Notes under the pieces: model-generated
Database searches by the model: none
Told to the model about the DNA's origin: nothing
Seen by the model: the letters and a program-made list of their open reading frames with translations, nothing else
Shown: one piece after another, positions 1 to 64,000 of the stretch
Position numbering within the stretch: position 1 is the first letter of the stretch
Layout of the letters: the number at the start of each line of letters is the position of its first letter
Source: Alphaproteobacteria bacterium
GTDB lineage: Bacteria > Pseudomonadota > Alphaproteobacteria > UBA2966
Reading direction: 5' to 3'
NCBI GenBank assembly: GCA_964291395.2
Contig: OZ219856.1
Coordinates: 864,001-928,000, forward strand
Length of the DNA: 64,000 nucleotides
Position numbers and translations under genes: made by a program

Positions 1-211
1 CGTCGGGATAGCACTTGAACCCGATGACATCCTCGTAGTTTGGATTGACGGGGTAGATTCGGCCTTGGTAACCGTCTCTGCGCAGATAGTGGAGTGGACG
101 TCCGTTCAGCTTGTTGGCATCCGACGTGGCGCCGATCACGGCGATGGACTCCGGGTGGAGTAGCGCCTGGATAGCCGAAACGTCGAGAGTGCGGGCGCCG
201 GGGTCGGTCAT
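1..211 (-). CDS. Acyl-CoA synthetase (NDP-forming)/acetate-CoA ligase family, N-terminal CoA-binding domain; runs off the window edge
   Basis: Not in the ORF track. Manual translation from ATG at 211 gives MTDPGARTLDVSAIQALLHPESIAVIGATSDANKLNGRPLHYLRRDGYQGRIYPVNPNYEDVIGFKCYPD, with the typical P-SIAVIGA...IYPVNP...CYP pattern. Confidence 0.85.
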   Translation of the reverse strand, partial: MTDPGARTLDVSAIQALLHPESIAVIGATSDANKLNGRPLHYLRRDGYQGRIYPVNPNYEDVIGFKCYPD

Positions 212-394
212 CTCAGGGTGATCATGGAGCCGCGGTCAGGCTGCGGCCGCCCGCGATGGAAAGGCGGGCGGCCGCCAGAGCAACATACCGGAGTGCCACG
301 GCGCTGCTCAACCGCGCGAGCGGGCCGCGAGTTCTGTTGCCCGTTCCTCCGGCGCCTCCTAAGCTCTGAACGGGTGTTTCGCCCGTAACAGTGG

Positions 395-1903
395 ATGGAG
401 GCGGACTTGTCCGAACTGAGTCTCGTGGTTCGCAATGGGACCGTCGTCACTGCCGTCGATACCGCGTCATGCGACATCGGCATTCGCGCCGGCCGTATCG
501 TTGCGCTTGGCGAGGGATTGAGTGGTGCCGCACGCGAGATCGATGCCAGCGGCAAGCTGGTCCTTCCGGGCGGAATCGACAGTCACTGCCATATCGATCA
601 ACTGTCGGGGATGGGGATCAGAACGGCGGATGATTTCCACAGCGGGACCGTGTCGGCGGCGTTTGGCGGGAACACGACCGTGATCCCCTTCGCCGCCCAG
701 CACCGCGGCCAATCGCTGCGCGCGGTTGTCGAGGAATACCACGAGCGTGCAACGCCCAAGGCAGTCATCGATTACGCGTTCCACCTGATCATCTCGGACC
801 CCAGCGAGCAGGTTCTGAACCAGGAATTGCCGGCGCTGATCCGCGACGGCTATACGTCGTTCAAGGTTTTCATGACCTACGAGAAGATGCGTCTCGATGA
901 CCGGCAGCTTCTCGATGTGCTCGGCGTAGCGCGGCGCGAGGGCGCGCTGATGATGGTGCATGCCGAGAACGACGACGTAATCTCATGGATCAGCGCGAAG
1001 CTCCTGGAGCAAGGTCATCGCGAGCCCAAGTTCCACGCGGTCAGTCACGCGCAGATCGCCGAGAGCGAGGCGACCCATCGAGCGATTCGACTGTCGGAAC
1101 TGATGGATGTGCCCCTGTTGGTGGTGCACGTTTCCGCGGAAGGGGCAATGAATGAAATCCGCCGAGCCCAGGATGCGGGCTTGCGGGTCTATGGCGAGAC
1201 ATGCCCGCAATACCTGTTTCTCACCAAGGAAGATCTCGATCTGCCCGGTGCGAACGGAGCTATGTTCTGCTGCAGCCCGCCGCCGAGGGACGCGAATTCT
1301 CAGGAAGCGATGTGGCGGGGACTGCGAAACGGCACTTTCCAGGTCTTCTCCTCCGATCACGCGCCTTACCGCTTTGATGAGACGGGAAAGCTGTCGGCCG
1401 GGCCCAGCCCGAATTTCAAGGAAATCGCGAACGGGCTGCCGGGTCTTGAACTGCGTCTGCCGCTCCTGTTCTCGGAAGGGGTGGGGACGGGACGGCTGAC
1501 CCTGAATCAGTTCGTGGCGCTCGCCTCCACCAACGCGGCGAGACTCTACGGTCTGGAGGGCCGCAAGGGCTCGATCGCCGTCGGCATGGATGCCGATCTC
1601 GCGATCTGGGATCCCCGGCGGACGGTGACCGTGACGGCCGATATGATGCACGACAACGCCGGCTACACGCCGTACGAGGGGCGTACGTTGAACGGCTGGC
1701 CGGAAACGGTGATCAGCCGCGGGCGGGTGGTCGTGCAGGATGGCCGGCTGCATGCCGAGCCCGGATCTGGCGAGTTTCTGCCCTGCGATCCGCCTGAACC
1801 CGCCAGACCGTTGGGCAGGCTCGTGCCTGAGGTCGACCCGGCGCGAAACTTCGGTGCTGAACTCATCCCCGATCCGTCGCAGGCGGGAACGGCCGGAGAT
1901 TGA
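395..1903 (+). CDS. hydA: Dihydropyrimidinase / D-hydantoinase (copy 1)
   Basis: PGGIDSHCH metal motif, SFKVFMTY (carboxylated Lys), HAEN, ETCPQYL, SSDHAP, KGSIAVGMDAD. Confidence 0.92.
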   Translation: MEADLSELSLVVRNGTVVTAVDTASCDIGIRAGRIVALGEGLSGAAREIDASGKLVLPGGIDSHCHIDQLSGMGIRTADDFHSGTVSAAFGGNTTVIPFAAQHRGQSLRAVVEEYHERATPKAVIDYAFHLIISDPSEQVLNQELPALIRDGYTSFKVFMTYEKMRLDDRQLLDVLGVARREGALMMVHAENDDVISWISAKLLEQGHREPKFHAVSHAQIAESEATHRAIRLSELMDVPLLVVHVSAEGAMNEIRRAQDAGLRVYGETCPQYLFLTKEDLDLPGANGAMFCCSPPPRDANSQEAMWRGLRNGTFQVFSSDHAPYRFDETGKLSAGPSPNFKEIANGLPGLELRLPLLFSEGVGTGRLTLNQFVALASTNAARLYGLEGRKGSIAVGMDADLAIWDPRRTVTVTADMMHDNAGYTPYEGRTLNGWPETVISRGRVVVQDGRLHAEPGSGEFLPCDPPEPARPLGRLVPEVDPARNFGAELIPDPSQAGTAGD

Positions 1904-2029
1904 GAACCAAGGCGTCGGTGCGTCTTCTCTCAGAAGCCCCTCCAGTGCACGCTTCTGGTCAATCCGTACCAGGGAAGCGGTGTCGAAATGTCGAGATGCC
2001 GGCGACCCGTATGCGTTCAAGCGGATTCA

Positions 2030-2938
2030 TCATCGTCCCTTAGCCGCGTCGAAGGCCCGGTCGACGACTTTGCGGGCGGTCTCGAAGGACATTCGGCACA
2101 CGACCTCCGGGTCATCGTCCCAGGTGGCTTCATTCATGATCTCGATCGTGAAGGGGCCGTCGTAGCCGGATTCCAGGATCGCGGTGCAAAACGTCTCGAC
2201 GTCGAAAATGCCGTGTCCCGGATAGGTACGGTGCCTGTTTCCAACGAGTTCCTCAATGGGCAGGTCGAGTGCGTCGTTTACATGCACCATCACGATCTGA
2301 TCGCCGCGAATCGCTTTGATCGCCGATACGTCTTGACCCGCGCGAAAGAAATGAAAGCAGTCGACGACCAGACCCGCGTGATCTCCGAGCCCCGCCAACT
2401 CCAGGACCTCGAGCGCCTCCGGAACCCGGCCGCACTTCTCGACATGGCCCATGGGCTCCAGGCCGAGCCTGACGTCCTTGGGGGCAGCATGTTCGGCAAT
2501 TCGTTTCATGTTGTCGGCGGTGCCTCGTAACGTTCCGTCCTCGCCGAGCACGGGAAGCACCACATAGCGAGCGTCCAGCGTTTCGCAGGCCTCCAGGATG
2601 CCCACCATGACGTCAAGCATGTCGTCGTCGAGCGCGTAGTGCCAGCGGGTGAGAACGTCCTCACCCGGAATGAGGCCTGCGACAGGCAGGTCTCGCCGGG
2701 CCGACAGCCGCGATGTCCTCGCCATCGTGGCGCCCGAGCCGGCCTCGCGGTAGCGCGGAACCAGGAATCGGCTTTGCGCCGTGTCCCAGTCCGCTTCGGT
2801 CATCAGGTGCGGTGCTACTTCATGAATCCACATCTCCACCGCGCTGTACCCGCTGTTCGCCGCGAACGAGAACTTGTCCGCGAGGGCGGCCTTCTTGATC
2901 GTGATGGTATTCAACTGCAGTGAGAGCGGGGGCGTCAC
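2030..2938 (-). CDS. Sugar phosphate isomerase/epimerase (xylose-isomerase-like TIM barrel)
   Basis: LGLEPMG, VVDCFHF, MVHVND, R-YPGHG, GYDGPFTIEI motifs. Start moved from 3058 to GTG 2938, just after the stop of the upstream SDR gene. Confidence 0.8.
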   Translation of the reverse strand: MTPPLSLQLNTITIKKAALADKFSFAANSGYSAVEMWIHEVAPHLMTEADWDTAQSRFLVPRYREAGSGATMARTSRLSARRDLPVAGLIPGEDVLTRWHYALDDDMLDVMVGILEACETLDARYVVLPVLGEDGTLRGTADNMKRIAEHAAPKDVRLGLEPMGHVEKCGRVPEALEVLELAGLGDHAGLVVDCFHFFRAGQDVSAIKAIRGDQIVMVHVNDALDLPIEELVGNRHRTYPGHGIFDVETFCTAILESGYDGPFTIEIMNEATWDDDPEVVCRMSFETARKVVDRAFDAAKGR

Positions 2939-2942
2939 CGTG

Positions 2943-3671
2943 TCACCAGGGTTCGATCCATGGCCGGAGGTCGAGCTCGTGGGTCCAGGCGCTTGGAGGC
3001 TGGCGGTGAAGGTTCCAGTAATTTTCCGCGATAGCGTCGGGGCCCAGAAGTCCGTCACGGTCTTTCAATGCATACCGCTCCGGAAACATTTCCTCAATCC
3101 ACTTGGTGTCTATCGCCCCGTCGACCACGACATGGGCCACGTGGATGCCTTGCGGCCCGAGTTCCCGCGCCATGCTTTGGGCCAAGGCGCGGAGACCGTG
3201 CTTGGCGCCAGCGAATCCCGCGAACCCGTCGCCCCCACGCACGCTCGCGGTGGCGCCCGTGAAGATGATCGTGCCGCGCCGGCGGTCGATCATGCGGCGG
3301 GCGACCTCTCTTCCCGTCAGGAAGCCGGAGAAGCAGCCCATTTCCCAAACCTTGTAGTAGACCCGGGCGGTCGTCTCAGTGATGGGAAACCTGACATTTC
3401 CCCCGATGTTGTGCACGGCCACCTCGATTGGCCCGATGTCCCGTTCGATGGTCTCGACGAGATCGATCACGCGGTCTTCCCGGCGGCAGTCGCACTCGAA
3501 CGGCACCGCCTTTCCCCCCTCCGATTCGATGCGCTCGACAAGAGGTTTGAGCCTCTCGCCGTGACGACGCGCCACGCAGGCAGTGTATCCCTCTCTCGCG
3601 AAGCGACGCGCCACCGCGCCGCCTGTCGCGTCGCCGGCTCCCACTACCAGAGCTACCTTGGCATCGGTCAT
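2943..3671 (-). CDS. Short-chain dehydrogenase/reductase
   Basis: VVGAGDATG Rossmann motif, FTGATAS, FAGAKHGLRALAQSMARELGPQGIHVAHV. Confidence 0.9.
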   Translation of the reverse strand: MTDAKVALVVGAGDATGGAVARRFAREGYTACVARRHGERLKPLVERIESEGGKAVPFECDCRREDRVIDLVETIERDIGPIEVAVHNIGGNVRFPITETTARVYYKVWEMGCFSGFLTGREVARRMIDRRRGTIIFTGATASVRGGDGFAGFAGAKHGLRALAQSMARELGPQGIHVAHVVVDGAIDTKWIEEMFPERYALKDRDGLLGPDAIAENYWNLHRQPPSAWTHELDLRPWIEPW

Positions 3672-3702
3672 CTCGGATTACCGCTCGTCAAGGGGGGTCA
3701 TG

Positions 3703-6059
3703 TCAGATCCGCAACGTGCGCAGGCGCAGTGCATTGCCGATCACGGAGACCGAACTGAGGCTCATGGCCGCCGCCGCGATCATCGGGCTTAGCAGTACGC
3801 CGAAGATGGGAAACAGCAAGCCTGCAGCGACGGGCACGCCCAGGGAGTTGTACACGAAGGCGAAGAAGAGGTTCTGGCGAATGTTGCGCATGGTCGCGCG
3901 GCTGAGGTGCCGCGCCCGCACGATAGCTCTCAGGTCGCCCTTCATCAACGTGACGGCGGCGCTCTCCATCGCGACATCGGTGCCCGTGCCCATGGCGATT
4001 CCCACGTCGGCCTCGGTCAAGGCCGGCGCGTCATTGATGCCGTCGCCCGCCATCGCGACGATCCGGCCCTGCCTCCGCAATTCACGCACGATTTGTCCCT
4101 TGCGGTCCGGGAGGACACCGGCTTCCACGTCGTCGATGCCGAGCTTACCGGCGACGGCTTGCGCCGTGGTCGCGCCGTCGCCTGTCAGCATGACGATCCG
4201 GATATTCTCCCGTCGCAGCGCTGCGATGGCCTCCGGCGTCGTCTCCTTGACGGGGTCGGCCACGCCGATCAGGCCGGCCACGCGCCCGTCGACCACGACG
4301 TACATCACGGTAGCAGCGTCTTTGCGGTGCGCTTCCGCGCGGCGTTCGAGTTCTTCTCCGGACATCCCCAACTCATGGAGAAGTTCCCGGTTGCCGAGTG
4401 CAACCCGCGAGCCGTTCACGCTACCGCTCACGCCCTTTCCCGGGATCGATCGAAACTCCGTGGCCTCGGTGACCTGAAGCCCCCTTTCCAAATGGCGGCG
4501 ACGATTGCGTCGGCAAGCGGGTGCTCGCTGGATTGCTCGAGGCTGGCCGACAGGCGAAGAAGATCGTTCTCGCCGAGAGAACCCTCTGCCAGTACGGCGA
4601 CGACCTTGGGCGCGCCCTCCGTGAGCGTGCCCGTCTTGTCGACGACAAGGGTATCCACCCTCTCGAGGCGCTCCAGTGCCTCGGCATCCTTGATGAGCAC
4701 TCCCGCCTCGGCGCCGCGCCCGACCCCCACCATGATCGACATCGGCGTGGCGAGGCCGAGGGCACAGGGGCAGGCGATGATCAACACGGAAACCGCGGCC
4801 ACCAGGGCAAATCCCATGGCAGGTGCCGGCCCCCAAATCGACCAAGCCGCGAACGCAATTACTGCAACGGCGACAACGGAGGGAACGAAATAGCCGGCGA
4901 CCCTATCGGCGAGACGCTGGACCGGCGCTCGGGTCCGCTGGGCTTCCGCGACCATGGCGACGATCTGGGCGAGCATGGTCTCGTCGCCGACGCGGTCTGC
5001 ACGCATGAAGAACGCGCCGGTGCCGTTCAAAGTCGCGCCGATGACCGGATCGTCCGGCCATTTCTCGACGGGGATGGGCTCTCCCGTGATCATCGACTCG
5101 TCGACGGTGCTGTGGCCTTCGAGAACGGTGCCGTCGACGGGAATCCTGTCGCCGGGCCGTACCCGCAGCCGGTCTCCGACGCTGACGTCCTCCAGCGGGA
5201 TCTCTTCGTCCGTGCCGTCGGCACCGATTCGATAGGCGGTTCGGGGCGCAAGTCGCAGCAAGGCCCTGAGCGCCCGGCCCGTGCCCTCGCGCGCCTTGAG
5301 TTCCAGGACTTGGCCGACGAGTACGAGCACGATGATCACGGCGGCCGCTTCGAAATAGACGGCGACCGCCCCGTCGGCCATCTGGAATGCTTCCGGAAGC
5401 ACGCCGGGCATCAACGTGGCCAGTACGCTGTAGACGTAGGCCGTGCCCGTACCCATGGCGATCAACGTGAACATGTTGAGGTTGCGGGTTGCCAACGACG
5501 CCCAGCCCCGTTGGAAGAACGGCAGTCCGCACCACAGGGTGACGGGCGTGGCCAGCGCGAGTTGGATCCAGTTGGAAACGCTTCGTGGAATGGCTTCCGT
5601 GAAATCGAGTCCCGGCAGGTGTCCGCCCATTTCCAACATGAGGACGGGCAAGGAAAGAACGAGTCCGATCCGCATACGGCGGTTCATGTCGATGAGTTCC
5701 GGATTCGGACTCTCATCGAGAGATACGCGCACGGGCTCCAACGCCATTCCACAGATGGGACAATCCCCGGGACGGCTCCTGACGACTTCCGGATGCATGG
5801 GGCAGGTGTGGTCCGTGCCCGATGAAGCGTCCGCTCGCGGTGGCGAAGCACCTGCCGGGAAGGCGTCCGGTGTCGCCTTGAATTTCGCCAGGCAGTGGCT
5901 CGAGCAGAACCAATAGGAATGTCCGCCGTGCTCGTGCCGGTGTTCCGACGTCACGGGATCTACGGTCATGCCGCAAACCGGGTCCTTGGTGAGCGTGCCG
6001 TCGCTTCGCTTGCCGTTTTGGTTCATGACGTCCACCGGCGCCGACTCATGGAAGTTCAA
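3703..6059 (-). pseudogene. copA: Copper/silver-translocating P1B-type ATPase, split by a 1-nt frameshift near 4490
   Basis: ORF 4428-6059 carries the YHS-like [13 protein letters not shown]...[25 protein letters not shown] and SEHP motifs. ORF 3703-4845 continues in the -1 frame with LERGL...[17 protein letters not shown] and MSLSS. Confidence 0.85.
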
Positions 6060-6223
6060 TATTCAACTCTGCCCGACCGCTTCGGTGACCAGCCATATAG
6101 ACCGTCGTCCATCTTCAGGGAGGGATATGGGAGCGATTGCCTTCCGTATGGGCCTGTTTTGTGATCGACGTTGCCGCTATGCTCGTTCGTCATCCGGCCC
6201 ATCACGTTTCCTGAAGGACCAAG

Positions 6224-7036
6224 ATGCTCAGCCGATCAGATATTCGACGCTACAGGGAAGAAGGCCAGATCGTCCTGCCCTATCGTATCCCCGACGAAAT
6301 GATCTCGTGTATCGAGCGCCGAACCGACGAACTGCTGAGCAAGCACCCTGACCTTTCGGCGGACTACGTGCCGGGCCTTCCGGAGATCGAGGAATACTGG
6401 CTGGCCGTCGCCCAAATCCCGGATCTCCTGGATTCGGTTGAACAGCTCATCGGACCCGATTTCATCAACTGGGGGTCTGCGCTCTTCGGAAAGCCGGCAA
6501 ATGATGGCATCGAGACGCCCTGGCATCAGGACGGCGAGTACTGGCCCATCAGGCCGTTGGCAACGTGTACGGCCTGGATCGCTATCGACGACGCCACGCC
6601 CGAGAATGGTTGCATGCGTGTCGTGCCGGGCTCGCACAGAGACGGGAAATTGCTGTCTCACAAGACGGTGGAGGGCGACTACACGCTCTACCGGACGCTC
6701 AAGGACAGTTCCGAGGCGGAGGCCAACGCCCGTGACGTGGTTCTGGAGCGCGGGCAAATTTCCATTCACGACGTCTATATGATCCATGGCTCCCGCCCCA
6801 ATACGTCGAGCAAGCCAAGACGCGGACTGACATTCCGGTTCATGCCCACGACATCCCACTTCGATTACGACCTCAATGACAAGCTGGTCCGTGAGATTGG
6901 CGTATTGAGCTTGGCCCATCGCAAGTTGTTCCTCCTGCGGGGGGTCGACCGCTGTGGCAAGAACCGCACTGTCGATATTCCTTCGAATCTGGACGCATTC
7001 TGGGAACTGCCCGAGGCCCGGGTTGCCGCTGAATAA
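6224..7036 (+). CDS. Phytanoyl-CoA dioxygenase (PhyH) family Fe(II)/2OG oxygenase
   Basis: TPWHQDGEYW (HxD), DDATPENGCMRVVPGSH, IHGSRPN..RRG. Confidence 0.9.
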   Translation: MLSRSDIRRYREEGQIVLPYRIPDEMISCIERRTDELLSKHPDLSADYVPGLPEIEEYWLAVAQIPDLLDSVEQLIGPDFINWGSALFGKPANDGIETPWHQDGEYWPIRPLATCTAWIAIDDATPENGCMRVVPGSHRDGKLLSHKTVEGDYTLYRTLKDSSEAEANARDVVLERGQISIHDVYMIHGSRPNTSSKPRRGLTFRFMPTTSHFDYDLNDKLVREIGVLSLAHRKLFLLRGVDRCGKNRTVDIPSNLDAFWELPEARVAAE

Positions 7037-7188
7037 CGTGTGGAACCTTCGCATCTCCAATGAACGGGAACCGACATAGCTGTCACCGAAGTCGTTGAGA
7101 AGCCACGCAAGTCACCGCGCGGAAAATCGACGTACGACAATCTCCGGCGACAGGCCGTTTTAGGTGATCCGGGTCGAATTCTCTACGA

Positions 7189-7613
7189 TCATCGCCCGGC
7201 GAGCGGGAGCATCAGTTCGGCATAACGCCATGCGGTCCAACGCCAGGTGGAGGGTGAGGTTTCATTCCGAATCGTCCGCCGGACAGCACATCGATCGTGG
7301 CGAGCATTTTGGCCGTCACCACCGCAGGCCGTAGCGGGATGACCATGACGGATGTCAGGAGGCGGGATTTCGTCGTGATGGCGGCGACGTAGGCTAGGAG
7401 CGTTGGCTGATCCAGGCACTCGCCGGTTTCGATTCCCGGATATCGCCCGTCGTCCGCGTAAGGGTACAGCGCTTCGTAGCGACTCGGGAGCACGATGTGA
7501 TCGGGCACGGTGACGCAGGCGTAGCCCAGTTCTTCGCCTCGAATGGCGAGGGTGCGAATAGCCTCTGTGTTGGCGAGCGGTCCGCGACCCGGTAGCCTGA
7601 ACCCGATTTCCAC
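7189..7613 (-). pseudogene. Luciferase-like monooxygenase (LLM class) with a large internal deletion
   Basis: N-terminal ~115 aa are typical (EELGY...PDHIVLP...AKMLATIDVLSGGR), then homology breaks. A C-terminus-like DRMA/RYAELMLPLAGR* follows about 50 nt later across frameshifts. Confidence 0.7.
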
Positions 7614-7614
7614 G

Positions 7615-9174
7615 TCAGACGAGGCTCGTGGGCCAAGCTCGGAGCAGGTGTTCGCCGACCCCGCCCGTCAGGCGCTGCCGGTGGACGTCCAGCATGGTGA
7701 TGAGCCAATCGCGGGTCTCGCGCGGGTCGATGACGTCCTGGGTTTCATACAGCTCGGCGAGGTCCCAGGCCTCCGAGTCTCGAGCCAGCTCGGCAACACG
7801 TTTGTCGAACTCCCGGGGGTTGTCGTCTCGGTTGATTCCAAAGACCACGTTGACACCGAGCTCCACATCCATGAAACCGAGGTCGGCGGTGGGCCAGACG
7901 GCCGTGACGTCCGAATTCCGACCACCTCCCATATTCAGGTAAGCCTGCCCGTAGCTCTTGCGCACGATGACGGTGATCTTGGGCACGGTCATGAGGGAAA
8001 GGGCGTTCATCCAGTTGATGATACGTCCGGGCGCGCCCTTGCGCTCCCCGTCGATGCCGACCAGGAACCCGGGCACGTCGACCAGCATAACGAGCGGGAT
8101 GTTGAAGCTGTCACAAAGGACCATGAAGGCCGTTGCCTTGTTGCAGGCATCGGCGTCGATGGCGCCGCCCTTGAACATCGGATTGTTGGCAATCACGCCG
8201 ACAGGATGGCCGTCGAGTCGGATGAGCGACGTGACGACTGCCTTGCCGTAGCGAGCCTTTAGCTCGAACGTGCTGCCGGCATCGGCAAGGGCGGCGACGA
8301 TCTTCCGCATGTCGTACACTCGGGTGCGTTCCTCGGGCAAGAGGCTGAGGACGTCCCTCGCGGTCGTCTTCGAGTCCTCGGGTACCGGATGCACGGGTGG
8401 TGGTTCGTTGTGATGTCCGGGCAGATACGACAGGAACGTCTTCACGGCGTCCAACGCTTCCTCGTCCGTGTCGGTGGCGAGGTCGACGAGACCGCTGGTC
8501 CCGGTAAGCAGCTTCCAGCCTCCGAGTTCTTCCTTGTCGATCGGTTGATTGATCGCGAGCGACGTGACGCGCGAGCTTGCCACGGCCATCGTCGCGCCTT
8601 TGCGCATGACGACGAAGTCCGACATGCAGGCGTACCAGGTGGAGGAGCCGTAGCAATCGCCGAGTTGGGCGGCGGCCCATGGCGTCTCGCGCAAGCGCCG
8701 GTATTCGTACGGATCCTGCCCGATGATGGCCCGGCCTGACGCACCCATGCGGTCCGGCATTCGGGCGCCTGTGGATTCGCCGATGAAGACCAGTGGCATG
8801 CCGCGTTTGGTGGCGACTTCCTTGATATGCCGGAATTTCTTTTGGTTCGTAACGGCGCTCGAGGCTCCGAGAACCGTGAAATCGTTGGAGGCGATGGCGA
8901 CGGATCGTCCGTCGATGCGGCAGAATCCCGTTACTTTGCCGTCCGCGGGAGTTTTTTCCCGGGCTTCCGCCCGGTTCGAGCGCGCCAGCAGTCCCGACTC
9001 GGTAAAGCTACCCGGATCGGCGAGGTAGTCGATCCGTTCCCGCGCATTGAGGACACCCTGCTCTCTGCGTTTCGCGAGCTTTTCGAGCCCACCCATTTGC
9101 AGGGCCTTTTCGCGACGCTTTTTCAGTTCCTTCAGAGCCTTGGCATGAGACATGGTCGTGCGACTCTTCCCCAT
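7615..9174 (-). CDS. Acyl-CoA carboxylase carboxyltransferase (beta) subunit
   Basis: LNARERIDYLADPGSF, NDFTVLGAS, ESTGARM, EELGG, LCDSFNIPLVMLVDVPGFLVG, RKSYG, VIDPRETR. Confidence 0.9.
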   Translation of the reverse strand: MGKSRTTMSHAKALKELKKRREKALQMGGLEKLAKRREQGVLNARERIDYLADPGSFTESGLLARSNRAEAREKTPADGKVTGFCRIDGRSVAIASNDFTVLGASSAVTNQKKFRHIKEVATKRGMPLVFIGESTGARMPDRMGASGRAIIGQDPYEYRRLRETPWAAAQLGDCYGSSTWYACMSDFVVMRKGATMAVASSRVTSLAINQPIDKEELGGWKLLTGTSGLVDLATDTDEEALDAVKTFLSYLPGHHNEPPPVHPVPEDSKTTARDVLSLLPEERTRVYDMRKIVAALADAGSTFELKARYGKAVVTSLIRLDGHPVGVIANNPMFKGGAIDADACNKATAFMVLCDSFNIPLVMLVDVPGFLVGIDGERKGAPGRIINWMNALSLMTVPKITVIVRKSYGQAYLNMGGGRNSDVTAVWPTADLGFMDVELGVNVVFGINRDDNPREFDKRVAELARDSEAWDLAELYETQDVIDPRETRDWLITMLDVHRQRLTGGVGEHLLRAWPTSLV

Positions 9175-9296
9175 ATTTTCCCGGCGCGAATCGGAGTGAA
9201 TTCCGATGGTTTGTCAAATCCGATCCGTTGGAGCGCTATAATGAGGCCTGTTTCCACATCGCAGTACGCGCAAGGCCGATGGTTCAAGACGCCCGC

Positions 9297-10295
9297 ATGA
9301 ATGGCCCTGAAACCGGGGACGCGTTCCCTATGCTCCGAAAAGCGCATACCGGCCCCATCGCGTGGACGAACGATACCCTGGAAAGGGACGCGGGGATCAT
9401 TCCGATCACGGACGACTGCCGCGAGGAATTGCTGACGACCGCCTGCCTTCTCGAGGCCAACCCTCTGCCTCTCGTCGTTCTCAGACCGGATTACTTCGAC
9501 ATGCCGGCGTGCCGCAGGATGATGAAGGCGGCGCGCAACACGCTCGATCATGGAGTCGGGTTCGTCATCATCGATCGGCTGCCGATGGACGAACTGAGGC
9601 CGGAGTCCGCGACCAAGCTCTATTGGCTGCTCGGCAACATGGTCGCGCGTGCCGTCGCGCAGAAGTGGGACGGTACCATGATGTACGACGTTCGCGACAC
9701 CGGCAGGGAGATGACTCCGGGAAACGGCGTGCGTGCCTCAATCACTAACAAGGGTCAGCAGTTCCACACGGACAATAGCTTCAATCTTCCGCCGGAATAC
9801 GTGGGATTGCTTTGTATTCGGACGGCGAGGGAAGGCGGGCTAAGCGGGGTGGTCAGCTTTCAGACGGTTTACAACAGGCTGTTGGAGAGCTCTCCCGAAC
9901 TGCTTGAGCGCCTTTGTCACCCATTCTGGTTTGACCGCCAGCAGGAGCACGCCCCGGACGATCCCGACAAGGCCAGCAATTGGCCGGTGTTCAGTTACGA
10001 CGGGGAGCAGATTCGGACACGATTCTCGACTCGGTTGATCTACGGCGGGCATGAAATCGCTGATGAGCCGTTGGACGCTCTCGGCAGGGAGGCGGTCGAA
10101 GCCGTCGTTTCGATACTCGATGGGCCCGACATGCGCCGCGACTTCGAATTTCAACCCGGTCAGATTCAGATTCTGAACAATCGCGGGCTGGGCCATCGCC
10201 GTACCGGCTTCCGGGACTGGCCGGAGCCGGAGCGCCGGCGGCACCTGGTCCGGTTGTGGTTCCGAGATTCGGGTCGTCCCTTCTACGGCGGCTGA
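9297..10295 (+). CDS. TauD/TfdA (clavaminate-synthase-like) dioxygenase, copy 1
   Basis: FHTDNS (HxD), YVGLLCIRTAREGG, PGQIQILNN...HRRTGF.DWPEPERRRHLVRLW. Start uncertain (ATG 9279, 9297 or 9330). Confidence 0.85.
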   Translation: MNGPETGDAFPMLRKAHTGPIAWTNDTLERDAGIIPITDDCREELLTTACLLEANPLPLVVLRPDYFDMPACRRMMKAARNTLDHGVGFVIIDRLPMDELRPESATKLYWLLGNMVARAVAQKWDGTMMYDVRDTGREMTPGNGVRASITNKGQQFHTDNSFNLPPEYVGLLCIRTAREGGLSGVVSFQTVYNRLLESSPELLERLCHPFWFDRQQEHAPDDPDKASNWPVFSYDGEQIRTRFSTRLIYGGHEIADEPLDALGREAVEAVVSILDGPDMRRDFEFQPGQIQILNNRGLGHRRTGFRDWPEPERRRHLVRLWFRDSGRPFYGG

Positions 10296-10327
10296 CGCTC
10301 CGCTCCGCGCCGGTTGCCGAGCCGTCG

Positions 10328-11812
10328 TCAGGCCGCGGCAGATTTGGCCGCGGCTTCTTCGGCGAGGAACGCATTGACGTCGTCCTCGACGATGGTCCCC
10401 TTGAAGAAGTTGGGGTTCATGCCGGCGTGCAGCGTCACGGGATTGGTAAACGTAAAGTCGCGGAATCCGGCTTCATCGGCGCGACCGTCTTCCACCATCT
10501 CCCATGCTTCGGCCAATACGTCTGCCATGTTCGAGACATCCCAATGCCCGTAGTCCGAGCCGAAGGTCGCCTTCAGACGCGTATCGAAGGGTATGCCATC
10601 CGGTCGTAGCGCGAGCGGAATCATGACGTCGTCGGCTTCACAGCCGAACCACAGACGGTCGGCGAACCGCGTGACGATATCCTCGGCCCTTTCAACCCCT
10701 GCCACCGAGAATTCGTCCAACAACCGCGAATCCGCCTTGTCGACGACGGCCGCGAACGACGTGGACGCATAGCCGAGCCGCTCGTCCGAGCCGTAGGTGC
10801 CGGCCAGTCGCTGGCCGCCGTATTCGTCGAACAGCTTGGCCATCAACTCGTGGTCGAGCGTCCGGGGATCGAGGCGCCTCAATCCCTCCCCGCCGCGCTT
10901 GTGATAGACCTCGACGAGGGTCGCGAACAACGTAATGGCCCAACCCACACCACCTTCAAGGATGGCGAAGTTGAGATCGGGGAAGCGGCGGGTCACGCCG
11001 CCGAAGAACAGGCCACGGGCAAACGTGGCGCCGGCCTCCGCGAAGTGGCCGATCTGATTGAACATGTAGGATGAGATGGAGCGGCGCCAACCGTGTCCTT
11101 GCACACGGGAGTGGGCGGTCGGCGCAATCCCGAGGTCCATGCAGGTTTGCCAGAAGGGGTCGTAGTCGTATTCGGAGTCGAGGGCGAGATTGTCCACCCA
11201 GTAGGCGCACTCGCCGCTGTCGCTGACACCGGGCGGTCCGGCTTTTATCGGGCGGAAGTTGAGGCTCGCGACCATCGCCGCTTTGAGGCCCAGCTCTTTG
11301 ACGACGAACTCGAGCTCGGCCGTCCCCTCTTCGGGCGTGTTCGTCGGAATTGCGGCGGCCGGGGTGAGGCGGTCTTTCACGTCGCTGAAGATGTCCGCCA
11401 TCATGGTGTTCTGGGCGCGGCAGCCGGCCTGCCGCAGCTCGTCGTCCAGTTCGTCAACCAGAAAGAAAGCATAGGTCGGATAGACGATGCTGAAGTCGAA
11501 ACCGAATTCGTCGAGCCGCTTGCGCAGCAACTTGGGAAGCATCGCCGTGGCCCGATCTTCGGTGTTCCGGGAGGGAAAGGCCCAGAACGGTGGACGCTGC
11601 AGACGATAGTCCTTCAACTGCTCTTCGCTGAGCGTGTACCACATGGTTTCACGGCTCGTGCGCATGCGTTCGGTGTACCGCGCCGCCAAGTCGGAACCGG
11701 CGACTTGTTTGAGGAAGTCGAGGAAAACCGGCATGTGCTCGATCATGTGGCCGTCACAGTCGACGACCGGGTGGTTGAGCCTGGCGCGAATCTCAGCCGA
11801 GGGTGCGGACAT
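10328..11812 (-). CDS. Amidohydrolase family 2 metalloenzyme
   Basis: VVDCDGH metal motif, YDPFWQTC, GVTRRFPDLNFAILEGGVGW, FGSDYGHWD. Start set at ATG 11812 (MSAPSAEIR). Confidence 0.85.
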   Translation of the reverse strand: MSAPSAEIRARLNHPVVDCDGHMIEHMPVFLDFLKQVAGSDLAARYTERMRTSRETMWYTLSEEQLKDYRLQRPPFWAFPSRNTEDRATAMLPKLLRKRLDEFGFDFSIVYPTYAFFLVDELDDELRQAGCRAQNTMMADIFSDVKDRLTPAAAIPTNTPEEGTAELEFVVKELGLKAAMVASLNFRPIKAGPPGVSDSGECAYWVDNLALDSEYDYDPFWQTCMDLGIAPTAHSRVQGHGWRRSISSYMFNQIGHFAEAGATFARGLFFGGVTRRFPDLNFAILEGGVGWAITLFATLVEVYHKRGGEGLRRLDPRTLDHELMAKLFDEYGGQRLAGTYGSDERLGYASTSFAAVVDKADSRLLDEFSVAGVERAEDIVTRFADRLWFGCEADDVMIPLALRPDGIPFDTRLKATFGSDYGHWDVSNMADVLAEAWEMVEDGRADEAGFRDFTFTNPVTLHAGMNPNFFKGTIVEDDVNAFLAEEAAAKSAAA

Positions 11813-11979
11813 CGCGAAGTCTCCGGCGCTTGCCACGATTTGCCAATTGATGGGGAGAGGATATCGCCATGACCCTTGCGCGGCAATTTCGGTCGCGTTG
11901 GCGCGAGCGCAGCAGCGCATGGTAAAAGCGGGCGGGCGGGAATGATGATCGCAGTCGTCGGGTAGACGGGAGCACTGCA

Positions 11980-13215
11980 GTGACCGTGGCCGTGAAGCAA
12001 GGAGATGCGCGGCTGATCGGACCCCTCTCGGGTGTTCGCGCCGTCGAGATGGGTCAGCTATTGGCCGGACCGTTCGTCGGCGCGCGCATCGCGGACTTCG
12101 GTGCCGAGGTGATCAAGGTGGAGACGCCGGGCACTGGAGATCCAATGCGCAATTGGGGTCAGCGCCGTCATCGCGGCCGCTCGTTGTGGTGGCCGGTGCT
12201 CGCCCGCAACAAGAAATCGGTGACCGCGAACCTGCGGGATGAACGGGGACAGGACTTGGTCCGGCGCCTCTGCGCGAAAGCGGATGTGCTGATCGAGAAT
12301 TTCAAGCCGGGGACGCTGGAGAAATGGGGTCTCGGTCCGGAAGAGCTTCAACGGATCACCCCGCGTCTGGTCGTGGTCAGGGTTTCAGGCTTCGGCCAGA
12401 CCGGGCCTTACGCGAGCCGTCCCGGTTTCGCCAGCGTTGGCGAGGCCATGGGCGGGCTCCGTTACATCAACGGCTATCCGGACCAGCCGCCACCGCGCTG
12501 CGGTATCTCGCTCGGGGATACCCTCACGGGCATGTTCGCCGTGCAGGGTCTGCTCATGGCGCTCTATTGGCGGGATGCTTTGGGGGGCGGCAAGGGGCAG
12601 ATTGTCGACGCGGCGATAAGCGAATCCTGTTTCACGATGATGGAGAGCTCGCTGCCCGAATACGATGCATTCGGCATCGTGCGTCAGCCGAGCGGGACCG
12701 GCCTCGCCAAGATCGCTCCCTCCAACATCTACCCGACCAGCGATGGCAAATGGGTGGTGGTCGCAGCGAATCTGGACCCACTGTTTCGGCGGTTGTCCGT
12801 GGCCATGGGAAAACCCGAGTGGGCGGACGATCCGCGATTCAAGACGCACGAGGCTCGGGGGGAGCATCAGGAAGAGCTCGACGGCATGATCGCGGATTGG
12901 ACGAAAACCAAGACGGCCGAAGAGCTCGACACCCTGCTCAACGAACACGGTGTGGTCTGTGGACCGATCCACACGATTGCCGATATCGCCAAGGACCCGC
13001 AGTTCTTGGATCGCGGCATGGTGCGCCGTTTCGATGACGAACTGCTCGGCGACATCGCCATACCCGGCATCGCGCCGCGTTTGACGGAGACGGAGAGTGA
13101 CATCGCCTGGTTGGGCCCGCCGGAACCGGGCTACCATAACGAAGAGATCTACGGCGGGTTGCTCGGCCTGAATGACGGCGAGTTGTCGGACCTTCGCGAT
13201 GAGGGGATCATCTAG
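11980..13215 (+). CDS. Family III CoA transferase (CaiB/BaiF)
   Basis: GPLSGVR, AGP...ADFGAEVIKVE, RNKKS, ADVLIENFKPG, SGFGQTGPY, LGD catalytic Asp. Confidence 0.93.
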   Translation: MTVAVKQGDARLIGPLSGVRAVEMGQLLAGPFVGARIADFGAEVIKVETPGTGDPMRNWGQRRHRGRSLWWPVLARNKKSVTANLRDERGQDLVRRLCAKADVLIENFKPGTLEKWGLGPEELQRITPRLVVVRVSGFGQTGPYASRPGFASVGEAMGGLRYINGYPDQPPPRCGISLGDTLTGMFAVQGLLMALYWRDALGGGKGQIVDAAISESCFTMMESSLPEYDAFGIVRQPSGTGLAKIAPSNIYPTSDGKWVVVAANLDPLFRRLSVAMGKPEWADDPRFKTHEARGEHQEELDGMIADWTKTKTAEELDTLLNEHGVVCGPIHTIADIAKDPQFLDRGMVRRFDDELLGDIAIPGIAPRLTETESDIAWLGPPEPGYHNEEIYGGLLGLNDGELSDLRDEGII

Positions 13216-13218
13216 GCC

Positions 13219-14145
13219 ATGACCACGATCGATATCTGCGAGGTGGGGCCACGGGACGGCCTGCAGAGCGAACCGCGAATCTGGAGTGTCGATGAGCGGG
13301 TCGAACTCATCGACCGGCTCAGCACGACGGGTGTCAAGCGGATCGAGGCGGTCAGCTTCGTCAATCCTAAGCGCGTGCCGCAAATGGCTGCCGCCGAGGA
13401 CGTGATGGCTGGCGTCAAGAGACCGGACGGCGTGACGTTCGTCGGTCTCGCCCTCAACCTCCGTGGCGTGGAGCGCGCCATCGGTGCCGGTGTCGACGAG
13501 GTCCGCTACGTGGTCGTGGCGAGCGAGACCTTCAATCGGAAGAACCAGGGATCGAGTATCGACGACACCCTTCGGAGCTACCGCGACATGGCGGGAAGCG
13601 TGACGGCGGCGGGTCTGCGATTGTCTGCCGTGGTTGCCGCGGCATTCGGTTGCCCGTTTGAAGGCGAGGTCGCCTTGAGCAAGGTGACGGACCTCGCCCG
13701 CGTACTGGTCGGCGAGGGCGCACAGGACATTTATCTCGCCGATACGATCGGTGCCGCCGTCCCCAATCAGATTGCGGAAGGTATTGCGGCGACGCGCGAC
13801 GTTGTCGGCGGCGCGGTGACGCTGGGATGTCATCTTCACAACACGCGCAATACGGGCTTCGCCAACGCGGTTGCGGCCGTTCAGGCGGGCGTCCGGCTGC
13901 TCGACTCATCCGTGGGCGGCATCGGAGGCTGTCCGTTTGCGCCGAGGGCAACCGGCAATATCGCCACCGAGGATCTCTGCTTCCTTCTGCGCAACATGGG
14001 TTATGAGACCGGCGTCGACGTCGGTGCCGTCATCGAGGTCGCCCGGTGGGCGGAAACCTCTTTCGACGCTCCCCTTCCCGGCCAGGTCATGAAGGCGGGA
14101 CTGTTTCCGGAAAGCGCCAAGCTCCTGCAAGACGCCGCGGAGTGA
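13219..14145 (+). CDS. Hydroxymethylglutaryl-CoA lyase family (DRE-TIM metallolyase)
   Basis: EVGPRDGLQ, AFGCPFEG, LADTIG, HLHNTR, GGIGGCPFAP.ATGNIATED. Confidence 0.92.
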   Translation: MTTIDICEVGPRDGLQSEPRIWSVDERVELIDRLSTTGVKRIEAVSFVNPKRVPQMAAAEDVMAGVKRPDGVTFVGLALNLRGVERAIGAGVDEVRYVVVASETFNRKNQGSSIDDTLRSYRDMAGSVTAAGLRLSAVVAAAFGCPFEGEVALSKVTDLARVLVGEGAQDIYLADTIGAAVPNQIAEGIAATRDVVGGAVTLGCHLHNTRNTGFANAVAAVQAGVRLLDSSVGGIGGCPFAPRATGNIATEDLCFLLRNMGYETGVDVGAVIEVARWAETSFDAPLPGQVMKAGLFPESAKLLQDAAE

Positions 14146-14251
14146 ACCTTTCGATGGTCTTCTCACGGGGCGCCGAGTAAGGAAATCGGCGTCGGACCCC
14201 CGCATTTGTCGTTTGTCCGGCACCTTACTCTCCCCGCTCATTCGTCGATGC

Positions 14252-14788
14252 TCAGGGGGGTCCCAGCATGGCAGCGCATCTTGCAAGTGCGGCATCGACC
14301 GCACGTGCGTAGGCAAGCTCCTCCGGGCTGGCGGGGGAGGAAGGAACGGAAGCTGACCGGCTGGTGCCGAAACTGAACGACATGCCGCCCGCGCTTCCTG
14401 CCGTCGGAGTTCCGCCGCCTCCGACGCGCGCACTGCCGAACTGTGCCTTGGTGACTTCGCCTTCGTCGATCACCAGCTTACAGAGCACGATAATCTCGTC
14501 GCCCTCGCGGCGGCGGTCGATCACGTCGTAGCGCCAGCCGTCGCCGTAACGTTCGTTCAAGGTCCTGACGGTTTCGGAATCGGCGCTATCGGGTTCCGGG
14601 GCCCGTCGGGCCGAAGGCGGTGATGTTGCGGGTGGCTCGGTCGCAGGAGGCGGCGGGGGCGGGTCCGTGAAGGATGGCGCTCCAGCCGTGGATGCCGGTC
14701 CCGGGTAAAGCGCATCCAACTCGCGCCGGTTCCTTGCGAGCATCTCGTCGAATGCCGCCGTCGAACTCGTTCGTTTGTTGGTCGTCAT
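14252..14788 (-). CDS. Hypothetical protein: N-terminal amphipathic helix, Pro-rich linker and degenerate Rad52/Rad22-like domain
   Basis: LNERYGDGWRYDV...IVLCKLVIDEGEVTKAQFG...AYARAVDAALARCAAMLG fits the Rad52/22 core pattern and aligns with extensions on both hydantoinase B proteins. Starts 10 nt after the isochorismatase gene. Confidence 0.75.
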   Translation of the reverse strand: MTTNKRTSSTAAFDEMLARNRRELDALYPGPASTAGAPSFTDPPPPPPATEPPATSPPSARRAPEPDSADSETVRTLNERYGDGWRYDVIDRRREGDEIIVLCKLVIDEGEVTKAQFGSARVGGGGTPTAGSAGGMSFSFGTSRSASVPSSPASPEELAYARAVDAALARCAAMLGPP

Positions 14789-14798
14789 GGCCGAGTCC

Positions 14799-15512
14799 TC
14801 AGCCGTGCAGGCTCGGACCCTGATTCCACCAGCGCTGGAACTCCTCGTTCGCGCGGCCCCTGTGACCGTTCCCGGCCTCGAGCGACTTCAGGTACTGGAG
14901 GACATCGCTGATGGGCACGACATCACCGTATTTGGCGTCGATGTCTAACAGGTTCGCCTCGTGCGGTCCCTGCGCCCGGTCGCCGACGCCGTCGCGCACG
15001 ACGATGGTGTGATAGCCGCATTGCAGCGAGTCTATGGCCGACGCACGGATGCAGCCGCTGGTCGTGCAGCCGGTCATGACGACGGTATCCACACCGTGAG
15101 AGCGGAGGTAGGTGTCGACGTTGGTTTGAAAGAAGGCGCTGGCGTACTTTTTGACGGAGACGAGTTCGCCAGTCTGGGGACGGATCCGATCATCAACCTG
15201 GGTGGTCGGCGATCCTTTCACCAGAATCCCGAGTGACGGGATCTTCTTGATGAATAGTCCCGCGTCCCGGTAATCGTGCTCGTACTCGATGACCGTAAAG
15301 GCGATGGGCAACTGCGCGCCGCGGAACTCTTCGAGCAGTTGTGCCGTCACCGCCAGTTCCTTGGAGAAATCGCCTCCGAGCGGAGATGACGGATCGGTGA
15401 ATCCGTTGATGAAATCGACGATCAACAGTGCCGGGCGGGAGCCGTATCCTGAACGGTCCGCGAAGCCTTTGTCCCGATATTGCTTGAGCGTTTCGTCTCG
15501 CCAGTCGTTCAT
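14799..15512 (-). CDS. Isochorismatase-family cysteine hydrolase (N-carbamoylsarcosine/maleamate amidase-like), copy 1
   Basis: RPALLIVDFINGFT, KKYASAFFQT, TGCTTSGCIRASAID (Asp-Lys-Cys triad), DIDAKYGDV. RBS-like AGAGGGAAG upstream. Confidence 0.9.
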   Translation of the reverse strand: MNDWRDETLKQYRDKGFADRSGYGSRPALLIVDFINGFTDPSSPLGGDFSKELAVTAQLLEEFRGAQLPIAFTVIEYEHDYRDAGLFIKKIPSLGILVKGSPTTQVDDRIRPQTGELVSVKKYASAFFQTNVDTYLRSHGVDTVVMTGCTTSGCIRASAIDSLQCGYHTIVVRDGVGDRAQGPHEANLLDIDAKYGDVVPISDVLQYLKSLEAGNGHRGRANEEFQRWWNQGPSLHG

Positions 15513-15630
15513 AATTCTTCCCTCTGCAACGACACAGTCTAGCGCACGAGGTCACGATCAACGAGGGCGGGGACGCGGCGCGCTTGATCTGCAATTGCCG
15601 TCTCTGTATCAACGAGCCAGAGGGAGGACG

Positions 15631-15723
15631 ATGAAGGTACGGGCGCCGGGACCGCCACCCGGAAAGGGGTTGCCGGCCGTCGGTTCTCCCGCGCGACTTC
15701 TGGACGGGAGGCTCAGCCCATGA
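15631..15723 (+). CDS. Possible 30-aa upstream/leader peptide ([30 protein letters not shown])
   Basis: Purine-rich AGAGGGAGG just before ATG 15631. Its TGA overlaps the next start (ATGA). No homology evidence. Confidence 0.3.
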
Positions 15724-16775
15724 ATACCCCCTACGGAGGTTCTCGAGGCGCCGGTGTGGCGGGCGGGTCGGCCACGGGTCCAGCCTATCGACCGACACCC
15801 CTCGTATCGGGACCGGGCTCGCGCTCGACGACGAGCATCGGGCGTGCGTCGCTGTCTCGCGCGGGCGGCGAGAAGGAAATCTTCTGCGCTTTCGGGATCG
15901 ACGTCGATGCGGTCGCCGGTTGGCTGGGGTCCTATGGAGGTCAGGACTCGCCTTGCGATATCTCCCGGGGCCTGTTCGCCGGCGAAGTCGGCGTGCCGCG
16001 CCTGGTCCGGCTGTTCGACAAGTTGGGTATCCGCACGTCATGGTTCATTCCGGGTCACTCGATCGAGACGTTTCCGGAGCAATGCAAGATGGTTGTCGAT
16101 GCCGGCCATGAGATCGGCATGCACGGCTATTCGCACGAGAATCCAATCGCCATGACGCGGGAGCAGGAGGAGGCGGTTCTCGACAAATGCATCGACCTGA
16201 TCGAGCGGCTTTCGGGTCGGCGCCCGACCGGATACGTGGCGCCGTGGTGGGAGTTCAGCCCCGTGACCAACGAGCTGCTGCTCAGCAGAGGCATCAAGTA
16301 TGACCACAGCCTTATGAACGACGATTTTCATCCCTTTTATGTTCGGGTGGGGGACAGCTGGACGCCGATCGATTACTCCAAGCACCCGAACGAGTGGATG
16401 AAGCCATTGGTTCGTGGTGAAGAGACGGATCTCATCGATATTCCCGGCAGTTGGTATCTCGACGACCTGCCGCCCATGATGTTCATCAAGAGCGCACCGA
16501 ACAGCTTCGGCTGGGTCAAGCCGCGCGATGTGGAGGAGTTGTGGCGCGACCAGTTCGACTGGGTCTACCGCGAGTATGACTACGCGGTCTTCACGATGAC
16601 GATTCATCCCGACGTTTCGGGTCGGCCGCAGGTCCTGCTCATGCTGGAGCGGGTCTACGAATATCTCAGCGGCCATTCGGGCGTGCGGTTCCGCACCTTC
16701 GATGAAATTGCGGACGATTTCCGAAAGCGCCATCCCAGGAACGCGGGCGCGGGAGCCGCGGCGGCGGCGGAGTAG
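15720..16775 (+). CDS. Polysaccharide deacetylase family (H. pylori PgdA/PuuE-like CE4) hydrolase with ~50-aa N-terminal extension
   Basis: [68 protein letters not shown] lies 8 nt before ATG 15720. Confidence 0.9.
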
Positions 16776-17119
16776 TGCGTGCGGTGTGTGGCTTGTGCGG
16801 CATGCTGGGTGGGCCGGGTCACTGGACAGAGACGGCGACGAACGCGGAAGCTTTTCAAGGGCGTGCAAGGTCTCATACCTGGCACCGCGAGCGACAGGAC
16901 CGTGTGCGGCTCGTCAACAGGGTTCTGAGGCACTATGGGTTCAATTTGAGTGATTGGGCGGCGACGTCGTTCGTGCTGCGTAGCCACACCGGCCAGACGA
17001 GTTTGGTCGACAATCTGACCGAGGTTTGGGCGGCGGCGGAGGCGCTCAGCAAGCGGGACTGTGACCCGCTGGACGAAGATCTTTTGACCGCACTGTCCGA
17101 AGACGAAGCGGCGGGATGA
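16775..17119 (+). CDS. Small hypothetical protein with N-terminal CxxC...HW (putative metal-binding)
   Basis: CGLCGMLGGPGHWTE. Overlaps both neighbours, which suggests translational coupling. Alternative start GTG 16784. Confidence 0.75.
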   Translation: MRAVCGLCGMLGGPGHWTETATNAEAFQGRARSHTWHRERQDRVRLVNRVLRHYGFNLSDWAATSFVLRSHTGQTSLVDNLTEVWAAAEALSKRDCDPLDEDLLTALSEDEAAG

Positions 17120-18213
17120 CCGACTACGCCGCGCTCATTCCCGTCAACGTGGTCACCGGGTTCCTCGGCAGCGGCAAGACGACCCTGCTGCAGAAGCTTC
17201 TTGCCTCGCCCCGGCTCAAGGATACGGCGGTGTTGGTCAACGAGTTCGGTGAGGTGGGTCTGGACCATCATCTGTTGGAGAACGTCTCCGAAGGCGCGTT
17301 GCTGCTGGAGAACGGCTGCGTTTGCTGTGCGCTGCGCGAGGATCTCCGGGAGTCCTTGCGCGACCTCTTCTCCCGCCGCGAGCGGGGAGTGATTCCGGAA
17401 TTCCGCCGTGTGGTCATCGAGACCTCGGGCCTCGCGGATCCCGTTCCCATCGCCTACACCGTGCTCACTGAACCGGTGATTCAACATCACTTTCGCCTTG
17501 GCAACATCGTTGCTACCGTCGATGCGTTGAACGGTCGCACGCAACTCGATCGGAACCCCGAATCACTCAAACAAGCGGCCGTGGCCGACCGCCTGATCCT
17601 GACCAAGACCGATCTGGCACCGGCGGGTCAGGTAAATGCGCTGCGCACTGAGCTCCGCCGCCTGAACGGCAGTGCCGTTCTCGTCGATTCGAATGTCGAA
17701 TATCCCGATCCCGAACGCTTGCTCATGGACGACGCCTTCGACCGGGAAGGCCGCGACCGGGACGTCGATCGCTGGTTGCAAGACCGCGTGTCGGGAATGG
17801 AGCCTTCGGAGCATCCGCACGGCTTGCAGGCCCACGACGGAACGTATTCCTTCTCCGTTCGGGTCGATACGCCGCTCGATTGGAGCGCCTTCGGCGTATG
17901 GATGACCATGCTACTCAACCGGCATGGCGACAAGGTATTGCGCATCAAGGGACTACTGAACGTTGCGGGCGTCGCCGCACCGGTGCTCATCAACGGCGTG
18001 CAGCACGTCGTGCATCCTCCCGTGCATCTCGAACGCTGGCCGGACGCGGACCACAGCAGCCGAATCGTCTTCGTCGTGCAGGGTCTATCGCGGGAACGTA
18101 TAGAGGTGTCCCTGAAGGTGTTCAACGCGCTCGCCAATCCCGCGGCGGCGTCTGAGAGCGTGCCGCCGGTCAAGGATCAGACGGCGTTGGAAACAGCTCC
18201 ATCTCGACCGTAG
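17116..18213 (+). CDS. CobW/COG0523 family GTPase (metallochaperone)
   Basis: TGFLGSGKTT, NEFGEVGLD, GCVCC, IETSGLADP, TKTD, and a CobW C-terminal domain (LRIKGL...GVQH). Confidence 0.92.
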   Translation: MTDYAALIPVNVVTGFLGSGKTTLLQKLLASPRLKDTAVLVNEFGEVGLDHHLLENVSEGALLLENGCVCCALREDLRESLRDLFSRRERGVIPEFRRVVIETSGLADPVPIAYTVLTEPVIQHHFRLGNIVATVDALNGRTQLDRNPESLKQAAVADRLILTKTDLAPAGQVNALRTELRRLNGSAVLVDSNVEYPDPERLLMDDAFDREGRDRDVDRWLQDRVSGMEPSEHPHGLQAHDGTYSFSVRVDTPLDWSAFGVWMTMLLNRHGDKVLRIKGLLNVAGVAAPVLINGVQHVVHPPVHLERWPDADHSSRIVFVVQGLSRERIEVSLKVFNALANPAAASESVPPVKDQTALETAPSRP

Positions 18214-19439
18214 CCGCGCAGCGCGATCACCAGCGAGACGGTCGCGGCAAGACAGTAAAGCGCCATCAAGGCGCATATGTTCCCTACTGAAACGCCGGCA
18301 TCCATAGGCGCTCCCATGGCCAGCGGCCCCAGGGCGGACGAGAAAACGGAGATCGAGGTCGCCAGGGAGCGGATAGCGCCAAAGTGGCGCACCCCGTAAA
18401 CCTCGGCCCACAACGAGGTGAGTGCCGTGAAGTTGACGCCCACCGTCAGGCCAAGGAGAAGAAGGTAGGGCAGGGCCCACAGATAATGGTCGAATGCCCA
18501 GACGATGAATAAGGCGAGCAGCATCGAAATCAAGGAGCCGGGTAATATCTGCGCGGCCGAGAGGCGATCGATCAGCGGACCTGCGGTGAGGGACGCGGCG
18601 ACGGATCCCGCGGCGTAGATCCAGTAGCTGCCGGCGACCCAGTCAATCCCCCATTCCTTGGCGCGGGCGAGCTCCGGATGATGAAAGAAGAGGGCGGTGA
18701 CGATGATCGATGGTGCCACCATTGCCGGCACCATGAGATAGAAACGCCAATCGCGGAGGACCTGTGCCCTGGTCCACGAGCCTTCGGATGCACGCACCGT
18801 GGCGCTTTCCGTGGTCGACGTCTCATGCGGCGAGAGGTCTTCCTGTCTGCGTCCAAGCAACCACCAGGCCAGGGGCGTCACGACCAGCGCGAGTACGGCG
18901 GCGGATGCGGCGAAGGTGATGCGCCAGCCCACCGCCGCGATGGTCAGCACGGCGAGAAAAGGCAGCAGCGATCCACCCGCCGAGAAGCCGAGAGCGGCGA
19001 ACGCAACCGCCTTTCCGCGATCGGCCCGGAAACCGCGAGCCACCGCCGTGGTGCCGGTGTGTATCGCCAGTCCTTGCCCTGCTTGGCGCAACAGGAGTAT
19101 GGCGACGATCAGAAACACGGCCGATGGTACCAACGCCATGAATGCCGCTGCCGCGACGAGGCCGGCGCACACGAGCATGGTGTATCGTCGCAGCGTTATC
19201 CGATCGATCTGCTGTCCGGTCCACGGTAACAGCAGGGCACTCAACAGCGTTCCCGCCATATAGATGGACCCCCACGCCGTGTGGCTGAGGCCGAACTCAT
19301 CCTGGATTGCCGGTCCGAAGACTCCGATGAAATAGGTCTGACCCACGCTCGATGCGAAGGCCATGATGAAACCGAAGGCCAGGACACGCGTGTTGTCCGT
19401 GCTGGCGAGAGCGAAGCGCAGATAACTGGCAAATGGCAT
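18177..19439 (-). CDS. MFS transporter
   Basis: About 12 hydrophobic segments, GQQIDRIT and GPLIDRLS motif-A-like loops, SSVGQTYFIG. Confidence 0.88.
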   Translation of the reverse strand: MPFASYLRFALASTDNTRVLAFGFIMAFASSVGQTYFIGVFGPAIQDEFGLSHTAWGSIYMAGTLLSALLLPWTGQQIDRITLRRYTMLVCAGLVAAAAFMALVPSAVFLIVAILLLRQAGQGLAIHTGTTAVARGFRADRGKAVAFAALGFSAGGSLLPFLAVLTIAAVGWRITFAASAAVLALVVTPLAWWLLGRRQEDLSPHETSTTESATVRASEGSWTRAQVLRDWRFYLMVPAMVAPSIIVTALFFHHPELARAKEWGIDWVAGSYWIYAAGSVAASLTAGPLIDRLSAAQILPGSLISMLLALFIVWAFDHYLWALPYLLLLGLTVGVNFTALTSLWAEVYGVRHFGAIRSLATSISVFSSALGPLAMGAPMDAGVSVGNICALMALYCLAATVSLVIALRGYGRDGAVSNAV

Positions 19440-19546
19440 CGTTTATCGGAAGGTCGGTAGGGCGCCGCGAGGGCAAGGGCACGGATCGTGCGCATGGGGT
19501 GGCACGGATGGGCCTCCCGTCCACGACGAGAGAAATCCTTCAGGGT

Positions 19547-20077
19547 TCAGGAGCCGCTGTCGGACAAAGAGGTGGTGCGCGGCGGCGGGCGGCGCGGTGT
19601 CCAGCCCACACGGAACGCGCGAACGGCGAAGTGCAGCAGATAGAACAGAATGGCGAGGATCACCAGCAGGACGATGGCGAGCAGTTTCTCGCCGAAAGCC
19701 CCTCCGATGATCTCTTCGCGGCCGATCAAATGCTCCGCCAGCACCTCGACCGCCTGGAGGGTGGCCCCGGCGCAGAAGATCACCGCGATCAGGATCGAAA
19801 TCAGCAAGGTATCGAATACGAGGCCGTCGACTTCCAGTCGGGCGACGCTTCGAATGATATTCCTGCGGAAAGACTGCCAATGGGCGACGGCGTAGCCGAT
19901 CACGCCGACCACCGAAGCGAACCAGAAGATCACGTTGCTGAAGCGGATGTTCGGGATGCTCGCCGTGAGGAATGTTTCGAAGGGTTTATAAAAGTACAGA
20001 AAAATCAACAGGATGATCACGGCGATCAGGGTGATCCAGAACTTGGTGGCGTAGCGTGTGACGGGTTCCCGGGCCAT
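19547..20077 (-). CDS. Uncharacterised 4-TM membrane protein (paralogue of 40343-40822)
   Basis: Four hydrophobic stretches. Shares LIFLYFY.PFE, IFW, HW, GA.LQAV and AFG with 40343-40822. Start ATG 20077 or TTG 20092. Confidence 0.8.
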   Translation of the reverse strand: MAREPVTRYATKFWITLIAVIILLIFLYFYKPFETFLTASIPNIRFSNVIFWFASVVGVIGYAVAHWQSFRRNIIRSVARLEVDGLVFDTLLISILIAVIFCAGATLQAVEVLAEHLIGREEIIGGAFGEKLLAIVLLVILAILFYLLHFAVRAFRVGWTPRRPPPRTTSLSDSGS

Positions 20078-20191
20078 GAGGCGGCGTGCCAATCCTAGAC
20101 GGTCCTACGGCTGCGGGGATCGTAGGCCATAGTCTCTCCAAATCAAACCCCGAGAAGGGAACTGAAGCCTGCGCAGGGTAGGATTCCGCAT

Positions 20192-20213
20192 TTAACATGT
20201 ATATGCACGTTAA
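20192..20213. promoter_or_regulatory. Imperfect 22-bp palindrome in a divergent intergenic region (candidate operator)
   Basis: TTAACATGTATATGCACGTTAA matches its own reverse complement at 18 of 22 positions and forms an AT-rich island between divergent genes. Confidence 0.5.
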
Positions 20214-20369
20214 TTTTCTATCCTCCGTTGACCCCGCGTAGCAAGTCGATATCATGCCTTCAAAAGCGTGTCGGTGACTGGGACGGAGTCAACCTCGCTC
20301 GGCTGCTTCCGATGGTCTCGGAATGGGTCACGCGAGATCGAGATTGCGGGAAGGCGACGGTAACGAACG

Positions 20370-22430
20370 ATGGCTTGCCGACTGGGAATCGACGTTGGCG
20401 GGACGTTTACTGATCTCCTTCTGTTCGATGGCGGAACTGGCGAGATCCACCTACTGAAAACGCCGTCGACTCCGCAGGATCAATCTGTCGGCATTCTCAC
20501 GGGCGTTCGGGATCTCATTTCCCAGACCAAAGTGCGGCCTGCCGACATCCAGGGACTTCTCCATGGCACGACGGTATCGACCAACATCGTGCTGGAGGAA
20601 AAAGGAGCCAAGGTTGGCCTCCTGGTGACGGAGAACTTCGAACAGATACTTCATCTGGCGCGCTCTCAGACTCCCGGACCCCTCGCCGGTTGGATCGTCA
20701 TGCAAAAGCCGGATCCCTTGGCCGACCTCGAACTGACGCGGGGGGTCAAGGAGCGCACGAACGCGCGGGGCGACATCGTGACACCGATGGACGAGGCGCA
20801 CGCCCGAACCCTGATCCAGGAGCTGGTAGACGGCGGCGTCGAGTCGATCACGGTGTCGCTGCTGCATTCTTATGCCAACCCGGCCCACGAACAGCGGTTG
20901 AAGGCGCTCATCCGGGACGTCGCGGGCGACATCCCGGTGTCGCTCTCTTCCGAGATCCTGCCCGAGTTCCGCGAATACGAACGCACGCTCGTCACCGTAA
21001 TGAATGCCTACGTGGGCCCCAGCATGCGCCGCTATCTCAGCCGTTTCGAGGAGAAACTGCGCGGCGTCGAGTTCTCGCCCCATGTCAATATCGTGCGCTC
21101 GGACGGCGGGCTGATGAGTGTCGCCCGTGCTTCCCAGTCTCCGGTGCACACGATGCTGTCCGGACCGGCCGGCGGCGTGTCGGGGGCGGCCTTTCTTGCC
21201 GGCCTCGCGGGCCATCCCAAGGCCCTCGGGTTCGACATGGGCGGGACGTCGACCGACGTCTCTCTGATCCAGGAAGGCAAGCCGACGATCTCGCGCCAGA
21301 CGAGCCTCGGCTACTATCCGATCAAGGTTCCTTCCGTCGAAGTGCACAGCGTCGGTGCCGGTGGGGGATCGATCGCTCACGTGCCGATGACGGGGGCACT
21401 ACGGGTCGGCCCGGAAAGTGCGGGCGCCGTGCCCGGCCCGGCATGCTATGGACGCGGCGGTGACTCCCCGACGGTCACCGACGCCAACGTGGTGCTCGGC
21501 CGCCTGCCTCCTAGCTTGTTGGGGGGCGATATGGCCCTTGACGCCAAGGCGGCCGAGGAGGCGGTCGGGAAGATTGGCCGGGCGCTGGGGCTCGATCTCC
21601 ATCAAGCGGCTCAGGGCATCCTCGACATCGTCAACGAGAACATGTTCGGCGCGTTGCGCTTGGTCACGGTGCAAAAAGGTCTCGATCCCCGTGATTTCGC
21701 GCTGGTGGCCTTCGGCGGCGCCGGTCCGTTGCACGGGAATGCCATGGCCGCGCTCGCCGGTTGCTACCCCGTGATCGTACCCCCAACGCCCGGCGTGCTG
21801 TCCGCGCTCGGCTTCCTGTACTCCGACGTCAAGAACGAATTCGCGCAAACGTTCGTGCGCAATATCGACGATATCGACCCTGGCCAAGTCAACGACATCC
21901 TGACACGGCTGGGGCGCGAGGCCCGGACTTGGCTTCAGGAGGAGGACATCTCGGAGCAGAACCAGGAGCTGCAGTACGAGGCGGACGTGCGTTACTTCCG
22001 CCAGGGCTACGAATTTTCGCTCGAAGTCGACCCGGGATCGTTGATGAACGGGGGCTTGCACGATCTGGAGATGCGCTTCGGAACGGCGCACGAAAGGCTT
22101 TACGGTTTCAAGCTCGAACAGCCCGTGGAGCTTGTTAACTTACGAGCTGTCGGTACGGGCCGGGTGGACAAGGTTGAGTTTCCGGAGTTTCCACTTGAGG
22201 ATCGCGATCCGTCCGCGGCCATTGTCGAGCAGCACAGGGTCTATTTCGGCGGCAATGCCGAGCAGACCGTTATCTATGACCGCAGCAAGCTCCGTGCGGG
22301 CAACCGGATCACGGGTCCCGCCGTCGTGACCCAGAAGGATTCGACCACCATCATTCACCCTGGCCATACCGGGGAGGTCGATCAGTATCTCAACATCCTG
22401 ATTCGCCCTGACGACGACCAATTGCATTGA
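20370..22430 (+). CDS. hyuA: Hydantoinase/oxoprolinase A subunit (ATP-dependent lactamase, caprolactamase CapA/OplA-like)
   Basis: GIDVGGTFTD, HGTTVSTN, LSGPAGG, DMGGTSTD, GAGGGSI, GPESAGA.PGPACY, FGGAGPLH. Confidence 0.92.
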   Translation: MACRLGIDVGGTFTDLLLFDGGTGEIHLLKTPSTPQDQSVGILTGVRDLISQTKVRPADIQGLLHGTTVSTNIVLEEKGAKVGLLVTENFEQILHLARSQTPGPLAGWIVMQKPDPLADLELTRGVKERTNARGDIVTPMDEAHARTLIQELVDGGVESITVSLLHSYANPAHEQRLKALIRDVAGDIPVSLSSEILPEFREYERTLVTVMNAYVGPSMRRYLSRFEEKLRGVEFSPHVNIVRSDGGLMSVARASQSPVHTMLSGPAGGVSGAAFLAGLAGHPKALGFDMGGTSTDVSLIQEGKPTISRQTSLGYYPIKVPSVEVHSVGAGGGSIAHVPMTGALRVGPESAGAVPGPACYGRGGDSPTVTDANVVLGRLPPSLLGGDMALDAKAAEEAVGKIGRALGLDLHQAAQGILDIVNENMFGALRLVTVQKGLDPRDFALVAFGGAGPLHGNAMAALAGCYPVIVPPTPGVLSALGFLYSDVKNEFAQTFVRNIDDIDPGQVNDILTRLGREARTWLQEEDISEQNQELQYEADVRYFRQGYEFSLEVDPGSLMNGGLHDLEMRFGTAHERLYGFKLEQPVELVNLRAVGTGRVDKVEFPEFPLEDRDPSAAIVEQHRVYFGGNAEQTVIYDRSKLRAGNRITGPAVVTQKDSTTIIHPGHTGEVDQYLNILIRPDDDQLH

Positions 22431-22443
22431 TGGATCCGAACTC

Positions 22444-24750
22444 ATGACAGACCTCAACCCGCCGAGCAAATCGGTCTCCCTGGATGACCTTCTGAGGGCC
22501 AACAAGGACCAGTTCGACCAGCTCTTCGCCACGCAAGTGAGGGAAGTGGGGCTGGTCGGCGTCAGTCACCGCCCCGCGACAGAGGAGGATCTCATGTCGC
22601 CGAGTATGCGGACGTGGCACGACGGCGACGGCGAAGATGTGACGGCGTTTCTCAACACGCGTTTTGGGTCGGATTGGTCGTCAGAGGTTGTCGAGCACAA
22701 GGTTGAGCGCGGCGCGGTGACCGTTCTTTGCAAACTGACCGTCGACGGTGTCTCGAAGATGCAGTTCGGCTCGGCTCGTGCGAACGGCGACGAAGGCAAG
22801 GCCTTGCGGCACGCGACCAACCAGGCCCTGAAAGCCTGTGCCGCGATGTTTGCTGAAGCGGCTGTGCCCGTGGATCCGCCTGCGGCGCCTGCGCCGGAGG
22901 AACAGCTGGAGCGGCAGGGACGGGAGATGCTCGATGCCCCGGCACCCCGTGCGCCGCACCCGGCGGAGCGTCCCGGCACGCTTGATACGATCACGCTCGA
23001 CCTCATTGAGAACGCTCTCCGCAACGCCCGTCACGAAATGGACGCGGTGCTGTTCCGCTCGGCCATGTCCCCGGTTATCCGGGAACAGCACGATGAATTC
23101 CCGATGATCACAGATGGCAAGGGGCGCATGATCGTGGGGCAGTTCGGCTCCTATATCCCGGAGATGTTGAAGGAGCAGAACTTCCGGCTACTCCCCGGCG
23201 ACGTGATTCTGCAGAGCGATCCGTTCAAGTGCGGCGGCGCCATCAGCCACATCAACGACTGGATGGTGCTGGTGCCGATCTTCTACGAGAACGAAGTCAT
23301 CGGCTTCAGTTCGATGTTCGGGCACATGATGGACGTGGGGGGGCCCGTGCCCGGCAGCATGCCGACGGCGGCGACTTCGGTGTTCGGCGAAGGCCTGCGC
23401 ATTCCACCCATCAAGATCTATGACGGCGGCGCGCTCAATAAGGGTGCGCTCGACCTCATCATGAATAACACCCGCACCCCGGAGATGAACTTCAGCGATC
23501 TCATGGCGATCATCGCGGGCTGCCGGACTGGTGAGAAGCGCGTGATCGAGATCTGCGATCGCTTCGGCAAGGATATCTACCGCCAAGCGTGCGAGGCGTT
23601 GCTGGAGCGCACCAATCGCGCCATGTGCCAGCTGATCGTGCAGAATCTGCCTGAGGAGCCGCAGTCGTTCGAGGATTACGTGGACGATGACGGTCTCGGC
23701 AACGGGCCTTTCAAGCTCAAGCTGACCGTCTGGCGCGAGGGCGAGCACGCCTATTTCGATTGGACGGGCACATCGGCCCAGGCCCCGGGGCCGATCAACT
23801 TCTACCTCCACGAAGGCATGTTCAAGATGTTCATCGGGGTCTACATGATCATGGTGTTCGACCCCCAAATCCTGTTCAACGATGGTTTCTACGACCTGAT
23901 CCACGTGACCCTGCCCAAGGGCTCGCTAGTACATCCCAACTTCCCGGCACCTCTCGGCTGTCGGACCCATGCGCTGTCCCGCCAGTTCGACGTTCTGGGC
24001 GGCGCGCTCAGCAAGAAGGCTCCGGAAATGGCGACCGCTGCGGGCTACGGATCGAGTCCGCATTTCCTGTACTCGGGCACCGACGCAGACGGCCGCCAGT
24101 TCCAGCTCATGGAGATTCTCTACGGCGGTATTCCCGGCCGGCCGGTTGGCGACGGCATGGACGGGCATTCTTGGTGGCCGCTGTTCGAGAACATCCCCAG
24201 CGAATACCTCGAGAGCTACTACCCGATGCTGATCGAGAGCTACGGCAGCATCTCGGATACCGGCGGCGCGGGCCTCCATCGCGGCGGCAACGGTGTGGAG
24301 AAAGTCTACCTGTTGCTCGAAGAGGGAGAGATCTCCATCCACGACGACCGGCATGAATCGCGGCCCTGGGGCATCTTGGGCGGGGCGCCCGGTGTCTGCT
24401 CGGAGAAGTGGTTGGTACGCAAGGACGGGACGCGCGAGCCGCTCCCTTCCAAGATCGACAATGTGAAGGTGCGAAACGGAGACCGCATCGTCTTCCGTAC
24501 GGCGGGCGGCGGTGGATGGGGGGATGCGCTCGAGCGTGAATCCGTGAAGGTCCGTAACGATGTCGCGCGCGGTCTGTTGTCGCGCGAGGCGGCGCGGGAG
24601 AGCTACGGCGTTGTCATCTCAGAGAGCTTCGATGTCGACGAGACGGCGACGCGGGATTTGCGTGAAACCATGCGGGCTGGACGGCCGCCGTTGCCCTTGT
24701 TCGATTTTGGCAGGCAACCGACGTGGGGCGGAACCACCGCTTCTGCGTAG
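22444..24750 (+). CDS. hyuB: Hydantoinase/oxoprolinase B subunit (CapB-like) with a ~180-aa N-terminal extension containing a Rad52-like domain
   Basis: Catalytic part begins at LDLIENALRNAR.EM...SPVIREQHD, then DPF.CGG.ISH.ND, GHMMDVGG, EGLRIPP, TAGGGGWGD. The extension contains FLNTRFGSDWS...VLCKLTVDG...ALKACAAMF. Confidence 0.92.
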   Translation: MTDLNPPSKSVSLDDLLRANKDQFDQLFATQVREVGLVGVSHRPATEEDLMSPSMRTWHDGDGEDVTAFLNTRFGSDWSSEVVEHKVERGAVTVLCKLTVDGVSKMQFGSARANGDEGKALRHATNQALKACAAMFAEAAVPVDPPAAPAPEEQLERQGREMLDAPAPRAPHPAERPGTLDTITLDLIENALRNARHEMDAVLFRSAMSPVIREQHDEFPMITDGKGRMIVGQFGSYIPEMLKEQNFRLLPGDVILQSDPFKCGGAISHINDWMVLVPIFYENEVIGFSSMFGHMMDVGGPVPGSMPTAATSVFGEGLRIPPIKIYDGGALNKGALDLIMNNTRTPEMNFSDLMAIIAGCRTGEKRVIEICDRFGKDIYRQACEALLERTNRAMCQLIVQNLPEEPQSFEDYVDDDGLGNGPFKLKLTVWREGEHAYFDWTGTSAQAPGPINFYLHEGMFKMFIGVYMIMVFDPQILFNDGFYDLIHVTLPKGSLVHPNFPAPLGCRTHALSRQFDVLGGALSKKAPEMATAAGYGSSPHFLYSGTDADGRQFQLMEILYGGIPGRPVGDGMDGHSWWPLFENIPSEYLESYYPMLIESYGSISDTGGAGLHRGGNGVEKVYLLLEEGEISIHDDRHESRPWGILGGAPGVCSEKWLVRKDGTREPLPSKIDNVKVRNGDRIVFRTAGGGGWGDALERESVKVRNDVARGLLSREAARESYGVVISESFDVDETATRDLRETMRAGRPPLPLFDFGRQPTWGGTTASA

Positions 24751-24857
24751 GGTTTGGATTTGTGACGGATACGTCTTGCACGGTGAGTGGTGTGGCGGGG
24801 AGGATCGGATTCCAAATGCTGCGGCAATAAGGAAAAGCGAAAGAAGGTGCAGGGATA

Positions 24858-27674
24858 ATGCTGGAAATTGGGATTGCGCTGGCCGTCTCGGCGATCGTCG
24901 TTATCGCCATCCTCTACATCATCTCCATCTGGGTTTATAAACGCGCGCCCGCGAACATGGGGTTCATACGAACGGGCTTTCTCGGTACCAAGGTGTGCCT
25001 GGGTCGTGGCGCCATCGTGTTGCCCGTATTCCATGAAGTGAGCTGGATCTCGCTTGAAACGATCAAGCTGATTGTCAGCCGCTCGCGGGAGCAGGCAGTT
25101 CTGACTTCCGACAAGATCCGGGTGGACACCGTCGCCGAACTCTACGCGCACGTCGGTAGGACCGAAGAAAACCTGCTGACCGCGAGCCGCAGCCTGGGTG
25201 ACAAGACCTTCGATGCCGAACAGGTGCGCAACCTGCTCGAGGCGAAAGTCGTCGGCGCCATTCGCAGCTATGCGGCGACAAAGACCCTCAATGAACTGCA
25301 CGAGAATCGGGATGCCTTTGCCCAGCAGATCAAGGAGTCCGTCCTCGACAGCTTCGAGGCCAACGGCCTCGTACTCGAGGAAGTGACCATCGTGACGCTG
25401 GAGCAGTCCGGCAAGGACTACTTCAAGTCCGACAACGTATTCGACGCCGAGGGCCTGAAGATCATCACCGAGATCACGTCCGACGCGCGGCGCAAAGTTC
25501 ATGACACCGAGAAGCGCACCACCGTCGCCATCCGTCAGAAGGACCTCGACACTCAGCTCGAGCTGCTGGAGATCGAACGCGAGGAGGCGTTCGCGCGGGC
25601 CGGTCAGGACAAGGCCGTTGCCAACGAGCAGGCCCTGCAGCTCGGCCAGAAGCAGATCTACATGCTGGATCAGCGCAAGGCGGTCGAGGAGAAGGAAATC
25701 CAAAACGAAGTCGTTCTGGAGCAGCTGCGAACCGACCGTGAGATCGCCATCACCGAGGAAGCGCGCAAGCGCGAAAGCTCGGACATCGAAAAGACCCTGA
25801 AGCTCGAGCAGGAACGTCGTGACAAGGAAATCGCGCTGATCGCCAAGGCGCGGGAGGAGGAACTCACCAAGATCCAGCGCAACCTGGCGCTCGAGAAAGC
25901 GGAGAAAGACCGCGAAATCGAGTTGATCGACAAGGCCAAGGAGCAGGAGCTTGCGGAGATCCGCAGGCGGCTCGCGCAGGAGAGTGCCGACAAGGACCGC
26001 GAGATCGAGCTGACGGCGAAGGAGCGCGAGCGACAGCGGGCCGAGATCGATCGAGCGACGGAGGTCCTGAAAGCCGAGGAGGCGGCCCGGGATGCGCGCC
26101 ACCAAGCCGGGGAGGAAGTCTCGCGCTCCATGCGGCGGCGGGCGCTTGAGACGAGGCTTTCCATTCTCGAGGTTGAGAAGGGCGAAGCCTTCGCCGAGGC
26201 GCAGCAGGAGCGGGAAATCTCCGACGAGCGCGCCCGCGTCCTCAGCGAGAAACAGCGCTTCATTCTCGATCGCCGCCTGGAGGTCGAGCAGGAGGAAATA
26301 GACAAGGAACTCGCCATCGAGAAGGCCCGAATCCAGAAGGAAGCCTCCGTCATCGAGGAGACCAAGCTTCGAGAGGCCGCCGACATCCGCCGTCAGCTTG
26401 CCCGCGAGCAGGAGGAGCGCGACCGCGAGATCGCCCTCGTGGCCAAGGCGGAGGAACTGGAGAGGGCCGAAATCCGCCGCCGGCAGAGCCAGGAGCAGGA
26501 AGATCGGGAGCGTCAGATCGTGCTCGTCGCCAAGGAAGAGGAACTGCGGCGTGCCGAGGTACGGCAAGCCCTTGCCGTCGAGCTCGAAGAGCGTGAGCGG
26601 GAGATTCGGCTCATCGCCAAGGAGCAGGAGCGCGAACGGGCGGACATCCAGCGCTTCCTCGCGCGCGAATTGGAGGAACGCAGCCGCGAGATCGCGTTGA
26701 CGGAGAAGACGAAGGAGCTTGAGGAAGTCGAGGTCCAACGTCTCCAAACGACGGCCGAGAAGGAGCGGGCAGGACACGGTGTGGAATCGGTGCGCATCAT
26801 CGCCGATGCCGAGCGCCAGAAAGAGATCGAGCGCATCGGCGCCGAGCGGGAGGCCGAGGCGCGTCGGATCGAGGAGGAGAACAATGCGCAGATCTCGCGC
26901 ATGCACATGATCACCCAGGCCGAGGCGCGCAAGCTTTCCGCCGAGCAAGAAGCGGAAGCGACTCTGACGCGGGCCCAGGCGGTGAGCGATGCCCAGAAGA
27001 TCACGGCCGAGGGCATCGAACGCGAGGCGGGCGCACGGGGCCGAGCCGAGATGGAGATCGAGTCGCTGCGCGTAGTCAATACGCAGCGCCGCTTCGAGGC
27101 CGAGGCCACGGGTATCGAGGCGAAAGCCGAGGCGCTGGCGAAGTACAACGAGGCGGCCACGTTCCTCGAACTTGCCAGGCTGCACATCGAGGCGGAACGC
27201 GACATCCACATCGACCAGGCCAAGGCCATGGGTAACGCCCTGTCAGGTGCGCAGATCCGCATGTACGGCGGCGGCGACGGTACCGTCGACACGATCCGTG
27301 GGATGTTCACCCAGGGATTCGCGCTCGGCGAGATTCTCGAAGGCGTCGCCCAGTCGCTGCCCGAGGGCCTGCGGGCCCGCTTCGCCGACAACGGCATCCG
27401 CGGTCTGTTCGGCCGGCCTTACCAAGCCGGTCAGTTCCGTGACTCGGTCGAGCTGTTGACGGGTATGGTGCGGTCGACGATGCGCACGCGGCGCGACCGG
27501 GACATCCCGTTCAGCCAGGCTCTCGATCGGCTGGCCGAGTACGCCGGTGATGACGAAGTGCAGGGCCGGGCGGTTGCGTTGCTGCGGGAGGCGAATGAGG
27601 GCGGCGTCTTCGACGACGTGCCGTTCGAGACCGTATGGGCGCTGATGCAGGCTATCGCCACGCCTTCTGACTGA
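24858..27674 (+). CDS. Giant flotillin-like SPFH (band 7) protein with expanded 29-aa-repeat helical stalk
   Basis: N-terminal TM helix, SPFH domain (IRTGFLG.KV...GAIVLPVFHE...TSDKIRVD...NGL.LE.VTI...N.FDAEGL), about 550 aa of E/R/K/A-rich helix, and a flotillin-type C-terminal AEA.GI.AKAEA segment. Confidence 0.88.
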   Translation: MLEIGIALAVSAIVVIAILYIISIWVYKRAPANMGFIRTGFLGTKVCLGRGAIVLPVFHEVSWISLETIKLIVSRSREQAVLTSDKIRVDTVAELYAHVGRTEENLLTASRSLGDKTFDAEQVRNLLEAKVVGAIRSYAATKTLNELHENRDAFAQQIKESVLDSFEANGLVLEEVTIVTLEQSGKDYFKSDNVFDAEGLKIITEITSDARRKVHDTEKRTTVAIRQKDLDTQLELLEIEREEAFARAGQDKAVANEQALQLGQKQIYMLDQRKAVEEKEIQNEVVLEQLRTDREIAITEEARKRESSDIEKTLKLEQERRDKEIALIAKAREEELTKIQRNLALEKAEKDREIELIDKAKEQELAEIRRRLAQESADKDREIELTAKERERQRAEIDRATEVLKAEEAARDARHQAGEEVSRSMRRRALETRLSILEVEKGEAFAEAQQEREISDERARVLSEKQRFILDRRLEVEQEEIDKELAIEKARIQKEASVIEETKLREAADIRRQLAREQEERDREIALVAKAEELERAEIRRRQSQEQEDRERQIVLVAKEEELRRAEVRQALAVELEEREREIRLIAKEQERERADIQRFLARELEERSREIALTEKTKELEEVEVQRLQTTAEKERAGHGVESVRIIADAERQKEIERIGAEREAEARRIEEENNAQISRMHMITQAEARKLSAEQEAEATLTRAQAVSDAQKITAEGIEREAGARGRAEMEIESLRVVNTQRRFEAEATGIEAKAEALAKYNEAATFLELARLHIEAERDIHIDQAKAMGNALSGAQIRMYGGGDGTVDTIRGMFTQGFALGEILEGVAQSLPEGLRARFADNGIRGLFGRPYQAGQFRDSVELLTGMVRSTMRTRRDRDIPFSQALDRLAEYAGDDEVQGRAVALLREANEGGVFDDVPFETVWALMQAIATPSD

Positions 27675-27691
27675 TGTGATACGAGGCGCCG

Positions 27692-28810
27692 ATGGCGGAG
27701 CACGACGTCGTCCTTGAACACGTCGACAAGACCTTTCCCGGCGGTGTCCGGGCGGTCATCGACTTCAACGCCGAGATTGAGCATGGCGAATTCGTTGCCA
27801 TGCTGGGGCCGAGCGGCTGCGGCAAGACCACGACCCTGCGCATGATCGGCGGGCTCGAGGAGGCGACCTCGGGGAAGATCTATATCGCCGGGCAGGACGT
27901 CACCGACCTGCCGCCGTCGCATCGGGACACCGCGATGATGTTCCAGAGCTTCGCGCTCTTTCCTCACCGGACCGTTCTCCAGAATGTTGAGTTCAGCCTG
28001 AAAATGAAGGGCATGGAAAAGATTGAGCGGGCGCGCCGCGTCTGGGAAATGGTCGAAATGGTCGGACTCGGGGAACTCGCCCATCGCCGGCCGCACGACC
28101 TCAGCGGCGGACAGCAGCAGCGTGTGGCACTCGCCCGGGCGCTGATTGGGCGGCCGACGGTGTTGCTGCTCGACGAGCCCTTGGGCGCGCTCGACTTCAA
28201 TCTGCGTCAGGCCATGATGGTGGAGCTCAAGAAGATCCAGCGCGAGCTCGGCATCACCTTCATCATGGTCACGCACTCCCAGCAGGAAGCGCTGTCGATG
28301 GCCGACAAGGTCATCGTCATGAGCGACGCGGTGATCCAGCAGATCGGCACGTCCCGGGAAATCCACGAGCATCCACGCACCAAGTTCGTAGCCGAGTTCA
28401 TCGGCAACAACAATCTGCTTAAAGGCACGATCAAGTCGCGCAGCGGCTCGATGGTGTTTGTGGAGTCGGAGGACAATCTCTTCTACGTGCGCATTCCCGA
28501 AACCATGCCGCACGTGGAGATCGGCAAGGAGACCTATTTCTCGGTTCGTGCCGATCTCATGCACACCGGAGATCACCCGGATATGGCCAACCGGGTCGAA
28601 GGGTCCTACGTGACTACGGAGTTCATGGGTTCCCTTGAGACCGATGTGTTCGAGGTGGGGTCGAACACTATCGTGCATGTGGAGCAGCACCGCAGCGTCG
28701 CGGACCATGTTTACCAGATGGGTGAAAAGGAGACGATCTGCTGGCCAGCGGACGCCGGCGTGCTATTGGAAACCGTGACCGGCGTGGCGGAGCGGGCGGA
28801 GGCGGAGTAG
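27692..28810 (+). CDS. ABC transporter ATP-binding subunit (PotA-like)
   Basis: GPSGCGKTT, FQSFALFPH, LSGGQQQRVALARAL, LLLDEP, and a C-terminal TOBE-like region. Confidence 0.93.
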   Translation: MAEHDVVLEHVDKTFPGGVRAVIDFNAEIEHGEFVAMLGPSGCGKTTTLRMIGGLEEATSGKIYIAGQDVTDLPPSHRDTAMMFQSFALFPHRTVLQNVEFSLKMKGMEKIERARRVWEMVEMVGLGELAHRRPHDLSGGQQQRVALARALIGRPTVLLLDEPLGALDFNLRQAMMVELKKIQRELGITFIMVTHSQQEALSMADKVIVMSDAVIQQIGTSREIHEHPRTKFVAEFIGNNNLLKGTIKSRSGSMVFVESEDNLFYVRIPETMPHVEIGKETYFSVRADLMHTGDHPDMANRVEGSYVTTEFMGSLETDVFEVGSNTIVHVEQHRSVADHVYQMGEKETICWPADAGVLLETVTGVAERAEAE

Positions 28811-28910
28811 AGGATTGGCAGCGAGGCTTCGCGGTAATATACCGGGATAATGAGTCTGTGGTATTGGTTCAAATCCAACGGTGGAATTCCAAGGCCAGGG
28901 GTGCGACACG

Positions 28911-30188
28911 ATGAATCTTACCGATGCCGACAAGCGGAAGCTCGATGGCGGCGAAGGGCCGGCCGTTCAGCATGCCATGGAGCACTTGCTCAAGATGGGC
29001 GAGGCCTTTGACGCCGAGGAGATGGTGGACCTTCACACGGTGCATGTGTTCTCGGACTACCGCACGGTCGGCGACGGCGGAGTCAACTTCTACGAGAATC
29101 TGGTCGATCTGGGTGGCCACATTTCGCTCCCGTCCTCATGTGAACCCATGTCCATGGATCGTAATCACAATGACCAGTTCGACTGGCCGGAAGGATACGA
29201 GGAAGGTCAGCAGAGGATTGTCGACGCCCTCGCGACGCTCGGCGTTCAGCCCACCTTCTCCTGCACTCACTACCTGAACGCCAACGTACCCAAATTCCAG
29301 TCGAACATGGCCTGGGTCGAGGGCAACGCAACGGGGTTCGCCAATACCGTGATCGGGGCCCGCGGCAACCGGGAGGACGCGGTTACCAGTCCGCTGGCCG
29401 GTATCGCCCGACGCATCCCCAAGTACGGCATGCTGGACCCCAAGAACCGGACCGGTGATTGCCTGGTTGAGATCGATCCGAACCTCATAGAGCGCATCGG
29501 CGGTGACGGGCGGCGCACGGCGGACTACGAGGCGCTCGGCGCTGTCATCGGCGACTTCGCGTACGACCGTATCCCGGTGGTGACGGGCCTGCCCGACTAC
29601 ATGCAGAACGAAGAACTGAAGGCCTTGGTGACCGCTTGTTCGCCGGCCATGACGACGACGTTGATGCTGCTCGTCGGCATCAGCCCGGAGGCGCGAACCC
29701 TTGAAGAGGCGTTTGGCGGCAAGGTACCGAAAGATGTAGACACCATTCAGGTCACCGAAGATGACCTGCGGGAAATGTATGGCCAGCTCGAGCAGACAAC
29801 CAAGGAGGATGTCGACATCGTCATCTCCGGCTGTCCCTTCAAGACCTTGCAGGAGGTCCAAGAGCTGACCGAGCAGCTTGGCGAGCAGAAGGTGGCGGAC
29901 GGCGTCAAGTTCTACATATTCACCGACCGCATCACCTTCAACATGGCGAAGGACATGGGACTGGTGGAGAGGATCGAGGCCGCCGGCGCCCTTCTCACCA
30001 CCGATACCTGTAGCTGGTGCATGCCTGTCGAGACCATGTTCGGCCCCGACAAGGTCATCGCCTCCGACAGCATGAAGATGCGACGCCTGCTGGCCGGCGA
30101 CGGCAAGCCGACGTGGCGCTACGGCACCCTCACCGACGTGGTGGATGCCGCCGTCACGGGTAAGTTCAAGCCGAGCCGTTGGAATTAG
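28911..30188 (+). CDS. Aconitase X large (catalytic) subunit, copy 1
   Basis: LDGGEGPA...GEAFDAE, TFSCTHY, AWVEGNA..FANTVIGARGNRE, GCPF, DTC, DS.KM. Start ATG 28911. Confidence 0.85.
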   Translation: MNLTDADKRKLDGGEGPAVQHAMEHLLKMGEAFDAEEMVDLHTVHVFSDYRTVGDGGVNFYENLVDLGGHISLPSSCEPMSMDRNHNDQFDWPEGYEEGQQRIVDALATLGVQPTFSCTHYLNANVPKFQSNMAWVEGNATGFANTVIGARGNREDAVTSPLAGIARRIPKYGMLDPKNRTGDCLVEIDPNLIERIGGDGRRTADYEALGAVIGDFAYDRIPVVTGLPDYMQNEELKALVTACSPAMTTTLMLLVGISPEARTLEEAFGGKVPKDVDTIQVTEDDLREMYGQLEQTTKEDVDIVISGCPFKTLQEVQELTEQLGEQKVADGVKFYIFTDRITFNMAKDMGLVERIEAAGALLTTDTCSWCMPVETMFGPDKVIASDSMKMRRLLAGDGKPTWRYGTLTDVVDAAVTGKFKPSRWN

Positions 30189-30228
30189 CCCTGGCACGAT
30201 CAAGCCCGGGGAACCGAGGAACTGAATT

Positions 30229-30657
30229 ATGAGTGAAACGATCACCCTGCACGGACATCCCGTCAGCAGGGGCGTCGGCGAGGGCGAAGCCCTGGTCTGC
30301 GATAAGCCGTTGAGCTTTATCGCCGTCGGCATCAGCAACGAGGAAGGAATCGTGCGTATCGATAAGCACCCTCTGAACGGCCAGTCGATCGCCGGCAAGG
30401 TGCTGATTTACGACACCGACATCTTTTCGACCGGTGGTGCCCTCAGCATGTACACCAAGAAGACGATCTACAAGACGGCACCCGCCGCCGTTATCTGGCG
30501 CAAAGCCCATAACATCGGGGCCGGCGGCACCATCTACGCCGGTGTCCCCTCGATGGACCAGATCGAGGAAGGGTTGCCCTGGGATTTGATCAGCACTGGT
30601 GACTGGGTGAAGGTCGACTCCGAACAGGGCATCGTCGAAGTGACGAAGAAGTCCTAG
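30229..30657 (+). CDS. Aconitase X small (swivel, DUF126) subunit, copy 1
   Basis: G.GEGEALV...PLSF...G.....HPLNGQSIAGKVL, APAAVI, GDWVKVD. RBS GAGGA. Confidence 0.85.
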   Translation: MSETITLHGHPVSRGVGEGEALVCDKPLSFIAVGISNEEGIVRIDKHPLNGQSIAGKVLIYDTDIFSTGGALSMYTKKTIYKTAPAAVIWRKAHNIGAGGTIYAGVPSMDQIEEGLPWDLISTGDWVKVDSEQGIVEVTKKS

Positions 30658-30704
30658 GACCGATCTTCCGGGTTCGGTTGCGGTCGGTACGAGGAGGCGA
30701 GTTC

Positions 30705-31982
30705 GTGCGGCTCAGCGATGCCGACAAACGCAAGCTCGACGGCGAGGAAGGACCGGCGGTCCGGCACGCCATGGAGCATCTCGTGAAGATGGGCGAGGCG
30801 TTCGAGGCCGAGGAGATGGTGGACTTGCATTCCTGCCATCTGCTCTCGGACTACCGCACCATGGGCGAGGGCGGGCTCGAGTTCTACGAGCAACTCGTCG
30901 AGTGGGGCGGCATCATGCGCGTGCCGACGACTTGCGATCCGATGTCCATGGACATGAAGAACATGGATAAGTTCGACTGGCCGGAGGGGTACCCGGAGAA
31001 ACAGACGCGCATCTCGGACGCCTTCCGCGACCTCGGTGTGGCACTTACCTTCTCGTGCACGCCGCACCTCGGCCATAACGTACCCAAGTTCGGCGAGAAC
31101 CTGGCCTGGGTCGAGGGAAATGCGACGGGTTACGCCAATTCGGTGCTGGGAGCCCGCGGCAACCGGGAAGACAGCATTACGGCGCCGCTCGCCGGCATCG
31201 CCGGGCGTACGCCCAAGTTCGGTCTGCTGGATCCGGAGAACCGCGTCGGCGAATGCCTGGTCGAGATCGATCCGAACCTCATGGAGCGGTTGGGCGGCGA
31301 CGGCCGCCGGGCCGGCGATTTTTCGGCACTGGGAATGATCATCGGCGATTTCGCCTATGACCGCGTTCCGGTGGTCACGGGCCTCCGTCCGAACCTGGAG
31401 ACCGAAGAGCTCAAGGCCATGTGCTCCGCGTGCTCGCCGGCCCTGATCGGGACACTGATGTTCCTGGTCGGCATCAGCCCGGAAGCGAACACCGTCGAAG
31501 AGGCGTTCGGAGGCAAGGTGCCGAAGGACGTCGATCGGCTGCGGGTCGACGCCGACACCATGCGCCAGGCCTACGAACAGCTCTCCAACACCACCAAGGA
31601 AGACGTCGATGTCGTCATGTCGGGTTGCCCCTTCAAGACCATCTACGAGATCCAGGAAGTGGTGGAGCAGCTCGGCGACGACAAGGTCAAGGAAGGCGTG
31701 AAGTTCATCATCCACACGGACCGGGTCACCTACGTCCTGGCCGAGCACATGGGCCTGGTGGACAGGATCGTCGATGCCGGCGCGCTGCTGACCACCGACA
31801 CCTGCGAATACTGCATGCCGATCGAGAACATGTACGGTCCCGATACGGTCATCGCCGCCGACAGCATGAAGATGCGCCGCCTCGTCGCCGGGGAAGGCAA
31901 GCCGACGTGGCGCTACGGGACGCTGACGGACTGCGTCAACGCCGCGATCACCGGCAAGTTCCGCCCCACCCGTTGGAACTGA
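30705..31982 (+). CDS. Aconitase X large subunit, copy 2
   Basis: Colinear paralogue of 28911-30188 (TFSCTPH, GCPFK, TDTCEYCMP). GAGGAGG precedes GTG 30705. Confidence 0.85.
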   Translation: MRLSDADKRKLDGEEGPAVRHAMEHLVKMGEAFEAEEMVDLHSCHLLSDYRTMGEGGLEFYEQLVEWGGIMRVPTTCDPMSMDMKNMDKFDWPEGYPEKQTRISDAFRDLGVALTFSCTPHLGHNVPKFGENLAWVEGNATGYANSVLGARGNREDSITAPLAGIAGRTPKFGLLDPENRVGECLVEIDPNLMERLGGDGRRAGDFSALGMIIGDFAYDRVPVVTGLRPNLETEELKAMCSACSPALIGTLMFLVGISPEANTVEEAFGGKVPKDVDRLRVDADTMRQAYEQLSNTTKEDVDVVMSGCPFKTIYEIQEVVEQLGDDKVKEGVKFIIHTDRVTYVLAEHMGLVDRIVDAGALLTTDTCEYCMPIENMYGPDTVIAADSMKMRRLVAGEGKPTWRYGTLTDCVNAAITGKFRPTRWN

Positions 31983-32011
31983 CGGGCGTTGGGTTTTCGC
32001 GAGGATCGGGC

Positions 32012-32440
32012 ATGGGTGGGACCATCACGCTGCACGGACGCCCCATCTCCAAGGGCGTGGCCGAAGGCGAAGCGATCGTCACGGACAAGGCACTGTCGTT
32101 CATCGCCGCCGCGATCACCAACGACGAGGGGATCGTGCGCATGGACGGCCATCCCCTCCAAGGGAGGTCGGTCATGGACAAAGTTCTGGTCTACGACACC
32201 GACATCTACTCAACCGGCGCGGGGCTCAGCTTTTACACCAAATGGAAGATCAACCAGTCGACGCCGCGCGCGATTATCTGCCGCGAGATGCACAACATCG
32301 GCGGCGGTTTTACGATCTACACGGGCGTACCGTCGATCGACCGCATCCAGGAAGGCCTGCCCTGGGATCTCATCGGCGACGGCGACTGGGTCAAGGTCGA
32401 CTCCGTGCAGGGCATCATCGAGGTGACGAAGAGGTCCTAA
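32012..32440 (+). CDS. Aconitase X small (swivel) subunit, copy 2
   Basis: C-terminal part of ORF 31421-32440 (MGGTITLHGRPISKGVAEGEAIV...GDWVKVDS). Same length (429 nt) as copy 1. Confidence 0.85.
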   Translation: MGGTITLHGRPISKGVAEGEAIVTDKALSFIAAAITNDEGIVRMDGHPLQGRSVMDKVLVYDTDIYSTGAGLSFYTKWKINQSTPRAIICREMHNIGGGFTIYTGVPSIDRIQEGLPWDLIGDGDWVKVDSVQGIIEVTKRS

Positions 32441-32464
32441 GGGGATGGAGCGCGCCATGGCGCT

Positions 32465-33376
32465 TCACTTCCGCAGTACCGGGATGACGTCTTGGGCGAT
32501 GGTCTCGAACATGGGGCGATCGGATTCCAGAACAGGGTAGTCGAGCATGAACTCCGAGATGCCCAGTTCCCGGAACCGCTCCACCGCTTCGACGAAGGCG
32601 TCCTTGGACGCGTAGTACGGTATGGCGTCGCTAGCGTCCCGCGCCGGTTTGTCGAGCAGCACATAGGACCGGCGAATCTCCCCGGGGTCGCGCCCGACGG
32701 CATGGCAATGCTCTTCGAGAATCTCGATGCGTTCGCGCGTTTCCGCAAGTTGCCCTTCGAGCGTTCCGGCGCGTCCAATGCTGTTCCAGATGTCTGCAAA
32801 CCTGGCCACGTGCATGAGCATGTTCCGCCCAATGGTCCCAACGGCAATGGGCGGCCGGGGCTGCTGAATGGACCGGGGAATCATCACTGCATCCCGGATG
32901 GTGTAGTAGGAGCCGTCGTAGCTGGTGGTCTCCTGCCGCAACAGCAGGTCGATGATCTCGACGTATTCTCCGAACCGTGCAACCCGCTCCTCCAGTGGCC
33001 AGTTCGCCAATCCCATCATGCCGTATGAGGGGTCCGACGTGAGTCCGATCCCGAGGCCGATGACAAGACGCCCGGCGGAGATCTGATCCACTGTGAGCGC
33101 CTGACGCGCCAATATGGCCGGATTGCGCAACGGTATCTGCGTGACATACGTCGCGAGCTTGATGTGCGAGGTCTCCCGCGCGGCGGCCGCAAGGGTCGTC
33201 CATCCTTCCAGCCATGGATCCGTAGGCGAGGGTTTCGGGTATCGCCAGTCGACAAAATGGTCCGCGGTGGCCACCAGATCGAAGCCGAGTTCCTCCACGT
33301 GCCGGAAGCGGGCAAGGAGCTCCTCCCCCGGCACATTGGGCAGAAGGAGAACCTGAAACTCCAACTTGTGATTCAC
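32465..33376 (-). CDS. LLM class flavin-dependent oxidoreductase
   Basis: VEELGFD...ADHF, LEGWTTLAA, RNPAILARQALTVDQIS.GRL.IGLG.G, QQPRPPI. Confidence 0.9.
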   Translation of the reverse strand: MNHKLEFQVLLLPNVPGEELLARFRHVEELGFDLVATADHFVDWRYPKPSPTDPWLEGWTTLAAAARETSHIKLATYVTQIPLRNPAILARQALTVDQISAGRLVIGLGIGLTSDPSYGMMGLANWPLEERVARFGEYVEIIDLLLRQETTSYDGSYYTIRDAVMIPRSIQQPRPPIAVGTIGRNMLMHVARFADIWNSIGRAGTLEGQLAETRERIEILEEHCHAVGRDPGEIRRSYVLLDKPARDASDAIPYYASKDAFVEAVERFRELGISEFMLDYPVLESDRPMFETIAQDVIPVLRK

Positions 33377-33379
33377 GGG

Positions 33380-35347
33380 CTAAAGCTCTCGCCCCACACG
33401 GTGACCGTCGACGATCGCGAGTTCGATGTCCCGCGGCTGATAGCAGTCGCCGATGGCGTAAACCTCGGGAAACTGATCCTTGAGTTCCTGATAGAGCGCA
33501 TCGTCGGGCTCTCCCCCGGCGGCCAGAACCACGGTGTCGACGTTCTCTATGGTGCGCGGTTCCCAGGTGACGACGTTGTAGACGTCGACGGAGTTCTCCA
33601 ATACCTCCCAAACGCCCGTGAACGGCGTCAGCGCGACACCCTTCTTGAGCAGACTCTCCGTTAGGTTGTGCCATGCCGGGCCCGGCATATTCCGGCCGAC
33701 AAATTCCAGCCCGGTGACGACCTCAACGTCTCGTCCCTGGTCCACCAGGTATTCCGCGACGGTCGGTGCTTCGGCACGGCCTAAGGTGTCGACGACCAGA
33801 ATCCGTTGGCCGATGGGGGCATTGCCCAGCAGGACTTGTCTCGCGCTCAGCACATGCTTTTTGTCGACGCCCGGTACCTCGGGGCGAAACGCGGTCGAAC
33901 CTGTTGCGATGACGACCGCGTCCGGTTCTTCAGCCGACAAATCTTCCTCTCCTGCCTCATGGGCCAACCGCACGTCTACGGCCAGCTTCCGAAGCTGACG
34001 TTCGAAGAAGAAGATGATTTCCTCGAAGATCTCCCGAGCCGGTGTCCGCATCACCAAATTGACCTGACCGCCCAGGCGCTGCCCCTTCTCGAACAAGATC
34101 ACCTCGTGCCCGCGTTCGGCCGCGACACGAGCTGCCTCACAGCCGGCCGGTCCCCCACCCACGATGACGACTTTCCTCTCGGACTCCGCCGGCGGCAGTT
34201 CCGACCAGTGCAGCTCCCGTCCAGTGACAGGGTTGTAAATGCAGCCGACGCCCATGCCGAGGTCGACGTGGCCGACGCAGCTCTGGGTGCACGCAATGCA
34301 GGTTCGGATATCGTCGGTCCGCCCCTCCCGGACCTTGTTGGGCCAGTGAGGATCGGCAATGAGCACGCGAGCCATGCCGATGATGTCGGCCTTGCCTTCC
34401 TTGATCATGCCGTCCGCCAGAGTCGGGGAATCGATGCGCCCGGTGCCGACCACGGGAAGCGTCGTGGCTTCCTTCAGTCCCGCTGGAAGATGAGCGAACT
34501 GGCCCGGCTTGTAGTAGTGGGACGGCCAATGCTGGCGGCCGCTCCTCGGACTCGCCACCAAGCCCTGCCACATGTTGAAGTAGTCGACCTTCCCCGCGTT
34601 CTCGATGAAGCCGACCATCTGCTTGTAGTCGTCGAGCCCCAGACTGTAATCGACGAGATCATCATAGAAACGGATGCCGAGGAGACGATCGGGTTTGAGG
34701 GCATCCCGCACGGCGTCGATCACCTCGCTCAGGAAGGTCATCCTTTCCTCTAGGGTGTCGCCACCATATTTGTCGTCGCGGAAATTCGCCTGGGCGTTGA
34801 GGAAGTTGGAGAACAGATAGTCGACGCCAACCGCGAGTTCGACACCATCCATGTCACCCCGCACGACACGGTCCGCGGCCATACCAAACTGTTCGACGAC
34901 CTGCTCGACTTCAGCAGTAGACATGGCGTGGGGCATGAATTGGGAGGAGGAGAAATCAGGGGCGGGTACTGCGGACGCCGACACGACTCGGCTTTGCAGG
35001 AACCCGGCCTCGGTCGGGCGCCGCCCACGGTGGCCAAGCTGTGCCAGTATGGGCACGTCGTGGGTGTGGGTGGCCTCGGCAAACTTCTTGTAGAATTCGG
35101 TAATGCGTTCGTCGTAGCTGCAAATGTCGCGTGCGTGGTCGCCATCGTAGTGGGGCACCGTATGGCCGGTGACGATGATCCCGGCGCCACCCTTGGCGCG
35201 CTCGCGGATGTAGGCGACGTATTGCTCCGTAGGAATTCCGTCTCCGCTCTTGAACTGGGCGCCGTGGCCAGTGTTCATGATCCGGTTCTTGATCGTGTAG
35301 GTTCCGACCTTCAGAGGACAGAACAGGCTGGGAAACGGGTTTGTCAT
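33380..35347 (-). CDS. Old-yellow-enzyme-like FMN/[4Fe-4S]/FAD oxidoreductase (TMADH/DgcA/StcD-type architecture)
   Basis: ERAKGGAG, QLGHRGR, N.RDDKYGG.LEERM.F, CIACTQSC...C cluster motif, VGGGPAG.EAAR FAD site, AIGDC..PR. Confidence 0.88.
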   Translation of the reverse strand: MTNPFPSLFCPLKVGTYTIKNRIMNTGHGAQFKSGDGIPTEQYVAYIRERAKGGAGIIVTGHTVPHYDGDHARDICSYDERITEFYKKFAEATHTHDVPILAQLGHRGRRPTEAGFLQSRVVSASAVPAPDFSSSQFMPHAMSTAEVEQVVEQFGMAADRVVRGDMDGVELAVGVDYLFSNFLNAQANFRDDKYGGDTLEERMTFLSEVIDAVRDALKPDRLLGIRFYDDLVDYSLGLDDYKQMVGFIENAGKVDYFNMWQGLVASPRSGRQHWPSHYYKPGQFAHLPAGLKEATTLPVVGTGRIDSPTLADGMIKEGKADIIGMARVLIADPHWPNKVREGRTDDIRTCIACTQSCVGHVDLGMGVGCIYNPVTGRELHWSELPPAESERKVVIVGGGPAGCEAARVAAERGHEVILFEKGQRLGGQVNLVMRTPAREIFEEIIFFFERQLRKLAVDVRLAHEAGEEDLSAEEPDAVVIATGSTAFRPEVPGVDKKHVLSARQVLLGNAPIGQRILVVDTLGRAEAPTVAEYLVDQGRDVEVVTGLEFVGRNMPGPAWHNLTESLLKKGVALTPFTGVWEVLENSVDVYNVVTWEPRTIENVDTVVLAAGGEPDDALYQELKDQFPEVYAIGDCYQPRDIELAIVDGHRVGREL

Positions 35348-35369
35348 GAGGATGCGGGGCGGCCTGTGT

Positions 35370-36197
35370 CTAGCGCGCTCTCCTGTAAAGGATCGTGTAG
35401 ATGATCACGAACAACGCGATCATCAGCAACGAGAAGATCGTCGAGGCCGTGCCAAGGGCAAACAGGGTCGGGCGGATGCGCTGGGTCATTGAGGCGTTGA
35501 TATCGAGCGGCAGGGTGTTGAACTCCCCCGACAGGAGGGTCGTTCGCGCGAACTCGTCGTAGGAGAGCGTGAAGCCGAACAGGCCCGCGGCGACGATCCC
35601 CGGCAATATGAGCGGGAAGGTCACCTCCTTGAACACGGTCCATTCGTCGGCCCCCATGTCCCGGGCCGCCTCCTCCAGCCCGCCGTCGAAGCGGTTGAAG
35701 ACCGCCATCATGACGAGAAAACCGAACGGCAGGGTCCACACCACGTGGACGCCGAGCGCCGAGGACCACCACGCCGGCGGAATGCCGACCTCCTTCAAGA
35801 GCGTGGCGAGGCCGAGGCTGAGCAGGATTCCGGGCACCATCAGCCCGGCCATGATGGTGTAGAACAGCACGCCTGAACCCGCGAACCGCTTGCGGAAGGC
35901 CATGGCCAGCATGGTCGAGAACAGCGCCGTGACAGCCGTGACGATGAGCGCCAGGATCAGTGAACGCAACAGGGCGCCCTGCAGGTCGCCGACGGTCGAC
36001 GGCTCGATCAGCTTCTCCCACCAGTAGAGACTGACGCCGCGCATCGGGAAGCTGGTGCCGCCGCGGCGCCCTTGGAACGAGAGCACGAACATGGCGATCA
36101 TCGGTCCGTAGATGAAGATCAGGAAGAGCGCGTAGTAGACGCTGTAGCCCGTCTTGATCCAGGTCCGACGCCGCCGTTCCCGTGTCCATCGCCGCAT
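35370..36197 (-). CDS. ABC transporter permease (PotC-like)
   Basis: EEAARDMGA EAA loop, GFTLSYDEFART, six TM segments. Confidence 0.92.
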   Translation of the reverse strand: MRRWTRERRRRTWIKTGYSVYYALFLIFIYGPMIAMFVLSFQGRRGGTSFPMRGVSLYWWEKLIEPSTVGDLQGALLRSLILALIVTAVTALFSTMLAMAFRKRFAGSGVLFYTIMAGLMVPGILLSLGLATLLKEVGIPPAWWSSALGVHVVWTLPFGFLVMMAVFNRFDGGLEEAARDMGADEWTVFKEVTFPLILPGIVAAGLFGFTLSYDEFARTTLLSGEFNTLPLDINASMTQRIRPTLFALGTASTIFSLLMIALFVIIYTILYRRAR

Positions 36198-36198
36198 G

Positions 36199-37182
36199 TC
36201 AGAGCTCCTTTCGGATGTCGACGATCTTCAGGATGACCACCACGCCGATCATCATCGAGAGCATCAGCATGAGCGCGTTCACCGCCGCGAAGGGGTAGTT
36301 GGCGATCGCGTAGTAGTTGAGGATGACGGTGCCCGTGGTGCTGGTCTTGCCGCCGTAGACCACGACGGCGGTCGCGAACTCGCCCATGATCATCACGAAG
36401 ATGAAGATCATGCCGATGGCGACGCCGGGCAGGGACAGCGGTCCGATGATTTCGCGGAACACCTGGAAGGCCGAGGCGCCCATGTCGCGGGCCGCCTCGA
36501 GGATGGCCTGATCGATCTTGGCGAGCGAGAAGAATATCGGGCCGACGCACAACACGACGTAGAGCTGCACCAGCGCCATGGTGTAGCCGAATTCCGAGTA
36601 CAACAGGATGCCGACCGGCTTGTCGATGATGTCGAGGCCCATCAGCATCTTGTTGAACAGGCCGCGCCGTCCCAGCATGGGGATCCAGGCCACGGCCCGG
36701 ATGAGATAGCTCGTCCAGAAGGGCACCATGCACAGCAGGAAGAGTGCGAGCTGCCACTTGAAGCTCTTGACCTGCATCGCCAGGAAGTAGGCGATCGGAT
36801 AGCCGATGACGAGGCACAGGACCATCACGACCAGCGCGAAGTAGAACGTCGATCCCAGCGTCCGGATAAACACGCTGGGGCGCAGGAAGTTGTCGTCGCC
36901 CGGGATGAAGAACCCTTCGTTGTGGAAATACTCGCCGTAATGATGGAGCGTGACGTCCGGCTCCATGCCGTGTCCGCTCGACGTCCAGAAGCTGAAGACG
37001 ACAATGCTGATCAACGGGATGACGAGGAATACGATGAGCCAGATCGTCGCCGGCGCGATCAACCATCCCGTGGGGAACCCGGCTTCGCGCCTGAATTGCT
37101 TTGCCTCGCCGGCAGTCGTCGGTGGGGTCGGCTGCGAGCCGATGAGGCCTCCGTGGTGTCCGTTGACGACTTGGTCGACCAT
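36199..37182 (-). CDS. ABC transporter permease (PotB-like)
   Basis: IGYPIAYFL, PFWTSYLIR, EAARDMGA. Start ATG 37182 (alternative GTG 37191). Confidence 0.92.
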   Translation of the reverse strand: MVDQVVNGHHGGLIGSQPTPPTTAGEAKQFRREAGFPTGWLIAPATIWLIVFLVIPLISIVVFSFWTSSGHGMEPDVTLHHYGEYFHNEGFFIPGDDNFLRPSVFIRTLGSTFYFALVVMVLCLVIGYPIAYFLAMQVKSFKWQLALFLLCMVPFWTSYLIRAVAWIPMLGRRGLFNKMLMGLDIIDKPVGILLYSEFGYTMALVQLYVVLCVGPIFFSLAKIDQAILEAARDMGASAFQVFREIIGPLSLPGVAIGMIFIFVMIMGEFATAVVVYGGKTSTTGTVILNYYAIANYPFAAVNALMLMLSMMIGVVVILKIVDIRKEL

Positions 37183-37233
37183 CGGTGTCACCTAGCCTCG
37201 TCCACCAAACCGTCCGGAAGCGGAGCGAGAAGA

Positions 37234-37294
37234 ACGGGCCGGCACGGCACCAGCCGTCCGGCCCGTCTGCTAGGTCTCGGGATTCGGTCCCGAG
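37234..37294 (-). other. Two GC-rich intercistronic stem-loops after the solute-binding protein gene
   Basis: acgggccggcacggc-acca-gccgtccggcccgt (37234-37266) and ctcggga-ttcgg-tcccgag (37276-37294). This is the usual position for mRNA-stabilising hairpins. Confidence 0.5.
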
Positions 37295-37306
37295 CGCGTC
37301 GTTGAG

Positions 37307-38593
37307 TCAGGCGCTCAGGAACTCCGTCCAACGCTTCACCAGGTAGTCGTTCTCGTCCATGAGCGAGTTCCACACGGCGATGTTCTTGAAGCGGTCCCAA
37401 TAGGATCCGCCGTCCCGAATCTCGCCTTCCGGCACGATGATCGTGCCGAATGGATCCGGCAGCTCCTTGGCCGCGGGCTTGCCCATGTACCAGTAGTCCC
37501 ATTCCTCGGGCTCGAGGAATTTCTTGACGTTGTCAGGCACCGACATGTAGTAGCCCTGCCGCGCCACGAACGCACCCGCCCAGCCGTCGAGCCACCAGTT
37601 GACGTACTCGTAAGCCTGATCGAGGGCCTTGCCGGTAGCCTTCGCCGAAATCGAGAGACAACCGTGCCAGCCGCGCATGCCTTCCTTGGGGAAGGCGTAA
37701 ATGCAAGGCACGCCTTCGGCCTTGATGGCGGTCACGGCCGGAGACCACATGCTTTCGAGGACGACCTCGCCGCTCACCATCAGGTTCACGGACTGGCCGA
37801 AGGTCTCCCAGAAAGCCCGGAAATGACCTTCTTTCTTCTTTTTGATCAGGAAATCGATGAGGAAATCGATCTCCTCCCGGGTCATGTTGCCCTTGTCCTT
37901 GAACTTGCGGAGACCCAGGGCCTCGACGCCCATGGCCGCGTCCATGGTGCCGATCTGGGGGACGTTCAAGAGAGCGACCTGGCCTTTGAAGTCCTCGCTG
38001 AAAAGCTCGGCCCAGCTGTCGATCTTCCGGCCCGTCTCCTCCGGGTTGTAGCCCATCGAGTCGGCATTGTGCCAACCGGGCACTGCGGTGATGTATCGCG
38101 ACGGGCCCTCGACGCGGTCGCCGTTCTCGTCGATCCAGAGGTGGCGGAACGGCGCATCGCCCTGACCGACATTCGAATCGGGGGTGAGCCTGCCCGTCTT
38201 GCACAGGTCCGTGATCGCATCCCACTGCTTGATACGCCTGGTATCGATGGGTTGCCACACCTTCGCCGGGACCATGACGTCGAAATCGTTGTAATAGCCT
38301 TCGGCGACCTCGTACTGATCGTTCTGGTTCAGCATCTTGCCGAACATGGCGCCATACCCGAGCGCTTGGCCGCGAATGGGAAACCCGAGGTCCTTGGAAG
38401 CCTGTCCCTGGATTTCGTTGATGATACTGACACCGAGTCCGATCGTGCGGGTTGGATCGGCCGCGCGAACGATGTTGGGAAAACCCGTGATCGCGCCGGC
38501 GACCGCGGTTCCCGCCGCCGTGCCGACGAACTGGCGGCGCGTGAGACCCGCCTTACGGACCGGTGTGGGCGTCTTTTGCCGTTTCTTGGCCAT
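37307..38593 (-). CDS. ABC transporter solute-binding protein (PotD/F-like) with Tat signal
   Basis: TRRQFV twin-arginine signal, NADSMGYN, FRAFW, SMWSPAV, AYEYVNW, RDGGS...WNSLMDEN. Confidence 0.9.
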   Translation of the reverse strand: MAKKRQKTPTPVRKAGLTRRQFVGTAAGTAVAGAITGFPNIVRAADPTRTIGLGVSIINEIQGQASKDLGFPIRGQALGYGAMFGKMLNQNDQYEVAEGYYNDFDVMVPAKVWQPIDTRRIKQWDAITDLCKTGRLTPDSNVGQGDAPFRHLWIDENGDRVEGPSRYITAVPGWHNADSMGYNPEETGRKIDSWAELFSEDFKGQVALLNVPQIGTMDAAMGVEALGLRKFKDKGNMTREEIDFLIDFLIKKKKEGHFRAFWETFGQSVNLMVSGEVVLESMWSPAVTAIKAEGVPCIYAFPKEGMRGWHGCLSISAKATGKALDQAYEYVNWWLDGWAGAFVARQGYYMSVPDNVKKFLEPEEWDYWYMGKPAAKELPDPFGTIIVPEGEIRDGGSYWDRFKNIAVWNSLMDENDYLVKRWTEFLSA

Positions 38594-38766
38594 CGCATCC
38601 TCCCCTTGTGTTGTCGCTGCCCATTCGTTGAGCCGGATCCGGAGGCAATCGCGTCGCGGTCCTGAAATCCGGCGAAACCGAGTCGTTGGTACCCATATTA
38701 CCCGTGCCGGGATGATACATTAGGTCGATTGGATTGGGAACGCCGTGTGCCGGGGAGGATGGTGCC

Positions 38767-40218
38767 ATGAGCGTATTGATCAAGAACGGTCGTGTCGTCA
38801 CGGCGTCGGACGACTATCACGCGGACATCTTCGTCAGCGACGAGACCGTCGATGTGATCGGCCGTGACCTCGTGATCGAGGCGGACACCGTCATCGACGC
38901 GTCCGGGAAGCTCGTGATCCCCGGCGGCGTCGATCCCCACACGCACATGGAGATGCCGTTCGGCGGCACACAGACTTCGGATACATTCGAGACCGGAACG
39001 AAGGCGGCAGCGTTCGGCGGCACCACTTGTATCATCGACTTCGCCATACAATTCAAAGGTGAATCGACCATCGCGGCGCTCGACAAATGGCATGCCAAGG
39101 CCGCCGGGCAGGCCTCCGTCGACTACGGCTTTCACATGATCATCACCGACATGCCGGAGCACCGGACGCCGGAGATGCGCCGCCTCTCGGACGAAGGGGT
39201 GACCAGCTACAAGCTGTTCATGGCGTATCCCGGCGTGTTGCTGTCCGATGACGGCACGATTTTCCGCGCGATGCGCAAGGCGGGGGAAGACGGGACGCTC
39301 GTTTGCATGCATGCGGAGAACGGCGTCGTCATCGATGAGCTGGTCAAAATTGCGTTATCGGAAGGCCATATCGAGCCCAAGTACCACGCTTTGACGCGCC
39401 CTACCCGATTGGAGGCGGAGGGCGTACACCGGGCTCTCTCCATCGCCGAGGTGGCTCGCGCGCCGGTCTATATCGTGCACCTCAGCAGCTACGACGCGCT
39501 TCAGGAAATCCGCTTGGCGCAGGCGCGCGGCGTGATGGCGCACGCGGAGACCTGCCCGCAGTACCTCTTGCTTGACGTCTCGGCCTACGACGAGCCGGGG
39601 TTTGACGGTTCTAAGTTCGTGCTGACGCCGCCGCTTCGCGAGAAATGGAATCAGGAGGAATTGTGGCGTGGATTGCGCGGTGGCGCGCTCCATGTGATTT
39701 CCACCGACCACTGCCCGTTCTGCGTGAAGGAGCAGAAGGAACTCGGCCGCGACGACTTCAGCAAGATCCCCAACGGCGGCCCGGGCGTCGAGAACCGTAT
39801 GAGCCTGATCTACCACTATGGTGTCGGCAAGGGGTACATCGACCTCAACCGTTTCGTCGAGTTGACCTCGACGTCGCCCGCCAAGATCTTCGGCCTGTTC
39901 CCGAAGAAGGGGACCATCGCGGTCGGCAGCGACGCCGACATCGTCATCTTCGATCCCGAGCACGAAGAGACCATCAGCTACTACAACCCCCGGACCCACC
40001 ACATGAACATCGACTACACCGCTTACGAGGGCTTCGCCGTAAAGGGGTTCACGGAAACCGTGTTGTCACGGGGCAAGCTGGTGATCGACAAAGGTCAATA
40101 CGTGGGCCGCCCGGGTTATGGTCGGTTCGTCAAGCGCGGTCCCTACGGCGGCATCTACAAGCCTGAAGCGGCCGGTAACATCACCACGCCCGCCGCCATG
40201 CGCCTCGCTGCGGAATAG
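38767..40218 (+). CDS. hydA: Dihydropyrimidinase / D-hydantoinase (copy 2)
   Basis: PGGVDPHTHMEMPFGG, SYKLFMAY, HAENG, ETCPQYL, STDHCPF, KIPNGGPGVENR. GGGGAGG precedes ATG 38767. Confidence 0.94.
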   Translation: MSVLIKNGRVVTASDDYHADIFVSDETVDVIGRDLVIEADTVIDASGKLVIPGGVDPHTHMEMPFGGTQTSDTFETGTKAAAFGGTTCIIDFAIQFKGESTIAALDKWHAKAAGQASVDYGFHMIITDMPEHRTPEMRRLSDEGVTSYKLFMAYPGVLLSDDGTIFRAMRKAGEDGTLVCMHAENGVVIDELVKIALSEGHIEPKYHALTRPTRLEAEGVHRALSIAEVARAPVYIVHLSSYDALQEIRLAQARGVMAHAETCPQYLLLDVSAYDEPGFDGSKFVLTPPLREKWNQEELWRGLRGGALHVISTDHCPFCVKEQKELGRDDFSKIPNGGPGVENRMSLIYHYGVGKGYIDLNRFVELTSTSPAKIFGLFPKKGTIAVGSDADIVIFDPEHEETISYYNPRTHHMNIDYTAYEGFAVKGFTETVLSRGKLVIDKGQYVGRPGYGRFVKRGPYGGIYKPEAAGNITTPAAMRLAAE

Positions 40219-40342
40219 GTCGGTCCGGCTTGGTCACCTGCACGCTGTCCCTCTCGCTGTCTGTCAGGAGAGGCGATCCGGTAGCGCGGTCGGGGAATCG
40301 CTCCTCCCTCTGAAAGAGGTTACGCCCCGGGCCGGGTGGCCC

Positions 40343-40822
40343 TTACGACGTCACGTCACTCCGCGGTGGCGGGGGGCGGACGACCTTCAGCAGCCAATAG
40401 ATGATGCAGAACACGCCCGTCAGGATGACCAGCGCGACTACGGCGGCAAGCCGCTTGCCGAAGGCGGCGTCAAGCGCGTAGTCGGGCTGCAGCAGAAAGA
40501 CGCAGAGGATCTGCACGGCCTGAAGTGCGGCACCGCCGCTCAACAGGATCGCCGTGAACGTCGAGCCCCTGAGGGAATTCAACACCATCGCCTCTATGCT
40601 CTGCTGCTGGACGATGTGGAGCCGATAGGCCCGCCAATGGAACGCGCAAAATCCGATGATTCCAATGACCACGGCGGCCCAGAAAATGGCGTTGTCGTAG
40701 CCCAAACCGTAGAAGACGATGTTGAACAGGTCTTCAAACGGTTGATAAAAATAGAGAAATATCAATACGATAATGAACAGGATAAAGCCGACCAGCGTCC
40801 AGAACCATTGCCATCCGGTCAT
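40343..40822 (-). CDS. Uncharacterised 4-TM membrane protein (paralogue of 19547-20077)
   Basis: Four TM segments and shared motifs LIFLYFYQPFE, AIFW, FHW, GAALQAV, AAFG. RBS GAGGA. Confidence 0.8.
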   Translation of the reverse strand: MTGWQWFWTLVGFILFIIVLIFLYFYQPFEDLFNIVFYGLGYDNAIFWAAVVIGIIGFCAFHWRAYRLHIVQQQSIEAMVLNSLRGSTFTAILLSGGAALQAVQILCVFLLQPDYALDAAFGKRLAAVVALVILTGVFCIIYWLLKVVRPPPPRSDVTS

Positions 40823-40920
40823 CGCTCAATCCTCATCCGCCGACGCCCCCGCGCAGCGGCACCGTTACGTGACGGTTTGCCTTATATCTCATGGTCACGT
40901 CGCTCGACAAACGACACTCG

Positions 40921-42012
40921 CTACGCCGCGGCTTCGGGAATCGCGATGAAGAGCAAGATCGCGTAGATCACGAAAAACGCCGCGTCTTTTGCCATGGGAA
41001 TGGTCTGATTGTCGGTTTCCTTGGCGGCGATCAGTGAGATGATCTCCAGAACGAAGAAGACGACGGCGAGGGAGAAGAAGGGCCAGATGGTGCTCCACCA
41101 GGAAAGTTCGTCCGGCACCGGAACTTCCTGAATGACCTCCCAGATGAGCAGCAGGATGGGCAGGACGATCAGGTAGCCGTAGGCGACGAGGAAGCGATAG
41201 CGGGTGACCTTCCGGTCCAGCAGCCAAAAGATGAAGAAGAACAGTGCGATGTGAAGGAAATCCCAGAACAGCGATGCGTAGGTCTCGCCGGCGTCGGAGC
41301 CGTGGAGGTTCAGGAATCCCAAAATCAGCAAGACGAGCAAGGCGTCGCAGAATATCCACTCGCGGGCGGATTCCGCCGGTGTCTTGACGCTCCATCCTCG
41401 TGTTGCCTTGTCGAACAGGAGAACCAGGGCGACTGCAAAGCCGGCGGGATAGAACAGGTACAGCATGAGAGCGAATTGTTGCGCCTTTTCCACGTAAATC
41501 CAGTTCAGTAGTAGGAATGCGGCTCCCAGGAGGAGGAGACCCACCAGCCGGGTCGCCGAAGGTGTTTCGATCGTACGCGCTGGAACCGCATGCGCGGCGT
41601 CTGACTGCGATGTCTGGACCGCGCTGCCGTGACCTGCGGTATCCCTGGGAGCGGTTCCCGCGCTCCGTGCAAACAGGAATACGACGAAACCCATGACGCC
41701 GATGCCGACGACCGCCAGCATCACGATGAAGAAGGTAAGGGATCGAGGATCGGTTTCCGCGCCGGCTGCCGCCGGCCGAAGCAGGACGTCCGGGAACAAT
41801 TGCCACGCGAGAAGGGCGACGGCGATCACCAGCACGATCAATCCCAGGAGGAGTTCGACCCAATGAGCTTCGGCGACGGACCCCGTCCCGGAGGTCGGGG
41901 ATTGACGAGACCGGCGCGTGTAGCTCGCGATCAGGTAGATCAGGAATGCCAGGACGCCGACGACGGCGATCGCGGCCATGATCTCGAGGAATGCGACGGA
42001 CCGGCTATCCAA
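40921..42012 (-). CDS. Uncharacterised polytopic membrane protein (~10 TM)
   Basis: 363-aa ORF with many hydrophobic helices, no family I recognise, co-directional with hyuAB copy 2. Confidence 0.75.
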   Translation of the reverse strand: MDSRSVAFLEIMAAIAVVGVLAFLIYLIASYTRRSRQSPTSGTGSVAEAHWVELLLGLIVLVIAVALLAWQLFPDVLLRPAAAGAETDPRSLTFFIVMLAVVGIGVMGFVVFLFARSAGTAPRDTAGHGSAVQTSQSDAAHAVPARTIETPSATRLVGLLLLGAAFLLLNWIYVEKAQQFALMLYLFYPAGFAVALVLLFDKATRGWSVKTPAESAREWIFCDALLVLLILGFLNLHGSDAGETYASLFWDFLHIALFFFIFWLLDRKVTRYRFLVAYGYLIVLPILLLIWEVIQEVPVPDELSWWSTIWPFFSLAVVFFVLEIISLIAAKETDNQTIPMAKDAAFFVIYAILLFIAIPEAAA

Positions 42013-42146
42013 GGGACTCTGGATCTTGGTGTGATCCTATTCCACGCCTCGGTCAGGGCGAGGCACGTCCTCCAAAGGGTTCTTGCCCGCCGAAGCCTCG
42101 GCAGCAAGGGCGACGGAGCGTCGGATCGGATGGGGGGCGAAATGCA

Positions 42147-44333
42147 TTATGCCGTTCGCAAGTCCTGGGAGCGTTCGGTCGCTTCCAACAGGGTGGCAGC
42201 GCATCGGCGGAGGCTGTCGTCGGCGGCCGCTTCGAACTGCTGGCCGACGGAGAGGCCGTTGCCCCCGTTGGTGCGACCGGTTTCACGGGCACGGGACCCG
42301 TTGGCCTTGACCTCGCCGACCACGGTGACGCCACCGCCGTTCCGTTCGTGGCTCAATATCTCAAAGCTCCAGGCGGAACCGAACGTCTCGTGCAGCCGAC
42401 GGACGATCTGTGAGAGGTCGGGTTCTGCCCGTGGGGGCGCCGGAGAAAGTGAAGCAGCCGGCGATGGTTTGGGTGTCTCGACGGCGGCCGGCGCGGGACC
42501 CGGTGTCGGTTCGGGTGGCTGTGCCGCAGATGCTGCAGCGGACGCCGGAGCAACTTCGGCAGTGCTGGGCGATGTCCGCATGTCGCGGCGCAGGGCTTCC
42601 GTCTCCGGCTCATTGACCGTTTCCGACGCCGGATCGATAACCACGCCGTAGGCCTGCCGGGCGTGCTCCAAGGTGCAGAAGTCGTCGAGGACGTCCTCCA
42701 GCACCTCGGCCGGGGGTCGGTCGAGCGGGTCGCCATATCCGCCGCCGCACGGGCCATAGAACACGTGCACGTCTCCGGCTTGCAGCCGCATTCCGGAGAA
42801 CTTCGCCGGCATCTCCCTGCGCTCGCTCGGATTGCCGATATTGAACAGCTCGACGCGCCCCGTGGCGCCTTCATGACCGCCGAAAATGCCCCAGGGCACG
42901 TCCTCGTGACGCTCGTTCTCGTGAGTGATGAAGCCATCCGTCAGCATGCGTTGTTCCTTGACGCATCCGATGCCGCCGCGGTACCGGCCTGCGCCGGGCA
43001 TGACGTCGTCGCGCAACTCGTAGCGATCGCAGATCATGGGCAGATGGACGGCCAGGTCCTCCAGCGGGTTGTTGCGTGTGTTGGCCATCAAGTTGTCGAT
43101 GCTGTCGGGACCGTCGGAGCGCGGCCGCCCGCCATAGGAACCTTCGTTGACCTCCAGGAACACCCAGTAGTCGCCGCTGGGCCGGACGCCGGAGTAGGCG
43201 ACGAAAGAGAGACTTGCGGAGCTTCCCGCGATGATGTCGTCGGGCAGGACGGGCGCCAGCGCCTTGTAGATCAGGTCGATCACCCGGTTGATCTGGGCGA
43301 AGCGCGCTTCCGCGGCGGCGGGGAACTCGGGGTTGTAGATCGATCCCTTTGGCGCGAAGACGTTGATCGGCCGGAACGACCCCTGATTGGAGGGCACCTT
43401 GATCTCCGACGTCTCGGCATCCAGGAGGAGCGATCGAATGGCGCAGAAGCAAGCCACCTTCGTCGATCCCTCGAAAGGAACGTTGAAACCGGTCTCGACC
43501 TGGTCGGCGGAGCCCGTGAGATCGATCTCGATGCCGTCGCCCTTCACCCGCACGCAGACCTTGATGGGCAGGCGTACTCCGCGGTTCTTGCCGTCGTCGT
43601 CCAGGAAACCCTCGGCATGGTATTCGCCATCGGGGATGGCCGCGATGCGCTGGCGCAGGACGCGTTCGGTATAGTCCATGAGCTGGCGGGTGGCGGTGAG
43701 AACCGTGTCCTTGCCGTAGCGATCGAGGAGTTCCCCGAAGCGGCGTACACCCAGGCGCGCCGAAGCGATCTGGGCTTCCAGGTCGGCTTGCAGTTCGTTC
43801 GCCGCGCGGCTGTTGCGGCCGATGTACTCCCACAGGGCGTCGTTACGCTCGCCCTCCTCATAGAGCTTGGTGCCGGCGAACAGCATGCCTTCGGCATAGA
43901 CGTCCGGAATGTCGATGATCAGCCCCGGCGTGGCCGCCCCGATGTCGAGGTGGTGGGCGGTGTTGGCGGCGAAACCGACATGCTCGCCTTTGTAGAAGAT
44001 GGGGATGACGATGGCGATGTCGGGCGAGTGGCTGGCACCGTGGTAGGGATGGTTGTGGATCACCACGTCGCCGTCGTTCCACACGCCACCCTGCAGCGTC
44101 TCGGCGATACCTTCCAGGTAACCGGGGATGGAACCGATGTGGAGCGGCGTCGACTCCGATTCGCAAAGCGTGTTGAATTCCGTGTCGAATAGGCCGGCGC
44201 CAAGGTCCTGCGATTCCCGGATGATCGAGGAGAACGACATGCGGAAGAGAATGTGCCCCATCTCCTCCGCGATCGTATCGAGTGCGCCGCTGATCACCTG
44301 CAGCGTGATGGGATCGAGTTCTTGGTCAGGCAT
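42147..44333 (-). CDS. hyuB: N-methylhydantoinase B-like subunit with C-terminal Pro-rich linker and Rad52-like domain
   Basis: LDPITLQVI...EEMG...SSIIRESQD, NHPYHGASHSPD, HHLDIGA, GPCGGGYGDP. The tail reads IVRRLHETFGSAWSFEI...AAADDSLRRCAATLL. Confidence 0.92.
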   Translation of the reverse strand: MPDQELDPITLQVISGALDTIAEEMGHILFRMSFSSIIRESQDLGAGLFDTEFNTLCESESTPLHIGSIPGYLEGIAETLQGGVWNDGDVVIHNHPYHGASHSPDIAIVIPIFYKGEHVGFAANTAHHLDIGAATPGLIIDIPDVYAEGMLFAGTKLYEEGERNDALWEYIGRNSRAANELQADLEAQIASARLGVRRFGELLDRYGKDTVLTATRQLMDYTERVLRQRIAAIPDGEYHAEGFLDDDGKNRGVRLPIKVCVRVKGDGIEIDLTGSADQVETGFNVPFEGSTKVACFCAIRSLLLDAETSEIKVPSNQGSFRPINVFAPKGSIYNPEFPAAAEARFAQINRVIDLIYKALAPVLPDDIIAGSSASLSFVAYSGVRPSGDYWVFLEVNEGSYGGRPRSDGPDSIDNLMANTRNNPLEDLAVHLPMICDRYELRDDVMPGAGRYRGGIGCVKEQRMLTDGFITHENERHEDVPWGIFGGHEGATGRVELFNIGNPSERREMPAKFSGMRLQAGDVHVFYGPCGGGYGDPLDRPPAEVLEDVLDDFCTLEHARQAYGVVIDPASETVNEPETEALRRDMRTSPSTAEVAPASAAASAAQPPEPTPGPAPAAVETPKPSPAASLSPAPPRAEPDLSQIVRRLHETFGSAWSFEILSHERNGGGVTVVGEVKANGSRARETGRTNGGNGLSVGQQFEAAADDSLRRCAATLLEATERSQDLRTA

Positions 44334-44369
44334 CGTTTCGTTCTGCTCCCGATTGGGCCGGCGCCACTC

Positions 44370-46445
44370 CTAATTCGGGCCGCGAATGTGGAGGTTGCCG
44401 TATTCCGTCACGTCCGCCCGGTAGTCGGGCGGCACCACGACCGTTGAGTTGTGCTGGATGATCACGGCGGGGCCGGGAACGCAGTGTCCGGCCCTGAGTT
44501 CTCCGCGGTCGTAGCGCGGCGTTTCCAACGTCCGGCCGTCGTCGAATGTCGTCTCGCGGTCGTAAAGCAAGGCGGCATCGATTCCCACGCCGTTGGCTTC
44601 CTCGAGTCGGGCGACTTTCAGCGGGGTAACGTTCTCGAGGCCGATCACCCTCACGGTGATCAGCTCCACCTCGCCGTCATCGAAGGCGTAGCCGTAATCG
44701 AGGCGATGCTGCTGGTGAAAGCTCGCGATGATGTCCTTGACGTTGTCCATCGTAACGTCGCCGTCGGGGATATCCGCGCGCAGCTCGAAGCCCTGGCCGT
44801 GGTACCGGCACTCGGCAAATCTAAGAAATTTCTGACGTTCGGACGGTACGCCGTCATTCTCGAGATCGGACCGGCATTCGGCGACGAGATCATTGACGAG
44901 TGCGTTGAACCGCCGCGTCGCTTCGCCGTCGATCTTTGTCAGCGACGTCACCAGGGATCGGGCGTGCTCGTACTGCATGTCGGTTTCCAGAAGCCCCATA
45001 GCCGCCGTGATCCCCGGCGCGACAGGCACGATGATGTCCTTGGCCGAGACCGCCTGTGCCAAAGCGACGCCGTGCAGCGGACCGGCCCCTCCGAACGGAA
45101 CGAGCGAGAACTCCCGCGGATCGACGCCCCGTGCCACGGAATTGGAGCGGATCGCGAGCGCCATGTTGGAATTGATGACCTTGATGATCCCGAGAGCCGC
45201 ATCGGTCAGGGAGAGTCCCAGCGGCCCTGCAATCTTCGTCTCGATGGCCCGTCTTGCGAGATCCGGGTCGATGGGCAGATCGCCGCCCAGCAGCTTGTCG
45301 GCGTCGAGCCGGCCCAGCACGACTTGGGCGTCCGTAACGGTGGGCTCCGTGCCTCCGCGGCCATAGCAGGCAGGGCCGGGGTCGGCACCCGCGGAGCGCG
45401 GGCCGACGTGGAACCCACCTGCCGAATCAATGTAGGCGATGGACCCGCCTCCAGCGCCAATGGTCACCAGGTCGATCATGGGAATCAGGATCGGGTGGCC
45501 GCTGACGTAAGAGTCTCGCGGGTTCATGATCTTGATGCGCCCGTCGGGTATGGTGCTGATATCGGCGGAGGTGCCGCCGATATCCACCGTGATCAGGTTG
45601 TCGCTCCCCGCGAGCTGGCCCTCCGACCGCCCGCCGATGACGCCACCAGCCGGCCCCGACATCAGCATGCTGACGGCGCGCTTGGAACACGTTTCCACGG
45701 TCGAGATGCCACCGTTAGATTGGATGACGCGGAGGTTGGCACGGAATCCATTCTCCGCCAGTCGCCGCTGAAGGCGCGTCAAATAGACCGTCGTTTTCGG
45801 TCCGATGAAGGCATTCATCGCCGCCGTCGAGAACCGCTCGAATTCCCGGATCACGTTGACGACCTCGGACGACGTACAGACGAAGGCATCGGGCATTTCG
45901 CGTTCGACGATGGCCTTGGCCCGCTTCTCGTGGGCATCGTTGAGGAACGAGAACATGAAGCCGATGATCACCGAGGCGATGCCGCGCTTTTTGAAGCGTG
46001 CGATCGCCTCCATGACCTCGTTCTCGTGGATCGGCACCTCGACGCGGCCGTCCGGCGGCAGGATTCGCTCGGTCACCGACACTCGGTTGCGGCGCTTGAC
46101 GAGGACCCGGTTTTGCCATGGCACCTCGAAATGGAGTGAGAAGTTATGCGGCCGCTTGTGTCGGCCGATGTGGAGAATGTCGCGGTAATTCCGCGTCGTG
46201 ATCATGCCGACGTCGGCACCGTTGTGCTCGATGGTGATGTTGGTCGCGACCGTGGTGCCGTGGACGATCAGGTCCACGTCCGAAGGCGAAATACCCCCGA
46301 TTTCGCAGAGTTCCTCGAGTCCTTTGAGGACGCCCTCCGATTGATCCTGCGGTGTGCTGACGACCTTGTGGAAGAAGACGCCGTGGTCGGCCTCGAGCAC
46401 GAGGTCCGTGTTCGTTCCGCCGACGTCGACACCGATTCTGGCCAT
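44370..46445 (-). CDS. hyuA: N-methylhydantoinase A-like subunit
   Basis: GVDVGGTNTD, HGTTVATN, MSGPAGG, DIGGTSAD, GAGGGSI, GPRSAGADPGPACY. Confidence 0.92.
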   Translation of the reverse strand: MARIGVDVGGTNTDLVLEADHGVFFHKVVSTPQDQSEGVLKGLEELCEIGGISPSDVDLIVHGTTVATNITIEHNGADVGMITTRNYRDILHIGRHKRPHNFSLHFEVPWQNRVLVKRRNRVSVTERILPPDGRVEVPIHENEVMEAIARFKKRGIASVIIGFMFSFLNDAHEKRAKAIVEREMPDAFVCTSSEVVNVIREFERFSTAAMNAFIGPKTTVYLTRLQRRLAENGFRANLRVIQSNGGISTVETCSKRAVSMLMSGPAGGVIGGRSEGQLAGSDNLITVDIGGTSADISTIPDGRIKIMNPRDSYVSGHPILIPMIDLVTIGAGGGSIAYIDSAGGFHVGPRSAGADPGPACYGRGGTEPTVTDAQVVLGRLDADKLLGGDLPIDPDLARRAIETKIAGPLGLSLTDAALGIIKVINSNMALAIRSNSVARGVDPREFSLVPFGGAGPLHGVALAQAVSAKDIIVPVAPGITAAMGLLETDMQYEHARSLVTSLTKIDGEATRRFNALVNDLVAECRSDLENDGVPSERQKFLRFAECRYHGQGFELRADIPDGDVTMDNVKDIIASFHQQHRLDYGYAFDDGEVELITVRVIGLENVTPLKVARLEEANGVGIDAALLYDRETTFDDGRTLETPRYDRGELRAGHCVPGPAVIIQHNSTVVVPPDYRADVTEYGNLHIRGPN

Positions 46446-46461
46446 ATCCGGCGATACCTCT

Positions 46462-47181
46462 TCAGCCGGTCAGGCGCTCGTCCGGAAAGCGGGCGTTCGC
46501 CACGTCGCGCGCCTCCAGAGCGTCGAGGTATTCCAGAACGCGGTCCAAGGGCTCCACATCTCCGAACTTGGCGTCGATGTCGAACAGGTTCCACTCGACG
46601 ACACCGGCGACTCGGTCGCCCACTGCCTCGTGCACGACGATGGGACGAAATCCCTCGGCAATGGCGTCCTCCGTCGTGTGGCGAACGCATCCCGCCATGG
46701 TGACGCCGGTGATGATCACCGTGTCGACCCCCAAGGAACGGAGGAATCCGGCGAGAAAGGTACCGTGGAAGGCGCTGGCGCGCTTCTTGTAGATCACCTG
46801 CTCACCTGGCTCGGGCGCGATGCGGTCGTCGATCTCGCAGTCCTTCGACCCCAGTTGGAGCAATTCCGCCGGGATTTTATGGTGCCACAGCCCCATGTCC
46901 GAATTCGGCCCGTCCGTTACCGCATAGGCCGTCGACGTGTACACCACGGGAACGTTCTTCGCGCGGGAGGCCTTCAACAGTTCCCGCACCGCTGGAATGA
47001 TCACGTCCATGTTCTCGCAGGAGAACGCGTTGCCGGGGCGCGTCCAGGCATTGGCGAGATCTATGTTGATCAGGGCGGGACGTTTGCCAAACCCGATTCG
47101 CCGTTGAAACCCGCGGTTTTGGTATATTTCCGAATCTGCGGAGAAGATCTTTTGCAGCGCCTCTTGCAGTTCGTCGCTCAT
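46462..47181 (-). CDS. N-carbamoylsarcosine amidase (isochorismatase family), copy 2
   Basis: RGFQRRIGFGKRPALINIDLANAWT, DMGLW..KIP, K.RASAF, AGCVRHT.EDAIA.GFRPI and WNL.DID.KFGDVE closely follow my recollection of Arthrobacter N-carbamoylsarcosine amidohydrolase. Confidence 0.85.
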   Translation of the reverse strand: MSDELQEALQKIFSADSEIYQNRGFQRRIGFGKRPALINIDLANAWTRPGNAFSCENMDVIIPAVRELLKASRAKNVPVVYTSTAYAVTDGPNSDMGLWHHKIPAELLQLGSKDCEIDDRIAPEPGEQVIYKKRASAFHGTFLAGFLRSLGVDTVIITGVTMAGCVRHTTEDAIAEGFRPIVVHEAVGDRVAGVVEWNLFDIDAKFGDVEPLDRVLEYLDALEARDVANARFPDERLTG

Positions 47182-47271
47182 CGTGTGCGATCCTCCCGGT
47201 TGCGGGGATCGAGGCTAGCACTGGCTCCGAATCGAGTCGATTCGGATGAACCCGACTGGAGCCCGCGGGCC

Positions 47272-47589
47272 TTAGTGCGCGGTCCGCTTACCGTCCCGGT
47301 CGGGCGAGAGAAGCGCAAACATGATCTGTTCGGCCTGCGGCATGACGTCGGCCGTGGTCTTGGCCTCCATCGATGCGTGAATCCAATCGTCTGCCAGATG
47401 GCGCGGCGCGCCTGCCGCCAGACAGAGCGTGTGAACGAGGCACTCCATCGCCGCTAGGCGGGCGCTCAGCGATGTGTGCCGGCGGGACAGATCGACCTGT
47501 TCCTTGACGATCTTCGATGTCAGGTCGGACCAGTCGTCCATGCGCAGCTCGAGTTCCTTCACGCGCTCCGCGAGTTCTGCATCGGGCAT
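47272..47589 (-). CDS. Hypothetical 105-aa protein with N-terminal coiled coil
   Basis: GGGAG RBS before ATG 47589 and a heptad-like N-terminus (LAERVKELELRMDDW). Confidence 0.55.
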   Translation of the reverse strand: MPDAELAERVKELELRMDDWSDLTSKIVKEQVDLSRRHTSLSARLAAMECLVHTLCLAAGAPRHLADDWIHASMEAKTTADVMPQAEQIMFALLSPDRDGKRTAH

Positions 47590-47910
47590 GTTTGTCTCCC
47601 GGTGGAAATGTCAGCCTAGCCTAGCGGCTTGCCAGTGGCCCGTCATGATGGTGAGACTGTGATTTCAGCCGGGGTTCTTGATCCTCGATCGGCCGTGGTC
47701 TTGGCCTCCATCGATGCGTGAATCCAATCGTCTGCCTGATGGCGCGGCGCGCCTGCCGCCAGACAGAGCGTGTGAACGAGGCGAGTACCATCGCCGCTCG
47801 CTCAGCGATGTTGAGGTGTCAGGTCGGACCACGTCGTCCATTGTTTGTCTCCAGGTGGAAATGTCAGCCTAGCCTAGCGGATCTGAGCCCGTCATGATGG
47901 TGGACTGTGA
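47348..47910. repeat. Degenerate direct tandem duplication (47348-47662 versus 47689-47910)
   Basis: Near-identical blocks tcggccgtggtcttggcctccatcgatgcgtgaatccaatcg... through ...cccgtcatgatggtg..gactgtga. The second copy lacks several internal segments. Confidence 0.9.
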
Positions 47911-48085
47911 ACCTGCTTGCGCTCGGAGAGGGTTGAGTAACGGAAGCATGTGAGCAGGTCGTCGAGGTCGTTTCTCAGGCAAAACTTGTCGGAAGATCGA
48001 GCTTACTGCTCGCGAGGAGGTTGACTTCCGGTCGGTAAGGAGACGCCGCGGCGCTCTGCTCGCCAGGCAGGGGGTTCACGACACG

Positions 48086-49057
48086 ATGAGAACGCGCACA
48101 CTGACATCGATCGCCATTGCCGCCGCGGTCATTGCAGCGCCCGGCGTCGCGCCTGCTCAGTCCGGGTTCCCGTCGGGACCGATCACGATGATCGTTTCTG
48201 CGCCGCCACGGGACAATTTGACCTCCATCCACCGGGAACTCGCGGACATCGCCGGGGCCGAACTCGGCGTGGAGATCAAGGTCGAAAACAAGCCGGGCAG
48301 TGGTGGCCGCGAAGGTGTTGAAGCGCTCATCGCGGCGGCGCCGGACGGGCACACGATCGCTGCCGTCTGGAACGCGCCGTTGACCATCGCGCCGCACACG
48401 GGCGCGGCGTCATACACCATCGGCGATATCGTGCCGATCATGCGAACGACGGCTGGTGCACCTTTGGTCGTTTGCGTGCATCCGGGGTTCCGGGCGGACG
48501 ACAGCGATGACTTCGTCGATCACGTTGAAGACAACCCTGGCAAATACAGCTATGGCACCGATGGTCCCGGAGGGATCGTCGAACTTGCCGGAGGTCGGTT
48601 GTTCCGACCCCTGGGCCTCGATCTGAAACCCGTCGCCTTTGATGGATCGGCCGGCGTGCTGAGAGGCTTCTTGGGACGCAAGTCAGATATCTACATCGGC
48701 GGCGTCGCGGGCATTATCGGGCAGACGAAGGAGGGATATGCGAAATGCCTGTTCTCCACATCCGAGGATCCGCCGATGCGCTTTCGGGACTTGGATACGC
48801 TCGACGACCTGGATCTGGAGGATCAGGCGACGCACGTGTGGTGGGCACTGGTCGCGCCCAAGGGAACGCCGCCCGAAAGGATCGAGGTGCTGGCCAGCGC
48901 ATTCCGAAAAGCTGCCGGCGTGGATCAGTTCAAGTATTTCACGAGGCGGCGGTATGAGAACGTTGCGGCTGGAACGCCTGAAGAACTCGCCGATTTGATC
49001 AAGGCCGAGAGCGATACGTTTGCGGGAGTCGTGAAGGAGATCGGTCTCGCGAAATGA
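48086..49057 (+). CDS. Tripartite tricarboxylate transporter substrate-binding protein (Bug/TctC), orphan
   Basis: Signal peptide, FPSGPITMIV, VENKPGSGG, APDGHTI, NPGKYSYG, APKGTP. Confidence 0.85.
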   Translation: MRTRTLTSIAIAAAVIAAPGVAPAQSGFPSGPITMIVSAPPRDNLTSIHRELADIAGAELGVEIKVENKPGSGGREGVEALIAAAPDGHTIAAVWNAPLTIAPHTGAASYTIGDIVPIMRTTAGAPLVVCVHPGFRADDSDDFVDHVEDNPGKYSYGTDGPGGIVELAGGRLFRPLGLDLKPVAFDGSAGVLRGFLGRKSDIYIGGVAGIIGQTKEGYAKCLFSTSEDPPMRFRDLDTLDDLDLEDQATHVWWALVAPKGTPPERIEVLASAFRKAAGVDQFKYFTRRRYENVAAGTPEELADLIKAESDTFAGVVKEIGLAK

Positions 49058-49091
49058 GAGGGTCGCCCCGTGACCGGGAACGAGTGACCGC

Positions 49092-50684
49092 TTACGTCGC
49101 TGACCGCTCGTCCGGAGTGCCGTACCCTCCGCCGCCGCCCGTCTCGCCGATGAGGATGTCGCCGCGGTCAAGCGTGTGGCTGGCTTTCGAGCCCACGGCA
49201 ATCTCCTCGCCGTTCCGCTTCAACAGACGTGTCCGGGCGCTCGCGCCCGGTTTCCCACCGAACGCGCCGTCCGACGGGAAGCGGTAGCGATCCGAGTAAT
49301 GGGCCAGAGTCACGTCGTCGGCCAGGATCTCGTAACGCCGGCGGAGTCCCTCCCCACCCCGCAAGCGTCCGGCGCCTCCCGAGCCGGAGCGAATGGCGTA
49401 TTCGGTCACTCGGAAGAAGTCGTACCTCTGGTCGAGGGCTTCAACGGGGATGTTGCTGCAATTCGAGAGCGGGCCGTCTACCCCGTCGCAGCCGTGGGAC
49501 CGGGGTCCCGCCCCGTAGCCGCCGCCGAAGATCTCGATGTAGATGTTGTGGCTACCGTTCGCGAAGCGGCTCAAGCAAAGTGAATAGGGAGTACCAAACC
49601 CCGTCGCGATGACTCGATCGGGGATGGCCTTGGCGAGGGCCTTGATCACCGCGTCGAACGTTCGCGAAGCGGTGACCGATCGGCCTCGGACCGGAACCGG
49701 AGGTTCTGGGTTGAGGATCGAGCCGCGCGGCGCGGAGACGCCGATGGGCCGGGTCAGGCCATCGTTGAACGGAACGTCGGGGGAACTCGTCACTGTCTTG
49801 ACGGCGGTATATACCGCGGCGAGCGTAGACGCATATGGACAGTTCAGATTGAGCAGGATCTGCTGCGCACTGCCCGCGAGGTCGACCGAGATTTCATCCT
49901 CCGACACCGAGACCGTGGCCTTGATGGGCAAAGGGTCTTCGTTAACGCCGTCGTCATCGACGGCATCCTCGCCGACGTAGACGCCGTCTGGCACGTCCGC
50001 AAGGGCCGCGCGCATCCTACGCTCCGAGTAGTCGAGATGCGCATCCATGACTGACGTTACGGTGTCCGCGCCATAGCGCGCGCAAAGTTGACGGACACGT
50101 CCGGCGCCGACGGCATTGGCGGCAAACTGCGCGTTGAAGTCCCCGATCGTCAATTCCGGGACGCGGATGTTGGCGGTAATCAGTCGTTCCAAAGATCCCC
50201 CGTTCCAGTCGTGCGCCATGTTGTAGCGCGATGGCGGGATAATTAGCCCTTCCTGGTGTATGTCCGTGGCATTCGGGTTCATTCCCGGTGCGCCGCCGCC
50301 GAGGTCAAGGTGGTGGGCGACGCTGCCGCTGAACCCGATCAGAGTTTCTTCGAAAAAGATCGGGGAGAATATGTACACGTCAGGCAGATGCTGACCCCCC
50401 TCGAAAGGGCTGTTGTTGATGTAGAAGTCGCCTTCATCCAACTCTTCGGGGGGAACGACGGCGGCGCAGGCTTTGAAAGTTTCACCGATGGGGCCAAGCT
50501 GCAGGGGGATCAGCTCGGCTTGCGCCACGACTCTGCCGCGGCGGTCCAGGATGGCCGCCGATCCGTCCCTGGCCTCGCGTAGAATTGTTGAATAAGCCGA
50601 ACGGATGAGCTTGGCGCCCATCTCGCGGGCCGACGCGATCAATCCCTGGCTGATGACGGCCTGATCGATTGGATCAACCTTCAC
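49092..50684 (-). CDS. Hydantoinase B/oxoprolinase family protein (orphan, no adjacent A subunit)
   Basis: DPIDQAVI...AREMG...SAYSTILREARD, NSPFEGGQHLPD, HHLDLGG, QEGLIIPP, TGGGGGYG. Start GTG 50684. Confidence 0.9.
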   Translation of the reverse strand: MKVDPIDQAVISQGLIASAREMGAKLIRSAYSTILREARDGSAAILDRRGRVVAQAELIPLQLGPIGETFKACAAVVPPEELDEGDFYINNSPFEGGQHLPDVYIFSPIFFEETLIGFSGSVAHHLDLGGGAPGMNPNATDIHQEGLIIPPSRYNMAHDWNGGSLERLITANIRVPELTIGDFNAQFAANAVGAGRVRQLCARYGADTVTSVMDAHLDYSERRMRAALADVPDGVYVGEDAVDDDGVNEDPLPIKATVSVSEDEISVDLAGSAQQILLNLNCPYASTLAAVYTAVKTVTSSPDVPFNDGLTRPIGVSAPRGSILNPEPPVPVRGRSVTASRTFDAVIKALAKAIPDRVIATGFGTPYSLCLSRFANGSHNIYIEIFGGGYGAGPRSHGCDGVDGPLSNCSNIPVEALDQRYDFFRVTEYAIRSGSGGAGRLRGGEGLRRRYEILADDVTLAHYSDRYRFPSDGAFGGKPGASARTRLLKRNGEEIAVGSKASHTLDRGDILIGETGGGGGYGTPDERSAT

Positions 50685-50830
50685 GTCCCGATCCCCACGC
50701 GGTTCGAATGACCGAGGTTGATATATCGATTGTGTCCGAAACCGTCCATCGGGGGTACGCACGAGAGCGGATTGCTGCGATACTCGACGGCAGTTGACCC
50801 GTACATTCAGGACGTTCGTAGGATAGCAGG

Positions 50831-52213
50831 ATGCCGGTGGAAGCTCGATTAGCGGAATATGTCGCCACTCTCCGCTTCGAGGAGATCGACGAGACGGCGC
50901 GCGCGGCTTTCGGCCGTATGTTGCTCGACACGGTGGGGGTGGCCGTCGCCGGGTTTCGCGAGCCTACATGCCGGCCCGTCGCGACCGCGTTTTGCGCCTG
51001 GGACCGGGAGGGCACGGCATCCGTGGTGGGCTCGGAGCGGCGGGTTTCACCTGCCGCGGCGGCCTTTGCGAACGGGGTCTACGCGCATTGGTGCGAATGG
51101 GACGATTCGCACGATCCCTCGCACGTGCACGCCAGTGCGGTGATCTTCCCGGCGCTCCTCGCGGCCTTCGAAGCCTCCGGCGGGGCGGCGGACGGTGAGG
51201 AGTTCGTGGCCGCGACGGTCGCGGCGTTCGACACCGCCTGCCGGATCGGCAAGCTTCTCAAGCCGTACACGCACCGGGGTTGGATGCCGACCGGCACGGG
51301 CGGTGCCGTGGGCGCGGCAGCCGGCGCGGCACGCCTCCTCGGCCTCGACGCGGCGGGCATCCGATCGGCGATGGGAATTGCGGCGGCGGGCTCGGGGCTT
51401 TCGCGCCAAGCGCTGGCGGACCTCGTGAACGGCAAGAACATCTTGGCCGGCGCCGCGGCGAAGGTCGGTGTGGAATCGGCGATCCTCGCACGGGCAGGTG
51501 TCGCGGGGGCGCCCAACTTCCTCACCGGTTCCTACGGCCTTCAGGCTTTGTACGCCGATGGCCGGGGTGACGCTACCGAGATTCTGGAGGGTCTCGGGGC
51601 GGCGTTCAGCATCAACGAAGTCAGCGTGAAGCCTTACCCGTGCTGTCGGTCGGCGCACCCGGCGCTCGACTTGGTTTTCGACATGCTGCGCGAGGCGCCC
51701 GACGTGTCGACCGAGATCGACTCGATCCGATTCGAGGTGCCGCGGGGCGTGTATGAGCGGGTGGGCAAGCCGTTCCAGGCAGGCGATAACCCCAGGATGG
51801 CCGCGCTGTTCAGCGTGCCGTACACCGTTGCCGTGGCGTTGCGAAAGGGCGTGGTGGCGCCGGAAGACTTCGATCCGCAAGCCGTCCGCGGGGTTTCGCC
51901 TGACATCACGCATCTCATCGACAACATCTCGGTCGAAGCGGTGCCCGTGCCCGACGAGGCCGCCGATCCCATCGTGCCGACCAAGGCCATCTTCCGGCTT
52001 GCGGGCGGCGCGGAAATCGAGCGCACGGCCGATACGGTCAAGGGCGCTCCCGACCGCCCCATGACCGCGGTGGAAGAAGAGCGGAAACTGTCGGTCGCTG
52101 TGGGGGAGGCGCTATTTCACGAAGATATCGCAAGCCTCGCGAGGACCGCACGCCGCATTCCCGCCACCGGTGTTGCGGAGTTCCTGAACTGCGTGCGGCG
52201 CCCGCAGCTCTAA
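50831..52213 (+). CDS. MmgE/PrpD family protein
   Basis: LLDTVGVAVAG, AAFANG..AH..EWDDSH...HVHAS, HRGW.PT, KPYPCCRSAH, KGAPDRPM. Confidence 0.9.
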   Translation: MPVEARLAEYVATLRFEEIDETARAAFGRMLLDTVGVAVAGFREPTCRPVATAFCAWDREGTASVVGSERRVSPAAAAFANGVYAHWCEWDDSHDPSHVHASAVIFPALLAAFEASGGAADGEEFVAATVAAFDTACRIGKLLKPYTHRGWMPTGTGGAVGAAAGAARLLGLDAAGIRSAMGIAAAGSGLSRQALADLVNGKNILAGAAAKVGVESAILARAGVAGAPNFLTGSYGLQALYADGRGDATEILEGLGAAFSINEVSVKPYPCCRSAHPALDLVFDMLREAPDVSTEIDSIRFEVPRGVYERVGKPFQAGDNPRMAALFSVPYTVAVALRKGVVAPEDFDPQAVRGVSPDITHLIDNISVEAVPVPDEAADPIVPTKAIFRLAGGAEIERTADTVKGAPDRPMTAVEEERKLSVAVGEALFHEDIASLARTARRIPATGVAEFLNCVRRPQL

Positions 52214-53376
52214 TCCACGCACACCATATCGGCCAGGCGGTGCATGAACGCCTCGCATTTGGCCACCTGTTCGACCGCGATGAATTCGTTCGGCTTGTGG
52301 GCTTGGTCGATGCTGCCCGGGCCGCAAACGACGGTCGGGATTCGTCCATGCCTTGAGATCACGCTCGCTTCCGTCCCGAACGCAACCTTGCCGTGGTCGT
52401 TCTGTTGCGAGAGCCGCTTGGCCACGCTGACGACTTCCTCGCCGGGGTCCGTGTCGAGAGCCGGGAACTCCGACATGATCTCGAACGTGACACCCGTGTC
52501 CGCATGGACCGCGTGCATACGCGGTTCGAGCTCGTCCTTGGCGTATCCGACGATCCTGTCGTAGAGCTCTTCCGGATCGTCCTTGGGAAGGTGTCGGAAC
52601 TCGAACTGGAAGGTGCAGTCCTTGGAGACGATGTTCAGCGCCGTGCCGCCTTGAATCAGGCCGACGCTGAGAGTCGTGAAGGGGATGTCGTAGGCCTCGT
52701 CGTGCTCGCGCTCGGAGAATTCCCGCGACAGGTTTCTGATGTAGGCGATCAGTTCGGCCGCATATTCGATGGCGTTGACGCCGGTCGGCGCCAGCGACGA
52801 GTGGCACTCGAGCCCGCGCACGCGACAACGGATGCTCTTCTTTCCCTTGTGGGCGACGACGACCTTCATCTCGGACGGCTCGCCGACGATGCACATTGCG
52901 GGGTGGACGGGGAAATCCTTGATGCCGTCAAGGATGGCGTTGATGCCGACGCGGTTGATCTCCTCTTCGAACGTGAACCCGTAGTGGATGGGCGTCTCCA
53001 GGCCCCGTTCGAGGAACAGCGGCGCGAATGTGAGAGCGATGGCGCAGAAACCCTTCATGTCGGTCGTGCCGCGCCCGAACAGCTTTCCATCCTTCTCGAC
53101 TAGGCTCCAGGGATCCGTATGCCATTCCTGACCGTCGACCGGCACGACGTCCGTGTGGCCGGCCAGCATGATCCCGGGTTTGTCGGTGGGACCGAGGGTC
53201 GCGTAGATGCTGGCCTTGGTCTTTTCCGTGTTCTTGAAGACGTGGCTCTCCACGCCCAGATCGGCCAGAAAATCCCGGATGAATTCGATCAGCTCGAGGT
53301 TTGAATCGCGGCTTACCGTTGGCGACTCGATGAACCTGCGGATCATCTCCAGACTGGAGAGATCGGAAGACGTCAT
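52210..53376 (-). CDS. argE: Acetylornithine deacetylase (M20 family)
   Basis: PTVSRDSN, GHTDVVP, GRGTTDMKGF, FEEE, IVGEPS, HSS..P.GVNAI, FGTEA, GPGSIDQAHKPNE. Start ATG 53376. Confidence 0.85.
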   Translation of the reverse strand: MTSSDLSSLEMIRRFIESPTVSRDSNLELIEFIRDFLADLGVESHVFKNTEKTKASIYATLGPTDKPGIMLAGHTDVVPVDGQEWHTDPWSLVEKDGKLFGRGTTDMKGFCAIALTFAPLFLERGLETPIHYGFTFEEEINRVGINAILDGIKDFPVHPAMCIVGEPSEMKVVVAHKGKKSIRCRVRGLECHSSLAPTGVNAIEYAAELIAYIRNLSREFSEREHDEAYDIPFTTLSVGLIQGGTALNIVSKDCTFQFEFRHLPKDDPEELYDRIVGYAKDELEPRMHAVHADTGVTFEIMSEFPALDTDPGEEVVSVAKRLSQQNDHGKVAFGTEASVISRHGRIPTVVCGPGSIDQAHKPNEFIAVEQVAKCEAFMHRLADMVCVD

Positions 53377-53522
53377 GCCGGCCTGTCCTTTCGAGGGGTG
53401 TTTTCGTAGACTCGCTTGACCGCTTTGCTCAGCGTAGCGGCGAGGGCAGGGGCCAACAAGCCATGCCCCGGACGCCACGTCATTTCACGGGAGGGTCCGG
53501 CTGGCCGGTCGGTGAAACTAGC

Positions 53523-54833
53523 ATGACGACTCGAACGGACGTATCGGAGAGCGTTCCCTGCAACACCCGGTCGATGGCGGATGCCGCCAGAGCGATCGCC
53601 GCCGGCGACCTCAGCTCGGAGGCATTGGTGGCCGCTTGTCTCGCGCGCATCGACGAGCGGGACGGTGACGTCGGCGCGTGGACCCATGTCGATCCCGAAC
53701 GCGCTCTGGCCGAGGCTCGGGAACGGGACGCCGAGACGCCGAAGAGTCCGCTGCACGGTGTTCCGTTCGGCATCAAGGACATCATCGATACGGCCGACAT
53801 GCCGACCGAGTACGGCACGCCGATCTACCAGGGGGTGCAGCCGGCCTGGGACGCGGCCTGCGTCGCGCTTCTCCGGGAGGCGGGATGCGTGGCGCTGGGC
53901 AAGACCGTGACCACGGAATTCGCCACCCGTCATCCCGGCAAGACGTGCAACCCACTCGATCTGACCCGAACGCCCGGCGGGTCGTCGAGCGGTTCCGCCG
54001 CAGCCGTCGCCGATTTCATGGTGCCGGTGGCCTACGGCACGCAGACCACCGGTTCGGTGATCCGCCCCGGCGCCTATTGCGGCGTGGTCGCGGTCAAACC
54101 GACCTTTGGCATGATTAGCCGCTCCGGCGTCAAGCCGCTCTCCGACGCGCTGGACACCGTCGGCTATTACACGCGTACGGTGGAAGACGCGGCGCTGTTC
54201 CTGCAGGTCGTGGCCAAGTACCCGGCCACGGACTTCGGCGGCGTTGCCGATTTGAGGCCCAGGATCGCCATCTGCCGCACCACGGTGTGGGACAGAGCAC
54301 GACCCGAAACCGTCGAACTGTTCGACGGCCTGGGCGGGCGGCTGACCGCCGCCGGTGCCGAGGTGCGGGAGCTCCGGCTCCCCGGCGACTTCGATGAAAT
54401 CGCGGATGCCCAGGCCGTGCTCAACGACTACGAGTCTCTGAAGGCCCTCACCTATGAGCGTGTCAATTTCCCCGAGATGTTGAGCGAAGAGCTGACCACG
54501 AAGATCGAGCGCTCCTTCGGTCATTCATACGAAAGGTATCGCTGGGCGCTCGGTCTGGCGGAGCGTTGTAAGGCGCTGCTGCCGGGTCTGATAGCCGAGG
54601 ACGAGGTGATCCTGGCGCCCGCGGCCATGGGCGTGGCGGAGGTCGGCCAGGGCTACACGGGAGATCCCATCTTCAGCCAGGTGTGGAATCTCATCCACGT
54701 TCCGAGTGTCTGCGTGCCGGCCGGCAAGGGGCCGGCGGACATGCCTCTCGGCGTGCAGATCATCGCCCGCTGCGGGGACGACGGCCGCGCCTTCGTCCAC
54801 GCTGAGTGGGTAAGAAGGGCGCTGGCGAGCTGA
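53523..54833 (+). CDS. Amidase signature family enzyme
   Basis: PLHGVPFGIKD, GKTVTTEFA, TPGGSSSGSAAAVA, GTQTTGSVIRP. Confidence 0.92.
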   Translation: MTTRTDVSESVPCNTRSMADAARAIAAGDLSSEALVAACLARIDERDGDVGAWTHVDPERALAEARERDAETPKSPLHGVPFGIKDIIDTADMPTEYGTPIYQGVQPAWDAACVALLREAGCVALGKTVTTEFATRHPGKTCNPLDLTRTPGGSSSGSAAAVADFMVPVAYGTQTTGSVIRPGAYCGVVAVKPTFGMISRSGVKPLSDALDTVGYYTRTVEDAALFLQVVAKYPATDFGGVADLRPRIAICRTTVWDRARPETVELFDGLGGRLTAAGAEVRELRLPGDFDEIADAQAVLNDYESLKALTYERVNFPEMLSEELTTKIERSFGHSYERYRWALGLAERCKALLPGLIAEDEVILAPAAMGVAEVGQGYTGDPIFSQVWNLIHVPSVCVPAGKGPADMPLGVQIIARCGDDGRAFVHAEWVRRALAS

Positions 54834-54839
54834 GCCGCG

Positions 54840-55901
54840 CTACTCCGCGGGCTCCAGCTCCCGCTCCGTGGACTTGGGAATCCAACCTCGCGCGGTGCCG
54901 GGTGCCACGCTGCGATAACGGGGTTTGAAGGTCGGCGGCAACTCGCGGCTGTTGGGCGGGCAGATCCAGATGCGCAAGAGGTGCCGCTTGCGGTCCGGTT
55001 CGTTCCAGTCCTCGTACGTGGAGCGGGAGTGGAGCACCGAATAGTTGTTGGCGAACTGGATGTCGCCGGGACGCATCAGGAAGTTGTGGGATATGCCGGG
55101 ACGATGCGCCACGTCGAGAAGCAGATCGAGCGCCTCGTCCTGGTCTTTCGTCAGCTTCTCCACGCCCGGATGCCGTTCGGCGGTCTCGTAATAGGTCTTG
55201 GGCAGGAGGCGGGTGGTGAGTCGTCCCTTGAAGTAGGTGAACACCGGTAACCGGTAGTAGAGCTCGCTCTCCTCTTCGGGCCAGCCGGGCTCGTTGCGCC
55301 GGTCGACGGTGAGCGGCTCGTAGAGCACCCGCACGAGGTCGGGCCTCTCCGCCATCATGATGTCGTGGATGGCGGCCGCGCTTGCCAGGGTCGATACGCC
55401 TTCGGACTTCGCCTGACGCAAGCACATCAGGCTGATCCAGTCGGACAGGTCGTTGTGGACGTCCTGGCTGAGCCTCGTCTCGTAGAACCGGACGCTGGGA
55501 TTCCGCATGTCGCGGCCGAGGTCGCGTACGTGACCGATCAGGTCGCCGTAGCGGTTTTGCGAGACGACCTGACCGAGATGGCAGGCGAGTCCCCAGAAGA
55601 CGATCGCCGCGTCCTCTTTCGTATAGCGCTCCATCGGCAGTCCGCGTACGAGCACGAAGCCGCGGCCTTCCTCCATCTCTTCCTGGATGTGACGGGCGAA
55701 ATCCGCAAACGCGGGCAGCGGAAAATCGTCCTCGCCGAATCCCGTGGGACGGAGACCGCGGTCCTTCGCCTCGGCCAACGCGGCGTCGATGTCGGAGACC
55801 ACCTCCGGCGGCATGGCGTCGATCCAGTCCTCGTTGTCGGCGAATTCCTCGCCGAGCCAGTTCTCGGGGCAATTCAAAAGCCCGGCCGGCATGTCTGGCA
55901 T
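54840..55901 (-). CDS. TauD/TfdA family dioxygenase, copy 2
   Basis: GRGFVLVRGLP, VHNDLSD, LMCLRQAKSEG, PGDIQFANN...HSRS.YED...RKRHLLRIW. Start ATG 55901. Confidence 0.87.
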   Translation of the reverse strand: MPDMPAGLLNCPENWLGEEFADNEDWIDAMPPEVVSDIDAALAEAKDRGLRPTGFGEDDFPLPAFADFARHIQEEMEEGRGFVLVRGLPMERYTKEDAAIVFWGLACHLGQVVSQNRYGDLIGHVRDLGRDMRNPSVRFYETRLSQDVHNDLSDWISLMCLRQAKSEGVSTLASAAAIHDIMMAERPDLVRVLYEPLTVDRRNEPGWPEEESELYYRLPVFTYFKGRLTTRLLPKTYYETAERHPGVEKLTKDQDEALDLLLDVAHRPGISHNFLMRPGDIQFANNYSVLHSRSTYEDWNEPDRKRHLLRIWICPPNSRELPPTFKPRYRSVAPGTARGWIPKSTERELEPAE

Positions 55902-56104
55902 GATCTCGACCCCCTCCAGGATTGGACCGGGACCATTTGTATCACGGGCGCTCCGGAACCTGAAACACGTTGCGGGGCCGGCAGCCGTTGGGTGATCGCC
56001 GACACCGGCGCAGGGTCTCTGGCTTGAACGCGCCGTGGCCCGGCGCCTATCTTCGCGCGTCGCAGGCGACGGACCTCGCGGACGAGAGCCAAGGGAGACG
56101 CGAA

Positions 56105-57679
56105 ATGACTTCCAGAGCGAAGGCACCCAACATCCTTTTCCTGATGTCGGACCAGATGGGGGCCCCTGTCCTGCCCATCCACGGTCATGAGGTGTGCCAG
56201 GCGCCCCATCTCGAAAAGTTGGCGGACAGCGCCGTGGTCTTCGACAACGCGTATTGCAACTATCCGCTGTGCGCGCCGGCTCGCTTCTCCCTTCTCGCCG
56301 GACAGCTGACGCCCAGGATCGGTGCCTACGACAATGCCAGCGAGTTCACCGCCGATACCCCGACGATGGCACACTATCTCTCGCTTCTCGGCTATCGCAC
56401 GATCCTCTGCGGCAAGATGCACTTCATCGGGCCGGATCAACTGCACGGGTTCGAGGAGCGACTCACGACCGATGTCTACCCGGCGTCGTTCTCGTTCCTG
56501 CCGGATTGGGAGAAAGGACCCGGATGGATCTCTTCCGGCACCGACCTCAGTTCGGTCGTCGAGGCGGGACCCTGCGTGCGCAGTCTGCAGATCGATTACG
56601 ACGATGAAGTGGAGTACTTCGCCACCCAGAAGATCTACGACCTGGTGCGGGACTCCGACGAAAGGCCGTTCTTCCTGTGCGTCTCGTTTACCCAGCCCCA
56701 CTCGCCCTACACCCCGGGGCAGGAACATTGGGACCGCTACCGGCACGACGACATCGACCCGCCGCGGGTGCCGGAAATTCCGTATGACGACCTCGATGCC
56801 CTCAGCCAGGGTCTCTACTATGCCCATGGCCGCGACCGGCATACGGTCGTCGATGACGACATCCGCAACGCCCGGCACGGCTACTACGGCATGATCAGTG
56901 CCATCGATGACAAGATCGGTCGGCTCGTGGCGCGACTCGATGAGACGGGTCTCGGCGAGAACACCGTCGTCGTTTACACGACCGACCACGGCGACATGAT
57001 GGGTGAGCGGGGCATGTGGTACAAACACTGCTTCTTCGAGTGGTCTGCCAGGGTGCCGTTGATCATCCGCCACCCGGACGGCTTGAAGCCCCGCCACGAA
57101 CCCGGGGTCGTGTCGCACGTCGACCTGCTTCCGACGCTGCTCGATTTCGCCGGCGACGGGAAGCATGGATTCGATCTGTCCGACAAGGACGGGAACAGCC
57201 TTTGGCCCCTGCTGTCCGGAGAGGGCGGGACGTGGTCGGACACGGCGATCTGCGACTACCTGGCGATCGGTCCCTGTACTCCTTGTCGGATGATCCGGAA
57301 GGGCAAGTTCAAGTACATCTGCATTCACGGCCACGCTCCCCTGCTCTATGACCTGGAAGGGGACCCGGACGAGGTCAACAGCCTGGCCGAAGAGCCGGCG
57401 TACGCGGATGTTCTCCAGACCCTCGAAACGGAGCTGAAGCTCGATTGGAATCCCGACGAGCTGGACGTTCGGATTCGCGAAAGTCAGCGACGCCGCCGCC
57501 TGATCGCCCAGGCCAACGGCGGACGGGAGCGATGGGATTACGTGGCGCGGGAGGGAGACGACAAACGCTTCGTTCGCGCCAATCTGGTCGACTCCACCAA
57601 ACGCCTGAGCCGGTTCCCTCAGGTCGACGAGGTCCCACCCGACCGGCCGCGAGTCGACGCTTCGCCAACTGCCGCGTGA
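56105..57679 (+). CDS. betC: Choline-sulfatase-like sulfatase, copy 1
   Basis: PNILFLMSDQM, CAPAR (CxPxR), GKMHFIGPDQLHGFEERLTTD.YP, DHGDMMGERGMWYK. GGGAG RBS before ATG 56105. Confidence 0.85.
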   Translation: MTSRAKAPNILFLMSDQMGAPVLPIHGHEVCQAPHLEKLADSAVVFDNAYCNYPLCAPARFSLLAGQLTPRIGAYDNASEFTADTPTMAHYLSLLGYRTILCGKMHFIGPDQLHGFEERLTTDVYPASFSFLPDWEKGPGWISSGTDLSSVVEAGPCVRSLQIDYDDEVEYFATQKIYDLVRDSDERPFFLCVSFTQPHSPYTPGQEHWDRYRHDDIDPPRVPEIPYDDLDALSQGLYYAHGRDRHTVVDDDIRNARHGYYGMISAIDDKIGRLVARLDETGLGENTVVVYTTDHGDMMGERGMWYKHCFFEWSARVPLIIRHPDGLKPRHEPGVVSHVDLLPTLLDFAGDGKHGFDLSDKDGNSLWPLLSGEGGTWSDTAICDYLAIGPCTPCRMIRKGKFKYICIHGHAPLLYDLEGDPDEVNSLAEEPAYADVLQTLETELKLDWNPDELDVRIRESQRRRRLIAQANGGRERWDYVAREGDDKRFVRANLVDSTKRLSRFPQVDEVPPDRPRVDASPTAA

Positions 57680-57873
57680 AGACAGGAACTCCCTCGATGT
57701 AATCGCTTACCAATATTGTTGGTTTCGCATGCGTCCAGGGGTAAGATGCGCCGCGCCGAGGGGGATATCTCCTTGCTACAGGGGGTTAGGACCCTCTCGA
57801 CGCTATGTTGAGCAATTGACCCGCAGACGAATCAATCTCCAAGACGCGGGCACGAAACTGGGAGGCGACATCC

Positions 57874-58869
57874 ATGAAATTCGCTGGATTATTGCGCGCG
57901 ATCGCGATTGCCGCCGTATCGGCGGGTGTTACCATGCTGGCAGGACCGCAGGACGCTGCCGCCGAATACCCGACGAAGCCGATCCGCATCATCATTCCGT
58001 ACGACGCGGGCGGCGCCGCGGATCTGCAGGCTCGGATCGTGGCCTCTACCGCGCCCGAATACATCGGCCAAGCCGTGCTCGCCAGCAACCGCACCGGGGC
58101 GGCCGGCGTGACAGGATCGCACTACGTGGTCCGCTCGAAGCCGGACGGCTACACCCTGCTGCTGGCGCGCGTGGGATCGCAGGCGGGGGTGCCGGCCGTC
58201 AACCTGAATATCCCATACAAGTGGAACGACTACACGTTCCTCGGTCTCCTGGAAAAGAACCCGTTCGTACTCGTGGTGAACTCCAAGTCCGATTTGCATG
58301 ACCTGACGGACATCGAGGCCAAGTTGAAGAAGGGGGAGAAGCTCTCCTATTCAACCGGCGGCGTGGCCACGCTGCCTCACATCGCCATGGTCATGGTGCT
58401 CGAGGGCATGGGCCTCAAGGCAGACGCCATGACTCACGTACCTTACAAGGGCGGAGGCGCCGCCGCGGCAGCTCTCGTTGGCGGCCACGTCGACATGTTC
58501 TTCCAAAACCTGTCGGGCGTCATCGGACAAATTCAGGCCGGCACGCTCCGCGCTCTCTTCGTCACGACGCCGGAACGGGTCAAGGTGATCAAGGATGTCC
58601 CGACCGTGAAGGAGGTCGGGCGGCCCGACCTCGAGCTCGCGATTGGCTGGAGCGCGCTTTACGGCCCCAAGGGGTTGCCCCAGGAGGTCGTCGACAAGTG
58701 GGTCGACACGCTCCAAATGCTTAAGAAGGACAAGTCATGGAACCGCATGACCACGAAGCTCGGCTCGATCCCCGCGATCAGTTCTCCGGCAGAGATGGAG
58801 AAGTTCGCGGAAAGCCAGTTCAAGGCGATGCGGGCGGTGGCTGAAAAGGTCGGCATGATCATTAAGTAG
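57874..58869 (+). CDS. tctC: Tripartite tricarboxylate transporter substrate-binding protein
   Basis: YPTKPIRIIIPYDAGGAAD, KPDGYTLL, HVPYKGGG, GGHVD. GGAGG RBS. Confidence 0.9.
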   Translation: MKFAGLLRAIAIAAVSAGVTMLAGPQDAAAEYPTKPIRIIIPYDAGGAADLQARIVASTAPEYIGQAVLASNRTGAAGVTGSHYVVRSKPDGYTLLLARVGSQAGVPAVNLNIPYKWNDYTFLGLLEKNPFVLVVNSKSDLHDLTDIEAKLKKGEKLSYSTGGVATLPHIAMVMVLEGMGLKADAMTHVPYKGGGAAAAALVGGHVDMFFQNLSGVIGQIQAGTLRALFVTTPERVKVIKDVPTVKEVGRPDLELAIGWSALYGPKGLPQEVVDKWVDTLQMLKKDKSWNRMTTKLGSIPAISSPAEMEKFAESQFKAMRAVAEKVGMIIK

Positions 58870-58880
58870 TAAGATTGAAC

Positions 58881-58916
58881 CCGGGGGAGGGCGGCCTTGG
58901 GCGAGTCCTCTCCCGG
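58881..58916 (+). other. Stem-loop downstream of tctC
   Basis: ccgggggagggc pairs with gtcctctcccgg (12 bp, 2 G-U). No U-tract follows. Confidence 0.4.
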
Positions 58917-59029
58917 TTCCCCTTGCAGCCTCCGGAGTGGCTTGGTGTCACGGCCGGGTAGTGGCTGCCCCGTCCCGGCGCCGCGGTGGTCGTCCGTCGG
59001 GGTCGGGCACGCGAGGGATTGTGGAGCGG

Positions 59030-60562
59030 ATGACCGTGAAAAGACCTAATATCCTCGTCATTCAGGCGGACCAGATGGCGCCGCAGGCGCTTCCTGTCTA
59101 CGGTCATCCCCTGGTCAAGGCTCCCAACATCCAGGCCTTGGCGGACCGCGGGGTGGTCTTCGAGAACGCCTACTGCAATTTTCCCCTTTGCGTTCCGTCC
59201 CGCTATTCAATGTTGACGGGAAGGCATACCAGCGCCATCGCGGCGTGGGACAACGCGATCGAGTTGCCGTCGGAAATGCCGACGATGGCGCACTATCTGG
59301 ACGAACTCGGTTACCGCACCATTCTCTGCGGCAAGATGCATTTCATCGGTCCGGACCAGCTCCATGGCTTCGGGGAACGGTTGACCACGGACATCTATCC
59401 GTCGAATTTCGTGTGGACTCCCGACTGGCCCAACGAGCCCGAGTACCGACCGACGGGCATCAGCCTCTTGCCCGTCGTACAGTCCGGACAATGCGTCCGC
59501 AGCCTGCAGATCGACTACGACGACGAGGTCGAGTACTTCGGCCTTCAGAAGATCTACGACCTTGCGCGTTATTCCCGGGACGATCCGTTCTTCCTGGTGA
59601 TTTCCTTCACACACCCGCACTCGCCGTTCATCACCACGGCCCGGTATTGGGACCTGTACGACGACGACATCGACATGCCCGCGGTGCCGGCCATTCCCGT
59701 CGAGGAGCTGGACGAGCACAGCCGCTGGCTCTATTACGGGCACGGCACCCATCTGCATACCGTCACCGACGAGCATGTGCGCACTGCCCGCCACGCCTAC
59801 TACGGCATGATCACCTACATCGACGACAAGGTCGGTCGGATCATGGACGCCATGCGGGCGACCGGTCTTGACGACGACACGATCGTCATCTTCGTCAGCG
59901 ACCACGGCGAAATGCTTGGTGAGCGAGGCATGTGGTACAAGCAGACGTTCTTCGAGTGGTCAGTCCGCGTGCCTCTGATTGTCAGCCAGCCTGGCACTTA
60001 CGCGCCCCGGCGGGTCAGCGAGTTGGTGTCACTCGTGGATCTGCTTCCCACGATGCTCGACGCAGCGACGGACGGGACCCCGCCCGAGACCGTAGACCCG
60101 ATGGATGGTCACAGCCTGACCGGGCTGCTGAGCGGCGGCAGCGACTGGGCCAACGAAGTCATCTCCGAATACACGGGCGAAGGGGTTAAGGCGCCGTGCC
60201 GGATGCTCCGCCGGGGTCGGCACAAGTTCATGTACACACACGGGTTTCCCGACATGCTCTATGATCTGGAGGCGGATCCTCTGGAATTGGAGAACCTGAT
60301 CGACCGTCCCGATATGGCGAACGTCGCGGGCGAGCTTCGGCAGACCATTCTCGATGGTTGGGATCCAGACGAAATCAACGAACGCTGTCTCGAGTCCCAG
60401 AGACGCCGGCGCTTCGTTCAGCGCGCGACGGGAGGCGAACCCTTTTGGGCCTATGTGGCGCGCGAGGGCGACGACCGCCGGTTCATTCGCAATGCCGGCG
60501 GTATTCCGACCAAGGCCAAGGCGCGCTTCCCGTACGTCGAGCCGGCGCCGTCCGAGCGCTGA
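59030..60562 (+). CDS. betC: Choline-sulfatase-like sulfatase, copy 2
   Basis: RPNILVIQADQM, CVPSR, GKMHFIGPDQLHGF, DHGEMLGERGMWYK. Confidence 0.85.
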   Translation: MTVKRPNILVIQADQMAPQALPVYGHPLVKAPNIQALADRGVVFENAYCNFPLCVPSRYSMLTGRHTSAIAAWDNAIELPSEMPTMAHYLDELGYRTILCGKMHFIGPDQLHGFGERLTTDIYPSNFVWTPDWPNEPEYRPTGISLLPVVQSGQCVRSLQIDYDDEVEYFGLQKIYDLARYSRDDPFFLVISFTHPHSPFITTARYWDLYDDDIDMPAVPAIPVEELDEHSRWLYYGHGTHLHTVTDEHVRTARHAYYGMITYIDDKVGRIMDAMRATGLDDDTIVIFVSDHGEMLGERGMWYKQTFFEWSVRVPLIVSQPGTYAPRRVSELVSLVDLLPTMLDAATDGTPPETVDPMDGHSLTGLLSGGSDWANEVISEYTGEGVKAPCRMLRRGRHKFMYTHGFPDMLYDLEADPLELENLIDRPDMANVAGELRQTILDGWDPDEINERCLESQRRRRFVQRATGGEPFWAYVAREGDDRRFIRNAGGIPTKAKARFPYVEPAPSER

Positions 60563-60600
60563 TCCGCCGCGAACTTGGGCCTGACGATCGGATCCTCGTC

Positions 60601-61125
60601 ATGCGCGTAGCCGATTTCAGCGACCTGGCCACTAGCGGAGTCACGATCGCGTTCGCATGTCTGGCTTTGTTCGTGCTGATCCCCGTTGGTGTCGAGGATC
60701 CCGGTTCGATCGACGTCCTTGCCCTGGGCCCGGCGTTTTGGCCGTCCGTCATCTCCGTCTTCATGTTTCTCATGGGTGTCATCCTCGGGGCTCAGGGCAT
60801 CCGCCGGTTGCGGGCCGAGCGAGTGACGGCGGAAGCTGACAGAGAGGATCGGAGATCCCTTGCCACCGCCCTTTCCGAGTATGCGTTCGGACGCTGGTTC
60901 GGCGCGTTGGTCTTGTTGGCGGCCTTCTACATGATGCTCGAGCCGCTCGGAATGATCGTCGCGTCCATGCTGGTGATGGTCGCTCTCATGCTTCTTGGCG
61001 GAGAGCGCCGGCCGGCGATTCTGGCCGTCCTCGCCGTGGGTTTGCCGTTCGCGCTTTTCGTGTTTTTCCGCTATGTCGCGAACGTGGTCATCCCTCTCGG
61101 CGTCCTGGAGCCCTGGCTCGCCTGA
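60601..61125 (+). CDS. tctB: Tripartite tricarboxylate transporter small membrane subunit
   Basis: Four to five TM segments, GPAFWP and FRYVANVVIPLG. Lies immediately upstream of tctA. Confidence 0.85.
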   Translation: MRVADFSDLATSGVTIAFACLALFVLIPVGVEDPGSIDVLALGPAFWPSVISVFMFLMGVILGAQGIRRLRAERVTAEADREDRRSLATALSEYAFGRWFGALVLLAAFYMMLEPLGMIVASMLVMVALMLLGGERRPAILAVLAVGLPFALFVFFRYVANVVIPLGVLEPWLA

Positions 61126-61128
61126 TCC

Positions 61129-62616
61129 ATGGTCTGGGAAACCCTTCAGGCCGCTCTTGAAATCGTCCTGACGGTAGAGGCCATCTTCGCCCTCTTTGGC
61201 GGCGTCGTCATCGGTACCCTGATCGGCGCGATTCCCGGCATGACGGTGACGATGGGCGTGGCGCTCACGCTGCCGTTCACGTTCGCGATGCATCCGGCCG
61301 TGGGGATCCTTCTGCTGCTCGGCGTCTACAAGGGGGGCGTTTACGGCGGATCGATCACCGCGATCCTGATCAAGACCCCGGGCACGCCGGCGGCCTCGTG
61401 CACGGTGCTCGACGGCTACCCGATGTCGCAGAACGGCGAGGCGCGCAAGGCTCTGGACATGGCCCTTTACGCTTCGTGTTTTGCGGACTTCATCTCGAAC
61501 GTCTCGCTGATTCTCTTCGCGGGTGTGCTCGCGAGCTTCGCCCTGCGCTTCGGACCTCCCGAATATTTCACGCTGATCGTGTTCTCCCTGACCATCATCG
61601 CGGGGATTGCCGGAGACAACATGGCCAAGGGCATGGTTTCGGCCGGCCTAGGCCTGTTGCTGGCGACCATGGGTCTCGATCTCGTCTACGGAACCAACCG
61701 GTTCGTCTTCGGCGAGGTCGAGCTGATGGCGGGCCTCAACTTCATTCCCGTGCTGATCGGGTTGTTCGCACTGCCGGAAATCATCAATTACTACGCCAAA
61801 CGGTTCGAGGCGCGCGGTGACATCCAGGCGTTGGCCGGCGGTCACGCGACCTTCGCGGAATTCCGCCGCTGCTTCAAAAGTATCTTTCGCGGAAGCGTGA
61901 TCGGGGTCGTGCTCGGCGCCATACCCGGCATCGGCGGCGCGCCGTCCGCCTTCTTGTCCTACAGCGAGGCCCAGCGCACCTCGAAGAACCCGGAGAACTT
62001 CGGCAACGGTGAGATCGAAGGCGTGGCGGCGTCGGAGGCTGGGAACAACGGCACCTGCGGGGCGACACTCATTCCTTTGCTGGCACTCGGCGTGCCGGGC
62101 GACATCGTCACGGCGGTGATCCTCGGCGCCTTCATGATCCACGGGCTTCAGCCGGGGCCGCTGCTCTTCGAGGACAACCTCGATCTGATCTACAGCCTGT
62201 TCATCGGCATCATGATCAGCTCGGCATTCCTGTTCATCGTCGGCAAGAGCGCGATCCGGTTGTTCAGCCGCGTGGCGCTCCTGCCCAACCAGATCCTGTT
62301 CCCGATCGTGCTGGTGCTCTGCGTGTACGGTGGATATGCGGTCAACAACAACCTGTTCGATATCCTGGTGATGATGCTGATCGGGTTGCTCGGGTTTGCC
62401 ATGCTGCGCGGTAATATCCCGGCGGCGCCGTTCCTCATCGCCTACGTCCTCGGCCCCTTGCTCGAAGACAATTTCCGGCAGTCGTTGCTGCTGTCCCACG
62501 GCGGTCTCGAGATCTTCGTACGCAATGAGATTTGCTGGATTTTCTGGGCGCTGACGGTGCTTGCCGTGTTCCTGATCGTGCGGCGGCAGCGCAAGTGGCC
62601 CAGGGACATGGAGTGA
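61129..62616 (+). CDS. tctA: Tripartite tricarboxylate transporter large membrane subunit
   Basis: GAIPG, YGGSITAIL..PGTP....T.LDGYPM, FGPPEYF, EAGNN, P.LALGVPG, HGLQPGP. Confidence 0.93.
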   Translation: MVWETLQAALEIVLTVEAIFALFGGVVIGTLIGAIPGMTVTMGVALTLPFTFAMHPAVGILLLLGVYKGGVYGGSITAILIKTPGTPAASCTVLDGYPMSQNGEARKALDMALYASCFADFISNVSLILFAGVLASFALRFGPPEYFTLIVFSLTIIAGIAGDNMAKGMVSAGLGLLLATMGLDLVYGTNRFVFGEVELMAGLNFIPVLIGLFALPEIINYYAKRFEARGDIQALAGGHATFAEFRRCFKSIFRGSVIGVVLGAIPGIGGAPSAFLSYSEAQRTSKNPENFGNGEIEGVAASEAGNNGTCGATLIPLLALGVPGDIVTAVILGAFMIHGLQPGPLLFEDNLDLIYSLFIGIMISSAFLFIVGKSAIRLFSRVALLPNQILFPIVLVLCVYGGYAVNNNLFDILVMMLIGLLGFAMLRGNIPAAPFLIAYVLGPLLEDNFRQSLLLSHGGLEIFVRNEICWIFWALTVLAVFLIVRRQRKWPRDME

Positions 62617-62726
62617 CCTTCCCGAGAGACCGCTCGGGTGCGGCGGCGGCGTGATCCGGTCGTCGCAGGTCTCCCCTGACCGCGCGTGGCCTCCAGGCCC
62701 CGCCGCCATCGAAGAAGGGCTTTGAC

Positions 62727-64000
62727 GTGAGCGCCGTCGCTACCGACGTCCGGGCGCGCGCCTTATCCGAGGCGGAAGAGCGCGTCACGCTCCGCCAGTG
62801 GATCGCTGTGTCGGGCGCCATCATCGGCTCCTTCTGCGCGGTCCTGAATCATCAGATCACGAACACCTCGTTGCGTGAGATTCAGGCGGCTCTTTCCGCG
62901 AGCCTGACCGAAGCGTCGTGGATCACGACCGCCTATCTGGCCGCCGCCATCGTCATCATGCCGCTGACGGCCTGGTTAACGCGGGTGTTCTCCATCCGCA
63001 CCTACGCGACGGTCAACACCGCCGGGTTCATGCTCTCGCTCGTCGCCTGCGCCCTGGCCTGGGACCTGAACGCGATGATCGCCCTTCGGTTCATCGCCGG
63101 TCTGTTCGGCGGCGGCCTCATGCCCATGGCCTTTACCGTCATCCTCGCGACGCTGCCCCCGTCGAAGCGGCCCGTCGCCTTCATGTGGTGGGCCCTGCTG
63201 ACGGTCCAGGCGCCGACCGTGGGACCTGCCCTCGGCGGCTGGCTGACGGACACGTTTTCGTGGGAACTGATCTTCTACGTCCAGATCATCCCGGCGGGAA
63301 TTACCCTCGTTTGCTTGCTCTCCGGCCTCGACCGGTCGCCCCGGTCGCTCGGACTCCTGCGCCAGATCCAGTGGTTCAGCATCGCTTTCATGGCGGTCGG
63401 ACTGTTTCTGTTCATCACCGTGCTCGAGGAAGGCAACCGCAACGACTGGTTCACCTCCGATCACATCCTGCGGCTGTCGGCCATCTCCGGCCTGTGCCTC
63501 TTCGCCTTCATTACGGTCCAGCTGTTCAGGAAGGAGCCGTACATAAACCTGCGCCTGTGCGGGAGGCGCAACTTCGGGATCTGCTGTTTCATCTTCTTCG
63601 CCTTCGGGGTCGGCGTGTACGGGACGATGTTCATCATCGCCCTCTACCTGATCCAGATTCCCCAGTACACGGCGACCCAGGTCAGCACGGTGATCATGTG
63701 GATCGGCATTCCGCAGATCGTCGCCGCGCCCCTGGTGCTATGGCTCCTGCCGCGCGTCGATGCGCGCCTGCTGCTGGGTTTCGGGTGCGTTCTCTTCAGC
63801 GTCAGCTGCTTCCTGAACGTCGATATGAGCTTCGACACCGGCTACTGGGAGCTCATGTTCATCAACGTCATCCGGGCCGTCGGGCAGCCCTTCATCATGG
63901 TCGTGTTGCCGATCTTCGCGACGTCCCTGCTGGAGCCCGACAACCACGGTTCGGCCGCGGCGATCCTCAACATGACCCGGGATATCGGCGGCGCCGTCGG
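62727..64000 (+). CDS. DHA2 (EmrB/QacA) family MFS efflux transporter; runs off the window edge
   Basis: Not in the ORF track because it has no stop in the window. Manual translation from GTG 62727 gives ...GSFCAVLNHQITNTSLREIQAALSASLTEASWITTAYL...APTVGPALGGWLTD...LEEGNRNDWFTS. Confidence 0.88.
   Translation, partial: MSAVATDVRARALSEAEERVTLRQWIAVSGAIIGSFCAVLNHQITNTSLREIQAALSASLTEASWITTAYLAAAIVIMPLTAWLTRVFSIRTYATVNTAGFMLSLVACALAWDLNAMIALRFIAGLFGGGLMPMAFTVILATLPPSKRPVAFMWWALLTVQAPTVGPALGGWLTDTFSWELIFYVQIIPAGITLVCLLSGLDRSPRSLGLLRQIQWFSIAFMAVGLFLFITVLEEGNRNDWFTSDHILRLSAISGLCLFAFITVQLFRKEPYINLRLCGRRNFGICCFIFFAFGVGVYGTMFIIALYLIQIPQYTATQVSTVIMWIGIPQIVAAPLVLWLLPRVDARLLLGFGCVLFSVSCFLNVDMSFDTGYWELMFINVIRAVGQPFIMVVLPIFATSLLEPDNHGSAAAILNMTRDIGGAV

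Follow-up and report, generated by a model that had tools for sequence, protein, structure and literature searches.

A stretch of 64,000 nucleotides from an Alphaproteobacteria bacterium (GTDB lineage Bacteria; Pseudomonadota; Alphaproteobacteria; UBA2966), referred to here as the window (assembly GCA_964291395.2, contig OZ219856.1, positions 864,001 to 928,000 of the forward strand), encodes, in three paralogous copies, a domain of ~80-100 residues with helix/three-strand/helix architecture that sequence comparisons and structure models support as a cut-down relative of the Rad52/Sak core. Gene content and order place the three module genes in a single conserved island for the catabolism of hydantoin- or pyrimidine-like compounds. 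The homology of the copies, their fold, the loss of a hairpin, the conserved context and the co-occurrence with a flotillin are established; self-association of the module, its partners and the membrane location of its assembly are proposed. With moderate confidence, the sequences and models suggest a Rad52-derived assembly module that would gather enzymes at the membrane, beside a flotillin and an importer, and would not handle DNA.

The copies are classed by placement as stand-alone (S-class; protein P0001), N-terminal on HyuB (N-class; HyuB1, P0002) or C-terminal on HyuB (C-class; HyuB2, P0003), and the neighboring flotillin is P0123. The module genes and their cores are located as follows.

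14252..14788, minus strand: S-class gene, 178 aa, with hook helix, Pro/Ala linker and Rad52-like core carrying a Gly-rich hairpin insert (translation and AF2 model).
14267..14575, minus strand: residues 72-174 of the S-class protein, forming its Rad52-like core (a helix, three strands, the hairpin insert and a long helix).
22444..24750, plus strand: HyuB1 gene (N-class), 768 aa, with hook helix, linker, Rad52-like core, Pro/Ala linker and Hydantoinase_B.
22630..22860, plus strand: Rad52-like core of HyuB1, residues 63-139 (PF04098 match, structure model and VIA-align).
42147..44333, minus strand: HyuB2 gene (C-class), 728 aa, with Hydantoinase_B, Pro/Ala linker and Rad52-like core, the hook helix being absent.
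42180..42419, minus strand: Rad52-like core of HyuB2, residues 639-718.

The three segments that a first-pass annotation had proposed to be related are all present where it placed them (P0001 residues ~70-176, P0002 ~66-137 and P0003 ~639-716), in open reading frames whose translations match the strings quoted there (14252-14788 minus, 22444-24750 plus, 42147-44333 minus), and their homology is borne out by pairwise BLASTP (E 7e-17 for stand-alone versus N-terminal, 8e-7 and 1e-6 for the other pairs). The family profile found these three copies only in the six-frame translation of the 4.16-Mb genome, with E-values of 1e-64, 1e-28 and 3e-15 that lie far beyond chance. As Hydantoinase_B spans residues 181-694 of P0002 and 7-536 of P0003, the module indeed sits at opposite ends of the two enzymes. 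Both carriers belong to the PF02538 family by full-length matches (P0002, E 2.5e-144, 482 bits, model positions 1-518 of 519; P0003, E 1.2e-155, 519 bits, positions 1-519 of 519), and the identity between the two catalytic parts is 32% over 587 aligned columns. The Pro/Ala-rich linkers reported beside every copy are seen in the translations as tethers of 40-50 residues and are predicted to be disordered (pLDDT <50 at P0001 33-62 and P0002 36-60); they differ in length and sequence among relatives, whereas core and hook are kept. The family comprises 471 cluster representatives, occurs widely among Alpha- and Gammaproteobacteria of soil and sea, and has neither a Pfam model nor a family name, its S-class relatives being unnamed proteins of 140-220 aa and relatives being labelled 'N-methylhydantoinase B' in the sources. 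The module sequence set used below holds 69 members (28 S-class, 24 N-class and 17 C-class).

The Rad52 likeness is clearest in structure. With the S-class model, a Foldseek search, the check that had been suggested for the assignment, returned RAD52 in all of the top 12 PDB rows and a phage 'Rad52/59/22' protein as the top BFVD match (E 1.4e-4). When the same model was compared with 48,161 chains by VIA-align, the top four were two chains of human RAD52 (Z 10.2, rmsd 4.6, 86 aligned; the second chain Z 10.0), yeast Rad52 (Z 9.6, rmsd 2.7, 79 aligned) and Mgm101 (Z 9.4), followed in the fifth row by a double-stranded RNA-binding domain (dsRBD; Z 7.6). For the N-class model the scores were 8.9 for RAD52, 8.4 for Mgm101 and 8.3 for yeast Rad52 (rmsd 2.1, 74 aligned), and a dsRBD at Z 8.0 was effectively tied with them, less than one Z away. 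In both models the core (helix, three-strand antiparallel sheet, long helix) is superposable on RAD52.

At the sequence level the identification as a Rad52/22 core stands in part, with a weak yet specific PF04098 signal, while a profile search of PDB sequences and hhalign gave nothing significant. Against a curated cut-off of 20.3 bits, PF04098 scored 14.7 bits on the whole of P0002 and 19.0 bits on its residues 1-145, aligning residues 62-137 to model positions 33-127; no match at E<=1 was obtained for P0001 or P0003, and a whole-genome scan with the model missed all three copies. Among relatives, the closely related P0223 exceeded the cut-off at 23.3 bits and P0230 reached 19.5 bits. PF04098 was the sole recurring Pfam family in the module set (6/69 sequences at E<=0.1, best 3e-4), always matching collinearly at model positions ~29-129, and the language-model neighbors with a named family were Rad52 and Sak clusters (0.89 and 0.86). 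No Rad52 chain was retrieved when the family profile was run against PDB sequences, and hhalign of the module with four true bacterial Rad52 proteins gave P 0.01 only.

In human RAD52, an N-terminal helix plus beta-hairpin bearing Arg55 and Tyr65 builds the inner groove for single-stranded DNA, and Lys152 and Arg153 form a conserved basic pair in the last core helix. The reported absence of the upstream DNA-binding hairpin is confirmed, PF04098 positions 1-32 being unmatched; the residues before the first core helix form a low-confidence Pro/Ala-rich linker in the P0001 and P0002 models, and in HyuB2 the core directly follows the linker. The basic pair, K-R in the four bacterial Rad52 members, had been described as variable, which holds for the S-class, where the first position is basic in only 3/28 sequences, but not for the N-class (19/24) and C-class (15/17), where it is mostly kept; the second position is basic in 7/24 N-, 14/17 C- and 10/28 S-class sequences. 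Conserved arginines of the S-class are R75, R80, R92, R94 and R162. The four true bacterial Rad52 proteins carry a net charge of +3 to +6 in the N-terminal helix-hairpin part and -1 to -2 in their cores, which the module cores resemble with means of -1.1, -1.7 and +0.35. Genuine PF04098 genes were found in 7/301 sampled genomes, lying elsewhere, and none was found in the source genome.

The module had also been called a portable tag, from its fusion to opposite ends of two divergent HyuB subfamilies, which is right in part only. Hydantoinase_B is its sole partner domain, in 120/120 longer module proteins among the matches listed; being fused solely to HyuB, the module is less portable than had been proposed. 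An apparent fusion to an isochorismatase looks like a frameshift artefact. The closest HyuB without hook or core (64% identity) begins at the catalytic domain, and the long flotillin was not found in its genome.

Ahead of the linker, P0001 (residues 8-27) and P0002 (13-34) have an N-terminal helix in common that the earlier annotation had missed, and the S-class proteins carry in addition a Gly-rich motif.

14708..14767, minus strand: hook helix of the S-class protein, residues 8-27, with the pattern F-D-x-L-L-x-x-N-x-x-x-L-D-x-L-Y (pLDDT 83-90).
22480..22545, plus strand: hook helix of HyuB1, residues 13-34.
14366..14410, minus strand: Gly-rich motif GSAGG-x-x-F-S-F-G, residues ~127-141, in a loop inserted after the last strand and before the last helix.

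In the S-class hook F13 and L17 are invariant and D14, N20 and Y28 almost so; the Gly-rich motif is restricted to this class, with G131, S132, G135, F138 and G141 almost invariant. Both elements are separable from the core. In three genomes (L063, L064 and L067) the isochorismatase gene is followed by one for a complete protein of 69-70 aa that has the hook and the Gly-rich motif but no core, and in two others (L065 and L066) only the motif-bearing tail is seen; the motif ends such core-less mini proteins of other genomes. At L068, HyuB1 retains hook and linker without a core, and the core is thus expendable in some lineages, as in the mini proteins of L063, L064 and L067. Five genomes have an S-class core and no C-class partner, and core-core pairing between classes is therefore non-obligatory.

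Around the module genes the window holds catabolic enzymes, transporters and the flotillin.

14799..15512, minus strand: isochorismatase-family amidohydrolase (Pfam), directly upstream of the S-class gene across a 10-base gap, with the C-terminal tail motif EFQRWW.
15720..18213, plus strand: PuuE-like deacetylase-fold hydrolase, 114-aa Cys-rich ORF and CobW-type GTPase, a conserved island trio.
19547..20092, minus strand: small membrane protein of 181 aa, conserved next to HyuA1 and a paralogue of 40343-40822.
20370..22430, plus strand: HyuA1 (Hydantoinase_A), the partner subunit of HyuB1.
24858..27674, plus strand: flotillin-like P0123, 938 aa, with N-terminal membrane segment, SPFH domain, duplicated coiled coil and C-terminal domain.
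27692..28810, plus strand: ABC-transporter ATPase after the flotillin gene, an order kept in L053-L061 and L068.
35370-38593, minus strand: ABC permeases and solute-binding protein.
38734-40218, plus strand: D-hydantoinase/dihydropyrimidinase (TIGR02033, 605 bits, cut-off 393).
40343..42012, minus strand: two membrane proteins of 363 aa and 159 aa downstream of HyuB2, in conserved order.
44370..46445, minus strand: HyuA2, the partner subunit of HyuB2.
46462..47181, minus strand: second isochorismatase-family gene, heading the HyuA2-HyuB2 operon, without the WW tail.

All three module genes lie in one contiguous cluster in many relatives. The isochorismatase gene is upstream of the S-class gene at 38/38 loci, 31/38 of them with the tail motif F-x-x-W-W by a crude ORF pick, and the block of ABC permeases, solute-binding protein and D-hydantoinase (35370..40218) adjoins the flotillin operon in relatives. 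No recombination genes were found near the module genes among those of the window; in place of the recombination, replication or phage setting of the Rad52 family, catabolic, transport and flotillin neighbors are kept over 38 and 10 loci.

The flotillin gene follows HyuB1 at 14/14 loci covering that DNA. P0123 qualifies as an SPFH/flotillin protein by its membrane segment, Band_7 domain (E 2.7e-12, residues 47-181) and coiled coil, the last bearing an internal duplication of 46% identity; its weak score against FloT (33.9 bits, cut-off 700) means that it is no FloT equivalog. Scored by the flotillin C-terminal domain in 401 sampled genomes of the same class, the module was present in 19 and the flotillin in 18 (both in 18, module only in 1, flotillin only in 0), although the carrier genomes are related and the rest of the island co-occurs as well. 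The flotillin domain was also held by 5/5 gammaproteobacterial carriers of the module.

The earlier proposal of an interaction tag in place of a DNA-repair role is favored by context, as it would fit the catabolic island and the flotillin. The core, as a cut-down relative of the Rad52/Sak core, has lost the N-terminal helix-hairpin, the site of much of the positive charge and of the inner DNA groove. Pro/Ala-rich linkers of 40-50 residues attach it to two divergent ATP-dependent HyuB subunits and, in the stand-alone protein, to two short peptide motifs. The island, read as serving to take up and degrade an N-heterocycle of hydantoin- or dihydropyrimidine-like type, is inherited with its own long flotillin. 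The core would most likely be a protein-protein assembly module, probably self-associating like ring-forming Rad52 relatives, and together with the N-terminal hook helix it would bring HyuAB and the amidase of isochorismatase type together in one assembly of several enzymes, sited at the membrane and adjoining the flotillin scaffold and the ABC importer.

In Rad52 the N-terminal hairpin and the post-core helices take part in ring contacts, and since both are missing from the module, ring formation is not simply transferable to it. The core could then be a monomeric adaptor for one partner, such as the flotillin C-terminal domain, HyuA or a small membrane protein, having only its fold in common with Rad52; its dsRBD-like arrangement (Z 7-8 versus the models) is a common monomeric binding fold, and other pieces of the island (hook helix, Gly-rich motif and the isochorismatase's F-x-R-W-W tail) resemble short docking motifs. 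We consider this unlikely: like-with-like association is the simplest account of an island with three paralogous copies, the analysis gave no signal specific to any one partner and, to our knowledge, the characterized Rad52-superfamily proteins all form rings or filaments.

The Rad52 likeness itself might be convergent, the module being an independent dsRBD-like fold with an intramolecular role in HyuB, in regulation or solubility. The tie of the N-class model, the non-significant profile search and hhalign result and the copies missed by PF04098 are in line with this, but convergence is quite improbable given that Rad52_Rad22 is the only recurring Pfam family, always collinear and above cut-off in one relative, that Rad52-family rows stand ~2 Z above dsRBDs for the S-class model, that the named language-model neighbors are Rad52 and Sak, and that intramolecular regulation is hard to reconcile with a stand-alone version on a 45-residue tether. 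Alternatively, binding of single-stranded DNA or RNA may have been retained, tethering the enzymes to the nucleoid or their own mRNA or serving regulation or repair: the closest relatives in fold and sequence are single-strand annealing proteins, the basic residue at the Rad52 Lys position is usually kept in the N- and C-classes, and the S-class has its conserved arginines. This is nevertheless highly improbable, as the basic helix-hairpin, where the four true bacterial Rad52 proteins have their positive charge, is absent, the core charges are like those of their cores, the basic pair is lost in the S-class (3/28 and 10/28), and the setting is catabolic and membrane-linked, without recombination genes.

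Beyond the assembly module preferred here lies a bolder, decidedly unlikely extension, in which a Rad52-type ring domain, derived from a recombination protein but without its DNA groove, would be a multivalent hub that, with hook and docking peptides, cross-links dimeric HyuAB and the amidase into a membrane-attached cluster, which an extra-tall flotillin cage would hold or cover next to the importer. Such a flotillin-organized 'metabolosome' would be a kind of bacterial enzyme compartment so far undescribed. We know of Rad52-superfamily domains only from DNA recombination and repair, and a groove-less core on catabolic enzymes would be a clear reuse of a recombination fold for another job. 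The clients of bacterial flotillins are poorly defined, and a module strictly co-inherited with its own dedicated long flotillin would supply concrete, genetically testable soluble enzyme clients. No publications linking Rad52 or flotillin with hydantoinases were found in a literature search.

Compared with the Rad52 superfamily (PF04098, PF06378; human RAD52, yeast Rad52, Mgm101, phage Sak, Sak3), the module has a helix, three-strand sheet and long helix that superpose on RAD52 residues ~64-161 and shares with true bacterial members an L-N-x-x-F-G-x-x-W motif preceding strand 1 and a last helix rich in Ala and Leu, but it lacks the N-terminal helix-hairpin and the post-core helices and has an invariant Cys (69/69) at the position of a Rad52 Ala. 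The dsRBD has the same helix/three-strand/helix topology, and its Z of 7-8 with both models reflects shared topology only; Rad52-family chains score above it, clearly so for the S-class model, and no dsrm-type Pfam match was found in the three whole proteins or the 69 module sequences.

Among catabolic systems, HyuA/HyuB N-methylhydantoinase with N-carbamoylsarcosine amidase and CapA/CapB are the nearest counterparts, as HyuA-HyuB pairs also lie here beside an isochorismatase-family amidase and a D-hydantoinase. The described enzymes are not known to have terminal Rad52-like modules, however, and scores against the NCBIfam equivalogs are far below cut-off (247 versus 1000 bits). In FloT/FloA, stomatin-NfeD and HflK/C-FtsH, the SPFH gene adjoins a client that the SPFH protein is thought to organize. 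P0123 shares the SPFH domain and flotillin-type coiled coil with these, but through its duplicated coiled-coil block it is ~2x the usual length, and its clients would be soluble enzymes of catabolism instead of a protease or kinase. A working analogy for hook, linker and core is offered by the E2 cores of 2-oxoacid dehydrogenase complexes, in which Ala/Pro-rich linkers and small binding domains recruit enzymes to an oligomeric core; both systems place small units, folded or helical, on long tethers rich in Ala and Pro, although the E2 cores have no sequence or fold relation to the module, which lacks a lipoyl arm.

For the Rad52-like segment that is used three times in the window (here called the module), translation gave three open reading frames as the first-pass annotation had described them, each containing the peptide string quoted there for its copy:

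14252-14788, minus strand: P0001, stand-alone module gene (S class), 178 aa
22444-24750, plus strand: P0002, HyuB1 with an N-terminal module (N class), 768 aa, Hydantoinase_B catalytic domain at residues 181-694
42147-44333, minus strand: P0003, HyuB2 with a C-terminal module (C class), 728 aa, Hydantoinase_B catalytic domain at residues 7-536

The catalytic parts of P0002 and P0003 share 32% identity over 587 columns, which makes the carriers divergent paralogues of HyuB, one with the extra segment at its N-terminal end and the other with it at the C-terminal end. The three segments, earlier aligned by eye, are homologous and their likeness is not due to chance: BLASTP of the extra regions gave E values of 7e-17 for P0001 against P0002, 8e-7 for P0001 against P0003 and 1e-6 for P0002 against P0003, and the family profile had exactly three matches in the whole 4.16-Mb genome (E 1e-64, 1e-28 and 3e-15), which are the three module places. 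A third Hydantoinase_B gene of the window (49092-50762, minus strand, 556 aa) has neither the module nor the N-terminal helix termed the hook. A module-free HyuB subfamily with 52-57% identity to HyuB1 is common in the class and also present in genomes that carry the surrounding gene cluster. The closest HyuB with neither hook nor core (64% identical, genome G184) begins at the catalytic domain, and the flotillin that neighbours HyuB1 in the window was not found in that genome.

Relatives of P0001 are unnamed proteins of 140-220 aa without any Pfam domain; 135 were identified at E<=0.001 among 1538 candidates, at least 120 of them among the matches listed. When 1.84 billion cluster representatives were searched exhaustively with a profile, 471 matched at E<=0.001; of these, 158 were at or below 1e-10 and 63 at or below 1e-30, individual matches being the best 150 of the 471. 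Ten longer matches were scanned, and five had an N-terminal module followed by Hydantoinase_B, while the others comprised one isochorismatase (P0221), one weak TPR and three proteins without a family. When the search was confined to longer proteins, 230 were found at E<=0.001, with PF02538 and nothing else in all of the best 120; the C-terminal module of P0003 retrieved 13 proteins, all with PF02538. Domain scans of family members thus point to three real architectures, namely hook, Pro/Ala-rich linker and Rad52-like core in the S class, hook, linker, core, linker and HyuB in the N class, and HyuB, linker and core in the C class. The apparent module-isochorismatase fusion P0221 (347 aa) is probably a frameshifted call spanning two genes, since its middle resembles an out-of-frame Arg-rich translation, and the Rosetta-stone idea that the hook helix binds isochorismatase was rejected, as it rested on this apparent fusion. 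P0203, P0264 and P0245 have the same chimeric or frameshifted look, with Arg-rich out-of-frame stretches, and are not to be counted as domain fusions.

The module very probably belongs to the Rad52 superfamily, as a distant and cut-down member. P0002 matched Pfam Rad52_Rad22 at 14.7 bits (E 0.03), the sole non-HyuB family on this protein, and its first 145 residues alone matched at 19.0 bits (E 0.0014). Across 69 module sequences, taken from the window and 33 related loci, no other family was matched as often as Rad52_Rad22 (6 of 69 at E<=0.1, with 3e-4 as the best E). The close relative P0223 scored 23.3 bits, above the 20.3-bit PF04098 cut-off, and P0230 scored 19.5 bits; PF04098 alignments of modules were collinear in every case, over model positions ~29-129 of 153. 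The family profile retrieved no Rad52 chain from PDB sequences, where its 8 weak matches (best E 0.14, nucleoporin Nsp1) were all confined to the N-terminal helix region. Comparison by hhalign with a thin, 4-row alignment of true alphaproteobacterial Rad52 proteins gave P ~0.01-0.015 and a probability of 3-4%, and its collinearity over 83 columns is not significant, being seen under greedy settings only. A PF04098 scan of the window's genome, in which 2 candidates were scored at first look, picked up none of the three modules and had its best score, 11.4 bits, elsewhere. Language-model neighbours with a named family, which are leads only, were a viral cluster in which 11% of the members have PF04098 (0.89) and a Sak cluster (0.86). 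True PF04098 genes occur in 7 of 301 sampled genomes, one unpublished genome (G240) included.

In the AlphaFold2 model of P0001, built on a 40-row alignment (mean pLDDT 74; 90-94 in the core blocks), a helix at residues 72-81 precedes three strands (85-95, 98-107, 112-121), which are followed by a small hairpin (130-139) and a further helix (155-174). When this model was compared with one representative each of 48,161 PDB clusters, only four chains reached Z>=8: human RAD52 twice, at Z 10.2 (86 residues aligned, rmsd 4.6) and Z 10.0, yeast Rad52 at Z 9.6 (79 aligned, rmsd 2.7) and yeast Mgm101 at Z 9.4. A dsRBD came next with Z 7.6, and phage Sak scored 6.1. This helix/three-strand/helix core recurs in the N-class module model (mean pLDDT 70 from a 69-row alignment), for which RAD52 (8.9), Mgm101 (8.4) and yeast Rad52 (8.3, rmsd 2.1, 74 aligned) lead and a dsRBD is tied with these rows at Z 8.0. 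In Foldseek, one of the checks proposed in the first-pass annotation, no PDB match reached E<=0.001, but the first 12 PDB rows were all human RAD52 (E 2.3e-3 to 7.4e-3). Among predicted viral structures the top match, with 23% identity over 109 columns and E 1.4e-4, was a phage protein named 'Rad52/59/22', with many further matches bearing Rad52 and Sak3 names.

Both the module and the Rad52 core are of dsRBD-like topology. It is improbable that the module is a convergent dsRBD-like regulatory domain: the tied dsRBD row of the N-class comparison speaks for that reading, and the collinear PF04098 alignments and the lead of the Rad52-family chains over the dsRBDs in the S-class comparison speak against it. 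The upstream DNA-binding hairpin is absent, as had been claimed: PF04098 model positions 1-32, covering the N-terminal helix and the hairpin, have no counterpart, and the core helix is directly preceded by the low-confidence Pro/Ala-rich linker. The first of two positions aligned with the bacterial Rad52 K-R is basic in 19/24 N-class, 15/17 C-class and 3/28 S-class sequences. Retention of nucleic-acid binding by the module is very doubtful: the basic residue kept here in most N- and C-class copies speaks for it, and the loss of the hairpin speaks against it. Mean net charge (-1.1 in the N class, -1.7 in the S class, +0.35 in the C class) resembles that of the cores of four true bacterial Rad52 proteins (-1 to -2), whose N-terminal parts carry +3 to +6; because these true cores are also slightly acidic, net charge does not discriminate as a test of DNA binding. 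L70, W78, V94, L129 and C132 (P0002 numbering), mostly core positions, are invariant in all 69 module sequences, the C132 position being Ala in bacterial Rad52 proteins.

The hook is a conserved amphipathic N-terminal helix common to the S and N classes (P0001 8-27, P0002 13-34), with the pattern S-x-[FL]-D-[DE]-[LM]-L-x-x-N-[KR]-x-x-[FL]-D-x-[LI]-[FY]. Between their last strand and last helix, S-class proteins also have an inserted Gly-rich stretch that is conserved, GSAGG-x-x-F-S-F-G. In the DNA that follows the isochorismatase gene at loci L063-L067 (five sampled genomes) there is a tail that ends in S-G-T-A-N-G-I-P-F, with no core; L065 and L066 have the same motif-bearing tail as the complete mini proteins of the other three. 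Core-less genes are as follows:

L063 731-940: mini protein, full ORF with hook, linker and motif (69-70 aa, as for the next two)
L064 737-946: mini protein, likewise
L067 2672-2884: mini protein, likewise
L068 9646-11496: HyuB1 beside the flotillin, hook and Pro/Ala linker running straight into the catalytic domain

As the mini proteins have hook and motif but no core, both short motifs stand alone. The S-like gene of the L068 genome adjoins a small membrane protein, not an isochorismatase. In genome G073, a weak hook-like match (C1:1583983-1584150, profile positions 1-57, E 7.7e-4) opens an 828-aa open frame 15 kb from HyuB1, which may be another protein with the hook alone. A third candidate docking peptide may be the conserved D/E-F-x-R-W-W motif within the last ~15 codons of the isochorismatase upstream of the S-class gene (window 14799-15512, minus strand); the D-F-x-R-W-W tail was found at 31 of 38 related loci by a crude ORF pick in which most misses were wrong-frame picks, and the window copy has the tail too. 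The second isochorismatase of the window (46462-47181) is without this tail.

In 38/38 loci, from MAGs titled Alpha- and Gammaproteobacteria, the S-class gene is immediately preceded by an isochorismatase gene, and most alphaproteobacterial loci hold all three module genes within one cluster, composed of these blocks:

minus strand: flotillin, HyuB1 (N class), HyuA1
small membrane protein
minus strand: CobW GTPase, 114-aa ORF, PuuE-like hydrolase
plus strand: isochorismatase, S-class gene, HyuA2, HyuB2 (C class), two membrane proteins
ABC permeases

The HyuA2-HyuB2 operon of the window, like that of G006, is set apart and has a second isochorismatase of its own. Among the other products of the island are an ABC importer, RutB/BiuH-like amidases and a D-hydantoinase/dihydropyrimidinase that scores 605 bits where the cut-off is 393; the island therefore looks like a pathway for a putative hydantoin- or pyrimidine-like N-heterocycle. 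Two paralogous small multi-pass membrane proteins without a family (19547-20092 and 40343-40822, both minus strand) lie one beside each HyuAB operon, and both are conserved in related loci, as is a 363-aa membrane protein (40921-42012). The 114-aa ORF (16775-17119, plus strand), with an N-terminal C-G-L-C-G and no family, is always located between the PuuE-like hydrolase and the CobW-type GTPase and may be a metal-delivery accessory. Positions 28881-35347 hold two AcnX genes, a swivel-domain gene, a luciferase-like monooxygenase and an OYE/pyridine-nucleotide oxidoreductase, and separate the flotillin-ABC ATPase operon from the ABC permeases; as these two blocks are adjacent in relatives, the stretch looks like an insertion into the island.

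HyuB1 is followed by the gene for a flotillin-like protein of about twice the usual length:

24858-27674, plus strand: flotillin-like protein, 938 aa

From a membrane segment at the N terminus, the protein continues with an SPFH domain (E 2.7e-12), a coiled coil of flotillin type and a C-terminal domain; within the coiled coil, a block of some 170 residues occurs twice in tandem (~231-399 against 431-599, 46% identity, E 6e-30). The order HyuB1, flotillin, ABC ATPase is kept in all 14 loci with that DNA (L004, L022, L031, L037, L053-L061, L068). In an even sample of the class, the module occurs in 19/401 genomes (15/308 genera) and the flotillin C-terminal 239 residues in 18/401 at E<=1e-10, all 18 being among the 19 module carriers. 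These counts include relatives that are not independent of one another, concern an island that co-occurs as a whole, and come from large searches in which only some of the first-look candidates were scored. The exception, G352, is an 810-contig assembly; none of the 401 sampled genomes has the flotillin C-terminal domain without the module, and 5/5 gammaproteobacterial module carriers have the flotillin.

Module classes in the 19 carrier genomes
N + S + C: G000, G006, G161
S + C with hook-only HyuB1: G188
N + full S: G050, G164, G223, G300, G304
N + core-less gene after isochorismatase: G261, G381, G064, G320, G001
N only (one genus): G073, G243, G369
Partial data: G081, G352

The constant part is N-class HyuB1 with the flotillin, and the S and C classes are additions. 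The idea that the S-class core exists for pairing with the C-class core is only half supported: each of the four sampled genomes with the C class (G000, G006, G161, G188) has a full S-class gene, and no genome with a mini S gene has the C class, but five genomes with a full S class lack the C class, which counts against it.

The best-supported reading, to which we give an even chance, is that the module is a protein-protein assembly module. The core, carried on long flexible tethers, would probably self-associate as its ring-forming relatives do, and together with the hook and the short motifs it would bring HyuAB enzymes and amidase together at the membrane, close to the flotillin and the importer; the data above show homology, fold, hairpin loss, conserved synteny and co-occurrence, whereas self-association, partners and location are what we infer here. 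A monomeric heterotypic adaptor is unlikely. Complex prediction for four copies of P0001 residues 66-178 gave scores of 0.13 and 0.09 against a mark of 0.42, which weighs neither way on self-association. In the literature searched, no paper was found joining Rad52 or flotillin with hydantoinase, and the papers found on Rad52-like scaffolds were unrelated. By analogy, the layout may resemble that of the E2 cores of 2-oxoacid dehydrogenases, in which binding domains are carried on Ala/Pro linkers.

Follow-up and report, generated by a model that had tools for sequence, protein, structure and literature searches.

Genes and features of the locus

The window, by which we mean the whole 64,000-nucleotide stretch of DNA that was analysed, carries four genes on one strand in the order hydantoinase A, hydantoinase B, flotillin and PotA-like ABC ATPase, with gaps of 13, 107 and 17 nt between them. 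The third encodes an exceptionally long flotillin. In window coordinates, the four genes and the parts of the flotillin are:

20370..22430, forward strand: hydantoinase/oxoprolinase A-type subunit, which opens the operon (Pfam Hydantoinase_A, Hydant_A_N and Hydant_A_C)
22444..24750, forward strand: hydantoinase B-type subunit, with Pfam Hydantoinase_B at aa 181-694
24858..27674, forward strand: long flotillin gene, 938 aa plus stop (from the ORF list, the translation, the Band_7 match and identity to YqiK)
24867..24938, forward strand: N-terminal membrane helix, aa 4-27, followed by K28 R29, read from the sequence
24996..25400, forward strand: SPFH / Band_7 domain, aa 47-181 (Pfam PF01145)
25566..26165, forward strand: block A, aa 237-436, wall head 'LEIEREEAF' and four 29-aa copies
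25734..26081, forward strand: block A repeats, aa 293-408, four 29-aa copies scoring 35.6-40.8 bits with the repeat HMM
26166..26765, forward strand: block B, aa 437-636, second wall head 'LEVEKGEAF' and further copies
26334..26768, forward strand: block B repeats, aa 493-637, five 29-aa copies, the first degenerate
26769..27143, forward strand: final segment of the wall helix, aa 638-762, rich in Ala, Glu and Gly like that of ordinary flotillins
27156..27281, forward strand: cap helix (aa 767-797) and, after it, the 'AQIRMYGGGDG' segment (aa 798-808)
27282..27671, forward strand: C-terminal region specific to the family, aa 809-938, including a small bundle of helices (aa 859-934)
27692..28810, forward strand: PotA-like ABC transporter ATPase (Pfam ABC_tran), 17 nt past the flotillin stop

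The conserved four-gene operon is new here and had been missed by the earlier note on this DNA. A tblastn comparison of 78 loci, drawn from Alpha-, Beta- and Gammaproteobacteria and SAR324, found the hydantoinase B gene (HyuB) upstream of the flotillin in 70 of 71 loci, the hydantoinase A gene (HyuA) upstream and in the same orientation in 66 of 68, and the ABC ATPase downstream, also in the same orientation, in 76 of 76, the denominators being the loci with room for each gene. The A subunit has caprolactamase alpha as its nearest NCBIfam model (525 bits, under the cut-off of 1000), and the ATPase scores 340 bits against NCBIfam PotA, under the cut-off of 482. A promoter scan gave one promoter-like site upstream of hyuA (20228-20255), which is at chance level (1 found, 1.3 expected), and the terminator-like matches all lie within ORFs.

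The DNA seems to come from an uncultured proteobacterium associated with sponges, and any test would therefore need heterologous expression. Contigs from two sponge metatranscriptome runs match pieces of the stretch with 0-2 differences, covering the spacer and gene start (24730-24983) and two segments within the gene (25635-25964 and 26502-26668). DNA carry-over into RNA libraries is possible and parts of the stretch lacking contig cover are uninformative; we take these contigs as a hint of flotillin expression.

A YqiK-type flotillin and its ordinary relatives

The protein had been called a flotillin from its sequence, and the comparisons establish the predicted product as a YqiK-type bacterial flotillin. 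It matches PF01145 at 47.5 bits (cut-off 23.6, E 2.7e-12), which places it in the SPFH / Band_7 superfamily, and BLASTP aligns it with E. coli YqiK over 466 columns at 35% identity (E 5e-60). This alignment takes in the wall head, that of block A lying on YqiK 'LEIEQQEAF'. Similarity to YqiK runs the full length, and the protein has the N-terminal membrane anchor and the Ala/Glu-rich C-terminal helix followed by a cap helix that are expected of a bacterial flotillin. By the positive-inside rule, the bulk of the protein after aa 27 is probably cytoplasmic, which gives the anchor its presumed orientation. The SPFH domain, the cap helix and the 'IRMYGGG' segment are the best-conserved regions of the long flotillin; the 'AQIRMYGGGDG' segment is almost invariant across the family and is a candidate cap beta-strand by analogy with the flotillin structure, as given in the available part of PMC11260169. 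With 33.9 bits against the FloT equivalog model (NCBIfam NF058507, cut-off 700), the long flotillin is, by this score, a relative of FloT and no equivalog.

At 938 aa the protein is indeed longer than usual, although at 1.7 times YqiK (553 aa) it falls short of the twofold length first estimated. In a library clustered at 50% identity the entire long family collapses to one representative, and its next relatives there are 30-38% identical and 480-743 aa long. A repeat period at z > 4 was detected in 45 of 111 relatives of ordinary length, with a best lag of 11 in 29 of those 45 and of 29 in one; self-comparison of E. coli YqiK gave no repeat period. The earlier note had held that ordinary YqiK-like flotillins of the same length and repeat count would speak against its interpretation. 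Since the ordinary relatives are shorter and do not share the period of 29, this test fails to refute it.

The absence of an NfeD partner, which had also been remarked upon, extends to the whole genome (98.1% complete), in which neither NfeD (PF01957) nor YqiJ_OB (PF07290) found a match. A partner of the NfeD or YqiJ type is common for bacterial flotillins, as with yqiJ, which adjoins yqiK in E. coli, and is not strictly defining. A sequence search of solved structures with the whole protein returned 0 matches, and the C-terminal profile found nothing real. The family profile brought up no SPFH chain, and its match to peptidase T (E 0.0089) was set aside as spurious. Comparison with the solved flotillin therefore rests on family membership.

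A 29-residue repeat and a 200-residue duplication

Self-comparison of aa 221-720, scored as mean BLOSUM62 per offset, gave its top peak at offset 200 (1.10, 30% identity) and its second at offset 29 (0.86, 28% identity), followed by offsets 229, 258 and 58; the best offset in each of 200 shuffles reached 0.12 on average (sd 0.06) and at most 0.38. Aligned ungapped, blocks 237-436 and 437-636 agree at 78 of 200 residues (39%), and at 51.8% of positions in DNA. The 200-aa internal duplication noticed earlier is thus real. In-frame DNA self-identity was 0.437 at 87 nt and 0.436 at 600 nt, compared with 0.329 +/- 0.024 over all in-frame offsets, and Tandem Repeats Finder reported no 87-nt array in the DNA.

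All ten positions quoted in the earlier note lie in frame and begin the peptides given for them, its eight repeat heads among them; a degenerate ninth copy, which the repeat HMM places at aa 493-521, had been overlooked. The repeats had also been described as exact, and this holds for the period, whereas among the nine copies identity ranges from 21 to 62% for protein, with a mean of 40%, and from 39 to 66% for DNA. The block offset of 200 equals 7 x 29 - 3 residues, so that the two arrays do not share one common 29 phase.

The repeat unit has a counterpart in ordinary flotillins. Aligned by hhalign, aa 603-792 match YqiK 327-472 (probability 97.6%, E 2.6e-12), and the last repeat falls on YqiK 'KSIAIAAKS'. 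A 29-residue unit, corresponding to a stretch that ordinary flotillins hold once, has been amplified in tandem, and a block of about 200 residues, comprising the wall head and repeats, has been duplicated as well.

Length variation among orthologues

Comparison of repeat number across orthologues, which had been proposed as a check, showed 5-13 copies of the 29-aa repeat in proteins of 804-1023 aa, varying mostly in steps of 29 aa; no clade member with fewer than 5 copies was seen. Three proteins, P0122, P0125 and P0127 (804, 613 and 661 aa), were rejected as short forms, their gene calls being frameshifted. Among 187 distinct proteins, 138 of 147 helix indels were multiples of 29. Four further indels measured 11, 18 or 76 (that is, 58 + 18), namely -76 twice, -18 and -11; one protein carried a -14/-15 pair that sums to 29; and three indels were out of phase (-9, and +5 twice). 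The informative non-29 indels are few and come from related genomes. Moreover, unequal recombination between repeats yields multiples of 29, so the indel spectrum alone is no proof of selection for helical phase.

The block B array is the most variable in copy number among orthologues, and its length changes in steps of exactly 29 aa. In the 89 of 121 sequences in which all anchors were found, this second array spans 204 (n = 11), 233 (n = 19, plus one at 234), 262 (n = 14), 291 (n = 35) or 320 residues (n = 9), and where it varies the other two segments are constant in length, array A being fixed at 176 residues. Long antisense ORFs lie over the repeats in the loci of orthologues.

Copy number might simply drift neutrally in a flotillin that works like any other, with neither copy number nor operon having special meaning. 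Proteins of 965, 994 and 1023 aa whose first 430 residues are 93-100% identical do differ in copy number, and one orthologue contains three identical 29-aa copies, as expected of recombination-prone repeats. However, the repeats in the window are old, judging from the divergence of their DNA; the repeat profile is strongly conserved across several classes; the floor of five copies seems to hold throughout the clade; and 66-76 of 68-76 loci with room retain the operon. We consider neutral drift improbable.

Continuity and packing of the long helix

A proline-free helix of about 560 residues (aa 205-762), roughly three times the usual helical length, follows the SPFH domain. In 23 sequences there is no proline at aa 200-834 and no conserved glycine between aa 264 and 718, while Gly 719, 728 and 752 are invariant. 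Judged from glycine and proline, the helix probably continues across the junction of blocks A and B. An AlphaFold2 monomer model of aa 601-938 has one helix through aa 602-762, unbroken at the 'AGHG' site, a helix at aa 767-797 and a low-confidence loop at 795-811.

The long helix could instead fold back or kink, for example with A running up, B down and the last segment up, to give a thicker, multi-layer or domed wall, and a cage that is wider or sturdier and not three times taller. The two homologous 200-aa blocks are 3 residues out of the 29 phase, and a change of direction between them is possible; the window protein has glycines at aa 418, 442, 639 and 641, and pLDDT falls to 66-70 around aa 631-650. 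Yet these four glycines are unconserved (present in 4-22% of the 23 sequences), the region is free of proline, and the model passes through it as a single helix. A hairpin of A on B is at odds with the constant length of array A beside an array B of 204 to 320 residues, and in a wider set, with 2-4 copies in A and 156-261 residues in B, the lengths are likewise unmatched. We therefore regard a folded-back wall as unlikely.

When 478 distinct copies are placed on an eight-turn wheel, I4, I/V7, L15, I18 and L22 fall at 236-310 degrees, A5, A16, A23 and A27 at 25-62 degrees, and L6, L/R13 and L/V/R24 at 112-137 degrees, so that the 29-aa repeat has two packing faces about 170 degrees apart. Two opposite faces fit the sheet of side-by-side helices expected of a flotillin wall. 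It had been argued that 29/8 = 3.625 residues per turn implies straight helices. In support, the period is straighter than the 11-residue one and the two faces are present, but hydrophobicity has little power at the 3.625 harmonic (5.8, versus 21.9 for 29/10), and the repeat pattern is therefore not one hydrophobic seam. Since ordinary flotillins mostly have an 11-residue period (3.67), the period of 29 is a real shift to straighter helices. This straighter periodicity, compared with 11 in ordinary flotillins, may be what enables extension of the wall.

A different reading of the same period is that the repeats make a filament or a fibrous coiled coil of two to four parallel chains, acting as a stalk or ruler that spaces the C-terminal domain and its partners from the membrane and forms no closed cage. 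In SF-assemblin, according to the accessible part of PMC2119799, a 29-residue repeat makes a segmented coiled coil of four heptads plus a skip residue. In the long flotillin the strongest hydrophobic positions (4, 7, 18 and 22) fit part of an a/d pattern, and a length that changes in fixed steps would be apt for a ruler. Of the expected a/d positions, however, half (11, 25 and 29) are charged, and a second conserved face lies opposite (L6, 99% hydrophobic, and the Ala stripe). The elements that close the cage in solved relatives, the SPFH domain, the cap helix and 'IRMYGGG', are moreover those most conserved here. All of this makes us doubt a coiled coil.

The helix is 26% acidic and 21% basic as well as free of proline, a composition that might suggest a charged single alpha-helix of the ER/K type, stable alone and serving as a spacer with no helix-helix packing. 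We judge this very improbable: the helix is also 22% Ile/Leu/Val/Met/Phe, positions 4, 6, 7, 18 and 22 are 76-100% hydrophobic over the 478 copies, and opposite-charge pairs at i/i+4 are not enriched as an ER/K helix would require (59, versus 51.5 +/- 5.9 in shuffles).

A proposed tall SPFH cage

The lack of conserved Gly or Pro, together with two opposite packing faces, makes a much taller SPFH cage the best reading of the long flotillin. We give a probability of about 55% to the proposal that this YqiK-type flotillin has an extended wall, forms a tall SPFH cage and works with the proteins of its operon; cage, height and lumen are proposed by analogy with relatives. Like other SPFH proteins, the flotillin would assemble into a closed cage on the cytoplasmic face of the inner membrane. 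The wall would be a single layer of parallel helices side by side, with the Ile/Val/Leu face of each helix packing on its neighbour's Ala/Leu face and charged residues joining the helices. As 29 residues are eight helical turns, each module would add about 4.3 nm of wall without rotating the parts above it, and added modules would thereby keep the SPFH ring and cap in register. Fully extended, the wall helix (aa 205-762) would be about 84 nm long. A cage of 80 nm would be large for a bacterial cell, and this counts against a tall cage.

Within this proposal, the tall cage would cooperate with an ATP-dependent enzyme pair of the hydantoinase/lactamase type and with the PotA-like ABC importer ATPase, and would most likely fence in the area of membrane used for substrate entry and processing. 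The functional link between flotillin and operon is suggested by gene order. In the literature searched, no paper was found that contained 'flotillin' and 'hydantoinase' together. None of the matches listed described an SPFH gene beside hydantoinase A/B genes, and none combined 'flotillin' or 'SPFH' with 'hendecad' or '11-residue'.

The C-terminal region and candidate partners

The family-specific C-terminal region, which the earlier note had taken for an additional helical domain, is helical in the AlphaFold2 model (aa 859-934, pLDDT 77-89). No Pfam family matched aa 809-938 at E <= 0.01. Fold searches covered the aa 601-938 model as a whole, as a monomer and with the SPFH domain outside it; Foldseek found no match at E <= 0.001, and a wide VIA-align search gave solely generic long coiled coils (Z <= 8.1). 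The vault cap helix also came up against the model's long helix (Z 7.4), but many unrelated coiled coils scored equally well, and we attach no meaning to this match.

HyuB also carries extra parts, a Rad52-like domain at its N-terminus (aa 1-137) followed by a linker rich in Pro and Ala (aa 138-178), and its sequence matches in the PDB begin at aa 178-182. With the Rad52_Rad22 model (cut-off 20.3), this HyuB scores 19.1 bits and an orthologue 26 bits. The flotillin tail is found in 14 of 301 genomes of the class, and the HyuB Rad52-like domain in exactly the same 14. Predicted as a complex from separate alignments, flotillin aa 809-938 and HyuB aa 1-140 gave a score of 0.00 and a mark of 0.32, which speaks neither for nor against binding. 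In the source genome the Rad52-like domain occurs on HyuB-1, on HyuB-2 and as a stand-alone protein (30% identity, E 4e-14; 131 bits by hmmsearch). The gene for that protein and a set of candidate importer parts lie elsewhere in the window:

14252..14788, reverse strand: stand-alone Rad52-like paralogue, 178 aa, with the same N-terminal motif, adjoining an isochorismatase-family gene
35344..38593, reverse strand: candidate importer parts, namely permease-size ORFs (35344-36189 and 36199-37191) and a solute-binding protein (37307-38593)

The solute-binding protein matches SBP_bac_8 (E 2.9e-12), and BPD_transp_1 is weak (E 0.0013) on one of the permease-size ORFs and absent from the other. The same trio of 275, 330 and 424 aa directly adjoins the ATPase in loci L076 and L013, which suggests that these genes probably belong with the ATPase of the operon.

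A more specific and doubtful idea is that the four-gene operon builds a membrane-attached enzyme compartment, with a tall cage, an importer, tag-loaded ring-opening enzymes and a lumen height set by the modules. A very tall flotillin cage would enclose the cytoplasmic face of the ABC importer and hold one or more ATP-dependent ring-opening enzymes. These would be recruited by their shared Rad52-like docking domain, with its short N-terminal amphipathic motif, and the number of 29-residue modules would set the height of the lumen. If true, it would give the SPFH family its first cage in which the enzyme cargo is defined and loading follows a tag-based rule, in a logic like that of encapsulins or bacterial microcompartments.

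Comparison with known systems

The long-flotillin family bears on what flotillin cages contain and on how the length of the wall helix sets cage size. Its 5 to 13 modules offer a natural length series for relating wall length to cage height, and the conserved operon names the hydantoinase/lactamase-type pair and the ABC importer ATPase as likely clients. Major vault protein forms a very tall cage with a thin wall whose height is set by a repeated module, and it has an SPFH-like shoulder and a cap helix. Its wall modules are beta-rich and it is not membrane-bound, whereas the repeats of the long flotillin are helical.

In the human flotillin-1/2 cage, solved by cryo-EM, 44 wall helices stand side by side in a single layer, held by charge pairs and lacking heptads; the wall helix has 186 residues, the cage is 22 nm high, and wall helices of the SPFH family span 44-189 residues (PMC11260169, in the part available). 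The same layout of SPFH ring, helical wall, cap helix and beta-strand would be expected here, with about 560 helical residues in place of 186. SF-assemblin and beta-giardin share with it the exact 29-residue period, equal to eight turns, and a long helical rod. SF-assemblin is, from what is available of its description, an unrelated eukaryotic cytoskeletal protein forming a two-stranded coiled coil, unlike the long flotillin with half of its core positions charged and its second packing face. A marine cluster of flotillin, rhodopsin and other genes, on one strand and apparently co-transcribed in distant lineages (PMC10308929, as far as its accessible text goes), likewise keeps a flotillin together with partner genes, including a membrane protein. 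That flotillin is of ordinary size (1,977-bp gene) and the partner is a rhodopsin; the accessible text has no hydantoinase subunits or ABC ATPase in the cluster.

The closest known systems are the flotillins of the YqiK/FloT type, with which the long flotillin shares the membrane anchor, the SPFH domain, the wall head 'LEIE..EAF', the Ala/Glu-rich helix and the cap helix. It differs from YqiK in its length (938 versus 553 aa), its 29-residue array and 200-aa duplication, its extra C-terminal helical bundle, its different conserved operon and a genome without YqiJ/NfeD. By these comparisons, it is a variant of the known bacterial flotillins, lengthened by 29-residue modules.

The long flotillin and its repeats

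The long flotillin is encoded by one open reading frame of 938 amino acids (window 24858-27674, + strand). A Band_7/SPFH domain was found at residues 47-181 (Pfam; 47.5 bits, cut-off 23.6), and E. coli YqiK aligns with the first 466 residues at 35% identity (E 5e-60); the FloT equivalog model scored 33.9 bits, far under its cut-off of 700. The N-terminus has one hydrophobic helix (residues 4-27) followed by Lys-Arg, and the bulk of the protein is probably cytoplasmic. Three further SPFH genes occur in the genome, a stomatin-like one and an adjacent pair resembling HflK/HflC (G000 C1:1583236-1583754, C3:108677-110142), so the long flotillin is an addition and not a replacement. A precomputed Pfam match to PF09199 accompanies Band_7 in four of the 1023-aa orthologues listed (P0049, P0050, P0051 and P0055).

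The earlier note described exact 29-aa repeats inside a 200-aa internal duplication, and its ten coordinates are all in frame, each starting its quoted peptide. When residues 221-720 were compared with themselves, offset 200 gave a mean BLOSUM62 score of 1.10 (30% identity) and offset 29 a score of 0.86 (28%), with lower peaks at 229, 258 and 58. In 200 shuffles the best offset reached 0.12 on average and 0.38 at most, well below both main peaks. The duplicated blocks (residues 237-436, block A, and 437-636, block B) share 78 of 200 residues without gaps. DNA identity at in-frame offsets of 87 and 600 nt was 0.437 and 0.436, against 0.329 +/- 0.024. There are nine 29-aa copies, four at residues 293-408 and five at 493-637, the one that starts the second array being degenerate. 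Protein identity between copies is 21-62% and DNA identity 39-66%, and Tandem Repeats Finder reported no DNA array at the repeats; exactness therefore holds for the period and not for the copies, which are old and divergent.

The heads of both blocks match YqiK 'LEIEQQEAF'. A profile-profile alignment placed residues 603-792 onto YqiK 327-472 (probability 97.6%, E 2.6e-12), with YqiK 'KSIAIAAKS' aligned to the final copy, so the repeat unit derives from a stretch present once in ordinary flotillins.

An antisense open frame of 868 aa (24603-27209, - strand) spans the repeats, and such frames reach 1325 aa in related loci (L040). We attribute them to the G+C-rich, Glu/Arg-rich coding of the repeats and do not count them as genes; a simple gene caller that takes the longest ORF was misled by them.

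Copy number among relatives

A word-index search scored 8000 candidates and gave 919 relatives at E <= 0.001. With the query added, the 120 listed group by length into 907-914 (12), 937-946 (50), 965-966 (14), 994-996 (35) and 1023 aa (9), with one protein of 890 aa. Four sequence anchors were located in 89 of these 121, the other 32 being left out where the anchor pattern failed. In the anchored sequences two segments are constant, the first at 176 residues and the last at 158, and the second-array stretch measures 204 (11 sequences), 233 (19, plus one at 234), 262 (14), 291 (35) or 320 residues (9). The first array is variable too: across 78 loci on contigs taken from one genome per species, every one a MAG, its end anchor falls at residue 352, 381 or 410, and the proteins are 804 to 965 aa long in total. 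A repeat HMM found 5 copies in the shortest proteins and 12-13 in the longest.

Across 187 distinct relatives, 147 indels were counted in residues 205-800 relative to the window protein, and 138 are multiples of 29; the exceptions are -9, -11, -18, two of -76, two of +5, and a single protein with a -14/-15 pair. Proteins of 965, 994 and 1023 aa differ in length despite first 430 residues that are 93-100% identical, so copy number is still changing; one of them has three identical 29-aa copies.

The entire long family forms one representative in a library clustered at 50% identity. Three apparent short forms were rejected as frameshifted gene calls. Ordinary YqiK-like flotillins share neither the length nor the repeat. 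The relatives nearest to the long family measure 480-743 aa at 30-38% identity, and no period in the E. coli YqiK sequence exceeded the shuffles. Of 111 ordinary-length relatives (P0138-P0270), 45 have a period at z > 4, and the strongest lag was 11 for 29 of these, 22 for 4, 18 for 4, 33 for 3 and 29 for only 1. Judged by these lags, the wall helix of ordinary bacterial flotillins tends towards a period of 11 residues (3.67 per turn), and the long clade uses 29 = 11 + 18 (3.625 residues per turn). No literature linking flotillin or SPFH with 'hendecad' or '11-residue' was among the matches listed. In P0204, a relative of 684 aa, a 55-residue repeat is very strong (z 25).

Helix geometry and the wall

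Across 23 aligned sequences, residues 200-834 contain no proline. The window protein's glycines 418, 442, 639 and 641 are present in only 4-22% of these sequences, and conserved glycines are limited to residue 263 and to 719, 728, 752 and beyond; with neither proline nor conserved glycine, 455 residues contain no conserved turn. A hairpin, in which block A folds back on block B, is also unlikely because the block lengths vary independently. Acidic residues make up 26% of the helical region, basic residues 21% and Ile/Leu/Val/Met/Phe 22%, and the consensus of 478 distinct copies is D-R-E-I-A-L-(I/V)-A-K-A-x-E-x-E-x-A-E-I-x-R-x-L-A-x-E-x-(E/A)-E-R.

Positions of the repeat on an eight-turn wheel
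236-310 degrees: I4, I/V7, L15, I18, L22 (large hydrophobics)
25-62 degrees: A5, A16, A23, A27 (alanine stripe)
112-137 degrees: L6, L/R13, L/V/R24

The repeat helix thus has two packing faces roughly 170 degrees apart, as needed with a neighbour on each side. The proposal that 29 residues in eight turns (29/8 = 3.625) give straight side-by-side helices gains from these opposite faces; the simple 3.625 hydrophobicity harmonic is weak, because the faces are so far apart. That the region is instead a charged single alpha-helix is unlikely, since i/i+4 charge pairs are not enriched (59 vs 51.5 +/- 5.9) and the hydrophobic positions are conserved. If side-by-side helices form the wall, each 29-residue module would add ~4.3 nm to it, and the ~560 helical residues would reach ~84 nm if extended (0.15 nm per residue, by arithmetic).

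Residues 601-938 were modelled with AlphaFold2 from a 42-row alignment (mean pLDDT 75.0).

Elements of the AlphaFold2 model
aa 602-762: one helix
aa 763-766: break
aa 767-797: cap-like helix
aa 795-811: low-confidence loop over 'AQIRMYGGGDG'
aa 809-851: helices
aa 859-934: small helical bundle, pLDDT 77-89

The last of these backs the additional helical domain that had been proposed for the C-terminus.

A conserved operon and a Rad52-like domain

The flotillin gene belongs to a four-gene set with gaps of 13, 107 and 17 nt.

Genes on the same strand as the flotillin
20370-22430, +, hydantoinase A-type subunit (HyuA)
22444-24750, +, hydantoinase B-type subunit (HyuB)
27692-28810, +, PotA-like ABC transporter ATPase

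The window proteins were compared by tblastn with the 78 loci, which come from Alpha-, Beta- and Gammaproteobacteria and SAR324. Among loci with room, HyuB lies upstream of the flotillin in 70/71, HyuA upstream in 66/68 and the ATPase downstream in 76/76; an earlier ORF-based count on 60 loci agrees. HyuA and HyuB are nearest to caprolactamase and N-methylhydantoinase, under the equivalog cut-offs. Two permeases and a solute-binding protein adjoin the ATPase on the opposite strand in some related loci, and a matching trio lies at 35344-38593 in the window. In the literature searched, no paper pairs 'flotillin' with 'hydantoinase'.

HyuB carries ~180 residues N-terminal to its catalytic domain: a conserved motif (S-L-D-D-L-L-x-x-N-K-x-Q-F-D), then a variable spacer leading to a Rad52/Rad22-like core, and last a linker rich in Pro and Ala. 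The Rad52_Rad22 score is 19.1 bits in the window HyuB and 26 bits in an orthologue (cut-off 20.3), and a protein atlas gave the same lead. The carriers among the 120 listed of 173 matches are all ~770-aa hydantoinase B proteins. This domain and the flotillin's C-terminal 138 residues occur in the same 14 of 301 class genomes and neither occurs in the other 287, these being related genomes and not independent; 13 of the 14 have the two within ~5 kb. In the window's genome the domain occurs exactly three times.

Rad52-like domains
22444-22863, +, N-terminus of the operon HyuB
14252-14788, -, stand-alone 178-aa protein beside an isochorismatase-family gene
within 42147-44333, -, C-terminus of a second HyuB

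This pattern would suit a shared docking or oligomerisation module. Common to the operon HyuB and the stand-alone protein is a short motif at the N-terminus with a variable linker behind it, resembling a docking tag.

Further genes around the operon
28881-30188 and 30229-30657, +, aconitase X large and swivel-domain pair 1
30678-31982 and 31421-32440 or 31989-32426, +, aconitase X large and swivel-domain pair 2
44370-46445 and 42147-44333, -, second hydantoinase A/B pair
46462-47181, -, isochorismatase-family gene preceding that pair
14799-15512, isochorismatase gene beside the stand-alone Rad52-like protein, mirroring the 46462-47181 arrangement

The two aconitase X pairs follow directly after the ATPase (28881-32440), and the region from 14 to 47 kb as a whole resembles a single catabolic island.

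Occurrence and expression

Near-identical DNA was found mainly in runs with a sponge metagenome label (20 rows from 14 coded studies), one of which covers the stretch with ~2% differences. Many of these runs contain about half of the words sampled from 22000-29000, which points to a sponge-associated lineage that is widespread and has strain-level variants ~2% divergent. In two sponge metatranscriptome runs of one study, contigs carry window pieces with 0-2 differences, including 24730-24983 (the hyuB-flotillin spacer and gene start) and, inside the gene, 25635-25964 and 26502-26668, a weak hint of expression in which DNA carry-over is possible.

Discussion

The sequence observation of the earlier note was confirmed and its interpretation is in part supported. 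The long flotillin has a modular, length-variable wall helix, extended roughly three-fold, within a conserved enzyme-transporter operon, and we infer that it forms a tall cage. A speculative reading, based on the distribution of the three Rad52-like copies and the domain's co-occurrence with the flotillin tail, is that enzymes may be recruited through this domain to a tall cage around the importer, which would hold them.

According to PMC10308929, marine bacteria have a different conserved flotillin cluster, with rhodopsin. PMC11260169 describes a flotillin wall of 44 side-by-side helices in a single layer, with no heptads and with charge pairs as glue, and that packing fits the two-faced repeat here; the elements of our AlphaFold2 model come in the sequence described for the human cage (wall helix, cap helix, beta-strand, C-terminal domain). 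The wall helix there has 186 residues in a cage 22 nm high, and those of the SPFH family 44 to 189, whereas ~560 residues are helical here.
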